Numbered from the whole stretch's first letter, positions 1-62,404 are shown. The stretch: DNA of 62,404 nt, filler included, from Asterionella formosa (GCA_002256025.1; 8 parts of 8 records of this genome joined end to end with filler, not necessarily neighbours in it); one strand, 5' to 3'. The notes: a model not told the origin generated them from the letters alone. A program made the numbers and translations.

Positions 1-240
1 ATTTTCTTCTGCGTGCGGGCGTCCTGGTACTTTGATGAAAAGTGGTCCCCTATGCATATTCGCGATTTATTGCCGGTATGCACGCTGAATGACAATCTTG
101 AAGCAAACCGGGATGATGTCTTCTACGTTCGCACCAGTCCTCGAATATTTGCGCGCAAGCCGAGTGACACCGGACAACGCTTTAAACGTATGTGCGGGTA
201 GTACACATATCTGAAGGACAGGAAATACTACGTAGCAAAC

Positions 241-610
241 GTTTGGTACCAGGTAGTACCAGAGTACGGGTACCGGTGACCACACTTCAGCACGGACTAA
301 GTACCTGGTACCCTGGTACCAGGTAGTGCGAATTAGAATTTCCTTCTTCATGTCAAACATTCATATATGTATATATATATTGTCATGATTCTTCTGTTTG
401 CTTTGTTGGTATACCGGTAGTACAACACTAGCTACCTGGTACCTGGTCCAGTACCCTGGTACCAGGTGCATGGATATGGTACCTGGTACCTGGTTACCAG
501 GGTACCAGTACTTTGAATGCCTGATAGGGAATATGGAGTCCCTGGTATGGTACCAGGTACCAGGGTACACACTGGTACGAAGTACCTGTTAATAAGGTAC
601 CTGGTACAAG
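241..610. repeat. GGTACC/TACCWGGTA/TACCGGTA-rich low-complexity cluster (putative stacked transposon excision footprints)
   Basis: Dozens of TACCAGGTA, TACCTGGTA and TACCGGTA words in an irregular, non-periodic arrangement. Similar clusters recur at ~11880-11930, 17185-17250, 17605-17715, 22550-22610, 32700-32730, 33050-33200, 42020-42085, 42335-42390, 45525-45550 and 57825-57940. Confidence 0.8.
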
Positions 611-1821
611 ATTCTGCCTGGTCGATCCCATGTAGACTTGATTACGCTGCGTGGAAGCTAGTATCAGGATACATACTAAACTTTCTGCTTCTACCAGTAC
701 ATTTGAATCAGAGATTGCTCCATGTCTCAAAATAGAACTCTCTACTGATGACTTTAGGAGGTGTAGCGTCGCTTTCTGAGATTTCCGTATGAGATATTCG
801 TTCTGGCATCTTCGGTTTGAACTGCAGGATTCCGTATAGTACTCCCTCACAACTGTAAGAGGTCGTAGGCAAAAGGAGCTAGCACTAGCTAATTTAATCT
901 GACATAGAATTTCTGTAGAAGGTTGTACTACACATGGTTCGGAGACCCTGTTGGTGGGAGGTCTTCTTTTCGTACCGCGTGAAAGCTAGTAAAATGATTT
1001 TGTTGGCAGACCGTGAATCTTGAGTTCGTAGTTGCTTTCACTTTTTCGGTTTTTGGTTGCCAGCTGTGAAAAGGCGCGAGAGCATAATGTGAGTAAGGAA
1101 CGTACGAGGCCTACGCATTTCAACACGCCGATCACCACTTCGACAATGGCTCTTTTTCAACTGAAGAACTTCTTGCAACCAAGTGTTGATCAGACCACAT
1201 GATACAGCTGTGCGAGCTGAGTCGTTTGCTGTTCTTGTTTGGTTTGCACGTGGCTTTTTCCGTTTGAAATCGCGTCTTGCCAACCAATGGCAATTGCGCG
1301 TCGTCAGTTTTCGCGTGGACGCCGGTTTTGTCGGTGCTCTACAACCTGAACTCGATCTTCTTTCTAGCTTGTCGTTCTTGTCTATTCTCTGAGACGATGG
1401 CAGCTTGAATGCGATCTTGAGTTGTCGATGCTCTGGCTTTCGACATTCTGACGCCCTTTTCATGGCACGGGATTTGCGAGGTCGTAAAGTGCCCTTACCC
1501 CTCTTAGCCTACTGGTAGTCATGGCAATCAGAACCTGCTTCATTGAATACACATGTTCTCGTGTTCTCACAGCTGTTGAGACCATGCCGGCTACTTCCTG
1601 CCTGCACGAGTCGCGTGTGGCTTCAACTGAGTGGTCGGATCAGTCTCTGCAATACCACAATAACCCTTTCAAAACCAGCTTTCTTTTCTCCGATTCGTGT
1701 TTCAGGACAATCATTCTTAAGCTCAAGGAGCAAACTCTAACTCAGCTGACCTCTGCTCTTCTCTGCCTTTAGCCTGCATCTCTCCCACTCCTCGTCATCC
1801 TACCACTCAATTATTTTCAAA

Positions 1822-3290
1822 ATGAAATTAGCTACGCTTACACTTTGTGCTGTCGTCTCCCTGCCTTCTTTGGCCGAGGCTCTCCTCACCAATCCCATGA
1901 AGACTTCTACCAAATTCAACGGGTAGGTTCCCATTCTGCTTCTCGGCACTTGGACAGCAATCACATTTCCACTGCTCACTTCCGCCGTTTCATCACCACA
2001 GCCTGCAAGACCGCGCTTATGTCACCCGAGATATCAAGACTCCTGATCCCATCCCTAAGGAAGGCCAAGATGAAGCCCTCAGGTTGATGCAGACCGGACG
2101 TCTCTACCGTTACAACATTGCTTACGGGGAAGAATCTGTCGTATCCATGTGCGAGCTTGAAGTCACTGAATACACTGGGCACAAGTACTGCGTTGCGTTG
2201 AACTCTTGTGGATCCGCACTTATGCTTTTATTGAAGACCAGTGGCCTCCCACAAGGAGGAAAGGTGCTTTCTAATGCATTTACCTTTGGAGCTGTCCCAT
2301 CTGCTATTGAGCATGCCGGAGGAAAGGTCAGTTGCGGTATTTCATTTTTGTTGTCTGTCTCAATTAATCCACTAACTCGAATCTCGTTCACAGGCTGTTT
2401 ACGTTGAATCAGACTACAACCACGTCATGGACGTTGCTGATTTGAAGAAGAAGCTAGCTGTCAACCCTGACTGCAAGCACGTTATGATTTCGCACATGCG
2501 TGGAAAGGTAGCCGATATGGACGCCATCAAGGCAGCGTGTGATAACGCTGGTGCCATTCTCCTTGAGGACTGTGCTCACTCACTTGGAGTGCAGTGGAGA
2601 GGGAAACACACTGGTCATGTTGGAATCGCCAGTGCCATCAGTAGTCAATCTTATAAGATGATCAACTCTGGAGAGGGTGGTTTCCTGCTCACTGACGATC
2701 CTCTGATCGCTGCCAAGGCTGCAGTGTACGCAGGAGCATATGAGGGCCTCGCCGGTAAGCACATTACAGTCCCTGGACCTGAGGTCTTTGGTGACCTGCC
2801 AAATCAGCTACCGAATTACTCTTTACGAATGAGCAATCTCGCTGCTGCTGTTATCCGTCCTCAGCTTAAGACTCTCGAACCCAGAATCGAAAAGTACAAC
2901 AATCGGTATTGGAAGCTGGTAGAGAATTTGTCGGCTCGAGTTGGTGACCTGATGACTATCCCAGTCGACACACCAGGGATGAATGTTCCTGTCCACGATT
3001 CATTCCAATTCAACCTTGACAAGCGGTTCACACCTGAGATGGTTCAAATATTTGTCGCTGAATGTCATGCCCACGGACTCCCAGTTGAGCTCTTTGGAGG
3101 CAAATCCAATGCAAGAAATTTCGTCAACTGGGGATTTGCCCCTGCTGAAGATCCTCTCCCAATGACCACTGATATGTTGTCACGCGCATGTGATGTGCGA
3201 ATGCCACTGATGTGGGATGATGAAGACTTTGATGATATGGCCGATGTCATTGTCGAATCTCTCGAGGTTGCTCTTACACAATCAAAATAA
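1822..3290 (+). CDS. DegT/DnrJ/EryC1/StrS-family PLP-dependent aminotransferase, probably plastid-targeted; 3 exons (1822-1922, 2002-2326, 2394-3290)
   Basis: GT-AG introns 1923-2001 and 2327-2393 join the frames into one ORF. Motifs VALNSCGSAL, AFTFGAV, LLEDCAHSLG and SSQSYKMINSGEGGFLLTDD (PLP lysine). N-terminus MKLATLTLCAVVSLPSLAEA/LLTN resembles a signal peptide followed by a transit peptide. Confidence 0.9.
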
Positions 3291-3578
3291 ATTTCCCAAT
3301 GGGTACTTCTACTTGTCAAGGGGTTATGTGTTAGGGTGCTGCGAAACAGTGTAATTCATCCAATCAACGACTCTTCCTTAAGAGTCTAAATGTAACTATG
3401 AAATAAAAATTATCTTTTCACTCCATCTTGATTTGTACAAGCATTGCAGCAAGCTGCCTTATAAAAGGATGTGTGCTTGTATAAATATATCACCAATGCA
3501 TTATTTGGTTTAGCTACGAAGAAATGAGACATCAACAGTTGCTGCTACACTGAAAGGCAGTAAATCCTGTCCCCTCAT

Positions 3579-6500
3579 TGCTGAAGGCAATACACGCCCG
3601 AGGTCTCTTGCCTGCGAGTATACAATTGTTCGAGGCTGGGATGGCACTCGTAGGGTGACCTTCTCGCAGCGCCGGCGTACACATGTAAACGAGAAGGCAA
3701 GTAGCCGCCGAGAAGGGTATTGTTGAGGCAATTCCCGCTCTAGCTATCGTGGCGTCATTCGCTTACCTACTGCCCACAAATAAAGCATAAATGTCAATTT
3801 TAGCCTACTATTGCCCATCATATAAAATATATTTGGTATATTTCCTATCTTCACCTCGAAAATTGCCAAAGGTCTAATATTGCCCATCATTAAAATATAT
3901 TTTGGGTATTTCATATGTTAGCATTTTGGCAAGACAAAAAATTGCCCCTCGGTTTTCTAGCCCTGGGATTGCTGAAATCGGCAAGGCGTCTACTTAAGGA
4001 AACCATTTTATATACCATACAGGTTTGATTATAATATATCTAGTATTCACCAATCTGTTGTTATGTACATCGATTTTGTTTGATTCCTAAAATGTGAGAG
4101 CGGAAATACAGCTTTTGACACAGTAAATCATTTACCATCATGCCTCATTTGAAGCAAAATGTGTTCCTTGATGACTCCAGTAGCGACTTGTCTTCAAACG
4201 ATGTGGTTTGTTGCTGGATGACTTGTCTTCTTGTGGAATTCATGTTGTGACATCATACCTACTTAGTCAAAGTGGTGCCAAAATCACTGTTCCCAATTCA
4301 ATTGATCTCAAAAAGTCTCATAATTCATCATCTGATCTGTTGGATACTGACAAATCAGATGATTGCCCATTGATAATATCGTTGATTGGACTGTTGGGGA
4401 ACAAAATTTATGGGTTGCGCTGGTAAGAAGTCAATTTCGCGCCATCGTTGTCACATTTTTGGTGCTATTTTCAGATGTTATGTTCTGTTATTATTCAAAA
4501 ATTTATTTTTTAGTATGTTTTCTATGTGAAGATCAGATGTGATGTCTCGGAAGCAAATTTGAGAGTGCTTTTTATGATGCGCTAAAATACATAGTTGCTC
4601 TGTTTTAATTCAATCTTATTACAATTCTAACATACTGATTATTCTACAATGCATGACAGCGGGAACTAGAAGCCGTCATTTCTCTCAAAGAGCAGTGACA
4701 AATACTGCTAAGCGCAAAGTGCAAGATGATAACCGGCGTGCTGCATTGGCAATGTGTGCACTACTAGAAAGGAAAAAGAAGCTTGGCTGGGTATGTTGTT
4801 GATTGGTGTGTGCTTCCGCCCATCATGCTGGCTGACCGAATTGTCGATTTCATCCTAACATAATATTCAATTCATTACATCATTCTTCAGTTTATTGGAA
4901 CGGAATGAGGTTGTTGCAAATGCTGCAAGTATTCCCGAAGCAGCCCTTGATTGGAACGATGAAGAAATAGAAAGGTGCATTTGTTGTTGATTGTTGCATA
5001 ATTGTGCTTCCATTTTGATTCATCTATCATTGATGATGCGATCACTCACAGTTGCATTGTTTCCTTTCTGGTCCTTGTCATCTTCAAAGAACCTTCTAAA
5101 ATGCAATGTTTCTACAGTTGTAAACTCATCCAATGTTGTAGAAACACCCCATTCTAAAGTTGATAGACCCAGCTCTGTTGATTGTCGTGACTCTGATGAT
5201 TGCAACAGTACTACTAGCACATATGATTCCGATTCAAGGTACTTGTTGTTACCTGCTTCCATCATTGCTCCTCATGCTCATCATGCTGATTTCCGGATTC
5301 CAATGTCTCACTCAACTGCTGAAGACTATGACAATGCAATTCGATCCAACAATAATGTTTTCGGATCAACAAAACAAACAAATTCTATAAGAAACCTGTC
5401 GCATAGTAACACAATCAAATACATCAAGTCACTTGCCATCATTGAATCAAGGTTTTTTGAATCCCTTGTAGAGAATTAAACCTTGAGCTCGCTTGCTTCT
5501 TTTGACAATGATCCTGACAATGGCAACCAACCAATCCGTCGATTCTATCTAATATGTTCGTGGGCTAAGACGCAACGCCACCAAAGACATCATCAACACT
5601 GCTGTACTTTGGTTTGCAACCAAATTCTTCAAGAAAAAATCGCCCATCATTTTTGAAAGTGCTTCTGACAAAGCCATTGCAACAGCAATGTACCAACCGA
5701 ACGCCGCCCAAACCAAGCTGAAAGACCTCTTCCGATGCTTCTTCTGCCAAGGCATACCATACTCCCTGTCGAAGGATTTCAATGGTGAGGGTAAAATTGT
5801 TTTGGGTTAGAAATGAAGTAAAAAATAGGAGTTTCAATGGAGACACATGCATCATGAATCATTGTAGTGCTTACACAGGCAACATTGCTTGACTTTCCAT
5901 CACCTCACAATCAAAGACTGGAGGAAGAAGAAAAAATGCTGAAACCAATTTAGACCTGCATTGTTATGTAGCGTAAATGGTCTGGTTGCTGCAACCATGT
6001 GCATCGCTGTAGTAGCCTGACACCAGTAGCAGTATTTTCGCCACAGTCATCATACCTCCGGCCACCAAACAAGCAACCCTGATCATTCCATTCTGAGCAA
6101 GCGTGATACTCGCCACGCTGCACCAGCACTATTGACTCTCTCTAGCTGAGTATTTATGTAGCTTGTGATACAAACTCGTAGAAGAAATGTAGCAAAGTGC
6201 ATTAGAACAAGAAAAGCATTTCTTGGTGGCAATATTGATATCATGGTAAACGACTATACATATCAACAAATACAATCAACAACAATATGTCATCAAAGAG
6301 TAGTCATTAGTTAATACATTGGCTCTCATTTAGATAGACACAATCGAAACAAAACGACAGTGTGGAACGACAAACGACAATGGAAGCGATCAAAACGGAC
6401 CATGGAAGCAATCAAATCGGAAATTCGACAATTTTGTATCTACAATCACATTCAGTGTTTCACTGTTGTACTCACCGATCTCCTTTAACAAGCGTAACAC

Positions 6501-7547
6501 ACAGCAGACGATGGGCTCATAAGAAAGTCGAAAGTTCCTGTTGCAAGCCCAAATTGAGCAACGACAGGCAGGATAGAGTGAGAATCATAATTGTAAGGAC
6601 GAAATCAGGCATTCGATCAATATGTGAATGATACAATTTAACATTCTGGTCATCTCGTAAAGATAGTACTGAGTCTACAGCGATAATATTATAACATGTT
6701 CAAAGTAAGTGTTAAAGTTTAGCTTAAACCATGCATGGTTGTTTTTAGTACCACGTATGTATGTAGGCTAGATGACTTCTGGTAGAATATCCGTTAAGCA
6801 TCATCACATGCATGACCGGAGCAAAAACTTGCCACCAACATCAGATGTATTGCTATCATCGCTCATCCGACGAAATATGGACAATGCGACTACATGAATC
6901 CCTTGAGAAGAAAAGCAATCCAAAAACCAACCGCATCCATTAGACAACAAATTGCTACTGGTGTCATCACTGAACTGATTTTGCTTCAAACCAGTAATGA
7001 TGGATGACAATTGGCATGGTCAAAGGTGAATTGCCAGAGTCCACTTTTCAGGAAATGAACAAAAACAAGGTGAATTCTATTAGATATAAATTATTAAAAT
7101 CTGTAGAGTATATAAAATGGTTTCCTTAAGTAGACCCCTTGCCAATTTTGGCAATCCCAGGGCTGGACAACCAAGGGGCAATTGCTACAAATTCTTATGC
7201 CAAAATGCAAAGATAGGAAATATACAAAATATATTTTAATGATGGGCAATATTGGACCCATAGCAAATTTCAATGTGAAGATAAGAAATATACAAAATTT
7301 ATTTTATGTGATGGGCTATAGCAAGCTAAAATTGACATTTACACTTGATGAGTTGGCAGTAGGTAAGCGAATGGCATGACAATAGCTAGTTTGTGAATTG
7401 CCTCAGCAGCCTCAGCAATACCCTTCTTGGTGGCTAGATGCCTTCTCGTTCATGGCTGGGATGGCGCAAGTAGGTTGACTGTATGAGTGGCACCCCCATG
7501 TATACTAGCAGGCATGAGACCACCTCAGGCGTGTATTGCCTTCAGCA
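3579..7547. mobile_element. Non-autonomous DNA transposon-like element bounded by ~470-bp imperfect inverted repeats (3579-~4050 and ~7070-7547)
   Basis: Left TGCTGAAGGCAATACACGCCCGAGG...CTACTTAAGGAAACCATTTTATATAC is the reverse complement of right GTATATAAAATGGTTTCCTTAAGTAG...GGCGTGTATTGCCTTCAGCA. The interior holds decayed reading frames and ~850 bp shared with the Plavaka-bearing element at 26989-27855. No target-site duplication found. Confidence 0.8.
5800..6650. repeat. Dispersed ~850-bp repeat; reverse-complement copy at 26989-27855
   Basis: For example, 6631-6650 ATACAATTTAACATTCTGGT is the reverse complement of ACCAGAATGTTAAATTGTAT at ~26990. GTAGTAGCCTGACACCAGTAGCAGTATTTTCGCCACAGTCATCAT also matches on the opposite strand at ~27600-27650. 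Confidence 0.9.
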
Positions 7548-9401
7548 GCCTAGTGAATGCCACACTATGCATTACTGCTGTCAGAACAAAAAATTGTGGC
7601 AGAGAGGTGGAGGCGAGACAACTTTGGAAGTGATGAATAACACACTTGATGCTTTGTCCAGAGTTGACAACAGAATCCACAATAATAACATTCACTCCAA
7701 CATCAAGTCTCAGCATGTCCACCAATGGAGGACTGTCCTCCACCCAGTGTACCAACTTGGCAGAGGGAAATTGTTTGTGGACTCCTTGTGACATGGGCTC
7801 ACCATCCCACATCAGTGGTAGAGTCAATACTTTGTTTCCATCAGTAGATCTTCCTTGAAAGGTGGTCCGTTGTACATGACTCCATGGGCTGTTGCAAGAA
7901 AATGAGCTATCAGAAAAACCCATTGTGTCAAGGAGTTGATTGGCTAGGAACACGCCAATGTCGGTGTGAACTGCCTGTAAACTGGGTCTGTTTATATCGG
8001 AGTGACGTGACATGGTGGCCAACACCTGCGCTGAAACATTTTGCGTAAATGCTACGACCCGGTTGACTGAACCAGTCTGTAGCTCCTGGAATAGTCCAGA
8101 TAGCGATCCAACCTTGATACCATCGTGAAAGATACGTCTGCTTGATGTATTAATGATTGGAACACAGAGCGGTTGTTGCTGTTAATTGCTTCAGCAATGA
8201 AGTTAGCCATGGGCCTGTTGAAACTTTTGTTTATGGCAATGTAGCCTCTGTCCGACGCCTCAAGCATGAGGACATCAATCACTGCAGGTTCATAGAGAAA
8301 TGTCGTGTTGGGTGAAAATGAAAACTCACACTTAAAGAAAAGTTAGTTGCGCCTCCAAACACAACTGCATATATTCCTTACATGAATTCCCAAAGGAAAT
8401 GGTCTGACATCCACTCCACTGTTTGCGAAGTTTTGTTACAACCAATGCCTTTGCTATATCATCGACTACGTAAGGGTGTAAAGATGCATGGTTGCAAGCG
8501 ATTTCACTCATACTCCTTGACTCGTCTCCGTGAAGACCACGACATCGCAACACTGCTTGCCAGATTTCTCGACTACCCGAGGATACCAAAACAGCGTGTA
8601 CGTTTGTTGGCATTGACATAACGAAGGAGATCCAGTCACTGTATATTACACACTCCTCAGCAACCCAATCGCTGACGATGTTGTAGTCGGAAATGGTTGC
8701 ATTCAACAAGGAAACCTGTAGAAACGCTCGAAAAGTGTATGTGGGGTACCGCTGGAAAAATTTGCTTGAGCACTCCACCACCGTGTTCATTTTGAGCAAA
8801 AAACATTGTCCCTGTATCATCGCCACAAAGGGTACCATCCCCGTCCACTGCTCAGAAATGTACCTGATTGGATCATTGCCTTCGCCTACGATGGCAAATA
8901 TAATGTCATGTTTGGTACACTCACGTTGTAGCAAGTCCTTTTCGTGTTCAATCCACTTCTCAATTATTTCGACAGACATATTCGGTCATCGTTGTGCCTC
9001 GCTGGAATTGTCATGCATTCTTTGCTCAAAAACATTCTGAGCCGAGCGGCCTAGGTATAGTATTTCCTTGTATATCGCGGCATCTCCCTTTGAAAAGACA
9101 TCTTCGAAGACAAGGGATTCTTCTTGAGTCGAAAATATATCTGGGGTACGCGGCAATGAGTAATGTCCTGCCACAATCGTCATGCCTGCTCTTTCCTGAA
9201 TCCTTGCTCTAGCCAGCTCGCGAATTTCCAATTTTTCGATATCGCCCATGGCCTGAAGAGTTTCCAAATCGGCCCCTCTTCCGGTTAGTATTTCGGGAAT
9301 CACCCTGTTTCTCTCAAGACATTGAGTCGTCCGATCCAATTTAAATGCCAGGTCTTAACAGAACCCAAGACGCCATACAGTCCAATAGTAGAGTGAAACA
9401 T
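7548..9401 (-). pseudogene. Pseudogene of a P-loop kinase + HAD phosphatase + uracil phosphoribosyltransferase-like fusion protein
   Basis: ATG 9401 gives MFHSTIGLYGVLGSVKT (degenerate Walker A), followed by IVAGHY...ILYL...WIEHEK, HAD motif I DGDGTLCGDDTG, and SFGNS/intron ~8381-8282/IDVLMLEASD. The PRTase part has LPLMWDGEPM and VIIVDSVVNSGQS. At least 3 frameshifts plus an in-frame TGA at 8986-8988. The C-terminus is cut by the transposon end at 7547. Confidence 0.8.
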
Positions 9402-9992
9402 TTTTCGTCCAAGATGAAGGAAAATAAGTTCAAAATCAACATTAGCAAGGTACAATATCTTGCTTCCTCTCAAACTTTGAAATATTCACATCAGTACACA
9501 TTTTAGTGATTGAAGCGGCCAACGAAATTTTCAAACTACCGCCGATTATATATGAACATCCGCCAAGATTCCATGAAAATGAGTTCACTCCTGAATATAC
9601 TGTACCAGAAAGGGTACGACGACTGGTTTAGGCCACACACACACATCCGTGCGTATTCTGACAAAGTGGACGTTGTTGACATACACCCATCATTCCAGTA
9701 TCTTTGAGCTGCACTTTCACTGCTTAGAAGACAATTTCATGATATTTCTGGCTCCAAAAAGGTTATGAGCGATTAACCTTCCATGGACATTGGATCAGCC
9801 AAGCCCTATCTCGAGTCTGATTCGATTCACATATTTCCTGTAGAGTACCGGTAGGCCTTAACGGACGATCTGCTCACGAACAATAGTTGCTTAACACGAG
9901 CTTATTATTTGGTTATTTCAAGAATGTCAGTTTACACGAACTCGACCAATCAGGAGGAAAACTTTAATGCACGGTTAAGGCCAACGAAAGCT

Positions 9993-11306
9993 CTACAGCG
10001 GATCAGATGCATGCACCTTTTTGCTGAGAGTCTCAGATGGCCGTGTTCGTCTCCTTTTGTTCCTCAAAGCTTCGTGTTCCTCGACTGGTGGTTTTTGATA
10101 AGACTGTAGAAATAGTGCCCCCTGATGTTTCAATAGATATCGCACCAAATCGTTCACTTTGCTCAGAATTGGCCTCATCTTAGATTCCGAAAGTTGTTCG
10201 GCCATTAGCGATGGGAGTCTGACAAACATTCTCAGCAAAAACTCACACCCAAACAGTTCGCAATGGCGCCTCTCATTCTTGGGAAGATTATCATATTGCA
10301 TTAGTTCTTGAGGGTACAAAAAGCGATCTGGGATACCTTCATCGAAAAAACGGAGAATACCGTCGACCATATTGCGCCACTCTTGTTTCGGATCCAGTTT
10401 TTCCCTTGTTTCGAAGTCATTATTTAAACTTTCTGCTTCCCCTTTGTCTCTCTCTTTCACTTGTTGCAATTTGCTGCTTAAATATTCGTTCAAGGCATCT
10501 TTAACACTGACTTTGGATGGGAGACAATGAATCATTCCACATTGCGTAATGATTTCCCACTCTTCCACCATAATCTTCTTCAACGCAAGCGGCAGGACCA
10601 GCAGGTCAGCATGATCCTGAATTCGGCGGCTTCGGAGTTGCCGATCGTTTAATTTCAATTCAGCCGCAATGTGATTCTTAGTCCACTTAGTCTGACTTTT
10701 GGGCTTGTTGCGGGATCCATATTCTTCTTCTTCGTCTTTCTTAATTACGACGCCTCGTTTGGCCATATCTTCTCGCATTTCCTCCATTCTTTTCTCTCTT
10801 TCTAACATGACCATCATCTTCTCTAATTCCATCGCCAAATTGCCCGTCTGTCGTCCCTTAAAGCGTTCCTTGATCGCTTTGACCTGATCTGAAATGAGTT
10901 TGGCAAAACGACGTGTCCCCTCTGTCACTTCGTACAATTGTCGCTCCTCTGCCCATCGATCCCACTTGACATTCCATCCCGTGTAATGCAAAAAGTAATG
11001 CCATGTGGGTACTTCGGGCTCCGTTTGCTGATTGAATGTGTCCTCACCTCCATCTGATCCCACCAGGGATACATTGAGTTGACGTTGGCGAGGCATGCCA
11101 AATATACTTCGTCTCACCACGGCTTCATAGATCATGCCATAATCGCTATCCTTGGCAAAAACACGCTGGGCTTTAGTAAATTTGGGCAATGGAAGTTCAA
11201 ATTCACCAGTCAAGGAGTCTTTATCAGTTTCGCTCGATTCGGAGACAGAATCTTCTGCGTCCTTCACTCCTACCGCTTCGTCATCATTAATTGATGAATT
11301 AGACAT
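9993..11306 (-). CDS. MRG-family chromatin protein (Eaf3/MRG15-like: chromo-barrel + MRG domain)
   Basis: 437-aa ORF. Chromo-barrel YFLHYTGWNVKWDRW. MRG-domain motifs LPLALKKIMVEEWEII, LPSKVSVKDALNEY, FLYPQE and GCEFLLRMFVRLP. Confidence 0.9.
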   Translation of the reverse strand: MSNSSINDDEAVGVKDAEDSVSESSETDKDSLTGEFELPLPKFTKAQRVFAKDSDYGMIYEAVVRRSIFGMPRQRQLNVSLVGSDGGEDTFNQQTEPEVPTWHYFLHYTGWNVKWDRWAEERQLYEVTEGTRRFAKLISDQVKAIKERFKGRQTGNLAMELEKMMVMLEREKRMEEMREDMAKRGVVIKKDEEEEYGSRNKPKSQTKWTKNHIAAELKLNDRQLRSRRIQDHADLLVLPLALKKIMVEEWEIITQCGMIHCLPSKVSVKDALNEYLSSKLQQVKERDKGEAESLNNDFETREKLDPKQEWRNMVDGILRFFDEGIPDRFLYPQELMQYDNLPKNERRHCELFGCEFLLRMFVRLPSLMAEQLSESKMRPILSKVNDLVRYLLKHQGALFLQSYQKPPVEEHEALRNKRRRTRPSETLSKKVHASDPL

Positions 11307-11600
11307 GATCGGGAATACAGTTTCTGGGGTTCAATGGCGCGGTCGATCGATGAATGAAGAATGGAACTTGACATGATCTTAATCTTTGTCAGCACTAGGT
11401 ACCAACCATACCAGGAAGGTCCGGTAAACCACGGTTTGTACTTCAGCAAAACTTAAGCTAAATATCTCATCTCGATTACCAGACCGTCCATGTGAGGGAG
11501 TCCCAGAGCAAGTTGCTGTAAATGAGAAGTTTAGCTTTGTTTTCCTTGTAGTAGGGAACAGTCTTCTGTTACCTCCAAGCAATTCCGAGGGGGTGTACAG

Positions 11601-11852
11601 NNNNNNNNNNNNNNNNNNNNNNNNNNNNNNNNNNNNNNNNNNNNNNNNNNNNNNNNNNNNNNNNNNNNNNNNNNNNNNNNNNNNNNNNNNNNNNNNNNNN
11701 NNNNNNNNNNNNNNNNNNNNNNNNNNNNNNNNNNNNNNNNNNNNNNNNNNNNNNNNNNNNNNNNNNNNNNNNNNNNNNNNNNNNNNNNNNNNNNNNNNNN
11801 NNNNNNNNNNNNNNNNNNNNNNNNNNNNNNNNNNNNNNNNNNNNNNNNNNNN
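11601..11852. other. Scaffold gap (252 N)
   Basis: Run of N. A second sized gap lies at 15090-15244. Both abut repeat-like termini. Confidence 0.98.
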
Positions 11853-12101
11853 AGTTCGATACTCCGCGGAACACCGATATACGGTACCTGGTATGATAAG
11901 AATATGAACTGGTGACGGTACCTGGTACAATGTTTCAGAAAAGAAAAACAAGCTCGTTTCACAATACATGTTAACAGTAAAATCACACAATCATCCTCAG
12001 CCACATTGTTTACCTCAGTTATTGCTTTGCAATTCTACGAAAGAGTTATTGTCGTTCAAGTTCTTCGCTTCGATCGTTGATGCTGTAAGAATCATTCAAG
12101 C

Positions 12102-13574
12102 ATGAGATTGCCCGTCTTTCTAGCGGCAGCAGCTAGTATATCGTACATTGGTCTTACAGAATCATTCACATCTGTTCCTACCTTTACGACTCGAACTCAA
12201 TTGCTCAATGCTGTTGATAGAATCTACCCCTCGACGCGCCTCCATGTTGGTGGAATCCCTGATTTCGTAAGTTTCCGTGGATTCGACGATGACGATGATG
12301 ATGATGAAAAAGTAGAGGGCGGGGAGGAGGACGAAGAAGACGACGAAGAACCTGACGCGTATACAAAAGCCGCTCCATCCGAATTTCTGGAGGCGGAACG
12401 AGGTTCTTTGTTGGCCGGCCCTGTTACAAGGGTTGACTGGGGCGGCGAGTACGGGAAATTGAGGGAGCGATTCTCTGAGACAGAATCGGGAAGAACCACC
12501 CCATCAACCGCTCTGTTTCGCATCATGACATCAGAAACTCCCAATCAAGCAATTAGTAAATTTGTCCGCTCTGCAAACCCTCAAGTCGTTCAAGCTATGG
12601 CTGGCGCTGTGAATGGCTTATTGGGAGGCTTATCTAATCCAGTTATGGGAGTAGAGACATTAGTCAAAGCTAGTGGAGACAAAATTGCTAACCTGTGCTT
12701 TCAACTACAAATGACGGGGTATATGTTCCGAAATGCTGAGTATGTCCTGGCCTTGAAAGACTTGATGAAACTGCGTGGCTCGGCATCCCTTCAGGAGTAC
12801 AAAGACGCCTTCAATAAGCTAGATAGGGATGGATCTGGATTTATTGAATCTGTCGAGATCGAAAGGCTGCTACAAGATGTTTATCAGGATGCAGTTCCTC
12901 GATTTGAAGTGGAAAACTTTTTGAATTTTTTTGATTCCAACAATGATGGCAAAATAAGTTGGGAAGAATTTGAACGAGGTCTTGGTGCCATTACAGCACA
13001 GGACGCTTCCAAGCGAATTAGTGGATTGTTGCCTGGATCTACAGAGGGGGACGACGACGATGATGATATCGAACTGCCGAACCTTGAGCCAAACATTTCT
13101 GGGACTCTAAAAATTGAATTGAAAAATGGCAAGGTCATTGAACTTGAAGCCAAGGATTACATTGCAAATCTAAAAAAGGAGGCCGAAGCATTAAAGGCTG
13201 CGCTTCGGCAAGAATCCGGAACTATACCAATTTCTCTCAAGGATGCCACGATAACCCCAGGATCGAAAACCATGTCCCAATCATCTGATGATAGCTTCAG
13301 TGGTGCTCTTGCAGGTTATATTGCTTCTCGAGAAGGAGATGTTAAATCATTGACTGATGGAATTTCAACTGACATTGTCGAGACAATGAAGAAACTTGTT
13401 GATTTTGTCCTAAAGGGTAGTAACACATCCAACAAGATCCAAACGGATGTTTCGAAATTGGAAATGGAAATCCCAGGATCAGCGTTGCAGCAATTGGCGC
13501 TCTGGCAATTGGTACTGGGTTACAAACTTCGAGAAGCTGAAGCCACTGGGGAATATCTCAAGTTGCTTCAGTAG
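12102..13574 (+). CDS. DUF760-family (UV-B-induced protein At3g17800-like) protein with an inserted EF-hand pair, probably plastid-targeted
   Basis: 490 aa. Signal-like MRLPVFLAAAASISYIGLTES/FTS. DUF760-like repeats LCFQLQMTGYMFRNAEY and LALWQLVLGYKLREAE. EF loops DRDGSGFIESVE and DSNNDGKISWEE. Confidence 0.85.
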   Translation: MRLPVFLAAAASISYIGLTESFTSVPTFTTRTQLLNAVDRIYPSTRLHVGGIPDFVSFRGFDDDDDDDEKVEGGEEDEEDDEEPDAYTKAAPSEFLEAERGSLLAGPVTRVDWGGEYGKLRERFSETESGRTTPSTALFRIMTSETPNQAISKFVRSANPQVVQAMAGAVNGLLGGLSNPVMGVETLVKASGDKIANLCFQLQMTGYMFRNAEYVLALKDLMKLRGSASLQEYKDAFNKLDRDGSGFIESVEIERLLQDVYQDAVPRFEVENFLNFFDSNNDGKISWEEFERGLGAITAQDASKRISGLLPGSTEGDDDDDDIELPNLEPNISGTLKIELKNGKVIELEAKDYIANLKKEAEALKAALRQESGTIPISLKDATITPGSKTMSQSSDDSFSGALAGYIASREGDVKSLTDGISTDIVETMKKLVDFVLKGSNTSNKIQTDVSKLEMEIPGSALQQLALWQLVLGYKLREAEATGEYLKLLQ

Positions 13575-13993
13575 AGGGCGAACAGACTAATGATGATGTG
13601 TATTTGTTGGGGTGAAATGATTATTCTATCCCTATTGAATTCAATGCAAGACAGGCCCGTCTATAAGCCAAGTAGCAGTAGTTTTAATTAGGAAAGATTG
13701 ACTAATTTTTACTTTTCAAAACCAAAAACTGAATATTTCAATATTTCCAACTTATCTCAGAAGATGCTCGCCACCTGTTTCGTGTGCTAATTTGGTGCAC
13801 CTTTTCAGCTCATGTTGTGAACAACAACAAGGTGCTAGGACATTTCATCATTTCATCAAAGTGTTTAGTGAGGGGTTCTTGAAATACATTGAACAATCCT
13901 GGGGAATTGCTTAGTTGGTTGAGTATGTTGCTTTTATATGAAGTTGTGTGGTTTGATTCCCACAATTTTCTTGAGAAGCAATTGTTGGGCTAG

Positions 13994-15089
13994 ACTCCCA
14001 ACTCCTCCCTGCACTCCTCCCTGTACCATGCAGTCTTGCCTGGTGTGCAAGCTTGTGCTGCCCTCCTTATGCTGCAGATGAAATGATCACCTTTCATGAA
14101 AGATGGTTGAGGACTCACCTATTTTAACAAAACTATGGGGAAGCACAGGTCTTGTCAGCAGGCCATGCCATGAAATACCATGTGTCACTCCATGGTCTTA
14201 GAAAGCTTGTTATAAGTGATTTTCAATTTCATATTAAATGCTCTTTTCTTAGGTTCAGCTCGTTTTCATTGAGAACTCTTGATTATCAGGCAAGATGACT
14301 TGGATAGGATGAGCATAACTTAATTGCTTCTTCAACAAATGCAGCATTGCCTAATTTAACAAAAGGCTATGATACCTCAAAGCTTTTCAAAATTATGGTA
14401 ACCATAATTGGTAGTCCCAGTCTGGTGATATAGTACCCAGTGTACAATTTGGATTGGGTCCACATGAAAAGGAAGCCATTTGGGAAAACCTTGAAATGAG
14501 AAGCTTCTCTAGGAACTTTATTTTGATAAAAAGAAAACTCCAAATCGATATGGTTTGGCTTGTCTATTTCCCCTGTATTGTTGAATTTGAATGTAATTTA
14601 CTTGTGATGATGTTCTGGTACTGGGTAGGTACATCAGACAATACATCATTGTGTGCTTGATGATACCAGATAGTCTCTGGCACTCCCTCTTGGCGAAAAC
14701 AATTGCGTCGATTCTTAAAATTTCTCCAGGGCCATCATGTTGACTATGATTTTCTCTAACTCAATGCCCTATTGTGCGCCTAGGGCTTAGCTACAGATCC
14801 ATGTATCATGAAAAATTAGTATTTTTTATAGCCCATTTGTACTCTCCTATTTCTATAGGAAAGTTTTTCATTGTGCTAGCTACCTGCCAACAAGATCTGT
14901 GCTTCCCTAATTTTGTTAGCATAGGTGAGTCCCCAACCACCAGTTGTGAAAGGTGATCATCTTTGCCGCAGTGTTAGGGGAAGCTCCAACCGTCTTGGAA
15001 GGCGTCATAAGCTTCTTGTAGTAGGGAAGCAACCCACTATTTCTTGCACACCAGGCAATACGGTGTGGGAAGGTAAGGAGTGTGGGTGT
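13994..15089. mobile_element. Decayed inverted-repeat (MITE-like) element, right end running into a gap
   Basis: GATCACCTTTCA..GGTTGAGGACTCACCTAT..GGGAAGCACAGGTCTTG (~14085-14155) is mirrored by CAAGATCTGTGCTTCCC..ATAGGTGAGTCCCCAACC..TGAAAGGTGATC (~14890-14960). TTGCCTGGTGTGCAAG is also mirrored. Confidence 0.65.
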
Positions 15090-16260
15090 NNNNNNNNNNN
15101 NNNNNNNNNNNNNNNNNNNNNNNNNNNNNNNNNNNNNNNNNNNNNNNNNNNNNNNNNNNNNNNNNNNNNNNNNNNNNNNNNNNNNNNNNNNNNNNNNNNN
15201 NNNNNNNNNNNNNNNNNNNNNNNNNNNNNNNNNNNNNNNNNNNNATGCCGGAATCGATCCACACAACCTCAGATCAAAGGCTACGTGTTAAACTACTAAT
15301 CCATTCCATCAGATCCACGGATAACATATATGTAGTTAAGTTAAAATTGGCAACAAGGTTTCAAAAAAACCTTTTTGGGCTTTTTCGATTTATAATCATG
15401 GCCATCTCGAGGAAAATATAGTTAGATGCATGAGGACCCATTTTTCTTCAAACTATCTATTGTCTACATACATACAAAATGGAGGATATAGAAGTAGAAC
15501 AATGGTAACTTGCCTTCGATTATGCAACCGCAAAAGTGGTGATGATGGGAAGGAAGAAAAAGATACCTCAATTTGTGAATTGGAACTGTTAAACATCCGG
15601 AGTAAAGGTCGATGTAAAGTAAATCTGTAGAAAACTTATTGAACGAAAGTTATTTCGTTCATGTTATAATTATGATAGCGTCTGCAAATAGAAAGTAGCA
15701 TATTTTTAAGATCACAGGTATCATATGCTAACTGTCACAGCAGAATTTTTCGCCACATGATATTTATTTCATTAAATGTATGATAAATGCATACTATAAG
15801 TATGATCATCCATGTTAAGCCTACTGTAAATAAATGACACACCATATAATTAGCAAAAAATTGTCCAATAATGTACATTCGTTCACCATGTATTATCTAT
15901 CTCCTTTACATCATGGTAATTCTAATCGAAATCACTGTTGAAAATAGGTTGAAATACTCTTATGTCTAGAAATGATTTTTTTTATGTTTCTATATTTGTC
16001 TGTGTGCGACTAAACAACCAATGTCACCCTTTCTATTGTCTCAATGGTGTTGATGCATACCCCTCGCTTCCCTTCAATGATTTTGAGGATTCATGCCTCT
16101 CGCCTCCCTTCAATGCCCTTGACTGAAACTTTTCTGACTGCTTGCTGGAACTACCCTTTCCTTTTGATCCTATTCTGACCAATGTCCTCACCTTGTTTGT
16201 ATAGAACGTGTTCTTGCATACCATCCATCACCTATAGATACCAATGTTAGCTTGCTTGTA

Positions 16261-17142
16261 ACATGCTTGCGATACAAGAAACAAGTGACATGCATGTCAT
16301 GTGTTGTTCAACCTATGTTGAGTAGGTGTCAAAGTCATAGTTTATGAGTTCAAGGACAAGGTGAAGAAAGATAGTGACACTATTGTAAAGGAATGTAATT
16401 GGTTGATCACTTGACTAATTATAAAAATTAAAAAGGAATAATGAACCTTGGGTGTGAAAACGTATGACAACCTGCACATGCTATAAGCTAAGCAGGATAG
16501 AAACAGTTGACGCTACCTAGGGTGCTCGAAGAAATGCGACGTGTGGCAACCAGTGCGGCATGCCAATGGAAGTGGTACAGACTCCACAGATGGTAGGAAC
16601 ACTTCCATCTGTCTGAATTGCAGTAATATACTATGAGATATATGTGTTTTCTGAAAAGCGGTTCAAACTGGTGTTATTTGATTGTTAATCCTCATCCAGA
16701 GCAATTTTTGGAATGGCACTTGATCAGGCTTGTCCTCAATGGTTAGCTAGTATGGAGCAGAGAAGAAAATGTTTGGGCATTTAAACTAGATACCTGGTCT
16801 GAGGTAACAAGTGATGACTTACACTCCTTTAACATTTGGTTTGGAAAATCATGTACTGAAAATTTAATTCATGAGGAAAGTGGTCAGGACATTTGCCCCC
16901 TTTTCCTACTGTTTCTGCATGCCTTGAATGTGCTTGTGATACAAGAACAGGTGACATGATGGGCTGTCATGTGTTGTTCAACCTTTGTTGGGTCTGTGTC
17001 AACAGTCATAGTTTATGAGTTCAAGGACAAGGTGAATGAAGATGGTGACCCTATCATGAAGGAATGTAATTGGTTGATCACTTGACTAAGTGTAAATATT
17101 AAAATGGAATAGTGAAGCCTGGATGTGAAACATATGACAACC
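16261..17142. repeat. Direct repeat pair (~210 bp; 16261-16472 and ~16928-17142), each containing a 175-bp TGTCAT...ATGACA unit (LTR/TRIM-like)
   Basis: Units 16295-16469 and 16965-17139 are both 175 bp, start TGTCAT and end ATGACA, and share AGTCATAGTTTATGAGTTCAAGGACAAGGTGAA and AAGGAATGTAATTGGTTGATCACTTGACTAA. Confidence 0.75.
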
Positions 17143-17259
17143 GGAATATGATGGAAACAACAAGGCATTTATTCAATGATCATACTGTTCGGTACCATAT
17201 ACCGGTAGTATTCCGGTATGTACGTGTACATGTACGCACCTAGGTATATATATTTTTAA

Positions 17260-18328
17260 GGTTGCGGCCCCGGCTTAACCCTAGTTTGGAGAAAATATCG
17301 CTAGGGTTGTAAAAACGGCGGGGAAAAGGGAGTTCCCTACTATTAATTCCCATGATTCGAGTGTCCATTTGAATATTTGAATTAAATAGGAATCGGCGCC
17401 AGATTGATAGAGTTCCATTTCAAACAAACAAAAATGATATTTAAATGTTAACACTATATGGACATCGCTGTATGTAGATATGATTTTGCTCAACGCCAAA
17501 ACACATATATAAATCAGGAGTATGCCAACACGTATGTCTGCTCATGGTTCGTGTTTATACTTTATATTGAATCTAAGCTGCTGAATGTAGGCTTAATAAA
17601 AATCAGTACGGTACCAGGTACCGAAGTAAACCCTGGTACCGGTCTACCGGTGGTACATAATCTCGGTTCATGACAATGGAAGACAGGATGACACTAGTAC
17701 CGGTGTACCGGTACTGATTTTACCTGCTGGTAAACAGTACATCCAATACATGTGGTTCAAGTGTGGCTGGCGTGAATACTTCAGCCAATCTGGAGCAGGT
17801 AAGTAAATTCAATTCAACCAATCAGAATATGTGAAGTGACGCGGCAACGTACCCTGGAGTCTTTTCGGACTGAGAATTATTCAGCGAAACATCAAGACTC
17901 TAAGTATACGAGAACGTTTTGCACATACAAATTCCGATTCCAATATTTTGGCGACTGTTGAAAAAGCCGATCGGGTCGACTTTTTGGAGGAGTACCGGTA
18001 GATACCCGTGTACCCTATAACGTCAGGAGTTAACTTCTGGAGAGAAACTGCAGTTATGTATCGTAAATTTTTAGAAAAGCTTCGTAGCCCCTTTTTTTGA
18101 CTATTTTTGCGATAGTGACGAATCTACGATACATAACTGCAGTTTCTCTCCAGAAATGGGGTCCTTAGCATATCCGAAGATAGAACATACCCCTAAGTCG
18201 ACCCATGACTGTATCTACCGGTAAGCATGTGCAAAGTGGTCGTATTGGTGAAAGCTAATTTTACCTTTAACTACTTGATGTAATTGTACGTACTGTGTGG
18301 GCTAAGGTACATGATAAAATTGTTTTGG
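17260..18328 (+). mobile_element. ~1.1-kb non-autonomous element (family with GGTTGCGGCCCCG inverted termini), copy A
   Basis: Homologous to 58002-58903 (left and middle), 34891-~35185 (left end) and the reverse complement of 25616-26021 (right end). Contains a perfect 31-bp internal inverted repeat at 18035-18065/18125-18155. Confidence 0.85.
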
Positions 18329-18554
18329 TACATAATGTGGTCTTATACTATATAAACAAAAGAAATACTTTAAATTTACCTACCGTTATACCAGTAGTGC
18401 AATGTGCAATAGCTTCCCCTCCTTCCTTTCGTTTTCCATCATATTGCCTGGCTGTTATGAACTTAAGCTGCAACATCTATAGAGGAGCATACGCGTCTTA
18501 TCTGTGGTGGACATAAATAGCATCGCTAGGGCAATCGCGAGGGCGACAGATTCC

Positions 18555-21467
18555 ATGGAAGCCACAGGCGGAGCAGATTGTAGCCAAACCATTTCTCCAT
18601 TGGAATTAAACGATTTTCTTCAACGCACCCCGCAAAACCCTCGAGCTAAGAGTTTGGCTTCCAAAGATGCAGAAGGAATTGCTCTTCTCAGACAAATATT
18701 TCCCGATTTACCAGAACAAGAACTCTGGAACCTGCACAAAAATCATGTCCAGAAATCATCAAAAAAGCCGTACACAAGCGAACAAAATGGACCTTCGTCT
18801 CGCTTAGGCCAACGAATATGGAAGCAAGCCAAGTGGTTGCAAGAGCAGAGTGTTGGGGAATGTGAAGCATTGTATTGGAGGCCAACCGAGCTAGCCGACG
18901 ACTTTCTACGATTGCCTCTTGACGTGGCAATCCGACGTCATAATCCCCGTGAAAACAAGTGGCATTATATTTTTATTCTTCCGCTTGAGAAGCAAGTTCT
19001 AGAACAACATGTGTCCCGTCAAAAATCTATTGGAGCAGCTATAGATTATCCTGTCGACGAGCTTAACTACACTCGCGTTATTTTTCGAGATCCACAAAAA
19101 GGCCTAGGGATGACATTGTGCGAGGAAAGGGGTCGGATCTGGGTGCACTCTTTGATTGACCGCGATGGCAGTCGATGGTTTGTTTCCCCTCCAGAACACG
19201 AGAATGAAGGGCCAGCTATGAAAGCAGGTATTGTTCCCGGAGATTGGCTTCTTGGAATCAACGGTCAGGCACTATTACCCCTACCCTCGTCCTCTGAAGA
19301 TAACAAGTTGTTGAAAGATGCTGTATCGATTATTCAATATTCCCCAGATCCAGTCATCTTGCACTTTCTCCGGGTACCGCCACATAGATTGCATCCTTTG
19401 GTGGAACGCAACCGACAAGCTCCTTCTATATCATTGAATGGGCCGTCGCTGCTGGATCTCTCCCTTGAAACCGTGTCGGGGACATCAATATCATCGTCTC
19501 GTTCAATGTCCAATCATGTCAATAATCCCGTTAACATTCATCCTTTCGTCGCTATCTTGGCATCGAAGAATCTCATTCAATCAATGAAAGATCAAGTTGA
19601 GGCCACTAGGAGGTTATCAACGTTTACTGATCGAGCACGCCAGTGGGAATCCTTTTCCTCGTTTAGACTCGATGCCCATTCCCTAGAGCTCAAACCAAAC
19701 TTTGATCCAAAAGACTTACCGCCATCTATGAGTGCTGATATTTTGCCCTTTCAATGCATGCAAGTCAATAGTGTCCGACCTTGGGCACCTTCAACGCCAA
19801 CGCTGGATCCTGCAATTGATATTATTCCATTTAGCATGGCTAGAAATGATGAATGGGTCACTTCATTTGACGACGAGGAGTACGATCAGGACGGTCCGAG
19901 GAGTCTGCTAAGCGGAAAGCCAATTGACTTTGATGAACGAATACACCTAACACGATTCGCCGCGAAGCCTCATCCGAGGCGAAGGCCTGGAAACACTCAC
20001 AGAGGAACGAAGAAGGGAACGTCAATCGTAAATGATGACGAAGACATAATTTTTATTCCCCTTATGAATGTTCGTAAGGCACTTTGCTGCAGAATTCTGA
20101 ACACTTTTATGGACAACAACCGAACTGCCTATACTATTTGGGTGTACGATGTTGAGTCTGGACGAGAATGGTACGCTCCAGTCCGCTATATGCGGGACTT
20201 TCATCAGCTGCGATCATCCACAGTACCGTTGTGTTCAAGTCTTAATCACTTGCCATTCCCTTCTATGAAGTGGAATATTTTCGGCAATTCAGAAAAGTCG
20301 GAACCAGCAGCATCAAAGGAGGCGAGGTCACGACAGCTCGAATCGTTTCTACGAACACTTTGTTATATCATTTACACAGATCCGCTCCATTCAAGCATTA
20401 CGGAGATAGCCATTCATGTTCAATCTTTTCTTGGCTGTGATGCTGGCCTTGGATCGGAAGACCTTGACTTGCATCTTCAAAACCATGTCACTCTTAACGA
20501 ACCCATGGGTAGCGAGCAAGGTAGCGAGGAAGGACATTCGGAACTCCAAATGAAAGTAAGATTCTATCTGAAAAGTTCGATCCAACGATATACGTTCCGA
20601 TTATTTCTCCTTGACGTTGTTGAGAAGATTATTCGTCAGTTCGTCGATGAAACTCGAGCGAAGGGACCAACCTTTCACGAGATTGAGGCGTTAGAAGCAA
20701 ATGGTCGAAGTGTAATAAAGGAGCGAGGAATGATGGATCTCGAAAGGATTCAAGCATTCCTCGACCAAATGCAAACTCTGATTCTAGATGGATGCATGGC
20801 GGACTTTGAATCTATCTCGAGGAGGCGCGAATTCTTTCCCTTGCATAAATTCTTTGAGGGTTTAAATGGAAAGCTTTACTTGGAACGAGTAGCCCGCGAA
20901 GCTGTCCGAGAACAACTCGAGATTGAGATTTACGTACCACTCCGTACGATGGTCTCTCGGTATCTGGTGCATGGGTGGAGACATGACGATATGGAGATGC
21001 ATTTCAAGGTGAACGAACTACGGAAGCGACCACAAGCAATGTTCAGAATTCCAAAGGAAAAGCAGAGTCCATCCGAATGGCGATCTGTTTCCTGCATTTT
21101 GAACGAAGGCGCCCAGCAGAGCACTCTACCGTGTGGAAAACTTCGGTCGATCGTGCATGCTGCAAAAGAAATATCAAGAATTTACGCCGAAGAGCATCGA
21201 AGCAATAAAGTCGCAAATGGAGAAGACAGCTCTCCTCTTGGTGCTGATGACTTTCTTCCTATCTTCATATATTGTGTCGTCAAGGCTGGTGTGGAGCGCC
21301 CATGTGCTCTAACAGTCCTGCTGAGAACATTGTGTGAGCCTACAAACCGAATCGGAGAGATTGGCTACTACTTGGCATCCTTCGAAGCGGCTATAACGCA
21401 CATTCAAGAGATGGATTTGACGGACGACTTGCCCACACGTGGAAATGGAAGGGCCCAAATATTGTAA
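18555..21467 (+). CDS. PDZ + PX + VPS9 domain protein (putative Rab5-family GEF)
   Basis: Long intronless ORF. PDZ (KGLGMTL...GPAMKAGIVPGDWLLGING), PX (TAYTIWVYD...RYMRDFHQLR...LPFPS...RQLESFLR) and VPS9 (LGADDFLPIFIYCVV, GEIGYYLASFEAAI). First ATG at 18555. Confidence 0.88.
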   Translation: MEATGGADCSQTISPLELNDFLQRTPQNPRAKSLASKDAEGIALLRQIFPDLPEQELWNLHKNHVQKSSKKPYTSEQNGPSSRLGQRIWKQAKWLQEQSVGECEALYWRPTELADDFLRLPLDVAIRRHNPRENKWHYIFILPLEKQVLEQHVSRQKSIGAAIDYPVDELNYTRVIFRDPQKGLGMTLCEERGRIWVHSLIDRDGSRWFVSPPEHENEGPAMKAGIVPGDWLLGINGQALLPLPSSSEDNKLLKDAVSIIQYSPDPVILHFLRVPPHRLHPLVERNRQAPSISLNGPSLLDLSLETVSGTSISSSRSMSNHVNNPVNIHPFVAILASKNLIQSMKDQVEATRRLSTFTDRARQWESFSSFRLDAHSLELKPNFDPKDLPPSMSADILPFQCMQVNSVRPWAPSTPTLDPAIDIIPFSMARNDEWVTSFDDEEYDQDGPRSLLSGKPIDFDERIHLTRFAAKPHPRRRPGNTHRGTKKGTSIVNDDEDIIFIPLMNVRKALCCRILNTFMDNNRTAYTIWVYDVESGREWYAPVRYMRDFHQLRSSTVPLCSSLNHLPFPSMKWNIFGNSEKSEPAASKEARSRQLESFLRTLCYIIYTDPLHSSITEIAIHVQSFLGCDAGLGSEDLDLHLQNHVTLNEPMGSEQGSEEGHSELQMKVRFYLKSSIQRYTFRLFLLDVVEKIIRQFVDETRAKGPTFHEIEALEANGRSVIKERGMMDLERIQAFLDQMQTLILDGCMADFESISRRREFFPLHKFFEGLNGKLYLERVAREAVREQLEIEIYVPLRTMVSRYLVHGWRHDDMEMHFKVNELRKRPQAMFRIPKEKQSPSEWRSVSCILNEGAQQSTLPCGKLRSIVHAAKEISRIYAEEHRSNKVANGEDSSPLGADDFLPIFIYCVVKAGVERPCALTVLLRTLCEPTNRIGEIGYYLASFEAAITHIQEMDLTDDLPTRGNGRAQIL

Positions 21468-21482
21468 ATGTATTTTATCAGT

Positions 21483-22286
21483 TTAGATCATGGCAATCTT
21501 GATATCTTTTCGATTCTTGAGTTGCGGAAGGACTTTTTCTCGTAGGAAGTCCATGCAATCTGTTGCCGTATCTGGCAAGGTACAAACGGTGAAGCCCTTT
21601 GGGTTAGCATGGCTGTCAAGCAGAACAAGCTGTGTCTTGCCCAAGTACATTGAGGCCTTGGTATGCCCTTCTTGTGCGGTGCAAAGAGTTTGTAATCGAT
21701 TCGGTGTTCCGACAGCTATTCCAAACGACTGAGAGTCCAGCATGGTTCGCTGCTCATCGACATCCATGTGTTTTGCAAAAAGCTTGGCAGCTCTTACTTT
21801 TAGAGACGATAGTTCCTTCAGAAGCGCAACGGCCCGTCGTGCAGAAATACACACAATCACTACCATTGGACTACCAATAGGTTTCCACTTCTTGAGCTTC
21901 TTCAAGGAGGTAATATTCTTAAATCTTGCCTGCAGTGTGCTTTCGTTGGATGTTACAAAGTGATGTGCTTCCAATTTGTTCGAGCCGTCAATCGATTCGC
22001 CTTTGAGTTGAGTATAATGCAGCATCGCAGTCCACAAAAATTTCGCTTGGACTTGCGCCGACTCGATTTGGAGATTTCGACCTGATTCGATCAAAATTTT
22101 GGCCGAAGACTTTTTTGTAGGTACTTCGTCTACTTCCTCTTCATCGCTCTTGACTTCTCGCTTGCGTTTCTTTTCAACACTGTCCATCCTTGACTTTTCT
22201 TGAACCTTGTCAAGCTGGTCAGCTTTGCCGTCACTAAAGGACTGTACCAAGTATTCATCGTCGCTTCCAAGATCGTCGCCTCCCAT
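21483..22286 (-). CDS. CMS1: Cms1/CMSS1-like 90S pre-ribosome factor
   Basis: MGGDDLGSDDEY N-terminus; SPMVVIVCISARRA, AAKLFAKHMDVDEQ and IAVGTPNRL are typical Cms1 (degenerate DEAD-box-like) motifs. Confidence 0.85.
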   Translation of the reverse strand: MGGDDLGSDDEYLVQSFSDGKADQLDKVQEKSRMDSVEKKRKREVKSDEEEVDEVPTKKSSAKILIESGRNLQIESAQVQAKFLWTAMLHYTQLKGESIDGSNKLEAHHFVTSNESTLQARFKNITSLKKLKKWKPIGSPMVVIVCISARRAVALLKELSSLKVRAAKLFAKHMDVDEQRTMLDSQSFGIAVGTPNRLQTLCTAQEGHTKASMYLGKTQLVLLDSHANPKGFTVCTLPDTATDCMDFLREKVLPQLKNRKDIKIAMI

Positions 22287-22753
22287 GGTCAAAAATGACG
22301 ATCTTATATGCTATATCGTTAGGCTCGGAAGGCAATGATGTGCCTGTCGAAAAGCGGACAAGCTGCTTTGTTTTTGGTTCAACCCCAAACTAACAACAGA
22401 TGGGAGGGAGGAAGGTGGCTTGCGTTGCTCTTTTCTAATTACGGAAATTGAAGGTCACTGCTACATATCATATATATATACCGGTACTAAGCTTGCATCT
22501 CGCCATCACTCCTCATCATGTGGTTGGTTTTGTTGGAAGACGAATGGAGTGCATACCAGGTACCAGGTACTGATGGTACCTGGTGGGAGTACCATTAGTA
22601 CCTAGTGGTACATGAAAAATACCTGCAAATGATTAAGCTAAAATAGAAAACATTTCAATGGTTCACATGCCGGTACCTCTGGACGGACGGAAGGCCAGCC
22701 GCTATCAGCAACAACGGTATACTACCGCTGGTATATAATGCACAAATGTATGC

Positions 22754-24145
22754 GCTGAAGGTAAGACATGACTGAGTACAAGTATTCTTGTGTTCGAGGC
22801 TTGGGAGGCGCGAGTAGGTTGACCAAATGAGTGGCATGTGTTGGCTTTTTTCCGCTGCTCTACAACAGTATTGTTTCATTGCTTTCTAATCACAATAAAA
22901 CTTATATTACTTCTTAACAATCTTCTACAATGACAATGACAAGTTGTCAATCACAATGAGCTATCGTGAACTCCGCAAAGCAGCTGGAACATGATGGAAC
23001 TGGGGTTCTGCATTAACTCTTTTTCAACAAGGAAGAGAGGACAGGTATGTGCTTGTTGATTCTTGTTGTCATATTTGAGTTCCTGCCATGGTTGAGTATA
23101 CTAATTATGAAATATATTTCTTTCTCTTCAGAACATTGATGAAGGCACCTGTCATGTTACTCCTCCACTTCCTGATGATGCAACAAATCAGTATCCACTG
23201 GTCAAACCAGCTTGTCCAATGAGGTGAAGTATGCTGCCAGTTGATTGTTGTTTTCACAAGGTATGATATTCACACACTATCATTATTCTTTTTCTTGTTT
23301 CCCAATGCTAGCAAAGCCACTTTTATCAAAACTTGCACCAAGATTGCAAAGTCTCCAGGTTGCAAACAATGTGGGCAACATATCTCACCAGCACCAACAA
23401 CACATCACTCCATTGCTCCCTATCAACCTACTCAAACCTGTCCTCCTCAATTTTCCAAGCCACAAACGCCCACATCAGCCAGTAAATTTTTCAATGCATC
23501 CCACTGGATACTACCAGAAGTCTGCACCGCCAGCACCAAACCTCCACTATCAAGCTTTTGCTCCTCCAACACCTCTGCAAGCACAAGTCCAAATCAATAC
23601 AGAAACCAGCACCGTCTCTAAATTCATTCAGGCATCGGTTTTTGCTCCTCTAGGACCAATCTGAACATTTCTGAAATTTTGTTGCAACAACAAAAAAGTG
23701 TGAGTTGACAATTGTTAATGAAAATGCGTTGACAAATTTTCACACAATTTTTCTGCTGACCCATTTTCTTTTTCACTTTTTATTCTACTCCCTGTTTTTC
23801 ATTGTCATGTCTTACTTTTTGTTTTCCGGTTCATACTTTGGTTTCTTAACAACATTGTGTCGAATTTTCGATGCTTGTTACAATCATTCTTCTGTGACTA
23901 TTTTTCATGCATATACCACTATGTTCGGTTGTCCATGCATTTTTGATGTGTCAAAAAATTTTCCCATGAAAATTCTACTCCTGACATTGCTCGATGGTCC
24001 CTGCTGCTCAAACCTAAAATTGACTGCCACAAAATCCACTATGTCCCATATTGCCCCTAAATAAAAATTACTTAAAGATATAAAAATCACGTAGACTCCC
24101 ACAGTTCTCACCGAAAAGCAAGACGATAGCTAGGGTGGGGATTGC
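22754..24145. mobile_element. Divergent member of the GCTGAAGG / ATATTGCCCCTAAATAAAAATTAC terminal-module family
   Basis: Left GCTGAAGGTAAGACATG and TTCGAGGCTTGGGAGGCGCGAGTAGGTTGACC resemble 3580-3660. Right CCCATATTGCCCCTAAATAAAAATTACTTAA...GCAAGACGATAGCTAGGG matches 28067-28165 and 30155-30250. Confidence 0.6.
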
Positions 24146-24680
24146 TGGTATACATAACAAGGTTTGATAAGTTGGTCGGTGTCTAGTTTAGGGTACCAGG
24201 TACCAGGAGAGGAATTGATATAATTGAGAAGTTTAGCAACGTTTTCTTCATAGTTGTTACCTTCAACTTCCAAAAGGTTTAGCACAAATGATGCTCAAAA
24301 GCGATCGATCCTCCATTTCCAAAAAGTTATCTGAAATGTTTTAATGAAAAAAATGGAGTTAGAGATGAGTAATTATGAATAAAAAGCCATGTTGGTATTT
24401 GATAACATGTGTTGTTGCCAAACTTACTTAATTAATGGAGTTGAATGGACTTTTCCAGCAGGTAGGTAAAGGTGCCATGTGCTTTATCCTTCAACCAAGA
24501 CTGTAACAATAAGATGATAATGATCATCTGGTCAATCAAACCTATAGCTATTCATTCAAACAGAAAATGACATTTTACAGGGGAGGCAACAGATAATCAC
24601 TCCAGATGAAAAGAAACTCAGAGCATAGTAGTCAATCACGCACTTCTGTGATTTCTGAGATGCACTCTTTGGAAACAGGA

Positions 24681-25334
24681 TTACCTATTGTATCTACTGT
24701 AGATGAACCGACCTGTGTACAACAAAATGACAGAAAAATAGCATTGCCTTGCAAGATCGACAAAATTAACTGAATCCGCTCCAAACACCGAAACCAAATA
24801 TTCTAGACCGACTCTAAAGGTAATAAAAGTAGCACACATCAATGCAGTCCTCCAAATCAAGGCCTCGTCGGTTGCGATGCTTGCTTGTTGGAAACCTCGC
24901 CAACTTGAGCCTGCTAGAAGCCATGCAACGCTCAAACCACTGAAACGCGTTATCAATATTCCAAGTGTCGACGGCACAACTGGAACAGACTGACTTAATC
25001 CTCCTTTTTGCCAAAATATAGGATCGTTTAGGACGTCCAGCAAACCCAGAAGCTCGCACGCAATCGCCACAACAACAAGATCTAGAAGTAGAATTCGGGG
25101 TTCGCCAATCTCAATGTAGGTTTCTAGGGAAAAATCTGGATCAGTCGAGTTGTTTTGCCCCGAAGCTCGCAGCAGTATTGATGGGCGTAAATATTGGACA
25201 CGGGAATTATGCCGCGTCCAAGTAATTGAAGCTGAAGTATTTATTCTCAATTTGGTGTTCGAATTTATAAAAAAGGCGAAAGTACATTTGTTCATAGACA
25301 AAATCGCAAAGAAAAGGAGAATTACGTTTCTCAT
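24681..25334 (-). CDS. Hypothetical multi-pass membrane protein with a bipartite plastid-type presequence
   Basis: ORF of ~217 aa from ATG 25334. Signal MRNVILLFFAILSMNKCTFA/FFIN, then an S/T/R-rich transit-like stretch and ~4 hydrophobic segments. Confidence 0.7.
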   Translation of the reverse strand: MRNVILLFFAILSMNKCTFAFFINSNTKLRINTSASITWTRHNSRVQYLRPSILLRASGQNNSTDPDFSLETYIEIGEPRILLLDLVVVAIACELLGLLDVLNDPIFWQKGGLSQSVPVVPSTLGILITRFSGLSVAWLLAGSSWRGFQQASIATDEALIWRTALMCATFITFRVGLEYLVSVFGADSVNFVDLARQCYFSVILLYTGRFIYSRYNR

Positions 25335-25615
25335 TTTCTGCTTCACTTCGTCAGGCGATAATCCTTCTGATGTGGGTTAGCTGTAATGATAAACACTTGT
25401 TTCTCTTCCATTCCTTAAGAACGGACTGCGACCTAAGAATGTATGCTGTAGATACATAAAGTTACTGGGGGGACGAGAGGGATGGTTGGAAGAACTCCCG
25501 TTATTGCAGGTATACGTCAGAGAGGGATATAGAATCTGGAATATAACCAATTCAGCATATACGTTTCAAAATACATGTATATTAAGGCAGCAGAGAGTAC
25601 CGGTACCAATGTTAT

Positions 25616-26021
25616 GGTTGCGGCCCCGCAGCTACACATCGCGAGGTCTGTTGTTCTCCAAAATAATTTTATTTTGGACTTCAATCCACACAGTACGTAC
25701 AACTAAATAAAATAGTTGAAGGTAAAATTAGCTTTCACCAATACGACCACTTTGCATATGCTTAGATACAGTCATTCCTCAACTTAAGGGTATGATCTAT
25801 ATTCAGATATGGTAAGGACCTAATCATTTCTGGAGAGAAGTGGCAGTTATCCCTCTTGGAATTGTAACTATCCAAAAAATAGTCAAAAAAGGGGGCCATC
25901 AAGCTTATTAAAAAATCTATGAGGGATAACTGCCACTTCTCTGCAGAAGTTAAATCCTGATGTTGTTAAGTACACGGCTATCTATTTCATTTTACATGAA
26001 ACCCCGTAGATGTAGAGCAAT
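25616..26021 (-). mobile_element. Copy B (right end) of the GGTTGCGGCCCCG-terminus element, interrupted at ~26015 by a GAGCAATTCCCGCTC terminal module
   Basis: The reverse complement aligns to 18000-18328 and 58770-58900 and extends to terminus CGGGGCCGCAACC. Internal inverted repeat at 25828-25855/25921-25948. Confidence 0.85.
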
Positions 26022-26086
26022 TCCCGCTCCAGCTATCGTCTTGCCATTCGGGTACTTCTAAGTAATTTTTAGTCTCTAAGTAATTT

Positions 26087-26186
26087 NNNNNNNNNNNNNN
26101 NNNNNNNNNNNNNNNNNNNNNNNNNNNNNNTTAATTAATTAANNNNNNNNNNNNNNNNNNNNNNNNNNNNNNNNNNNNNNNNNNNN
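26087..26186. other. Artificial contig spacer N44-TTAATTAATTAA-N44 (also 52274-52373, 53963-54062, 55652-55751, 57341-57440, 59029-59128, 60717-60816)
   Basis: The identical 100-bp spacer with an all-frame stop word occurs 7 times, and the intervening pieces have near-equal lengths. Confidence 0.97.
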
Positions 26187-28171
26187 CGATGACTATGATA
26201 ATGGTTCATTCCTTGATAGTTTAGTAGATCATGATGCTGCTGCTATTAATGGTCCAATCATTCAGAACGGAGAAATAAACGACATTATAAACCCTACCAA
26301 CTTCCGATTTTGCCAAGAAGATCCAGGTACAGCCTACACACAAAAGGATGTTGTAAAAACGGAGCTACTTAGCATTTTACTTGGTAGTAGGTCACCATTA
26401 TATCTTTATGATGCAATTCTTAAATGGCATGTCTCTTCTCAAATGGCAGGAATGACGATTTTAGAAGCTGTTCCTCAACGTCGAAACACATATCTGAAAG
26501 ATCTGTTTACCCGGTTTGAGATGGAAGACCAAAAACCATGTGTTAAGGCAGTCACCCTCCACTGTGGTAGAAGTGTCGACGTTGTTTGCTTTGATTTTCT
26601 TGTTGCAATCAAGAGCTTACTTTCCAATCCCAGATTGATGCATCCCAATAATGTGTCATTTGATTTTTCTGATCCCTGCAAGGCTCCACAACCGTCTGAT
26701 GTCCGTTCAGAATTACACACCGGGAGTTGGTGGATTGACGCTCACAACAGCCTGTGCATTCAACCCAATGATTTTCTTGTCCCTCTCATGTTTTTCATTG
26801 ATAGAACACATACTGTAGAAAATTCTAAATTCACCATGGAGCCATTTTGTTTTCTCTTGGGATTTTCCGTACAACTGTAAGGAACAAAGTCATTGCTTGG
26901 CGCCCCCTTGGTCTAATACCAAAACTTGATGGTCAGAGTCTTGCATTGAACAAAAATATGACTGCCGACAATAAGTGCAAGGATTATCACCAGAATGTTA
27001 AATTGTATCGTTCACATATTGATTGATTTTTACATACTGTATGCCCGATTTCGTCCTCAAAATTATAGTTCTCACTCTATCTTGCCTGCTGGTGTTGCTC
27101 AATTTGGGCTTGCAACGCACAGGAACTTTCGACTTTCTTATGAGCCCATTGTCTGCTGTGTGTTACGCTTGTTAGACCGGATCGGTGAGTACAACAGTGA
27201 AACACTGAATGTGATTGTAGATACAAAATTGTCGAAGCTCAAATTTGATTGCTTCAATGGTCCGTTTTGATCGCTTCCATCGCCGTTTGTCGTTCCACAC
27301 TGTAGTTTTGTCTCGATTGTATCTATCTACATAAAAGCCAATGTATTTATCGATGACTACTCTTTGAAGACATATTGTTGTTGATCGTATTTGTTGATGT
27401 GTATAGTCGTTTACCATGATGTCAATATTGCCGCCAAGCAATGCCTTTCTTGTACTAACGCATTTTGATACATTCATACTACGAGTTCATATCAGAAGCT
27501 ACATGAATACTCAGCTAGAGAGAGTCAATAGTGCTGGTGCAGCGTGTCGATCACGCTTGCTCAGAATGAAATGATCAGGGTTGCTTGTTTGGTGGCCGGA
27601 GGAATGATGACTGTGGCGAAAATACTGCTACTGGTGTCAGGCTACTACAGCGATGCGCATGGTTGCAGCAACCAGACCATTTACACTACATAACGATGCA
27701 GGTCTAAATTGGGTTCAGCGTTTTTTCTTCTTCTTTCGGTTGTTGATTTTGTGGTGATGGAAATTCAATTGCCTGTGTAAGTACTACAATGATTCACAGC
27801 AATGCATACCTCTCCATTGGAACTCTTTATTTTTTATTTCATTTCTAACCCAAATTTTTTTCTATTTCTCATTTGATGCTACTTATTATATTACATCGCA
27901 TTTCATACTTTGGTTGCTCCAAACATCTTGTTCAATTTTCATTGATGTTGCATGTTACAATGATTCTCATGTGTTTTACGCTTGTTGTACCATCTCCATG
28001 CATATTACCGTTATTCTGGTTGTCATGCTAAAAATCGGCAATTTTAATGCCGAAAAATTCGATGTGCCCCATATTGCCCCTAAATAAAAATTACTTAAGA
28101 AATTACTTAGAGCCTAAAAATTACTTAGAAGTACCCGATTGGCAAGATGACAGCTTGAGCAGGAATTGCTC
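26187..28171 (+). mobile_element. Internally deleted Plavaka-type DNA transposon: 5' transposase fragment (26188-26990) fused to a 3' subterminal region and terminus ...GCAGGAATTGCTC
   Basis: Open frame ELLSILLGSRSPLYLYDAILKW...SELHTGSWW...LVPLMFFIDRTH...MEP. 26817-26990 is near-identical to 60817-60990 but carries a 1-nt frameshift. Homology breaks at GGATTATCAC and switches to the repeat shared with 5800-6650. Confidence 0.8.
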
Positions 28172-28979
28172 ATTCATTCTTGCTTTTCTCTTGTTGTCGT
28201 TGCATTCATCTGCTTCTTAGACTGCTGACATTCTTATTATTGCCATGATAAGTAGAAACGTGAAAGAGATGCAACAGTCCCAGGCAAAATCGCTGGTACT
28301 GACTTGACATACTTAATAACATTTGTCAGTCCCTCTACTTGCAGCATCCACGACCACACAAAATGCCGATACTATCAAGAATTAATTTTCGTTTGGTAAA
28401 TGAATTTTTTTACATCTTTCGCTTCAGTTAAATCATTTTATTGTTCAGGTCTCCCATTCTCTCTCAGTCCAAATTAACTCAAGATCACCTCCTAGCGAAG
28501 GGAGGCGAAGCAGGCAAACCTCAAGAAAAAAATCCTCAGAGTGACCAAAACGGGACAGTAATCTATTCACAAATTTTTTACATGCATCCCTGCACCACAG
28601 GGACCAACGAGAGAGTCTGCAGGAGCACCAGGTCTAGATTGGACTCTGACAATTCAAACCAAGTTATCCACTTTCTTTTCAGGTCTGTGGAAAAGGGAAA
28701 GACTGACAAATATTCAGGAACACCGGCACCAATAAGCACCCTAATTTGACTCCCATTCGAGGGAGTGTATCCACCTTCTCCCTGCGTTCCAGCGTCCTTT
28801 GTCACCACATCTTTTGGGGTGATCATGGCCTGATTCTCACTTCGAAATCTAGGCTGGCAACGCCAGGAAGTGCCACACAAGTTGCACTAGTTTTTAAGGT
28901 GCTAAAGTAATGGAGTTATTAATAATTAATTTCACTTTGGGCAGAAAAACCCAATTTTGGAGACTTTGGAAAACTGCAC

Positions 28980-29155
28980 GTATTTCTTGACATTTGCTGA
29001 CATTTCCGCACGCATTTCCTTAAGTTTCCTGAAAGTCATTGTCATTTCCTGAGATTCATAGTAAATTCCTGAAATTCATACTGGTATGAATTTCTTGAAA
29101 GTAATAATCATTTCTTGAAAGTCTAAGTCATGTTTTTTCCCGTTTTACCACTGTA
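28980..29155. repeat. Array of ~9 ATTTC(C/T)TGA words ending at TTTTACCACTG|TA (probable transposon end with subterminal repeats)
   Basis: Repeated words between 28982 and 29120. The reverse complement of the end reads TA|CAGTGGTAAAACGGG. Confidence 0.55.
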
Positions 29156-29499
29156 AGAATCTGGATATTTATTTCGCTGAATTATGATGATAGTAATATT
29201 TGAAGACTTTTTTTGCTTAGATTTGCTTTGCTTGCTGTTGTTTTGCTTTAAGTAGCAATTTTGCTTATTGTCTGAATTATACCGGTATATTGCAAACGTG
29301 TATTAATATAGTTGGTATGTACCCTGGACACTGACCCTTGAAACAGTTAAGGTATATTGGCACCGGTGCCAGTACAAGTCATTGTTCCTCGTCAATATTT
29401 GCGCAACAACTACAACAAATCGCTGATGATTTGACAATAGTGATCATTTCATCTGTCCCTTATTTGTTACTGTAAACTAGTCCAATAGATAGAATCAAA

Positions 29500-29670
29500 T
29501 AGTCGCTAGCGTATTGTAAACGATTTTAATTGTAGCTACTACATTCATTTAGATATAGCAAAAACAGTAAAATAGGAAACCCACAAGTGGGCTCGATGAC
29601 AATGAACGATATCTAGATGCCTCATCGTCGCATTAAAACGCATCTTATTCGTACATATGCGCCGTTCTAC
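29500..29670. repeat. Diverged dispersed repeat; second copy at ~46780-46950
   Basis: Shared co-linear blocks CGCTAG, AAACGA, ATTCATTTAGATATAG, GCTCGA, GTCGCATTA and ATGCGCCGT.CTAC. Confidence 0.7.
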
Positions 29671-29939
29671 AATGCTTCATTGTCTACAAGAGATCAGGCC
29701 CAGCAGGATAAAACTTGATTTATTATTCATTATTTATCTGTTAAGAATAGTTGGATCACAATGTGATTGTCATTGTCACATTGTTGTTCCCACCACCAAG
29801 TCACCGTATCGTACTCAGGATACCTCGTACCTTTTAATTGAGTCCACAATTGCTATGAAAATTGACTAATTCCCATATAGGAATCATACTATTTCATTTG
29901 TAAAAATAGTACCGGTAGTCTAAAAGAAATATTTTGCTG

Positions 29940-30347
29940 TTGTCTTGCCAAAATGCAAACATCATATGAAATATCCAAAAAATATTTTAATGATAGGCAA
30001 TATCAGACCTTAGGCAATTTTTCGAGGTGAAGATAGGAAATATTACAATGATTCTCGTGTGTTTTACGCTTGTTGTACCATCTCCATGCATATTACCGTT
30101 ATTTTGGTTGTCATGCTAAAATCGGCAATTTTATTGCCGAAAAATTCGATGTGCCCCATATTGCCCTTAAATAAAAATTACTTAAGAAATTACTTAGAGC
30201 CTAAAAATTACTTAGAAATACCCGAATGGCAAGACGATAGCTGGAGCGGGAATTGCCTCAACAATACCCTTCTAGGCGGCTACCTGCCTTCTCGTATACA
30301 TGTGTACTCGCAGGCAAGAGACCACCTCGGGCGTGTATTGCCTTCAG
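29940..30347. mobile_element. Mosaic transposon terminus built from three modules seen elsewhere
   Basis: 29940-30043 is the reverse complement of 3838-3938. 30044-30257 is a direct copy of 27956-28170. 30258-30347 is the reverse complement of 3581-3730 lacking its central cassette. Confidence 0.8.
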
Positions 30348-30543
30348 TAATTTGTACTGGATTCGAATTGGTCGTCTCGCCGTCGAGTACTGGTATGTGC
30401 AGGTATATAATCCGGTAATGATAGCCCTACTACCAAGTAACGGTATTGCGATCATAGAGTTCTTCAATCCTCGTCCTCGGAGTGTACGTAATACCTGGAG
30501 CAAATTGTCATGCCACACAAAACATATCAAGGAAGCTGAGACA

Positions 30544-31518
30544 ATGTTCATGCCATCGCCAAAAGATAGGCTGCCTATCATCGATCAAGACCATAGCACC
30601 GCAATGGTTGCATCACTTCGCACCCCTTGCAAGGCACGAGGCGTTCAAGGTCAACAGGTGCACAATGCCAAAAACGCATATATTGATGTCCCGTTCAATG
30701 CTGAACATGGAACTATCCTATCATGCAGTAATGAAGCTTGCCGAAACAGTGGTCGACGCTTTCGATACTGTTCTATTTGCAAGATTCCCGTTGCATTTCG
30801 GAACTTTGGAAAGAGACATTCGCATGGCATTCTCCAGCCACCATCCCTGATTGAGTCAAAGGTTCTGGTTCCTCCAACAGGAATACAGCAGTCTTCTCAA
30901 CCGGTTCATCACCTACAAGATACGTCAAGCGGCACTGTGCGCACGGACGAGAAGAACGCCGCGGGCGATCAATATACCAGCAGCACATTGCACAACATAG
31001 GCGGAAGTATCCCAAATACCATATGGGTCGGGGAAACCGACGACCAGTCCCTTCAGGACCTAGGCTTGGTGAAGATATATGCAACTCCGAGAGAAGTACG
31101 ATGGCTTGCGTTACTTCGTGACCGACCTGCTGACCACGAGTCGGGTGCAATTGAATTCTGGCTAGAAGATATAATGCAGGTCTCGTCAAAAATAATGGCA
31201 AGTACTTGTAGTACCCGGAGTGGCAAAAGGATCAAACGGAGTTTGTCTTGCTGTCGAAATCCAAGTCCTGCTAAGATTAGCAACAAATTACCAATTGAAC
31301 CTACATGTTCGAGAGTGAAGGACGACTCATGTAGCGTCAATGGGTCGGCTTGCTCTGCGGTGAAAGAGTCTTCCATGGTTGCGTCGTCCTGTACTGGAGC
31401 AAAAGTTGATTCTTGCATTAGAGGAAGTATTTTATCGTGCACGGGGAAGAACGATAACTGTTGTGAACATATTGAAGAGTTTGACATGATGGACGTCCAA
31501 GATGAATTGAAGTATTGA
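30544..31518 (+). CDS. Diatom-type uncharacterised Cys/His (putative zinc-binding) protein
   Basis: CKARG..HNAKNAYIDVP...HGTILSCSNEACRNSGRRFRYCSICKIPVAFRNFGKRHSH, plus a downstream WLALLRDRP...WLEDIM motif. The start codon is uncertain; the upstream open frame is transposon sequence. Confidence 0.75.
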   Translation: MFMPSPKDRLPIIDQDHSTAMVASLRTPCKARGVQGQQVHNAKNAYIDVPFNAEHGTILSCSNEACRNSGRRFRYCSICKIPVAFRNFGKRHSHGILQPPSLIESKVLVPPTGIQQSSQPVHHLQDTSSGTVRTDEKNAAGDQYTSSTLHNIGGSIPNTIWVGETDDQSLQDLGLVKIYATPREVRWLALLRDRPADHESGAIEFWLEDIMQVSSKIMASTCSTRSGKRIKRSLSCCRNPSPAKISNKLPIEPTCSRVKDDSCSVNGSACSAVKESSMVASSCTGAKVDSCIRGSILSCTGKNDNCCEHIEEFDMMDVQDELKY

Positions 31519-31807
31519 GACTCTTCGATCTTGTGTGAATGCAACATGTCTCGTGTAACTACCTTGCTGATGCACCTAATGCTCGCCTCTGATGGTACAA
31601 TTGTCAAAATTTAGATCAGGATGTGTGCCTGTTCTGTCACTTGTATCAAACATTTCCTATGCCCCACGTTTGCGCTACTATGTAATTAAAGTTGATAAAA
31701 GTATTATCCTAAAAATTTGGTAAAATAAACAACACATCCTACTTTATTTGAAAGGAACAGCGATGTAAGAGAATCATCGTAACTCGTTTTCCAAAATAAG
31801 CCTTGTA

Positions 31808-32617
31808 TTAATGTTGGAGGAGTTGCTCGTCACTCGAAGCACGACCTTTTCCAACACGATGCGTTCTTGCAAATGGCGATATCCTGGTTCTTGTGAGATC
31901 AACGCTGTCGACCTCATCATCGAAATATCCAAAGACAATGCAGCTTTTCCGCATGCTGCTATCTTCAAGAATATCAAGATTCTCAAAGGAAATGTTATCA
32001 TTGTACAGGTTTTCGATCTCATCTTTAATGTCCCAAATATCATTGTTGTTACAGCCATGCAATCCTTGGGAACGACTGTCGTTGACCTCTTCATCGTCGT
32101 ACCAGCGCTTAAAAGCCTTATAAGCGTCAATGTGCAGGTTCCTGTTTCCTGGATTGTAGGAGCTGTGTCGACGGGGTGCCTTCTTGAGCCTTCCCCCCTG
32201 TGTAGCAACTTCTTCAACGTGAAGAGGTTTCACACTGATATTCGACAAGGGAGTAATGGGGTCTGATACCTGACTTTCCCGCTGCCCATGTAAGTCATCG
32301 TCACCGCTGACCTTCTCTATCTCAAAACTAGAATTGATATTGGTGGTAACGGGAGCGGAACCCACAGGGAATATCTTGTCAACCTCGGGTTCTCTACTAA
32401 TGCTGGTTTGCTTTGTGTCTACGCTCACTTTATCCAGCAATGATTTACAGTTTTGCACACCAAGAAGCAGGGCAGAATTGAGGTGGGTTGTATTTCCCTT
32501 CATTATGGATTGCTTGCAGTTGAAATTTTTATCGACCAAGAAGACTTTCCTATAGGAAGTGAACTTGACAAACTTAACATACTTTCCTTGAATTGGTAAT
32601 GTACAATTATTAATCAT
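31808..32617 (-). CDS. Hypothetical protein
   Basis: 269-aa ORF with an acidic, disordered composition, convergent with the previous gene. No recognised domain; the start may be the second Met (MKGN). Confidence 0.5.
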   Translation of the reverse strand: MINNCTLPIQGKYVKFVKFTSYRKVFLVDKNFNCKQSIMKGNTTHLNSALLLGVQNCKSLLDKVSVDTKQTSISREPEVDKIFPVGSAPVTTNINSSFEIEKVSGDDDLHGQRESQVSDPITPLSNISVKPLHVEEVATQGGRLKKAPRRHSSYNPGNRNLHIDAYKAFKRWYDDEEVNDSRSQGLHGCNNNDIWDIKDEIENLYNDNISFENLDILEDSSMRKSCIVFGYFDDEVDSVDLTRTRISPFARTHRVGKGRASSDEQLLQH

Positions 32618-33627
32618 TCGTTTTCTCTACCGGTCAAATCGTTTTCTATTTTGTCACGAAGTCAGATTCCACCTCGTTCAACATCGTTTCTTTTGGTCTA
32701 AGCTACCAGGGTACCTGGTACCCGGTAAGCAAGAAGTGATGATTAGGTATGTTTATACCCAGTTAACCCTGGAAAGATACACGTACCGGCTTAAATAGTA
32801 CCAGATACCGGAATGATATGCATATATGACTTGCATGGCTGTACCTGTACATGGTAGTACGAGTACAGAGTTTCAAATTGTTCTCTAAGTGATTCTATGT
32901 TCTTGTTAAATACTAAAGAAATGTCTTGCTGACCACAAGAGTCACTACCGACACACTACGCTGTGAATCAGCGCCATGCTTGCTAATTACGTCGCACTAT
33001 TTGCTCCCTGAATAGGTACATATGTTAGGGTCTACAAGGTGCAATGTTGCATACCGGTATGTATGGAGCCATACATACCTGCTTACTTGGTGACCGGTAC
33101 CAGGTACCGGTACCGGTGCCGGTGTACCAGCGCACAGTACCAGTAATGGTCCCTAGTACCAGGTACCAGGTACCTGGTACCAGGTTAATACCGGTATACA
33201 AATGTAAATTGTACCATATGCGACAGATAGCTACTACTTTGGCAATGGTATGGTGTGGTATTTACCAGTACGTGCTGGTTCCGTTACAGTTTGGATTAAA
33301 ATCCAACTGTAAAAGAACGGATGTATACATATGGACAAGGAATATCAGAATGTGTCGTTTCTAGCCTACCGGTATTCCAATTCGAAGTAGTACCTGCTGC
33401 CTTGCCCATGTCCACCTACGATGTCCGCATAAATAATGCCGGTAGATTACTCTATTGAACACGTAATAATGTTCCTAAATCAAAAAAAAGTACTCTGTTC
33501 TTCTTAAAGGAAATTATCAGGTACCGTATCTTGCAGAAATCGATTTCAACGAATTTACGATACAAAATGTGTTAGTATTAATATTTATGACCTCAACTGC
33601 TGGTAGACGACCGCATGCGGCACTGGT

Positions 33628-33673
33628 TTTGTTTCGAACGAGTCCCTTGCTTTGTTTCGAACGAGTCCCTTGC
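33628..33673. repeat. Perfect 23-bp tandem duplication
   Basis: TTTGTTTCGAACGAGTCCCTTGC x2. Confidence 0.9.
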
Positions 33674-34890
33674 TAATCGGACAGCCAATAAACGAAGCAA
33701 GTCTTCGATATTTTGCCTTTAAAATCTTTAACATAAAGTCGAACACGAAAAAATGCGCGAAGTATTTGCTTTTGCATACATGTCTCCCTGTGCAGTCATT
33801 TTAGCCAACAGGCCTCCTTTATATCAGGGCCAGACGAATCGGTTCGACATGAATGGTCGTCGGACATACTAGCACCGAAGTACCAGTCGAGGGGTCATTC
33901 TAGAATATATGAATTCTTTTATTTATTTATTATTTGGCGGCATGTATGTCATATGGCTGGGTGCAGCCTGAACCTACATTACGCTGCCACTGTAAGATAG
34001 CTATTAGTACAACATTTTTAGCTAAGTAAAATTTTGTACATAAATAACATACATATGGATAAATTTTATTTATACGTTTGAATAATTTTACCATCCAATC
34101 TTGTTGTTGTCCTGGTTTAGTTCATTCATGATGAACTTGAAATCGAAGTCCATTGCACAGCCTTGATTGTGAAATTGTTGTAGTAGCTTCATTGTAAATA
34201 ATATAGGACCATATTTGAGGCACTCCTAAACAGTTTCAGCTCCAGTTAATCCAAGAGCTTGTTGTGCATGTAGCTAGGCGTGGATTTGCCATGCTCAACA
34301 CTAAATACTAGGTCATAGATAAACCAAATCCTGTGTTCCCATGCTGCTTGATGCGTTTACTGGTACCAGGTAGCACTTCTCATGTCGGAGATAATGATGA
34401 ATCATGCAGTGTGAGGTTTTTCTGTTGTTGAGTAAACCAACAGAACAATACTCACAATGTCAACGTGATTAGAACAAGGGTTTAAGGCGCAAAATATTAT
34501 CTACATTAGGCCCAGGGTTTTTGCTAGTACTAGGCCTATAGCAGGGTCTACCTGGTAGCCCCTAAAATTGCAGACAGCCATATTTAACCCCATTCATAAA
34601 AACTATCAAAACATTGTAAGGTTGCAGAATGTTATTGATGCTTTTATTTGAAATATTAAAGAAAAAATCGTTGTAAATGTGAATTCCTTTTTAAATTAAA
34701 TTGGCCTCCCTGATGAAAATACTACAAAATTACTGGTAGAAGACCTGATGTGTATCCAAGGACAATTTGACATCAGTGGAAGTGGGGAACATAACAAAGG
34801 AATTGTTTCCTAGTATGGGTTAGAATCTATGCATGTAAAGAATAGAAACCACCCAAGGGAAGGAGTACAAATCTTTTTAACAGAAATGAA

Positions 34891-35185
34891 GGTTTCGGCC
34901 CTCGCTTAACCCTAGTTTGGATTAAAACCTTGCTAGAGTTGTAAAGTTGGCATGGAACAAGAGTTTGTTTATGTGAATTCCTATTATTTGAGTGTCCATT
35001 TGAATATTGAAATTGAATAGTAGATAATTGGCACCAGATTGACAGAGTTCCATTTCAAATAAACAAAAATGGTATTTACACATTTATATTATAACTTCGT
35101 TCGTGTATGTAGAGATTTCTTAATGACTCCACGCCAAAATACATGTATTCACCCTGAGTATACTGGTTTTTATAATCATGGTTCT
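34891..35185 (+). mobile_element. Copy C (left end) of the GGTTGCGGCCCCG-terminus family, adjoining the Crypton remnant
   Basis: GGTTTCGGCCCTCGCTTAACCCTAGTTTGG...GAGTGTCCATTTGAATATT...CCAGATTGACAGAGTTCCATTTCAAA matches 17260-17440. Confidence 0.8.
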
Positions 35186-35791
35186 TGTTCAAACAAATTA
35201 TATGATGGTTGGAATCATTTGGATGGTTTCGTATTTTTGTCAAATCGTGAAGGGAATGCGTCGAAAGATTCTGGTCTAACGCAGGATACATTCTTCAAGA
35301 TCGGAACTGTTTGGAGTAAAAAATCATTGACGATTTCCAGGAAGGAGAAGGTAAAAATGGAAAAAGCCGTAGTTAGCTTCTGCACCAGGAAACTTGTGCA
35401 GCATTCTTTTATGGAACAGAAAATATTAAATGAAACAGTTGGAAGAATTCAATTTGATTTCTTGAACAAAAAGGAAGTTGATACCTACATCCGGCATCAC
35501 AAATCCACCTCAGTTATTCTCCCTTTTAACTGGGAGTCAGTGTCATCAGATATTTCAGATGTTATAACCAATGAGAAATTCTTATTGTTTGTCAAGGCGT
35601 TTGAAAAAGCATTATAAATTAGAAATAATCTCAATTTTAAAAGATGAATGGTTTGTAAAACATTTATTTTTACGATGTACTCCTGCACATGAGCAGCTGT
35701 ACAGCTAGTACCAGCGGCATAAACACCAGATCTGGTACATGCCAGTGCTCCGATAATTGTACACTATTCATAATATTGTAGGTCACCTTTG

Positions 35792-37645
35792 TTAACAACA
35801 AGGTTTACATACAGGTTGTTGTTGATTGTTTGCCATCAGCTTAGACCATTGAATCCCATTCATCCGCCTGATTCTACCCTTAAACGTCAATAGCGGAATT
35901 CCAAGGCAGTCCTTGCATTTTTCCAATGCAATCAGGACCTCCACTTGAGTCAGAGGTAGCTGAAGGAAGACTTGGCTCTTTGCAGTTTCATCAAACCTCT
36001 TCATCAAAATCCTGAATTCGTCAACATACTGCATTCTTCATATATATCCACACCAAATAATCTTATCGCCATCACTTATGGTTGCAAAAGACACCTCCCA
36101 ATTTTCCAAATTTTTTAGTGGGTCTATCTTCTTCCCTTTATTTCCAAATTGCCACAGGCAATACTAAGCAATTGCAACAGTGCACAGTGGTAACTGCCAA
36201 CCAACCGGAACACGCCGCAATATTCCAGAATGTGGATGCAAGAACGATTCTGACTCAATTGAAGACTGCCTGAAAGTATCAACTTCTTTTTTAGCACCAT
36301 TCTGTTCATTGTTATCATTTCAGTACTGATTCCATTCAACTGTTCTTTAATCCCTTCTAGACTTGACCCAACAATCTTCTGAATTTACTCAACCATTCGA
36401 GACTCCGATAATTTAACTCCAATTTTCCGATCATCAAGCATTTTTCGAATTCCTTTAGCAGTAATGGCCCAAGTGCCTGTAGTTTGCCTCTTATACTCCT
36501 GATGGCTGCAAGATGGAAAACATGAGGAGGAAAACCTTTCAACTTCACAGCAAATTAGGATTCTTCCTTACATGAAAGTTATCGACTAACAATATGTTCA
36601 TCGAGTACAAAAACTCTTTTGATATGAAGATAGCTGCCTTACTCACTGCCCACTTGTCAGTAAAAAGTTGTTGGAGATATTTATTTTCTGTGGTGCAGGA
36701 TACATGCTAGTTCGTGAAATGAAAACACCATAACTTACCGGCGAATCAAGCTCTGTTTGCTTAACTCGTGCATTTGAATCATTGGGTTTCGAATCCAAAA
36801 GTTTGGTTCTGAAACAGCAAAACGAACAGACAGCACTGGCAATCCAGCCAATATTCGACCAACATAGTGGTCGCCTGCCTTTTCATAAACCATATAGACA
36901 TGTCATGTACTCAAACAATGCAGTTATTGGGCGAAATGCAAAATCTTCAGGTTTGGTGTAGCAGTGTTGGGACTTGAAATCCTTAGAGCCGCCATCTTGA
37001 TCATTTTTTGTGTGAGAAAATCGAAGCCCCAAAGCATCTTGACTCCAACCCAAATGCTTGATACAGACACCATCAGTACTATCAACACGAAAAATCAAAT
37101 TAAAAGGTAGACATAAAAATGCACATGCTAAAACAGCTGATGGAGAGACATCTTCAATCAACCATATGGTTATTTTTCGGTACAGGTCGATTGTCAATTC
37201 GCGTTTTCCCTCCTCAACGCTACCCATTCCATCTTGTTATGCCTTACTTGCAATTTGTTTGACACCAAAATCTTTCAGCTCATCATCAAAGTCGTCTATT
37301 GCCTTCATCTTATAATTTTTAAACAGGTTGTCAAGTGATGTTTTCTTGTTTTTATACAATCTGACTAAGTAGGCAGCCTGTCACTGGACTACTGAGGATA
37401 CCAAGATACTTTTCGAAGTCTGTAGGCTTCAAGTCCTCAAATTTAATTGGATGCAATCTTGTAGAGACTTCCCTTTCAATAAAACTGTGTATCACTGATT
37501 GTGCTTTCTTCAGATGAATGGGAATATTGTCAATATCATCAGTGATATATCTAATTTGTGCTAGCAATGCCGTTCCTATCAGCTGGTCCTCATGTTTATA
37601 TAGATATATGAGAAAGACTTTATGTTCAGACTGGTCTTGGTTCAT
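35792..37645 (-). pseudogene. Decayed Crypton (tyrosine-recombinase DNA transposon) ORF
   Basis: EGKRELTIDLY..AFLCLPFNLIFRVDST (catalytic Arg region), WSQDALGLRFSHTKNDQDG and HCYTKP..PITALFEY. After a frameshift: YMVYEKAGDHYVGRILAGLP..FA (catalytic Tyr region, ~36810-36900), then GFPPHV and GILRRVPVGWQLP..LWQFGN..PL. Multiple stops and frameshifts. Confidence 0.8.
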
Positions 37646-38630
37646 TGTTTATTTTGCTCTTGTAATCCTTTGATATTTGCTAAATTCATGAGCTGTAATG
37701 ACACTTCATTTCATTTGCTTCCTTCTTCGCTTTTCATGCATTGCATTCCCTAATACTTTTACATTGTTCTCCAATCTCTGGTGGTAAAATGCTATCCATG
37801 GTATGTGCATGCGCAGGTACCACTATGTCCTCTTGTCCTTGATTGGAATCATGTCTCCTCTCCTCATCTTGTTGTAGTTTTGCAATGTAGTTACATCATC
37901 TGGATCCATTAGGGTACAACCAAAATTTTCATAGCAATGGATGCATGTTGTTTTGAACTGAATGTCTGCTTCTTCACGCAAATGACCAAAAAGGTAATGT
38001 ATGCAATACCCAAATCCAGGGGCAGTCATGTACAGTTGACCTTTGTAGTACCTTCACTATGCATCTCTTTTGAGAAGCACAAACTACTTCTTCATTGTCT
38101 GACATGATATTTTGATGTGGCGGTGGGTCATTTCTATAAGTTAATTGTTGATTTGTTGTTGTTCTCAATTGCTGATGTTCATAAGAATGCATTGAGTCGA
38201 AACCCCTGCTATTGGCCATTAGCAGTAGCTAGTACAGTACTTTATGTCATGCATGTACTGCCAATTTGAATCCTACGATGGTATAAAATTGAACAGAGTT
38301 TATACATTTTTTTGGGGAAAAGTCTCCCCAAAAAGCCGCTGCTGACAGGGCCGCAGAAAATATACGTGTTAGAAGCAAGAGGGGAATATACGTCATCCTG
38401 GAAAAAGGGAGAATATCTCCCCCAAAATGTATCTGCTACATTTACGGGTGATAATGCTACATTTACATGGCAGGAAATAAGTTACCGGGTAGTGAGGCAT
38501 TGCAGAATCACCATCACTCATCTATTGCATTTCATGATGGGTTGTGGATCTGCCTCGCACCAAGTGCACCTTTAATATTGGACATTGCATATACTCTTCA
38601 TCGTTTAACGCGAACAGAGGACGCAGGCGA

Positions 38631-39617
38631 ATGAATTCCGACAACGACCTCATCGAGGCCGCTGAGATTCATTTCAGTGCTGATCGTTTACTACAAGCTG
38701 CACGCCTACTTCGGCAAGTAAAGGAAAACTCGTTATTTACAGCTCATCATGAATGGATTCTAAATAAAGCGACTGCTGTGGAATCAATAGTGGAGCAGCT
38801 AACGTCAGATCCAGGCGATGGTTGGTATAAGCAGGGCGAGTCTCATGGACACCGCGATACAATGATTTACTACCAAATGAACGGAAACAAGCTCACTGCT
38901 CGACTCGAGACACCCATTGAACCCGAGTTACTTGTTCCTTTACTAAGCGTGTTCAACGAATCTTCACTGTACAGTACCTGGCTTCCAAGATGGGAAAAAC
39001 CAATGAAGCTTGGAGTCCGTGAGTCAGATTTGCTGCGACAAACTGGACGTTGCACCCAGCTGATCAAGATAGTGTGCGATTGCCCTTGGCCTGTAGCAAC
39101 ACGAGAAGTGGTCATTGACGTCGTGGCAGTTGACGATATAGATGAAAACGGTGCAATTGTGGTTCGAATGGAGAACGGAAAACCCGAAGATGAAGATGTG
39201 CCTGCTGTCGCAGCGAACAGGACTAGGGTGGATTTTGATGGTGGGATTCTCTTTCGAAAGTGCCCCATCGACCACCCAGCATTCAAAAAATCGACAAACA
39301 AGAATGAAAGTGAAATGATCTTGGTATGCCTCTCTATGCATACAGATCCACATATTGCTTTTGTACCACCAGCACTCATCAATTTTGTTACAAGATCTGT
39401 TCTTGGAAAGATGTGGGAGCAACTTTTGAAAGTCGCAGAAGAGGTTCTGGATGGAAGTCGGCCCCAGCATGCTGCTGCAATTATGGAAAAACGGGAATTA
39501 CTTTATGATTGGGTCGATGAGCGCGCAAATGCCATGCTCACAAGACTAGCCACCACAAAGGAGATGCCTGTCAACCTCGACACAGAAGTGAGCACACTAT
39601 TAAAGGAGATGTTGTAG
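38631..39617 (+). CDS. START/SRPBCC-like lipid-binding domain protein
   Basis: From ATG 38631. LLSVFNESSLYSTWLP, CPWPVATREVV and DPHIAFVPPALINFVTR fit the START-like fold pattern. Confidence 0.8.
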   Translation: MNSDNDLIEAAEIHFSADRLLQAARLLRQVKENSLFTAHHEWILNKATAVESIVEQLTSDPGDGWYKQGESHGHRDTMIYYQMNGNKLTARLETPIEPELLVPLLSVFNESSLYSTWLPRWEKPMKLGVRESDLLRQTGRCTQLIKIVCDCPWPVATREVVIDVVAVDDIDENGAIVVRMENGKPEDEDVPAVAANRTRVDFDGGILFRKCPIDHPAFKKSTNKNESEMILVCLSMHTDPHIAFVPPALINFVTRSVLGKMWEQLLKVAEEVLDGSRPQHAAAIMEKRELLYDWVDERANAMLTRLATTKEMPVNLDTEVSTLLKEML

Positions 39618-40241
39618 GTGATCTAAGATGGTGCAACTTTATAAAAATGTTTCAGAGAAGACATTTTTTTCTCAATGTGGGAAAATGAGCAATCCGTACA
39701 GGAGCATTAACCTACCTCGTTCCAACTGCTATCTTTATTTATTAGAGCGTTCGAAATGTCGATTTTGTCAACTCCATTATTATTTATATATAATAGGCTC
39801 ATCCTTAGTTCTACTGATAATCTACCTTCTAGTTGAGAATTGCCAGATTTCAGGTACTCCGTAGTTCGAATGTCTGCCTTGTGGGCAGCAGCTGTGGAGT
39901 ACCAGGTACTCCCTGGAGTACTAAGTACCATCATCAGGTCTTGCTTTACCTATTACAAAGTAACAGTAAGCACATCGAAGTTGCTTCCCAACGATGCATA
40001 AAAGTCAATGCAAATCTTTATTGACGTGATGTTGGCAGATACTACGGAGGGATCCATACAACTTGTGAAGGTAAACCACAAAAAAACTTAAACGCATGAG
40101 ATCAAGAGAACATTGGTGCTACAGTTTGCATTTTGACACAAGCGCATGGTGCGTTACAATACTCCAAGAAAATCAGTAAATCTCTCAATGTCAAGGTTAC
40201 AAAAGAAAACAGGAGGAATGAAGGCAAGAATATCGCGCAAG

Positions 40242-41765
40242 CTAGACGCCACAACACCACGACTCTTTAGTGTCAACAGTTTCGTCCGTAGACTCATGTC
40301 CCATGTATAGGTTTCGAGCACCCTTGCAGAGGATCCAAAAGTTCGCACAACCACACAACCAGCCAGCTAAAATTCCACAGCTTCCACGGTCTTCATTTAC
40401 GTCAAGTGACACATCCTTGGAAGTAGTTCGATCGCAAACATTCACGCGAGTGTAGTATTCCTTGAAATCCTGAAAGTCCATCCAGAACGACCCGTCGTCA
40501 GCGTCCACAAATTTTACCTGCTTGGCAATAAGAGGGTACTTTTTCCAGAGCTTTGACTTGTCGGACCAAGCTCCTTTCCACTCGAAGGTCCCCCAGGGAT
40601 TGCGGAGCTGCACGAGTCGAAACTTTTCAGCTGCTCCCATTTGGGGGGCGCTCAACTTCACGCCCCCTACGTCAAGTTTGGAAGTATTGGTCACCTCTTT
40701 GGCTTGAATAACGCTATATGCATGGCCTGCGACGAGTCCCTCTTGTTCCAACATTTGTTCACCATTCAATCCGTGACCTTTCTTGTCCTTATCCTTCTTT
40801 TCCTTTTTAACTTTCTTCTTGTCCTTAACTTTCCCCTTTTCTTTTTCGTCGTAGTCCACCTTTCCGATCGAAGCTGACAAAAGTGCCTTTTGCTTGTCAT
40901 ACTTCTTCAAGAGCACCCACAAATTGTCATCGGTGTATACTTCTTTTGTCTTGCGAAAGCCACAAGCACGTTTGTCGTTTTTGTCTTTTATAGCCACCAT
41001 ATCTTCCCGGTACCACGAACCGTCGGGGTTGCGTGACATTTGGAAGACATTGTCGCCCGTCATGCTGTGCCATCCCCAGAGGACGAATCCTCCATCCAGA
41101 GCAGCGTAGCTACCACAAAACTTGGCGTAGACTTTTTCCAATATGATTGCCCATAGTTCACTGCCGTTAGGCTGCATGAACCTTGGTGTTTTTGTGCCTT
41201 TCTTACAAGGAATTCTGTCGTCCACAGTCACGATAACAAATTTTTCTTGAGTCGGATCGTAAATGCGCACACGATATTTGCCGCGAGGATTGTATTCCTT
41301 CGTGACAAACAAGTTTCGAATGGCATCAGGAAACTCAGCCGCACAGGCAATGGCCGCTACTAGCCAGCAGTCCCCAACCGCGCCCTGGCACAGATCCGCA
41401 GGCTCGATGGATCCCTCGAAGAGCTGTGGTGTTTTACCCTTGAACTGCACCAATTCGTGCGCCCGAACCCAGTCGGTGTTTTGGGCCATTTGTTTGGCTG
41501 ATTCCTTCTTCGGGTCGTTGGCACCGTGGTCGCCCAATGCTTTGGCTCCGAAAAAATCATCGTCAACGTGTGGCCATCCAAAGCAGCAGCATAGATAGTG
41601 GTGAATGGGCTGGGCCAGGCGAAAGAACAAGATTTGGACGCACGGCAGACAATATATGAAGATGCTCCTCACAAAGAGACCGACGGTGCATACCAATGGG
41701 CAGCACACGATGTTCCACAACGTGGGCGCCTGCGCATCGTAGATCTGCTTGACGGTGGGAGCCAT
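40242..41765 (-). CDS. Calpain-family cysteine protease (peptidase C2 catalytic domain only)
   Basis: Complete triad motifs CQGAVGDCW, GHAYS and LRNPWG; also ELWAIILEKVYAKFCGSY and DDGSFWM. Cys-rich hydrophobic N-terminus; C-terminal WCCGV. Confidence 0.95.
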   Translation of the reverse strand: MAPTVKQIYDAQAPTLWNIVCCPLVCTVGLFVRSIFIYCLPCVQILFFRLAQPIHHYLCCCFGWPHVDDDFFGAKALGDHGANDPKKESAKQMAQNTDWVRAHELVQFKGKTPQLFEGSIEPADLCQGAVGDCWLVAAIACAAEFPDAIRNLFVTKEYNPRGKYRVRIYDPTQEKFVIVTVDDRIPCKKGTKTPRFMQPNGSELWAIILEKVYAKFCGSYAALDGGFVLWGWHSMTGDNVFQMSRNPDGSWYREDMVAIKDKNDKRACGFRKTKEVYTDDNLWVLLKKYDKQKALLSASIGKVDYDEKEKGKVKDKKKVKKEKKDKDKKGHGLNGEQMLEQEGLVAGHAYSVIQAKEVTNTSKLDVGGVKLSAPQMGAAEKFRLVQLRNPWGTFEWKGAWSDKSKLWKKYPLIAKQVKFVDADDGSFWMDFQDFKEYYTRVNVCDRTTSKDVSLDVNEDRGSCGILAGWLCGCANFWILCKGARNLYMGHESTDETVDTKESWCCGV

Positions 41766-42168
41766 TTTTTACTGACCTTCGTTGCTCGCTCACAGATCAA
41801 TTCGACAGGTGGATACCAGTTTTACTGACAAACGTCAAAATGATGATGAAGGATTTGATGCCAGTACCGTAGTCGCTTTCTTGATTCGGCTTGTTCTGTG
41901 GCAAAACAACTCCTGTCGTTGTAATAGTCTACAGGTATACATAAATTATTTGTGATATCGTCATGGGCATCAAGTCCTGGATCCAAGATCTTGGCTCTAT
42001 TGTTTTTGCTATGTACTCCGAGTACCTAGTACCAGTACCACCACCCCTGAAACGGGAAGCTACTGGTACCAGGTACCGGTACGCGGCAATCATGCATATT
42101 TTTTTACCGGAACAGAGATAATGAATACATACACACATGACATGTATACACCGGTCGTATCAGAAATC

Positions 42169-42263
42169 CCTGCAAGTTGCGGTAATTTTGCTGAAACTAA
42201 AGATTCCACATTTTTTATCCCAGATTAAAATGTTTATTTTAAAAAAAGCCCGCAACTTGCTGG
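42169..42263. mobile_element. ~95-bp MITE with CC(T/A)GCAAGTTGCGG inverted termini
   Basis: CCTGCAAGTTGCGG (42169-42182) versus CCGCAACTTGCTGG|TA (42250-42265): 13/14 match. The left TA is not intact. Confidence 0.6.
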
Positions 42264-42443
42264 TACATGCATAGGTATCTGTATTGCAAACAATGCCCGG
42301 GTATTATATAAAGTAAGTAAAAGTATCGGGATATAGGTACCAGGGTACCCGTTGTATACATACTTAGCTACAGCTACTACCAGGTACCCTGTAGACCATA
42401 GAATCTTCAATCTCGGCATTCAACCGGTTTCTTGTCAGTGCAT

Positions 42444-42600
42444 AGGGCCGTTCTTAAAAATCATTTTCGATTTGGTGTTATTTTTTGAAAAAGTATCATT
42501 CAATGGCTACTCACTTTAAACTGAAAAAATTCCATTCTCCACAAAAACGAAAACAAAATTGTGTCACCAAAAAGTATCACGAAAATGCAATGATTACAGG
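42444..42600 (+). mobile_element. Terminus homologous to the Harbinger left end at 51163
   Basis: CATAGGGCCGTTCTTA..TTTTTTGAAAAAGTATCA..AACTGAA matches CATAGGGTCGTTCTTA..TTTTTTGAAAATGTATCA..AACTGAA at 51160-51250. Confidence 0.65.
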
Positions 42601-45600
42601 CTGGCTACAATCATGTCATGTGCATAGCCCTCCAGACTATTTTGATAGTTTTCCAGTACTAAAACCGTGTAGGAAATCTATGCATATTATGCACCAGTAT
42701 AGAATCTGTAGTTGATATATCTGCTAAACTCTTGATGCAACATCAAGCAGGAGTTCAAAAGCGAGCGGCAGCAATGGTCAAACTGCTGTGGACTGGTGGT
42801 GCCCGCCATAACAGTACCAGTCACCACTCCAACCAAAGGTAGGGCCAAAACATCGACTGCCGCCATGGCCACTGCTCCTTCCAGTGTTGCTTTGTTTGCA
42901 TTTGGGGAGCTGCATGCTGAGTAAGCTCAAATTTGCCTCGTCTTTTGACTTGCTCACATGGTCTAGTAACCAAATTCTCCCCGTATGTGCAGATACTAAA
43001 AATTTTGTCTGGAGTTCTTTGTTAACATAGACCTGCCCTCACCGTCGAACAGATTCTATATAAGTCGCAAAGACTACGGTGTTAGATCCCGGATTTCCTT
43101 AACCATTACCCATTCATAGATATTTCAAAAGCGAGGATGATGACAACAATAAAAGGGATGTTTTGTTTGTAGCATCATCAAATGCAAAAAGCCTTGAAAA
43201 CCGCTCTAAAAGAAACCCAGGTTTTTGTACAAGAGCTTTCTCATGATAAAGGCGAGCGAAATTGACACGTTTCCCCGTCCACAGAGCAGAGACATTGCTG
43301 TTTCTGTAACAAAAGAATGTCTTCGTTTGTGAATGAAAAATGCGTTAGGCCTAACACCTTGGCTCTATTATCGACTGCCCCAAAATTATCGCAGTATGAT
43401 GATCACACATAAAAGTTATTGATCATACGAAAAAGTTACTGATCAATATATTTTTGCGTGTTTAATCATAAAAATATGTATGTATGATTATATAAATATT
43501 GTTTTTTTAATCAAACAGTTTTTGTTGTTGCATCATTAATTGTACTGTTTGTATTATACATTGAATGTATTTATAGATCAATAAATTCTAAACTCATTGC
43601 TCAAATCATGGAATCATCGTTATTACAGAACTGTTACTGTTTTTTCAAGTAATTTTTCAATTTTACGATTTAAAGATAAAATTGATCTCTTGATTAACAT
43701 TTGGAAAGCTTTGAACAAATGGAATATTTTCGACCTAACGTTTTCATTTCTACAGATCTAAGGAAATCCAACCATTGGTCAAGCATATTATCATGTTTGA
43801 TCAATAATAAACATTAATCGAGTTAAATGGATGCATTGATATTTAATGATATACTCTGTATATTTTATGCTGTCACACATTCATTCCCACTGTACATCCT
43901 TCAACATTTCACTCCAGTTCCAATAATGACATTTGTTGAATCAATTGCGTTGACTTGTATCCTCATTTACTTTGAAAGCAAACTCAAATTCTCGAACCTT
44001 CTTGTATATTTTTCTTGTAGTAGAAGGTTAGAACAAAGTTAGCGAAAGTGTTTCAATCAGTAAACCATCTCCATAAATGCAACTAAAGAATCACACATTT
44101 TATAATCACAAGCGCTCTTCTTTATACGCAAGTGCACCAAGACGACATCGTAACTTCTGCGCAAAAGCACTTTCTTACACGCAAACGTCAAGCGAAAAAA
44201 TCAATAACAAGCAAGCAAGGGCTTTACATCAGCATAATTGAAGAAAAAAATTACAGAACTTCGCGCCCCAATAGTCATATGAACAGCTAATGAGCATATA
44301 ACTTACACCTGCTTTCATGATTGATTGATAGGTGACAGGGTATCAAACCTCATTCTCGCATCTGCAGGTAGGGAAGGGAGTTTTTATGAATTTCGAATTC
44401 CTTTGTAGTACACATCTATCATTAATGAAATATGTTTCATGTCAATTTTCATTTCGCCATCAGTTTGTGTGAAGTAGAGGTACTTTTATCAATTTCGCAA
44501 TCATTTATCAAAATTTCCAATACTTCAAAATCTATTTATCATTTAATACATCTATGAATGTTTATAACCTAATTCAAAGGAACATTCAATATAATACAGG
44601 TATGAATGATAAGATAAAATTTTCAAGACTTGTTGGAAAAACCTCGAACGTCCTTGTTGGTAATCGTATCCCTGGTAAGAAATAGTGCATAAGTGTTATT
44701 GGTACCACCCGCCACCAGCACATAATTTTGAAGTATACTGGTACTTACATGATACAGACAGTACAGTAAGTCACCGCTATTCAACATACTAGAATAAATT
44801 ATCAATATGGACACGATAGGTATTTTATCATGATCAAACACATAACGTATTTAAATCGTTATGTACTCGTATTAAATCATCGAAGTAAGAAACGTAAATG
44901 AATGATCAATTTATAATTCTTCATGACCAAACGCACCCACCAGGTAGCTTTTATTGTTGGTGCGCCAAAAATGAAAGTAGTATAGCGGTGGATATTTTTT
45001 CAAGCTTTAATTTTGAAACATCTATATTTTTATACTCCTACTTCGTTATCATCATGTGGAACAAGGGAACAAAAAGAACTGGTAGACGTGTTGGTGAGAA
45101 CATGTCTCAAAAGAAGTTTCAAAACAGCAATCATGATGACAATTCTCTGAGAAAAGGCTTCCCAGTCGTCATGTCAAAGACAAAATACTGTTGGTTACAG
45201 CAACGTTAACTAGATGGTCTGACTATGCAATTCATGCTTATGAAGACTATGCGAATAATACAACATCTGTAGAGAAGGAACAACCTCATCATCAAGATCC
45301 AGATTCTGACGAAGATGATATTTCATTACTGTTGACTCCTGGTAACAAGAAGATGCCGCCTTTCTATCCACCCCTTCAAGGAAGACATAGGGAGCGATGC
45401 ACTAGTCAACGATAATCCAAAGACAAATATTATAGAGTTACAGCTCGCAACAGGTGATTATCGAAAGTATATCTTACCATTCCGTCTTAGACAATGCTCA
45501 ACGCATGCATGCTGTGCTTACAATATTACCTGGTACCAGGTACCCGGTATGTGAGGATGGGCTGCATAGCTCTATGGAGAGGAGTACCCACCAAAAAACT

Positions 45601-47061
45601 GAGGGCCATCCTTATTTCTTTTTTACTGAGAGTCATCCTTAAACAGGATAATTGCACGTTTTGGGACGAATATTAGAGATACGATGATTCTGTTTCAGAA
45701 AAAGTTGTTCCTTGGCATGCATGGAGGAGCAGTGTTCATGCTTGTAAGCTGAGCTAAATAGGTCGAAAGGTAGCTGTTGCCAAAATTTGGGTCAAATCAG
45801 ATTGCCCTATTGAGCCGGCAATGCATTTTTTGATACCTAGAGCACATTTCAGCTTGTTTAATTTTTAGTGACTCTTTATTAATTGTTTAGTTTCTTTATT
45901 TATTGACTTCGATTGATCATGAATGTCACATGGAGTGCTGTTGCTCCGGCCTGTTTATCATGCATAAATACGACGATCAGCTTAGTTTACTATTTCATGC
46001 TATAAATCACGGAGGTGATGATGATGATCAAACAGAAGTCGCTGGTCGTGCCTATGAGCGCACGAAGATTTTACGAAGTACATGAAAATTTGTAAGCACT
46101 GATGGCAGAAGCTTTTCGTGTGGGAATTGCAATGCAAAGCTGATGTAGGATATGCACCAATTATCGAAATTAACTATAGTGAACAAATGAAGTTGATCAA
46201 ATTGTAACTTTATAATTATTGTGAGCTCTATAACTATCACTTCTGAACAGGCAGCCATCGTCCAACGACTCCGCAAAACAAAACGGCCATCGCCAACACA
46301 ATTCAACTCAAAAAGGGAACATAAAAATAACCGCAGCGAATGCGAGAATTGAGTTGAAAAATCCATCTAACTGCATTTCTCCCTCTTGAATACAAATATG
46401 ATCATCGCCCAGGTCCGTAGCATGAAGATACATCATAACCCTTGAAATAAGATGATGGCGTTGCAACAGATCAGAAAGTATCCGATTCAACCTAAATAAA
46501 AACGCACTCAGCCGAAACAAAAGAATTCAAATCAAATAATGGACTGATGACTGTCAAAACATAGATCAATCGGACCCCGGAGAATAATGCCGACAATAAA
46601 GGAGCAGTGCATGTGCCCAAAAGAACACCGTATTCTCACATACCGGTGTATAATTTTTATGCAACTGAAAAAATCATATACTTTGCTGGCATTATCGTAG
46701 CAACCATTGAAAAATGAAAATTGTTGATTTTCTAATATGAAGCTTCTTTATTATAAGTGCTTTTGAGTAGAATAGATTGTTCGCTAGTATATTATGAAAC
46801 GAATTTCATTGCAGCTTGTATATTCATTTAGATATAGTCGAATATGTAAATTCGGAAAACTCACAATGGCGCTCGACACTAACAATGATTTCTCGATCCC
46901 TCTCGGTCGCATTAGGACGCAACAGTTTTGAACAGATGCGCCGTCCTACTTTATAAGACAAACGACGTCTACAACATCAAGAACAAGCCTGATTACAGGA
47001 CACACAAGCAAGCGTCCACAACAAGCAAACAATAGCCAACAATCACGAAAGCACCATAGTG

Positions 47062-47220
47062 ACAACAATACCAGAAGATCTCACAGCCAAGAACCAACAC
47101 AGGGCATAATGAAGCACAAGACTGTTTTCACAACACACTAGTGCCCACAACAAACAGCAACCAACAAGCACAATGGTACCGGAGGGTCTCACTGCCAAGA
47201 ACCAACACAAGGCATAATGA
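47062..47220. repeat. A/C-skewed direct repeat pair (108-bp spacing)
   Basis: CTCAC(A/T)GCCAAGAACCAACACA(G/A)GGCATAATGA at 47080-47112 and 47188-47220. Confidence 0.8.
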
Positions 47221-47947
47221 TAATAACATCTATGAGTTCATAAAGAAATACATTGCTAACATAGACTGCTCCTTTACATTGTAACTTCAATGGCGATTTG
47301 GTTGTTTGATTGATTTCGACTAGAAATAGAACAGCTTTCCTAGCAAATATGACATACGGTCACATGCAACATGATACATGAAAAATACGCAACAAAGCTA
47401 GTAAATTCTGGTCCCACTATACTGTCTCTAATTTTGTATAGGCAAACTCACCTGTTTACTGTAACAGTCATACATAGTCTCCAATGGATCCAAAGAGACA
47501 GGCCTACCTGTTGCCTTTGAATGACTGTCGTTTTTAGATCCGTAGTAGTGGTCTTAAAAGTTACCGGTATGGTCATTTGAAAGTCACTAGCTGTGTCGTG
47601 TTAAAGATTTTTAGGGGTAGTAAATCAATTTTGACCAATGATTACTACCGGTATATGAACAAGTCTTAAAAAGTACTTTGAGGTTTTATGAACAAGCCTC
47701 GTCAAAAAACTCGGGGAAACTACTGGAGCAAAACAAGTTTTAGCTTTAACAATAAACCCGGAAAAGTGAAAAAAATTGACTACCGGGTACGGGCGTTGTT
47801 GCATTTGCCTCAACCAATGATTGATGCTGGTGGAAGGCAGGTTAGAGACATTTGACTATTTGTATGTTCGCATCGATGCAATTTGACTTCACCGCATTGG
47901 TGTGCTAGTTCGAGGTAGATTTGAAACTGCATGGTCCTAACTGAGAA

Positions 47948-49516
47948 ATGATCACCACCGAGAGTGGCAATACCGGTAGACCGTTTCGAAGCAAGAAAGG
48001 AAGGCAGATATTAGGGTCTTTGAGGTCGTCATTTGACCCCGTGTGCCTGTTTAGTGGCTTGATTCTCTTTTTCATTGTTCCTACTTTCTTGTTTTTCTCT
48101 GTAGAAAACCAAAAAGGGATAGGCCTCTCTCTAGCTAGGATTTCTGTGGGGGCATTACTAAGGAATAAAATCGTGAAGCAAGCGACGAGACAGCGACCTA
48201 GCAATCCGTATGAACTCAAGTACGGAGCAAACCATACGGTTACAATTGATGAAGTTGTTGACGTATTAAGTGCCTTTCTGACTGGTCTACGTGACAAGTG
48301 GTCCCAGAGACAAGAGAATTCATATACATATCACGATGTGTGGTATGATTATCATGCAGTGGCAGTCGAACATCTCATTCCCTTTGATGCGTACTATTTG
48401 GCGCACATGCCAACAAGACGAGACGATGACTCAATTTTTGTATCCATGGCAAGCTATCGAGATGAATATTGCATGGAAACCCTTGAGGGAGCCTACTCAA
48501 ATTCAGAGAATCCCGCTCAACTAAATATTGGAATTGTCCAGCAAAACTGTAATAAAGACTGCATGAGTGGTGTCTTAGAGAATGGAAGGACAGAACCGGT
48601 TCCCGCGGATCCTGATTGTTACACATTATTCTGTGCAACTGCCCTAGGCCAACCTCACTGTGACGAGGGAAGAGTACGAGTACTCAGAGTGGAAGAGTCA
48701 GAATCTATGGGACCATTTGCTGCTCGCTACTTTGCATCCAAGCTGTGGGGAGGAGAATCATGGATGCTGCAGATAGATTCGCATATGACCTTTGCGGAGC
48801 ACTGGGATACCCAATCCATAACAATGCTGAAAAATGCGCCTTCTACGAAACCGATCATTTCACACTATCCACCGCAAGTTGGTTTTGATTTCATAAAAGG
48901 CTCAAGGGAAGCTACAACGCGCGTCTGTGGGCCGACGTTTTCAGGAAGTCAGGTGGAAACACAAATTATTCGATTCGAAGTCGAAGCTGAAGACCGTATT
49001 TTTAAAGTGACTCCACGGTTCGCACCATTTGTGGCAGCTGGATATTTTGTGGCCCACTCAGGAATTCTCCAAGAAGTTCCTTTTGATCCCATGATGCCTT
49101 GGGTCTTTATGGGAGAAGAGATCATCATGTCATCACGCGCATGGACACATGGTTACGATATATTTTCACCGACTCATGCTGTAGTTGCTCACCGTTATGT
49201 TCGCAATCATAAGCCGAAATATTGGGAGACTGTTGGCCGCCGTTTTTGGGATGGAATCGATACTCCCCTCGGTGACTTAGTGGTTAACAGGGTCAAATAC
49301 CAACTAGGTTATCCAGAGAGCGCGCGAGATATGATCCAAACAAAGTCGGTCCTCACAGCAGTGGAAAAATATTCAATGGGAAAAGTGCGACCCCTTAAAG
49401 ATTATATTAAGATTATTGGATTGGATGTGGTAAGGAAAGAAGTCACCATCACTCATTGGTGCGAGACTGGACAGCCTCCTGAGTACGCCAAGAATCTAAC
49501 TTATCTATACAACTAG
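47948..49516 (+). CDS. GT60-family (PF11397 GlcNAc) N-acetylglucosaminyltransferase, type II membrane topology
   Basis: 522 aa with an N-terminal TM segment. Motifs SIFVSMASYRD, IGIVQQN, GPFAARY, LQIDSHMTFAEHWD, EVPFDP and FMGEEI..S.RAWTHGYDIFSP. Confidence 0.9.
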   Translation: MITTESGNTGRPFRSKKGRQILGSLRSSFDPVCLFSGLILFFIVPTFLFFSVENQKGIGLSLARISVGALLRNKIVKQATRQRPSNPYELKYGANHTVTIDEVVDVLSAFLTGLRDKWSQRQENSYTYHDVWYDYHAVAVEHLIPFDAYYLAHMPTRRDDDSIFVSMASYRDEYCMETLEGAYSNSENPAQLNIGIVQQNCNKDCMSGVLENGRTEPVPADPDCYTLFCATALGQPHCDEGRVRVLRVEESESMGPFAARYFASKLWGGESWMLQIDSHMTFAEHWDTQSITMLKNAPSTKPIISHYPPQVGFDFIKGSREATTRVCGPTFSGSQVETQIIRFEVEAEDRIFKVTPRFAPFVAAGYFVAHSGILQEVPFDPMMPWVFMGEEIIMSSRAWTHGYDIFSPTHAVVAHRYVRNHKPKYWETVGRRFWDGIDTPLGDLVVNRVKYQLGYPESARDMIQTKSVLTAVEKYSMGKVRPLKDYIKIIGLDVVRKEVTITHWCETGQPPEYAKNLTYLYN

Positions 49517-49546
49517 TAACGTCTCAAAACAGCCATCTTCCCCTCT

Positions 49547-50695
49547 CTATTCGTATGGAATATCAGGTGCCTTGGCTACTTTATGACTTTGTCTGTTTGA
49601 CTTGGTGTTGCGCGTGAAGAATCCTGATGGTTTTTTGAGGTTGGCACGAAATTCAACCCAGCAATCTCCAAGACCATTCATTGTCTCTTGATATGCTTTG
49701 GTCTCGTTTCCACCCTCCATTAACACGTTAACATTCTGAAGTTCGTCCAGGGATCCCGCCAGAAGGGCTTCCTGTGCTTCCGAGAAGGAACTGATACAAG
49801 CGGTGCTTTCAGTGAGTCGGATGTCAAGACCAGCTGTATCCTTGTGAATCACCATGAGTTGACCGTGGTGAGTTGAACCCCTGTACCCAATTTTGGCCGT
49901 CAATACTCCATTTCTGCGTAACATCTCTTTGGCCTCTTCGAGATTTGGAGTATAAAAAACAAGCGACGGCGCTGGTAGTAGCATGTCTTCTTTGGCGGCG
50001 GGTAGTGGTCTCAGCGCCAAACCACTATTGGTAAACTGGTAAACTCCGATGGTAGGTCGACATAAATCGGATGCTGAGAGATACGATAGCAAAGTGCATC
50101 CATCGAGATATCTCGCATCTTCATAAACTGGAACTGAAAGTTCCCGTAAGCCCTTGTTCACTTGTCGAGTATTACTCGGTTCAGAACTGCTAATTTCAGG
50201 ATGTTGTCCAAGCTGGAGAAGCGGTAACCCACCTCCGAAGGATAGCACATCCACGACAGTTGTCGGTCGTCCGAAAGTATGCGACAGCCACAATTTCGTT
50301 ATTTTCCCTAAAAATGCCTTGCTCATGTGCAGCGCTAGTTGAGCTCTAGCTCCCAGGACTGACTCGTGGTCGTTCGTGGCACTGGGATCATCGGTAATTG
50401 ACAGTAGACAGAGAGTTTCGTCTTTTGATGCTTGTTTCGGTGACTTGATCGACAAAAAATGTAACACAGTGCCAGAATGTCGGCATTTAGATGCCACAGA
50501 GTCCCATTCCTTGCTCAAACCAGGTATAATACTGGTGAATAGACTGTTAAGATCGTCATTTCCGCCAATCTCTGGCAACGATATTGGGTCGAGAGCAAAA
50601 AAGGCGCGAAAAACGTCCTGGGATCTCCTTGAGAATGCAGGACTTGAAGACAAGATGCTCACTACCGGAGCTTTCGCAAGCAACGTAATCTTCAT
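49547..50695 (-). CDS. Hypothetical protein
   Basis: 382-aa uninterrupted ATG-initiated ORF, convergent with the GT60 gene. No family recognised. Confidence 0.7.
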   Translation of the reverse strand: MKITLLAKAPVVSILSSSPAFSRRSQDVFRAFFALDPISLPEIGGNDDLNSLFTSIIPGLSKEWDSVASKCRHSGTVLHFLSIKSPKQASKDETLCLLSITDDPSATNDHESVLGARAQLALHMSKAFLGKITKLWLSHTFGRPTTVVDVLSFGGGLPLLQLGQHPEISSSEPSNTRQVNKGLRELSVPVYEDARYLDGCTLLSYLSASDLCRPTIGVYQFTNSGLALRPLPAAKEDMLLPAPSLVFYTPNLEEAKEMLRRNGVLTAKIGYRGSTHHGQLMVIHKDTAGLDIRLTESTACISSFSEAQEALLAGSLDELQNVNVLMEGGNETKAYQETMNGLGDCWVEFRANLKKPSGFFTRNTKSNRQSHKVAKAPDIPYE

Positions 50696-51162
50696 GTTTT
50701 TCTCACCACTGTGTTTATTTCCTGTTTTCGTTTGATCCGAAATGTATTTTGTTAGCCAATAAGATAGACTACCGCCATATATATTGCATGCCCGCAGAGT
50801 ACCTGGTCCAAGTACAGTAACATCGAGAGAGGACCAGAAATTATGGAAATGATGTCCAATTACACATCAGGAAAGGCAAAAACGTTGCGGTAGCTTGATA
50901 TACTCGCGCGTAGAAATTAATAGCTTTATCTGCTGTATCTCGTTTTCTAGTTCCTGTCGTATAGAACGGACCACGGCGTTGGAGTACCTGTTAGGTACCA
51001 TGGTACAAAGTACCAGCACCTTGGTATTAGTGACATGCAAGCATTACACCATACATAAAACTCTGGAAATTCAACGGGCATATAATGCTGCTACTCCTAC
51101 CAGGTATTTATACCGAGGATTGTGCTGATACATAGTGATGATTCAGAATTGGAGTCCTCCAT

Positions 51163-52273
51163 AGGGTCGTTCTTATCATTTTTTTCGTGTATCACGGAAT
51201 TTGAATTTTTTTGAAAATGTATCAGCAACGGTAACTCGATTTGAACTGAATTTCATTCATTCCAAAAGTGTCACTGTATCACTAATTTGTGATCACATTG
51301 TATCATGGAGTAACATGAATCTTCAACGGCAACTGGCTGGCGAAGATCATGTGTATATCCCTCCGGAATATAATGATGGTCTTGATATCAAGCAACAACA
51401 AAATATAATTACCGGGAAACTAAATATAATATTAAAAACACACATTTGCATGAATCATGTCGTCGCCATTTGATTTACTTGATGATAATGATGATGACAG
51501 TAGTGATCTTGATTTCTTCTTCCTCTGTCATTTAGCTAAGGAAGCAGAGGAAAAAGAACACTCATCCAAACGACAAAGGCGACGCTGTAAACGGCAGCTT
51601 CAGTCATCTGAACGACGACGACAACGAAGGCACAAGTGGCACCACGAAAGAATCTCCTGGCAATCACATGTCGAGAAACTCAATCACGAAATTGCTTTCG
51701 AGAAGACATACAGAATGTCACACAGAGCATTCAAAAAAATCACCTCCATTCTGGAAATTCAGATTGCAGGGAATTATTCCAAATGTGGCACTTCTGAGCC
51801 CATAATTCCCGAAATTGTGGTAGCCATTGGTTTGCGATGGCTGGCTGGTGGCAGTTACATCGACATTCGTCATGCCTACGGTTGTAGCATTGCTTCACTT
51901 TATCGATGTCGTGATTTGTTCATTGATGCTGTACTAAACTGTGGAGAACTCGAAATTGTTTTTCCAAAAGAAAAAGAAGAATTTATCAAATTGGCTTCCA
52001 GCTTTGAATGCAAAAGCTCAGAGGGCATGATGAGAGGATGTGTTGGTGCTATTGACGGCTTCCTAGCCACCATCAACCGCCCGACTATAGTTGAAAGTGG
52101 CAACAACCCTGGTTCATTTTTTTCCGGTCACTACATGACTTATGGAATCAATGTCCAGGCTGTTTGTGATGCTGACTCAAGATTTATTTATTTTGGTGTA
52201 ATTGCACCGGGAAAATGCAGTGACCAAGTAGCTTTTGAACGAACTTCCATTTTCGATCGAGTTGCAGCATTCA
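51163..52273 (+). mobile_element. PIF/Harbinger transposon left end with DDE_Tnp_4-type transposase ORF (51457->52273, truncated by contig end)
   Basis: FEKTYRMS..F, IGLRWLAGGSYIDI, GCVGAIDG (first D), FFSGHY and GINVQAVCDADSRFIY..PG..SD. Putative terminus AGGGTCGTTCTTA. Confidence 0.9.
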
Positions 52274-52398
52274 NNNNNNNNNNNNNNNNNNNNNNNNNNN
52301 NNNNNNNNNNNNNNNNNTTAATTAATTAANNNNNNNNNNNNNNNNNNNNNNNNNNNNNNNNNNNNNNNNNNNNTTTATGTATTTGGTTTCTTGACGAG

Positions 52399-53962
52399 AT
52401 GAACTCACAAAGGACTAAAGCAAGAACATTCTATTTTTACATCATAATGACGTTTCTGATGAGCAGTCGTTGGACAAGAGGATTTTCACCATTGATTGCC
52501 TTTACACGTCAACAACGTCAACAAGAAGGCGTCATGTGCAGGGGATTATTAGGCAGAATCACATCAATGACGGTGCATCGTCGGATGAAGCAAACAAGAA
52601 TGGCTGATAGTACTAAACGTTGTGCAACTACCGGTAATCATCAAAAGGAATCGGAAGCGAATTACAATTATGAAATGTCAGGCGTTGACCATAAGGATGA
52701 TTCTATAGGCAACGAAGGATTGCTGTATTTTGATTCGTTCCACGACGATGATGAGGACGACGACGATGAGGAAAATTCCAATATAACTGATGAAGAATTG
52801 ATAGTAGATGATGATGATGAAGAAGATGAAGAACACGAGGAAGACGAGCTGGATAGCAACGATGAACCACCAAACGCTGTGATCCATGCTCATGTCGCGT
52901 GGTGTACTGCAGTCCAAACCACGTTACAAGCCCTGGAAACCAAATCATCATCCTTGCAACGTGAACTTGACAAGGCCAAGGCTCTTGATCAAACAGTCCT
53001 TCGGGCTCAATTGATCGTTAGTCATTTATATCGATTTCAACAAGAGCCGCATTTAACTACCATTACTATACAAGATTGGGATGGCAATGCGGATGTAGAA
53101 TTAGCCTTGGATCCACTGTACGAGTCAGCTGCTGCCGAAGCCGATGCACTCTTTGCTCAAGCCAGAAAACTTAAACGTGGATCTGCTGTAGTACAAGAAT
53201 TGATCACTCAAACAGATCATGCGATTGAAATTATGAAACAATATCAAGTAGAATTAAAAACCATGACTTCGGAAGAGACGGGGACAATCATTGACGAAGA
53301 ACAGTTTTCGGTGGTACAGCAGAAATTAAAAGATACTTCCAAAAAAACTAACTTTCAACTTCCATCACTACAATCAACTTCCACCAAATCACAACAAAAG
53401 AAACGTCGAGTCACTTCCAACAAGTCAACAACTTCCATTATGGAAACTTCGGTTCGAAAACTCATGTCACCTGGTGGATGTGTTGTGTTGGTAGGACGGA
53501 ATCGACGTGGCAATGACTATATATCGATGCATGTTGCAAGAGGGAATGACATTTGGATGCATGCACGTGGACGTCCAGGTGCCCATGTGGTATTACAATC
53601 CCGACGTGGTTCACCTCCTGTCACACAGGACTGTTTGGACTTTTGTGCCAACGTGGCTGCCTTTTATAGTGATGCCAGAACTGAAACCAAAACAGATGTT
53701 ACCGCCGCAGAACCGAAACATTTATTAAAACCAAGGGGAGCACCACTTGGTGCAGTCAAAGTGAGAGAAGAATTGTACACCTTGACAGGGTGGCCAGACG
53801 ATGTGCCCGACGCGTTGAAGGAAGCAAGAGAAAAGTCGGGAATGACTGATGAGTTTAGAGCCAAGGACAAACAAAAACATAGGCGACGAACTGCGGATGT
53901 AGCCAAACAGACTCAAGCCAAGAAACGATCTGAACAAAAAGCGAAACGAAAGCGGGGAGGAC
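52399..53962 (+). CDS. NFACT-R (DUF814; FbpA/RqcH C-terminal-like) domain protein, probably organelle-targeted; 3' truncated
   Basis: LDP..SAAAEADALFAQARKLKRG coiled-coil, VLVGRNRRGNDYIS, DIWMHARGRPGAHVVL, AAFYS and KPRGAPLGAV. N-terminal ...TRG/FSP presequence. Confidence 0.85.
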
Positions 53963-54189
53963 NNNNNNNNNNNNNNNNNNNNNNNNNNNNNNNNNNNNNN
54001 NNNNNNTTAATTAATTAANNNNNNNNNNNNNNNNNNNNNNNNNNNNNNNNNNNNNNNNNNNNGCATCATAATTTTGCTCCTGGCCACATCACAGCGTTGC
54101 TGTTGTTGTCATTCTACCTGGTCTCCAACAATAGAACAAGTGCCTCTTAGCTACTCACGATCCTAGGAAATCTGATTACTAGAAATACC

Positions 54190-54952
54190 ATGACGTACTC
54201 TGCTTCAGCTGGCATTCACTTGGAACGCCTGATAGAATCACCAGTAACTACAAAGCAAAAGGCAGAATGCGTAAGTCTCGTCTATTCATGATCAGTGACT
54301 GTAGGCCGTTGGTTGGTTTTCTTCCTTATTGTGCTCATTTCACATTGTTCAGCTCAAACTATTGGCAGTTGTCATCAAAAACCTTGCTGACTCAGTGAAG
54401 GCGCAAAATCCAAAATATCGCCTACTCAGACTTGAAAATGAAAAGGTCAAAGCGAACATGTTGCCCTGTCCGGCGTCCCTCGACTACCTGAAAGCCATTG
54501 GGTTTTCGGAAACAACCGATGAAAACGGCGAACGCATTCTAAAATTTGACGGCATTGTCGATACGGTTCTGATGAAGGCTTCGCAGAACGAAGTTAGCGC
54601 TGGCTTGAACATGGTGGAACCCAACGATTTAATTTATATTGGTACTTCTTTCAAGAAGGCCAGAACATCATACGTGGAAGAAAAAAAGGCAGACAATGCC
54701 CCAGCACCAGAGTTTAAGTCGGACTTCTCTGAAAAGCTTTCTGAGAAGCAGAAGGCTCGTATCTTGAGGGAGGACAAAGAGAAGCGAGACAAAGAGGATG
54801 CCAAAAAGCACAGAGCCAAGACGGCGGCGTTGATCAAATCTGACAAATTCGTCCGAGAAAATGATGAAAACTGGACTTCTGGAGTGAGCGCAGCGGCTTC
54901 CAAGGGAGGAAAAGTCATGTCAACCTTTCGCGATCAATTTGGAGAGGAATAA
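54190..54952 (+). CDS. PUB-domain protein; 2 exons (54190-54270, 54353-54952)
   Basis: Phase-0 GTAAGT...TTCAG intron at 54271-54352. LKLLAVVIKNL..NPKYRLLRLENEKV...LDYLKAIGF fits the PUB pattern. Confidence 0.8.
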
Positions 54953-55025
54953 GTATAATGAACACATTGCTTGGTATACGAAGCAACAACGATACGAATT
55001 TAAACGTGGGTGGTTGTCCTGGAAT

Positions 55026-55651
55026 CTACGTTGCAACTTCGTCACTGCCGTCAGGGCAGTCCTTGACACCATCTTCAACTCGAGATGCGTAGATTTGTTT
55101 CGTTCCGTCTTTGCAAAAGAACGTTGCTATTTGAACAGTCGCATGTGAACACGCCGATGTCTCTGGTTCGTCGCTGCCGTCGGGACAGTCGCAGTAGTTG
55201 TCGTTCCAAAATCCAGAAAGTCCGTTCGCACATGCTACCATCTTCGATATAGATTTCGTTGCTTTATCTTTCTGCTCTCTTTCTTGTGCTCCATCTTGTT
55301 CCCTTATTTTTCCTTTGTCGACCTTGTTCCATTCATGTTTGTCAAGAGGAAACTTTTTTTCTTGTGTCACGTGACTAAAAATCTTTGACACAGACTTAGG
55401 TTCTTCGAACTGATTTTCTTCGAGTCGTTCAACTTCGTAATCGATAACTTCTGCCTCTATTGCATGTTCTAACTCAAAAGCAGATTGTCGTCGACGCCGT
55501 ACTTCTCGAAGTTCACTATGGTTCGCTTCATTGTCAGCCTTTTGGTTGGCGTCCACGAGCAAACTCTCTTGCGTATTCATCTGCGTCTGTTTATAAAAAT
55601 CAATCCCCCCAATTGCCAATGCTATGAAAACAGCGAAGGGGATATATTCCA
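55026..55651 (-). CDS. Glucosidase II beta-subunit-like (PRKCSH-like, LDLa-type) domain protein, 5' truncated
   Basis: NDNYCDCPDGSDEPETSACS..FFCKDG..IYASRVEDGVKDCPDGSDE at the C-terminus. The frame is open to the contig edge. Confidence 0.75.
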
Positions 55652-55751
55652 NNNNNNNNNNNNNNNNNNNNNNNNNNNNNNNNNNNNNNNNNNNNTTAAT
55701 TAATTAANNNNNNNNNNNNNNNNNNNNNNNNNNNNNNNNNNNNNNNNNNNN

Positions 55752-57340
55752 TCATACCGGTCAACTTCTCGTATTCGCGTAGAAGTTGCATACGAAATTT
55801 CTGCATTTGCACCTCCCAGTATTCACCATACTTGTCCTCTTTCCAAGCATATTCCACTCCTAGGTGTTTCTGTAGAATACCCTGCTCGGTAATATTGAAA
55901 TCTTCCTTGATAACATTTTTCATATACCGGTACTCCACTGCACTTGGAGTCCCACATACAATACCGTCATCCACGTAATTAACAAGTAGACCATCAATTT
56001 GTCCATCCTTGTTCCGGTGCATAAATAACATAGGGTCGATCTTGCTCTTCGTCATACCTGGTTTATTGGTGACACATTTCGCAAACGTCCTGGACCAGCA
56101 TCGTGGAGCTTGTACTATCCCGTACATAGCCTTCACAAGCTTGCAAACATGTGTATCGGAATCGACTCCGATCAAACCTTGAGGGGGCTCAATATAAATG
56201 TCCTCATCGACGTCAGCATTTAGAAATGCTGCTTCCACATCAATAGCCTCCGCTCGCCAACCGTTGTACATCGTCACTGCGAGTACCGTTTTGATTGTCG
56301 CATCGCTTGCAACTGGAGCAAATGTCTCAGTAAAATCGACACCTGGGATTTGCTCATATCCCTTCACGACCAATCTTGCCTTGTAAATGGTCTTCCCGGT
56401 TAACACATCTTCTTTAATTCGAAACACCCATCTCGTTTTTAGTGTTCGCTTCTTAACAGTATCACGTTTGATAACTTTCCACACTCCTCTCGACTGGAAG
56501 TTTTCATATTCTTTGTTGATCGCCTTGATCCACTCTTTCTTGTCTGGTCTTGCCATTGCTTCATCGTAGCTTGTTGGTAATCCTGGATCAGAAGCCAGAC
56601 TTGCGTTGTACACAAAATTCACCTGTGTATTCTTCGTAATTTCCTTCATGTTATCCTCCTCGATAACACCAGGCATCTCAGTATCTCCTGAAATTTTCAC
56701 AATTTTCGTACTCGTAGGATTGAACGATGAGTCCAATCTTCGCATTTCACGTGCCAACTTCGCTTGCTTAGACTGAGCACTTTCCGCACGTTTAGCCTTC
56801 ACAATTGGGGTATTGGTACCTGTAACCTCGTATTTCGTAGTACCATCTATCTTAGTTGATTGTTCAGTTTTCCTCCCCAATTCTTGCTTGTCATCATCTT
56901 CATCTTCATTATCGGACACTTCTCGAGGTTCGAACTCATCATAAAAATCGTCATGCAATTCTTCATTATCTTCTCGTACTGATATCTGCGTATCCAGTTG
57001 GTTGGTGACTGGTTTGAACATTTTCTCTAGTCCATCGTCCACAGCCATCACCGAATACTGATTTCTCACAGCGGATTTTGCGTAGGGTCCGCTAATATCA
57101 ATAAACAGTCTTTCTCCTGGTGTCGTAGCCTTCTCTTGCGTCATCTTGTTGGGTACTGCGCGTGCTTTCGCCTTGGCTGCTGCGCATCCTGCGCACACCT
57201 TTAAATTTCCCACAAGTTTCCACCCAAATAATTTCGATGTCTCACGAAGACATTTTTCCCCCACATGTCCAAGCATTTCATGCGCTTCATTTATTTCCAC
57301 AATCACATCATTATTTTCGTTCGCGTTTCTTTTCTCGATC
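55752..57340 (-). mobile_element. Ty1/Copia LTR retrotransposon pol fragment (pre-integrase HHCC, truncated integrase, RVT_2 reverse transcriptase)
   Basis: HEMLGH..CAGC, PGERLFIDISGP, YKARLVVKGYEQIPGVDFTETFAPV, DVEAAFLN, LVKAMYGIVQAPRCW and YVDD, in integrase-before-RT order. Confidence 0.93.
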
Positions 57341-58001
57341 NNNNNNNNNNNNNNNNNNNNNNNNNNNNNNNNNNNNNNNNNNNNTTAATTAATTAANNNN
57401 NNNNNNNNNNNNNNNNNNNNNNNNNNNNNNNNNNNNNNNNGGGCGCTGTGATCGGATAAATGCCGGACGAGGTTGAAAGGCTTGTATTGTCAAACCAAAC
57501 ACTCCCAACGCGACAATCAACAGCGTTTGGTGCATAGTACAAATCCTGTAGATCCAAATCTTGAACAAAGGAGGTGTTTATCAATGATAAACAATTACAG
57601 GGCAGAGCATGCAGCAAAACGGATGGTGAGTTTTGATATCTTGATGAAGGTTGCTTTCCTTTCGAGAAAAATGAAAACTAATGTGAGCACTACCGAGTAC
57701 ATACCGGTAGTTCCATAAAGAAAATGGAAAGAATGCGAAAGGTATACATATAATCATATCTGTATATCAAGCGCCAAACACAGAAATATTTCATGTTCCA
57801 GCTAGCCGCCTTCAAATGTAGCTGTACCTGGTACCAGGTACACTTATACTGTATACTGTATACCCTTCCAGACGAGAGGTTGAAGGGGACCGGTACCAGG
57901 TAGTGGTACCTGGTAGGGGGTACCTGGAACCAGGGTAAAGTAACATTATCTGGCACCAGCAAGTTGTGATAATTTGAACCCCTAGCTCGAGGAAGGGTTA
58001 A

Positions 58002-58903
58002 GCTTGCGGCCCTGGCTTAACCCTCGTTTGGAGAAATCGTCGCTAGGGTTGTAAAAACGGCATGGAACAGGGATGAATTCATAGGATTTGAGTGTGGATT
58101 TGAATATTTCAATTAAACAGGAATTGGTGCCAGATTGATAGAGTTCTGTTTTAAACAAACAAAAATGAATCTTTAAACATTTATACTATATCCAAGTTGC
58201 TGAATGTTGACATGATTTTGCTCCATGCCAAAACACATACCGGTTTATAAATAAGGAGTACCAGTATGCCAACATATATGCTCATGGTTTGTGTTTATAC
58301 ATATATTGAATTGACATTGCAGCATGTAGGTTTAATACTACTACTTGCAAAAAGGTATATATAAAAATCAGTAGCTGGTAGCACATAATCTTGCTGGTTG
58401 ATGATGATGGACAACAGGATGAAACTGCCTATGCAAGGTACCAGTAGTACTGATTTTACCTACCAGTATACAGTGCATCTAATACATGTGGTTCAAGTTT
58501 GGTTGGCATAATTTTACAAGACCGGAATACTTCAGCCAATCTGGAGCAGGTGAGTAAAATATAAATTAAATTCAACCTATCAGAATATATGTAGTGATGT
58601 GGCAACTTACCCTGGAGTCTTTTCAGACTGAGAATTATGCAGCAAAAATACCTAGGCAAGACTCTAGGTGTACGAGAACGTTTTTGCACGAAAAAAATTC
58701 TGATTCCAATATTTTGGCGACTGTTTTGAAAAAGCTGATCGCTTGGGTCGACTTTTTGGAGAAGGATTGCTCTACATCTACGGGATTTCATGAAGATTAA
58801 AATAGATAGCCATGTACCCTATAACGTCAGGAGTTAGCTTCCGGAGAGAAACTGCAGTTACCCCTTGTAGATTTTTTAAGTTTTCTAGCCCTTTTTTCGA
58901 CTA
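58002..58903 (+). mobile_element. Copy D of the GGTTGCGGCCCCG-terminus family, interrupted by a TA-targeted element
   Basis: Co-linear with 17260-18103. Homology stops at GACTA (58899-58903). Confidence 0.85.
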
Positions 58904-59028
58904 CCGTATACTTCATTGTCCTGGACCCCCCAATGTACACTGCCGTGACTGAATTTGACTGATTTTACTTAAGGGGGGCCCAGGACAATGAAGAGATTTC
59001 CCTTATAATGGACCTAAGTAAATTTCTT
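58904..59028 (+). mobile_element. Left end of a Tc1/mariner-like (TA-flanked) element, TIR CCGTATACTTCATTGTCCTGGA
   Basis: TA|CCGTATACTTCATTGTCCTGGA is inserted at a host TA. The same 22-mer occurs inverted and followed by TA at 59541-59564 on the next contig. An internal inverted CCAGGACAATGAAG lies at ~58980. Confidence 0.8.
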
Positions 59029-59540
59029 NNNNNNNNNNNNNNNNNNNNNNNNNNNNNNNNNNNNNNNNNNNNTTAATTAATTAANNNNNNNNNNNNNNNN
59101 NNNNNNNNNNNNNNNNNNNNNNNNNNNNAAGACCAAGTGCCCTACGACATAAATTACATAGAGTGACATACGTTTGTACACAGCTGCTCAAACCATCGTT
59201 TTGCGCGCCAGCACCCTACTGCTTGGCGTACGATTGTACACCCAAAGCAGGGTTAGCATGGTGCATCTGTTCATTGTTTTCAATTTTCGTGGAGATAATT
59301 CGCATTTTCGTCATGGTCAAGGTTGCAATAACAAGATGAAGGATTTTCAAGCTGCTGTCTTCTCTTTGTTTTGTATGTACAAATGAATCGCAACATGACA
59401 GCTAATTAATTATATACTAGTGCCTACGAGGACAAAAAGAACTATAGCACGATACATTGTCTATGACAAGATGATTGCTGGGTGTTTGGTTCCATCTCGA
59501 GAAAAAAAGCACAGGGGGGTCCAGCAACCATAGGGGGGGT

Positions 59541-59564
59541 TCCAGGACAATGAAGTATACGGTA
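59541..59564 (-). mobile_element. Right TIR + TA of the same CCGTA family (different copy)
   Basis: TCCAGGACAATGAAGTATACGG|TA. The flank does not resume the copy-D host sequence. Confidence 0.8.
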
Positions 59565-60213
59565 GTTGATTGTAGGAGTATACCACATGAACTGATAGTT
59601 GGGTATATACCTGTTGTTTGTGTGATCGCTTATATGGGCGAGTAACACCATAGCATCGCACCATCATCATCAATCAGCCCAGCAGCCGCAACAAAAAACG
59701 CAAATCGTGCGTCAAAGCATGTGATCCCAACGTGCCTTCTTGCCTAGTACTAATCCATCCAATCTAATTGTAGAGCTCGGATAGAGAAAAATCAGTTCGG
59801 AGGATTGAGCTTTGGTGGATGCCTCCCTGAGCGACTCTTGTAAAAAAAATGGTGGAGCGAGGAGAAGGTTAGTCCATCATTGAGACTGGTGTCAAAGTTG
59901 TCGTAATCTTCCGAGTTATTGTAGTTGTTGATTGTCATTGCTGGGATGTTCTTTAACTATCCATATTCTTTCATAAACTTCCTGAAGTGGGTGTGGTTAA
60001 CAATTCCATTTGGAGAAATGCAATGATGTGAAATTATTTAGAAGACATAAACAAGGAAGCAAATTTTGGCAATGGAGTCTTGGTTTATTGTGATGATCTT
60101 GGAACCAGCAACATGTTCAGAGACTAGAACCATTTGGTATTGCTGTACTAGTGGAAGGAGACACTTGGAAAAGAAAATGTATCTGTCCCATGAGGTGTCC
60201 ACATCCAACAATC

Positions 60214-60381
60214 TTCCAATGTCACCATTCTTCAGGAGGACAAACTCTCCACAATGTATATTCATGAAAATTAAATTAAAAAATATAGTCTTTTTTGTGA
60301 CAGTAATCAATTCCAATTTCACCATTCTTCAGGAGGACAAACTCTCCACAATGTATATTCATGGAAATTAAATTAAAAAAT
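60214..60381. repeat. 71-bp direct repeat pair (60214-60284, 60311-60381)
   Basis: TCACCATTCTTCAGGAGGACAAACTCTCCACAATGTATATTCATG.AAATTAAATTAAAAAAT duplicated. Confidence 0.9.
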
Positions 60382-60816
60382 CCACCAGTGTCTCAACTGT
60401 TCGCATATGAAGGATTATGTAGCCGACATACAAAACTTCTACGTGAGGGTCGGCCAACTCGAAAAAATGCGGTTTTTATGAGTTACATAGACGTGATCAT
60501 ATACTCGGTTTCTGTAATTAAATTTTTAGCATTTAATATATTAATCGAAACCAATTTAACATACGCATATTCATTGGAAGCATGTACAGATCGCCAACTG
60601 CTGTTTCACATCGGCCGGCCAGTCAAATATTTGCTGGAAACCAAATGCAACAAGACACTATCATAATTATAACCTGAATAGAATAAATGTCGTTTGGTAT
60701 ACTTTCTACGGTTGTTNNNNNNNNNNNNNNNNNNNNNNNNNNNNNNNNNNNNNNNNNNNNTTAATTAATTAANNNNNNNNNNNNNNNNNNNNNNNNNNNN
60801 NNNNNNNNNNNNNNNN

Positions 60817-61827
60817 GAAAATTCTAAATTCACCATGGAGCCAGTTTTGTTTTCTCTTGGGATTTTCCGTACAACTGTAAGGAACAAAGTCATTGCTTGG
60901 CTTTCCCTTGGTCTAATACCAAAACTTGATGGTCAGAGTCTTGCATTGAACAAAAATATGACTGCCGACGATAAGTGCAAGGATTATCACACAATTTTGG
61001 CAATTATATTGTCGGGAGTTCAAGAGACTCAGAAATCTGGTGGCTTCAACTATAATTTCAATTTCCATGGCAAACAGCATAGCCTGGTTGTAAAGGTACC
61101 GGTCGGGTTGGTGCTTGGCGATGCGGAAGGATTGGACAATCAGTGTGGGAGGATTAAATATTACCTGAAAACTTTTCGTCTCTGTCGGGAATGTGATTGT
61201 TCATACGAAAAATTAGATAAACCATCAATCAAATGCTCTCCAGTAGGGCAAGTGGGTTATGCTGCCCTATTAGGAATGAATGACAAAACACTAATGGATG
61301 CCGTGTCACAACGTTTTATTACACCTTGCTGGTATGCGCTGGATTTTGGTGGAGATCCATTGGGAATCAATGGCCATTGCCCTCCTGAAAAGTTGCACTC
61401 AATACATGAGGGAATGATGCATTATCTCATTCTTCTGTTCTCGGTAAAGTTCGGCACTGTTACCTCTGCTCAGGGGTTGAAAAATAGAACCGCTTTTGAT
61501 ACATTGTTCATAAAAGTGTCAAAGATGATGCAACATCAAAGCGATCGGGATATGCCAAGGTGCAATTTTCATGGTGGATTCCATGGATGTTTTCCAAAGA
61601 TTACAAGAAATGAAACCGTTGGGGTAATGCTTGTTGCTTGTTTGGTAATGGCTACAGACGCCGGAATCAAGCTTTGCAAGGATGAGGTTGGAATGTCAAT
61701 GCAGGAAATAAAAGACATCCAAATAATTTTCGAGGGCATGGTTTGTTATAATTCCTGGTTCAGCCAAGAAAGTTACGCAAAGGCCAAAGCGAGCGTTGGT
61801 CAATGTGTACGACAGGGTCTCCAATAA
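60817..61827 (+). mobile_element. Plavaka-type transposase core fragment
   Basis: MEPVLFSLGIF..RN..AW..LGLIP, DYHTILAIIL, LVLGDAEGLDNQCG, CRECDC, CPPEKLHSIHEG and HQSDRDMPR follow the GD..C / CxxC / LH...G pattern of Plavaka (CMC-related) transposases. The 5' end is cut by the contig edge. Confidence 0.82.
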
Positions 61828-62404
61828 ATCAGTTCTCGACCATGCCCGGAAGCCTTCCGAAATCAAGAAAATCGTTCCTTGCGTCTGCAAATAAAAAGTC
61901 GGTGTCCGTGTCATCCTCATCAATAGAGAGCCAAGTTCTTTCGTTGGAAAAATTGGTACCGTATCCTATCTCGGTTTAAAAAAATCAATGGTGATCTCGA
62001 ACAGCCTACGTGCATCCCGACTTGGAAGAATTATCCCCATTCTTCCAGTTCCACTTCCTGAGAACACATATTTGGTTGTGGTTAAATGGAGACTTCGAGT
62101 ACTGCTTGATCAGCATCGTGACCACACTCACCGTATTTTACTTCGTCATTTCCTACAAGGTCATGTCGAAGATACCGTGAATGCGGACCTTGATAGTTTA
62201 TTGGACGTCATGTTTAGGAGACTGGAGTCAGTGAATTCGTCAACTTTCATTAAAAAGAAGGGCGGAAAGAAGATTGGATGGCATGCACTTGTTATTGATC
62301 ATAGCAATGTCAAGTTTGCTAGAAGCTTTGTTGATGAGGTTTGGCCTTCGAACCAATGTGACCGCATTAAACATCTCAACATTTTCTTACCAAAAGTTGC
62401 AGAC

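Follow-up and report, generated by a model that had tools for sequence, protein, structure and literature searches.

RESULTS

Organization of the window

The DNA analyzed here, referred to as the window, is a stretch of 62,404 nucleotides from Asterionella formosa (GCA_002256025.1, filler included) that combines positions 1-26086 and 26187-52273 with six further pieces of ~1589 bp, the pieces being joined by N44-TTAATTAATTAA-N44 linkers. An orthologous metagenome contig diverges beyond both ends of the piece at 59129-60716. Because the window is composite, the repeat "copies" within it may sit on different contigs. Short palindromic words framed by TA are scattered through the window, singly, in chains, and in larger stacks. 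Apart from those within the repeat copies described below, they are as follows (no strand assigned):

241..606: most extensive region of clustered TA-framed units, with the chains CCTGG-CCCTGG-CCAGG (302-325), CCAGGG-CCAG (495-510), and CCAGG-CCAGGG (551-567) and a single CCGG (412-419)
9846..9853: isolated TACCGGTA
11880..11927: TA-CGG-TA-CCTGG-TA together with another TACCTGGTA; a possible element end lies alongside
17200..17207: isolated TACCGGTA, with GGTACC at 17191
22479..22590: TACCGGTA at 22479, the chain CCAGG-CCAGG (22554-22569), and additional decayed units
25598..25605: isolated TACCGGTA
29280..29287: isolated TACCGGTA in a TA-rich context, TTA-TACCGGTA-TAT
29910..29917: isolated TACCGGTA
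32704..32727: chain CCAGGG-CCTGG-CCCGG
33052..33196: densest stack, with TACCGGTA at 33052 and 33189 and the chains CCAGG-CCGG(-CCGG) (33098-33125) and CCAGG-CCAGG-CCTGG (33157-33179)
33367..33374: isolated TACCGGTA
34358..34372: chain CTGG-CCAGG
42023..42081: TACCAGTA at 42030 and the chain CTGG-CCAGG-CCGG (42061-42081)
42336..42386: TACCAGGGTA and TACCAGGTA
45527..45549: chain CCTGG-CCAGG-CCCGG, where many contigs with unlike flanks stop
47562..47978: three isolated TACCGGTA, at 47562, 47646, and 47971
52629..52636: isolated TACCGGTA
55925..55932: isolated TACCGGTA
57702..57709: isolated TACCGGTA
57825..57940: chain CCTGG-CCAGG (57825-57840) and more units (57892-57940)

The possible element end near 11880 reads, on the reverse strand, TA followed by CCGTATATCGG... 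and runs into the N run at 11601-11852.

TA-framed words are in large excess

The frequencies of these words greatly exceed those expected from the window. TACCGGTA matched 21 times, against a mean of 0.37 and a maximum of 3 in 100 dinucleotide-preserving shuffles of the window. Relative to the first-order Markov expectation for the window, TACCWGGTA, the commonest unit, occurred 30 times (0.25 expected), TACCAGTA/TACTGGTA 16 times (1.19 expected), TACCAGGGTA/TACCCTGGTA 6 times (0.05 expected), TACCSGGTA 4 times (0.12 expected), and GGTACC 58 times (6.2 expected), and TACTAGTA was absent (0.45 expected). TA bordered both sides of 21 of the 106 CCGG cores and 30 of the 124 CCWGG cores in the window (~20 to 24%), as opposed to 0 to 2% for six control cores (GGCC, 2 of 93; GCGC, 0 of 83; CGCG, 0 of 60; CATG, 3 of 350; GATC, 0 of 210; GGWCC, 0 of 45). 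Shuffles, Markov expectation, and control cores therefore bear out the pervasive TA-framed words described in an initial annotation of this DNA. There are 77 words in 61.4 kb, about one per 0.8 kb, and only 2 of the 77 fall inside an open reading frame, where long or Pfam-supported reading frames make up 29% of the window (P ~1e-9). Full-text literature searches for the strings matched only primers and similar sequences, with no account of the words as a feature of genomes.

It is scarcely credible that the words are assembly, adapter, or linker artefacts. Artificial linkers do occur within the window, but the words lie far from them, avoid coding DNA, and show evolutionary decay between paralogs. 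Moreover, contigs from four runs, each of a different study, carry stacks bordered by dozens of dissimilar flanks, as do separately assembled metagenome contigs, showing that the clusters are not the product of one assembly. The densest stack is the end point of many contigs with unlike flanks in all four runs.

Over 30320-33183 and 38341-42196 (~6.7 kb), two long contigs of the X2 run, from another study, retain 12 or more units and show no more than 15 gap letters; the units at 42023..42081 are kept in record 13 of that run, with 1 gap letter over 38341-42196. Since these contigs keep the words, no turnover is seen on that timescale. No 6- to 7-bp indels appeared among the 12 listed of 46 indels in the four runs, and there was none in 1.6 kb of an orthologous contig.

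Inserts at TA between repeat copies

Four paralogous copies of one repeat family allow words to be compared with their equivalents at the same site:

17256..18328, plus strand: repeat copy A, the comparator
57998..58900: repeat copy D
25658..25984, inverted: repeat copy B
34889..35093 (35035..35185 where compared for the inserts of copy D): repeat copy C
17605..17655, no strand assigned: stack following AATCAGTA in copy A, where copy D carries just TAGCTGGTAGCAC
17698..17713, no strand assigned: TA-CCGG-TG-TA-CCGG-TA in copy A; the copy D equivalent is TA-CCAG-TA-G-TA (58437-58452)
17725..17732, no strand assigned: TG-CTGG-TA in copy A; the copy D equivalent is TA-CCAG-TA (58461-58468)
17993..18000, no strand assigned: TACCGGTA of copy A, lying at a deletion junction where ~40 bp are missing by comparison with copies D (58762-58802) and B
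18216..18223, no strand assigned: clean 6-bp CCGGTA insert at TA in copy A; copy B has an empty site
58238..58266, no strand assigned: inserts CCGGTT and CCAGTA, both 6 bp long and at a TA of copy D, missing in copies A and C

In alignments of these paralogs, a naive TA has received a clean insert of 6 bp in three cases, upholding the earlier claim that the inserts duplicate TA. Copy A reads GTATC-TACCGGTA-AGCATG at 18216-18223, where the reverse complement of copy B reads GTATC-TA-AGCATA. Copy D reads GGAG-TACCAGTA-TGCC at 58259-58266 and CACATA-CCGGTT-TATAAA at ~58238, and copies A and C both lack these two inserts, indicating that they were inserted in the lineage of copy D. Two of the three inserts are thus polarized as insertions by a third copy.

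Other sites appear older. The scar site at 17698..17713 is common to copies A and D and therefore predates their duplication. At 17725..17732, the CTGG of copy A corresponds to CCAG in copy D, as would be expected if a single ancestral CCGG had undergone CpG decay on opposite strands, and CCAG and CTGG words in general look like CpG decay products of CCGG. For the stack at 17605..17655, which had been described as grown in copy A, the ~45-bp motif-rich stretch is present in copy A as opposed to TAGCTGGTAGCAC in copy D, but the individual units of the two cannot be matched in an alignment. This stretch also contains nonmotif filler.

The unit lengths of 6 and 7 bp are those of a target-site duplication or hairpin-type footprint from another, hAT-like superfamily targeting GGTACC or CCWGG, and the flipping of the central W between A and T recalls that of bases beside hAT excision sites, which can flip in the same manner (for hAT footprints, see PMC4561436). 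However, the clean inserts landed where only TA stood (GTATC-TA-AGCAT and GGAG-TA-TGCC), so a 6- to 7-bp duplication could not have created them, and no such element was seen. This origin is close to refuted for the single inserts and is, as a whole, highly improbable.

A resident TA-flanked element with CCG...CGG ends

The genome and its close relatives harbor a ~650-bp, nonautonomous inverted-repeat element that is flanked by TA and ends in CCG...CGG. Two portions lie in the window:

58900..59028, plus strand: left end, TA followed by CCGTATACTTCATTGTCCTGGACCCCCC..., cut off where the piece ends
59276..59564, plus strand: right-end fragment of the same family, ending in ...GGACAATGAAGTATACGG followed by TA

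The left end matches complete metagenome copies of ~650 bp at 100% identity over 127 bp and occupies the TA of GAC-TA-TTTTT in repeat copy D, a site that is empty in copies A (~18108) and B. The right-end fragment, of which there is an orthologous copy in contigs L006 and L011, is ~86% identical both to the complete copies, in their right half, and to the transposase-side end in metagenome contig L008. All 12 distinct element ends (2 in the window and 10 in related loci) are preceded by TA. The three complete copies (in L007, L021, and L023) have TA at both sides and differ from one another at a handful of ~650 aligned positions in the printed alignment. Of the first 30 bases, 27 are common to both ends, and the first 22 are free of mismatches (CCGTATACTTCATTGTCCTGGA). 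A second element family, with TA followed by CCGTAAAACCTGG..., is present in L020 and L023.

Ends of the form CCG...CGG predict a TA-CC+GG-TA scar, and the terminal bases of the element match the inserts CCGG, CCSGG, and CCG. Neither the window nor 22.5 kb of related loci yielded an element end that begins with CCA or CCT. The insert spectrum expected from resident inverted repeats is thus recovered for CCGG but not for CCWGG, the unit from which stacks are built. TACCGTA/TACGGTA, the three-base scar that CCG ends would leave in the manner of Sleeping Beauty, is hardly enriched (7 occurrences against 2.8 under the same Markov expectation, 2 of the 7 being real element ends), and this scant enrichment counts against a scar origin. 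In a single scan that supplied both sets of loci, TACCGGTA and TACCWGGTA words numbered 14 in the 22.5 kb of 10 element-bearing loci and 2 in the 47.9 kb of 15 others. Moreover, TACCGGTA or TACCGTA directly adjoins the element at 3 of the 11 flanks, which fits reinsertion at the TA of a scar. No single site was seen to be empty, occupied, and scarred, the three states being spread over separate TAs of the repeat family.

In metagenome contig L008, which is outside the window and stops before the second end of the element, a reading frame ~900 bp from the element end matches DDE_1 (PF03184; E = 3e-22). L008 positions 45-170 are 86% identical over 129 bp to window positions 59566-59438, and this shared end links the element in the window to a transposase. 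The full-length protein, P0121 (394 amino acids), is a DDE_1 transposase whose DD35D triad (D181, D296, and D332) is invariant across 20 aligned relatives, and its N terminus has weak matches to CENP-B_N (19.1 bits; cutoff, 21.2) and HTH_Tnp_1 (18.1 bits; cutoff, 24.1). The pogo family of the Tc1/mariner superfamily includes pogo, Tigger, Fot1, Passer, and Lemi1 with the Emigrant MITE. DD35D groups are described within pogo (PMC7325037). The diatom family resembles pogo in targeting TA, in its inverted-repeat ends and DDE_1 domain, in the DD35D triad, and in having a nonautonomous derivative with the same ends; it differs from these elements in being a diatom family with CCGTA... ends, and its transposase is a prediction known from a metagenome contig only. 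Sequence comparison partly supports the predicted assignment of the resident family to the Tc1/mariner superfamily as a pogo-like member.

CCGG and CCWGG words differ in their distribution

A neighbor lay within 40 bp for 24 of the 30 CCWGG words, compared to 4 of the 21 CCGG words (Fisher P = 3.5e-5). Dispersed CCGG and clustered CCWGG do not reflect one homogeneous process, and a single family with a single repair spectrum would not predict the contrast.

Arrays of period 7, called by Tandem Repeats Finder at 433-494 and 33096-33185, are what one would expect if the words were ordinary 6- to 7-bp micro- or minisatellites, (GGTACC)n or (GGTACCW)n, arising by replication slippage, with TA as the repeat phase. 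Yet these arrays have only 69 to 70% matches, with 11 to 13% indels. Adjacent units are identical in 2 of 16 cases (~2.9 expected for independent draws), which makes simple slippage unlikely, and 53 of 66 chains consist of a single unit at otherwise unrelated TA sites, such that the head-to-tail copies with like neighbors of a micro- or minisatellite were not found. The longest chains comprise three exact units and lie within larger clusters. Unlike neighbors, single-unit chains, and the three inserts at naive TAs disfavor slippage, as do stack lengths that are unchanged in the X2 contigs apart from those few gap letters, and we regard it as very unlikely.

The clustering of CCWGG and its absence in CCGG could also reflect two processes, with dispersed CCGG words being true excision scars and CCWGG stacks the result of error-prone break repair of the polymerase-theta end-joining or filler-DNA type. 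One or a few breaks at a scar would yield several direct or inverted copies through templated, snap-back, or loop-out synthesis primed on self-complementary GGTACC microhomology, with inversion turning CCAGG into CCTGG, and a stack would then be no count of transposon visits. Within stacks lie nonmotif filler and recurrent blocks, in either direct or inverted orientation (e.g., 433-510), and neighboring CCAGG and CCTGG often form perfect palindromes (e.g., at 45527 and 57825). A multiunit block of 25 bases is identical at window positions 545-569 and in L006, two unrelated loci, which hints at block copying as opposed to unit-by-unit growth. The lack of a CCW-ended element in the window and loci searched also favors two processes, and among rice excisions, 58 of 94 are described as carrying filler, of 1 to 123 bp (PMC4423477). 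Against this, 6 of the 30 TACCWGGTA words have no neighbor within 40 bp and still need a first cause, and unit boundaries remain TA, which a transposon explains directly. On balance, we find a two-process origin doubtful.

DISCUSSION

Most of the words are probably excision scars of TA-targeting, cut-and-paste Tc1/mariner transposons, represented here by a pogo-like family. The scar interpretation put forward in the initial annotation gains from the TA duplication, the avoidance of coding DNA, and the CCG...CGG family; CCWGG, for which the DNA searched yielded no element end, and the lack of a three-state site tell against it.

Tc1/mariner excision is described as leaving 3' overhangs and a footprint of the first or last two to four transposon bases between TAs, the canonical Sleeping Beauty footprint being TAC(A/T)GTA (PMC6943129). 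Here, the transposase would cut the nontransferred strand two or three bases inside each element end, such that 3' overhangs, TA+CC(G) and (C)GG+TA, remain on the donor flanks. Once these overhangs were joined by end joining, the product would be TA-CCGG-TA, either from 2+2 bases or from 3+3 bases overlapped on CG, and deamination of methylated CpG could convert CCGG into CCAG or CTGG. The CCWGG units might come from a sister family with CCA or CCT ends or from CC and GG joined with one untemplated A.

A TA duplication framing two to five bases that mirror the transposon ends, an ambiguous central W, and the joining of 3'-overhang ends are shared with the footprints described for Sleeping Beauty and Stowaway/Osmar (PMC6943129, PMC4561436). 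Unlike Tc1/mariner footprints, the words here reach about one per 0.8 kb, are strung into chains with as many as three exact units, and have as their commonest unit CCWGG, which matches no element end among those found. The extra sequence at rice excision sites is likewise short, lies at a repaired break, and is sometimes accompanied by a flanking deletion (PMC4423477), as at 17993..18000 with its ~40-bp deletion junction. Rice filler is described as heterogeneous (PMC4423477), whereas the words here form a tiny vocabulary of TA-framed palindromes. The scar-like words of A. formosa are best read as scars that are unusually dense and that often accumulate in stacks.

Stack growth would follow if the TAs of a scar were hit again. 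Reinsertion of a Stowaway MITE into the TA of a previous footprint is reported from intron 4 of the Triticeae beta-amylase gene, where repeated gain and loss at one TA were inferred by following a single locus across species (PMC1925063); here, the scar-abutting element flanks have the same configuration. Unlike the Triticeae case, the diatom pattern would be genome-wide, with multiunit stacks. Passer, a pogo-type element, is described as leaving footprints of 0 to 4 bp and as targeting AAGTACTT, which is centered on GTAC (PMC9976928). With a similar preference for G-TA-C, the GG-TA-CC of a scar would be a favored target, better than the TA that it replaced, and insertion and excision would return to the same few bases. 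We tentatively suggest that stacks are self-seeding scar arrays of this kind, in which each visit leaves one randomly resolved unit (CCAGG, CCTGG, or CCGG). If so, the arrays would accumulate as a readable record of transposon traffic in the germline and would represent a new route for the birth of palindromic short-repeat loci.

Abundance and placement of TA-framed words

Short words framed by TA are far more numerous in the window than expected. The word TACCGGTA occurs 21 times, as opposed to 0.37 in shuffles, and there are similar excesses of TACCWGGTA (30 versus 0.25 expected), TACCAGTA/TACTGGTA (16 versus 1.19), TACCSGGTA (4 versus 0.12), and TACCAGGGTA with its complement (6 versus 0.05). 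TA flanks both sides of 21 of the 106 CCGG cores and 30 of the 124 CCWGG cores, compared to 0 to 2% for six control cores, such that the excess and the framing reported in the initial annotation are real. CCWGG, the most frequent unit, is what the stacks are built from.

Words occur about once per 0.8 kb overall and once per 0.6 kb in noncoding DNA. Only 2 of 77 are situated in coding DNA, both close to the starts of ORFs, although long or Pfam-supported ORFs constitute 29% of the window (binomial P ~ 1e-9). There is no clear target motif in the flanks of the 21 TACCGGTA words, the sole feature of their logo being a scarcity of T at position -1 (3 of 42).

The words are not the artefact of a single assembly, a concern of the initial annotation: they are present in contigs from four runs of four studies as well as in independently assembled metagenome contigs. 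In all four runs, the stacks attract contigs with unlike flanks (for example, 18 to 42 loose-ended contigs per run at 33156). Among 2.9 million viral contigs, the two-unit word TACCWGGTACCWGGTA was recovered in 10 stretches, each a lone match, and the surrounding loci of 2 to 3 kb each contain at most three TACCWGGTA and at most one TACCGGTA; these matches demonstrate the rarity of the word and nothing more.

Composition of the sequence and comparison of paralogs

The domains in the long ORFs are eukaryotic (VPS9, calpain, MRG, DUF760/EF-hand, and Skp1-type GlcNAc transferase), the top named relatives of the calpain are from diatoms (Ditylum, Epithemia, Entomoneis, and Nitzschia, at ~60 to 64% identity), and the sequencing runs containing window sequence are labeled as algae or freshwater metagenome. 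An Rfam search of the window returned 0 families, and 0 of the 66 window ORFs examined encode a transposase domain. The pieces extend over 1-26086 and 26187-52273, followed by six of ~1589 bp, and are separated by N44-TTAATTAATTAA-N44 linkers:

26087-26186, linker
52274-52373, linker
53963-54062, linker
55652-55751, linker
57341-57440, linker
59029-59128, linker
60717-60816, linker

The piece at 59129-60716 has an orthologous metagenome contig (97.6% identity) that continues into unrelated sequence beyond both ends of the piece.

Several other repeats are present. Comparison of the window with itself shows copies of one repeat (92 to 95% identity) at 27952-28172, 30040-30260, 26011-26086, and 3677-3750; they lack ends of TA followed by CC, and in each of the four runs they draw far more contigs than any other region (bin 29635-30268). 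An inverted pair of ~570 bp (3688-4260 versus 7460-6880, ~80% identical and ~2.8 kb apart) could reflect an inverted segmental duplication or a large element bounded by inverted repeats. A 97-bp tandem duplication at 60214-60381 (97% identical) is also present in the metagenome locus L011, and the match of a second locus, L006, ends within it at 60298, beyond which the contig sequence differs.

Four repeat copies, which are true paralogs and may be located on different contigs, allow a direct comparison of sites:

17256-18328, copy A
25658-25984, inverted, copy B
34889-35093, copy C
57998-58900, copy D

As originally described, copy A has an extra CCGGTA at 18216 relative to copy B, and copy D has CCAGTA and CCGGTT that are missing from copy A. 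Copy C is also without both of the inserts of copy D, so by parsimony these are insertions and not deletions. The 45-bp stack reported at 17605-17655 of copy A exists, but its parsing unit by unit against copy D proved impossible.

A resident element and its candidate transposase

A scan of the window for TA-flanked inverted repeats returned a single pair, TA-CCGTATACTTCATTGTCCTGGA... at 58902 and its inverse at 59564. Because these ends are located in different pieces, they represent two partial copies. The apparent 663-bp element between them is an illusion produced by the linker that they span. The left end is inside copy D, precisely at the TA of GAC-TA-TTTTT, and copies A and B are empty at this site. 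When metagenome contigs were searched for exact matches to 18 bases of the element end, 28 stretches were recovered: 10 loci bear the true element, and the remaining 15, which share just the 18 bases, were used as controls. TA precedes all 12 distinct element ends. Complete copies of ~650 bp, with TA at both sides and differing from one another at a handful of aligned positions, occur in L007, L021, and L023, and a second family, TA-CCGTAAAACCTGG..., was found in L020 and L023.

In the locus L008, ~900 bp separate an element end from an ORF encoding a DDE_1 domain (E = 3e-22); this end is 86% identical to the right-end fragment of the window over 129 bp. The full protein, P0121, is 394 aa in length and has a weak N-terminal CENP-B/HTH match. 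Three residues (D181, D296, and D332) are invariant among 20 aligned relatives, yielding the spacing DD35D, which the available text of PMC7325037 describes in groups of the pogo family. No relatives of the transposase occurred in the viral contigs, and no longer protein relatives were found. We take these sequences to represent a putative autonomous element of pogo-like type together with its non-autonomous derivative; in L008, the contig stops before the other end of the element is reached.

Beside the element end at 59560-59566, the window reads ...TATACGG-TA-GTTG, and the orthologous positions in L011 (1955-1964) and L006 read ...TATACGG-TA-G-TA-GTTG; simple slippage could account for this 3-bp difference (GTA) at the target TA, as could a scar of minimal size. 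Past their orthologous part, L006 and L011 differ by replacement of a segment of several hundred bases and not by unit indels, which is uninformative. In L021, an ORF for a retroviral-type integrase (568-1689; rve, SH3_retrovirus) immediately adjoins the complete ~650-bp copy, which is inserted into or beside an LTR retrotransposon.

Proposed route from element ends to words

As set out in the available text of PMC6943129, cleavage of the non-transferred strand by Tc1/mariner transposases falls a few bases within the element, 3' overhangs stay on the donor flanks, and joining of the ends retains 2 to 4 bases from the start or end of the transposon between two TAs; the ends CAG...CTG of Sleeping Beauty yield TAC(A/T)GTA. 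Similar excision is described for Stowaway/Osmar elements in the corresponding part of PMC4561436, and footprints of 0 to 4 bp for the pogo-type element Passer in that of PMC9976928. Ends of CCG...CGG would produce TACCGGTA either by joining of TA-CC to GG-TA or by overlap of CCG and CGG on CG, and would produce TACCSGGTA when CC is joined to CGG or CCG to GG. Both predicted products are present in the window.

CpG decay of CCGG is the best explanation for the CCAG/CTGG class: a homologous site is TG-CTGG-TA in copy A (17725-17732) and TA-CCAG-TA in copy D (58461-58468), the pair of products that deamination would give, one from each strand. A model assuming overhangs of 4 bases (CCAG/CTGG, two mismatches) predicts TACTAGTA and was rejected (0 found versus 0.45 expected).

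Growth of stacks

Among CCWGG units, 24 of 30 have another unit within 40 bp, as opposed to 4 of 21 CCGG units (P = 3.5e-5). The clustering of chains is real, with gaps of 60 bp or less in 16 of 65 cases versus 4.5 expected under random placement at TAs. Simple slippage is an unlikely origin of the stacks, in that adjacent units are identical in 2 of 16 cases, near the 2.9 expected from independent draws, and 53 of the 66 chains are single units. An ordinary slippage polymorphism, contrasting with the stacks, occurs at 33628-33674, where a perfect two-copy tandem repeat of 23 bp is short of one unit in a contig of run X2. A small hairpin-like repeat between two stacks, at 42170-42260 (GCAAGTTGCGG ... 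CCGCAACTTGC), probably represents a miniature element of its own; 171 contigs from run X1 depart from the window at 42205 and share the sequence that follows (agreement 0.85).

CCWGG units have two candidate sources. One would be a sister family that has CCW ends and strongly prefers GG-TA-CC targets. The insert spectrum matches the known CCG...CGG ends for CCGG and CCSGG, but no element end starting with CCA or CCT was found for CCWGG, which is weak evidence against such a family because only ~84 kb of the lineage was searched. The search considered TA-flanked inverted-repeat pairs starting with CC or C within 12 kb or 4 kb, all 732 sixteen-mers of the form TA-CC... from the window and 10 loci (grouped), and a loose lead, CCTGGTNGG..., which produced no CCW-ended element; it returned only the CCG family and stack-to-stack matches. 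The other would be repair that multiplies units at a break, through addition of one untemplated A or through snap-back synthesis templated by the self-complementary GGTACC. For part of stack growth, repair is favored by block-like recurrences (433-510, and a 25-base block at 545-569 and in L006). The latter, the multi-unit block GGTATGGTACCAGGTACCAGGGTAC, is identical in the window and in L006 (1290-1330, reverse) within unrelated flanks, which is unexpected if stacks grow purely by independent single events.

The original proposal that TA-CCGG-TA and TA-CCAG-TA words are stacked excision footprints is well supported for dispersed CCGG, CCAG, and CTGG words, whereas the same reading of CCWGG stacks is plausible but unproven.

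Possible reinsertion, age, and turnover

Scar words abut 3 of 11 element flanks, compared to ~4% of window TAs that belong to such words, which is suggestive of reinsertion at scars, although the sample is small:

L020, TACCGGTA directly before the element
L016, TACCGTA directly after the element
L023, TACCGGTA directly before the second-family element

Reinsertion at a scar has a single-locus precedent in Stowaway (available text of PMC1925063). The target of Passer, given as AAGTACTT in the available part of PMC9976928, shows that G-TA-C can be the preferred site of a pogo-type element, and this is the context that every scar generates.

Copies A and D are 76% identical and have the sites at 17698-17713 and 17725-17732 in common, so some scars are older than their duplication. 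Inserts private to copy D are already mutated, and the 21 intact TACCGGTA words may be younger. Across ~6.7 kb, two long contigs of run X2, from another study, retain at least 12 units and have 15 gap letters between them, 14 of which fall in 30320-33183; a contig of run X7 has 9 gap letters over 32146-33044. None of the 12 indels listed, out of 46 for contigs of the four runs, is of 6 to 7 bp. No site was observed in all three of the states (empty, element, and footprint) anticipated by the initial annotation. Skip joints of 80 to 851 bp in the run-to-window matches were considered as empty sites, but they have short sides of 18 to 30 bases and no TA or inverted-repeat signature at the junctions and are treated as chance or paralogous partial matches.

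Discussion

Scars of cut-and-paste excision are textbook features of single loci but are rarely visible as a bulk property of a genome. Both Tc1/mariner-type scars and reinsertion at a scar are of a kind already known. We found no published description of their scale here (about one word per 0.8 kb), their restricted vocabulary, or their stacking: a string search for the words returned primers only, and a search by concept, within the text available from its sources, returned only the cited single-locus and genome-comparison cases.

If the words are scars, one-fifth to one-quarter of all CCGG and CCWGG sites would have arisen in this manner, and excision would have been frequent in the past of this diatom lineage, would write CpG-bearing palindromes around genes, and may seed short-repeat loci. 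If the repair model is true, the stacks preserve a natural record of how ends were joined by templated repair at palindromic microhomology. If the stack model is true, the arrays would allow past transposon visits to be counted, and repair outcomes (the choice of unit and the central A or T) to be read, from sequence alone, and diatom genetics would gain a probably active TA-specific element together with its putative transposase.
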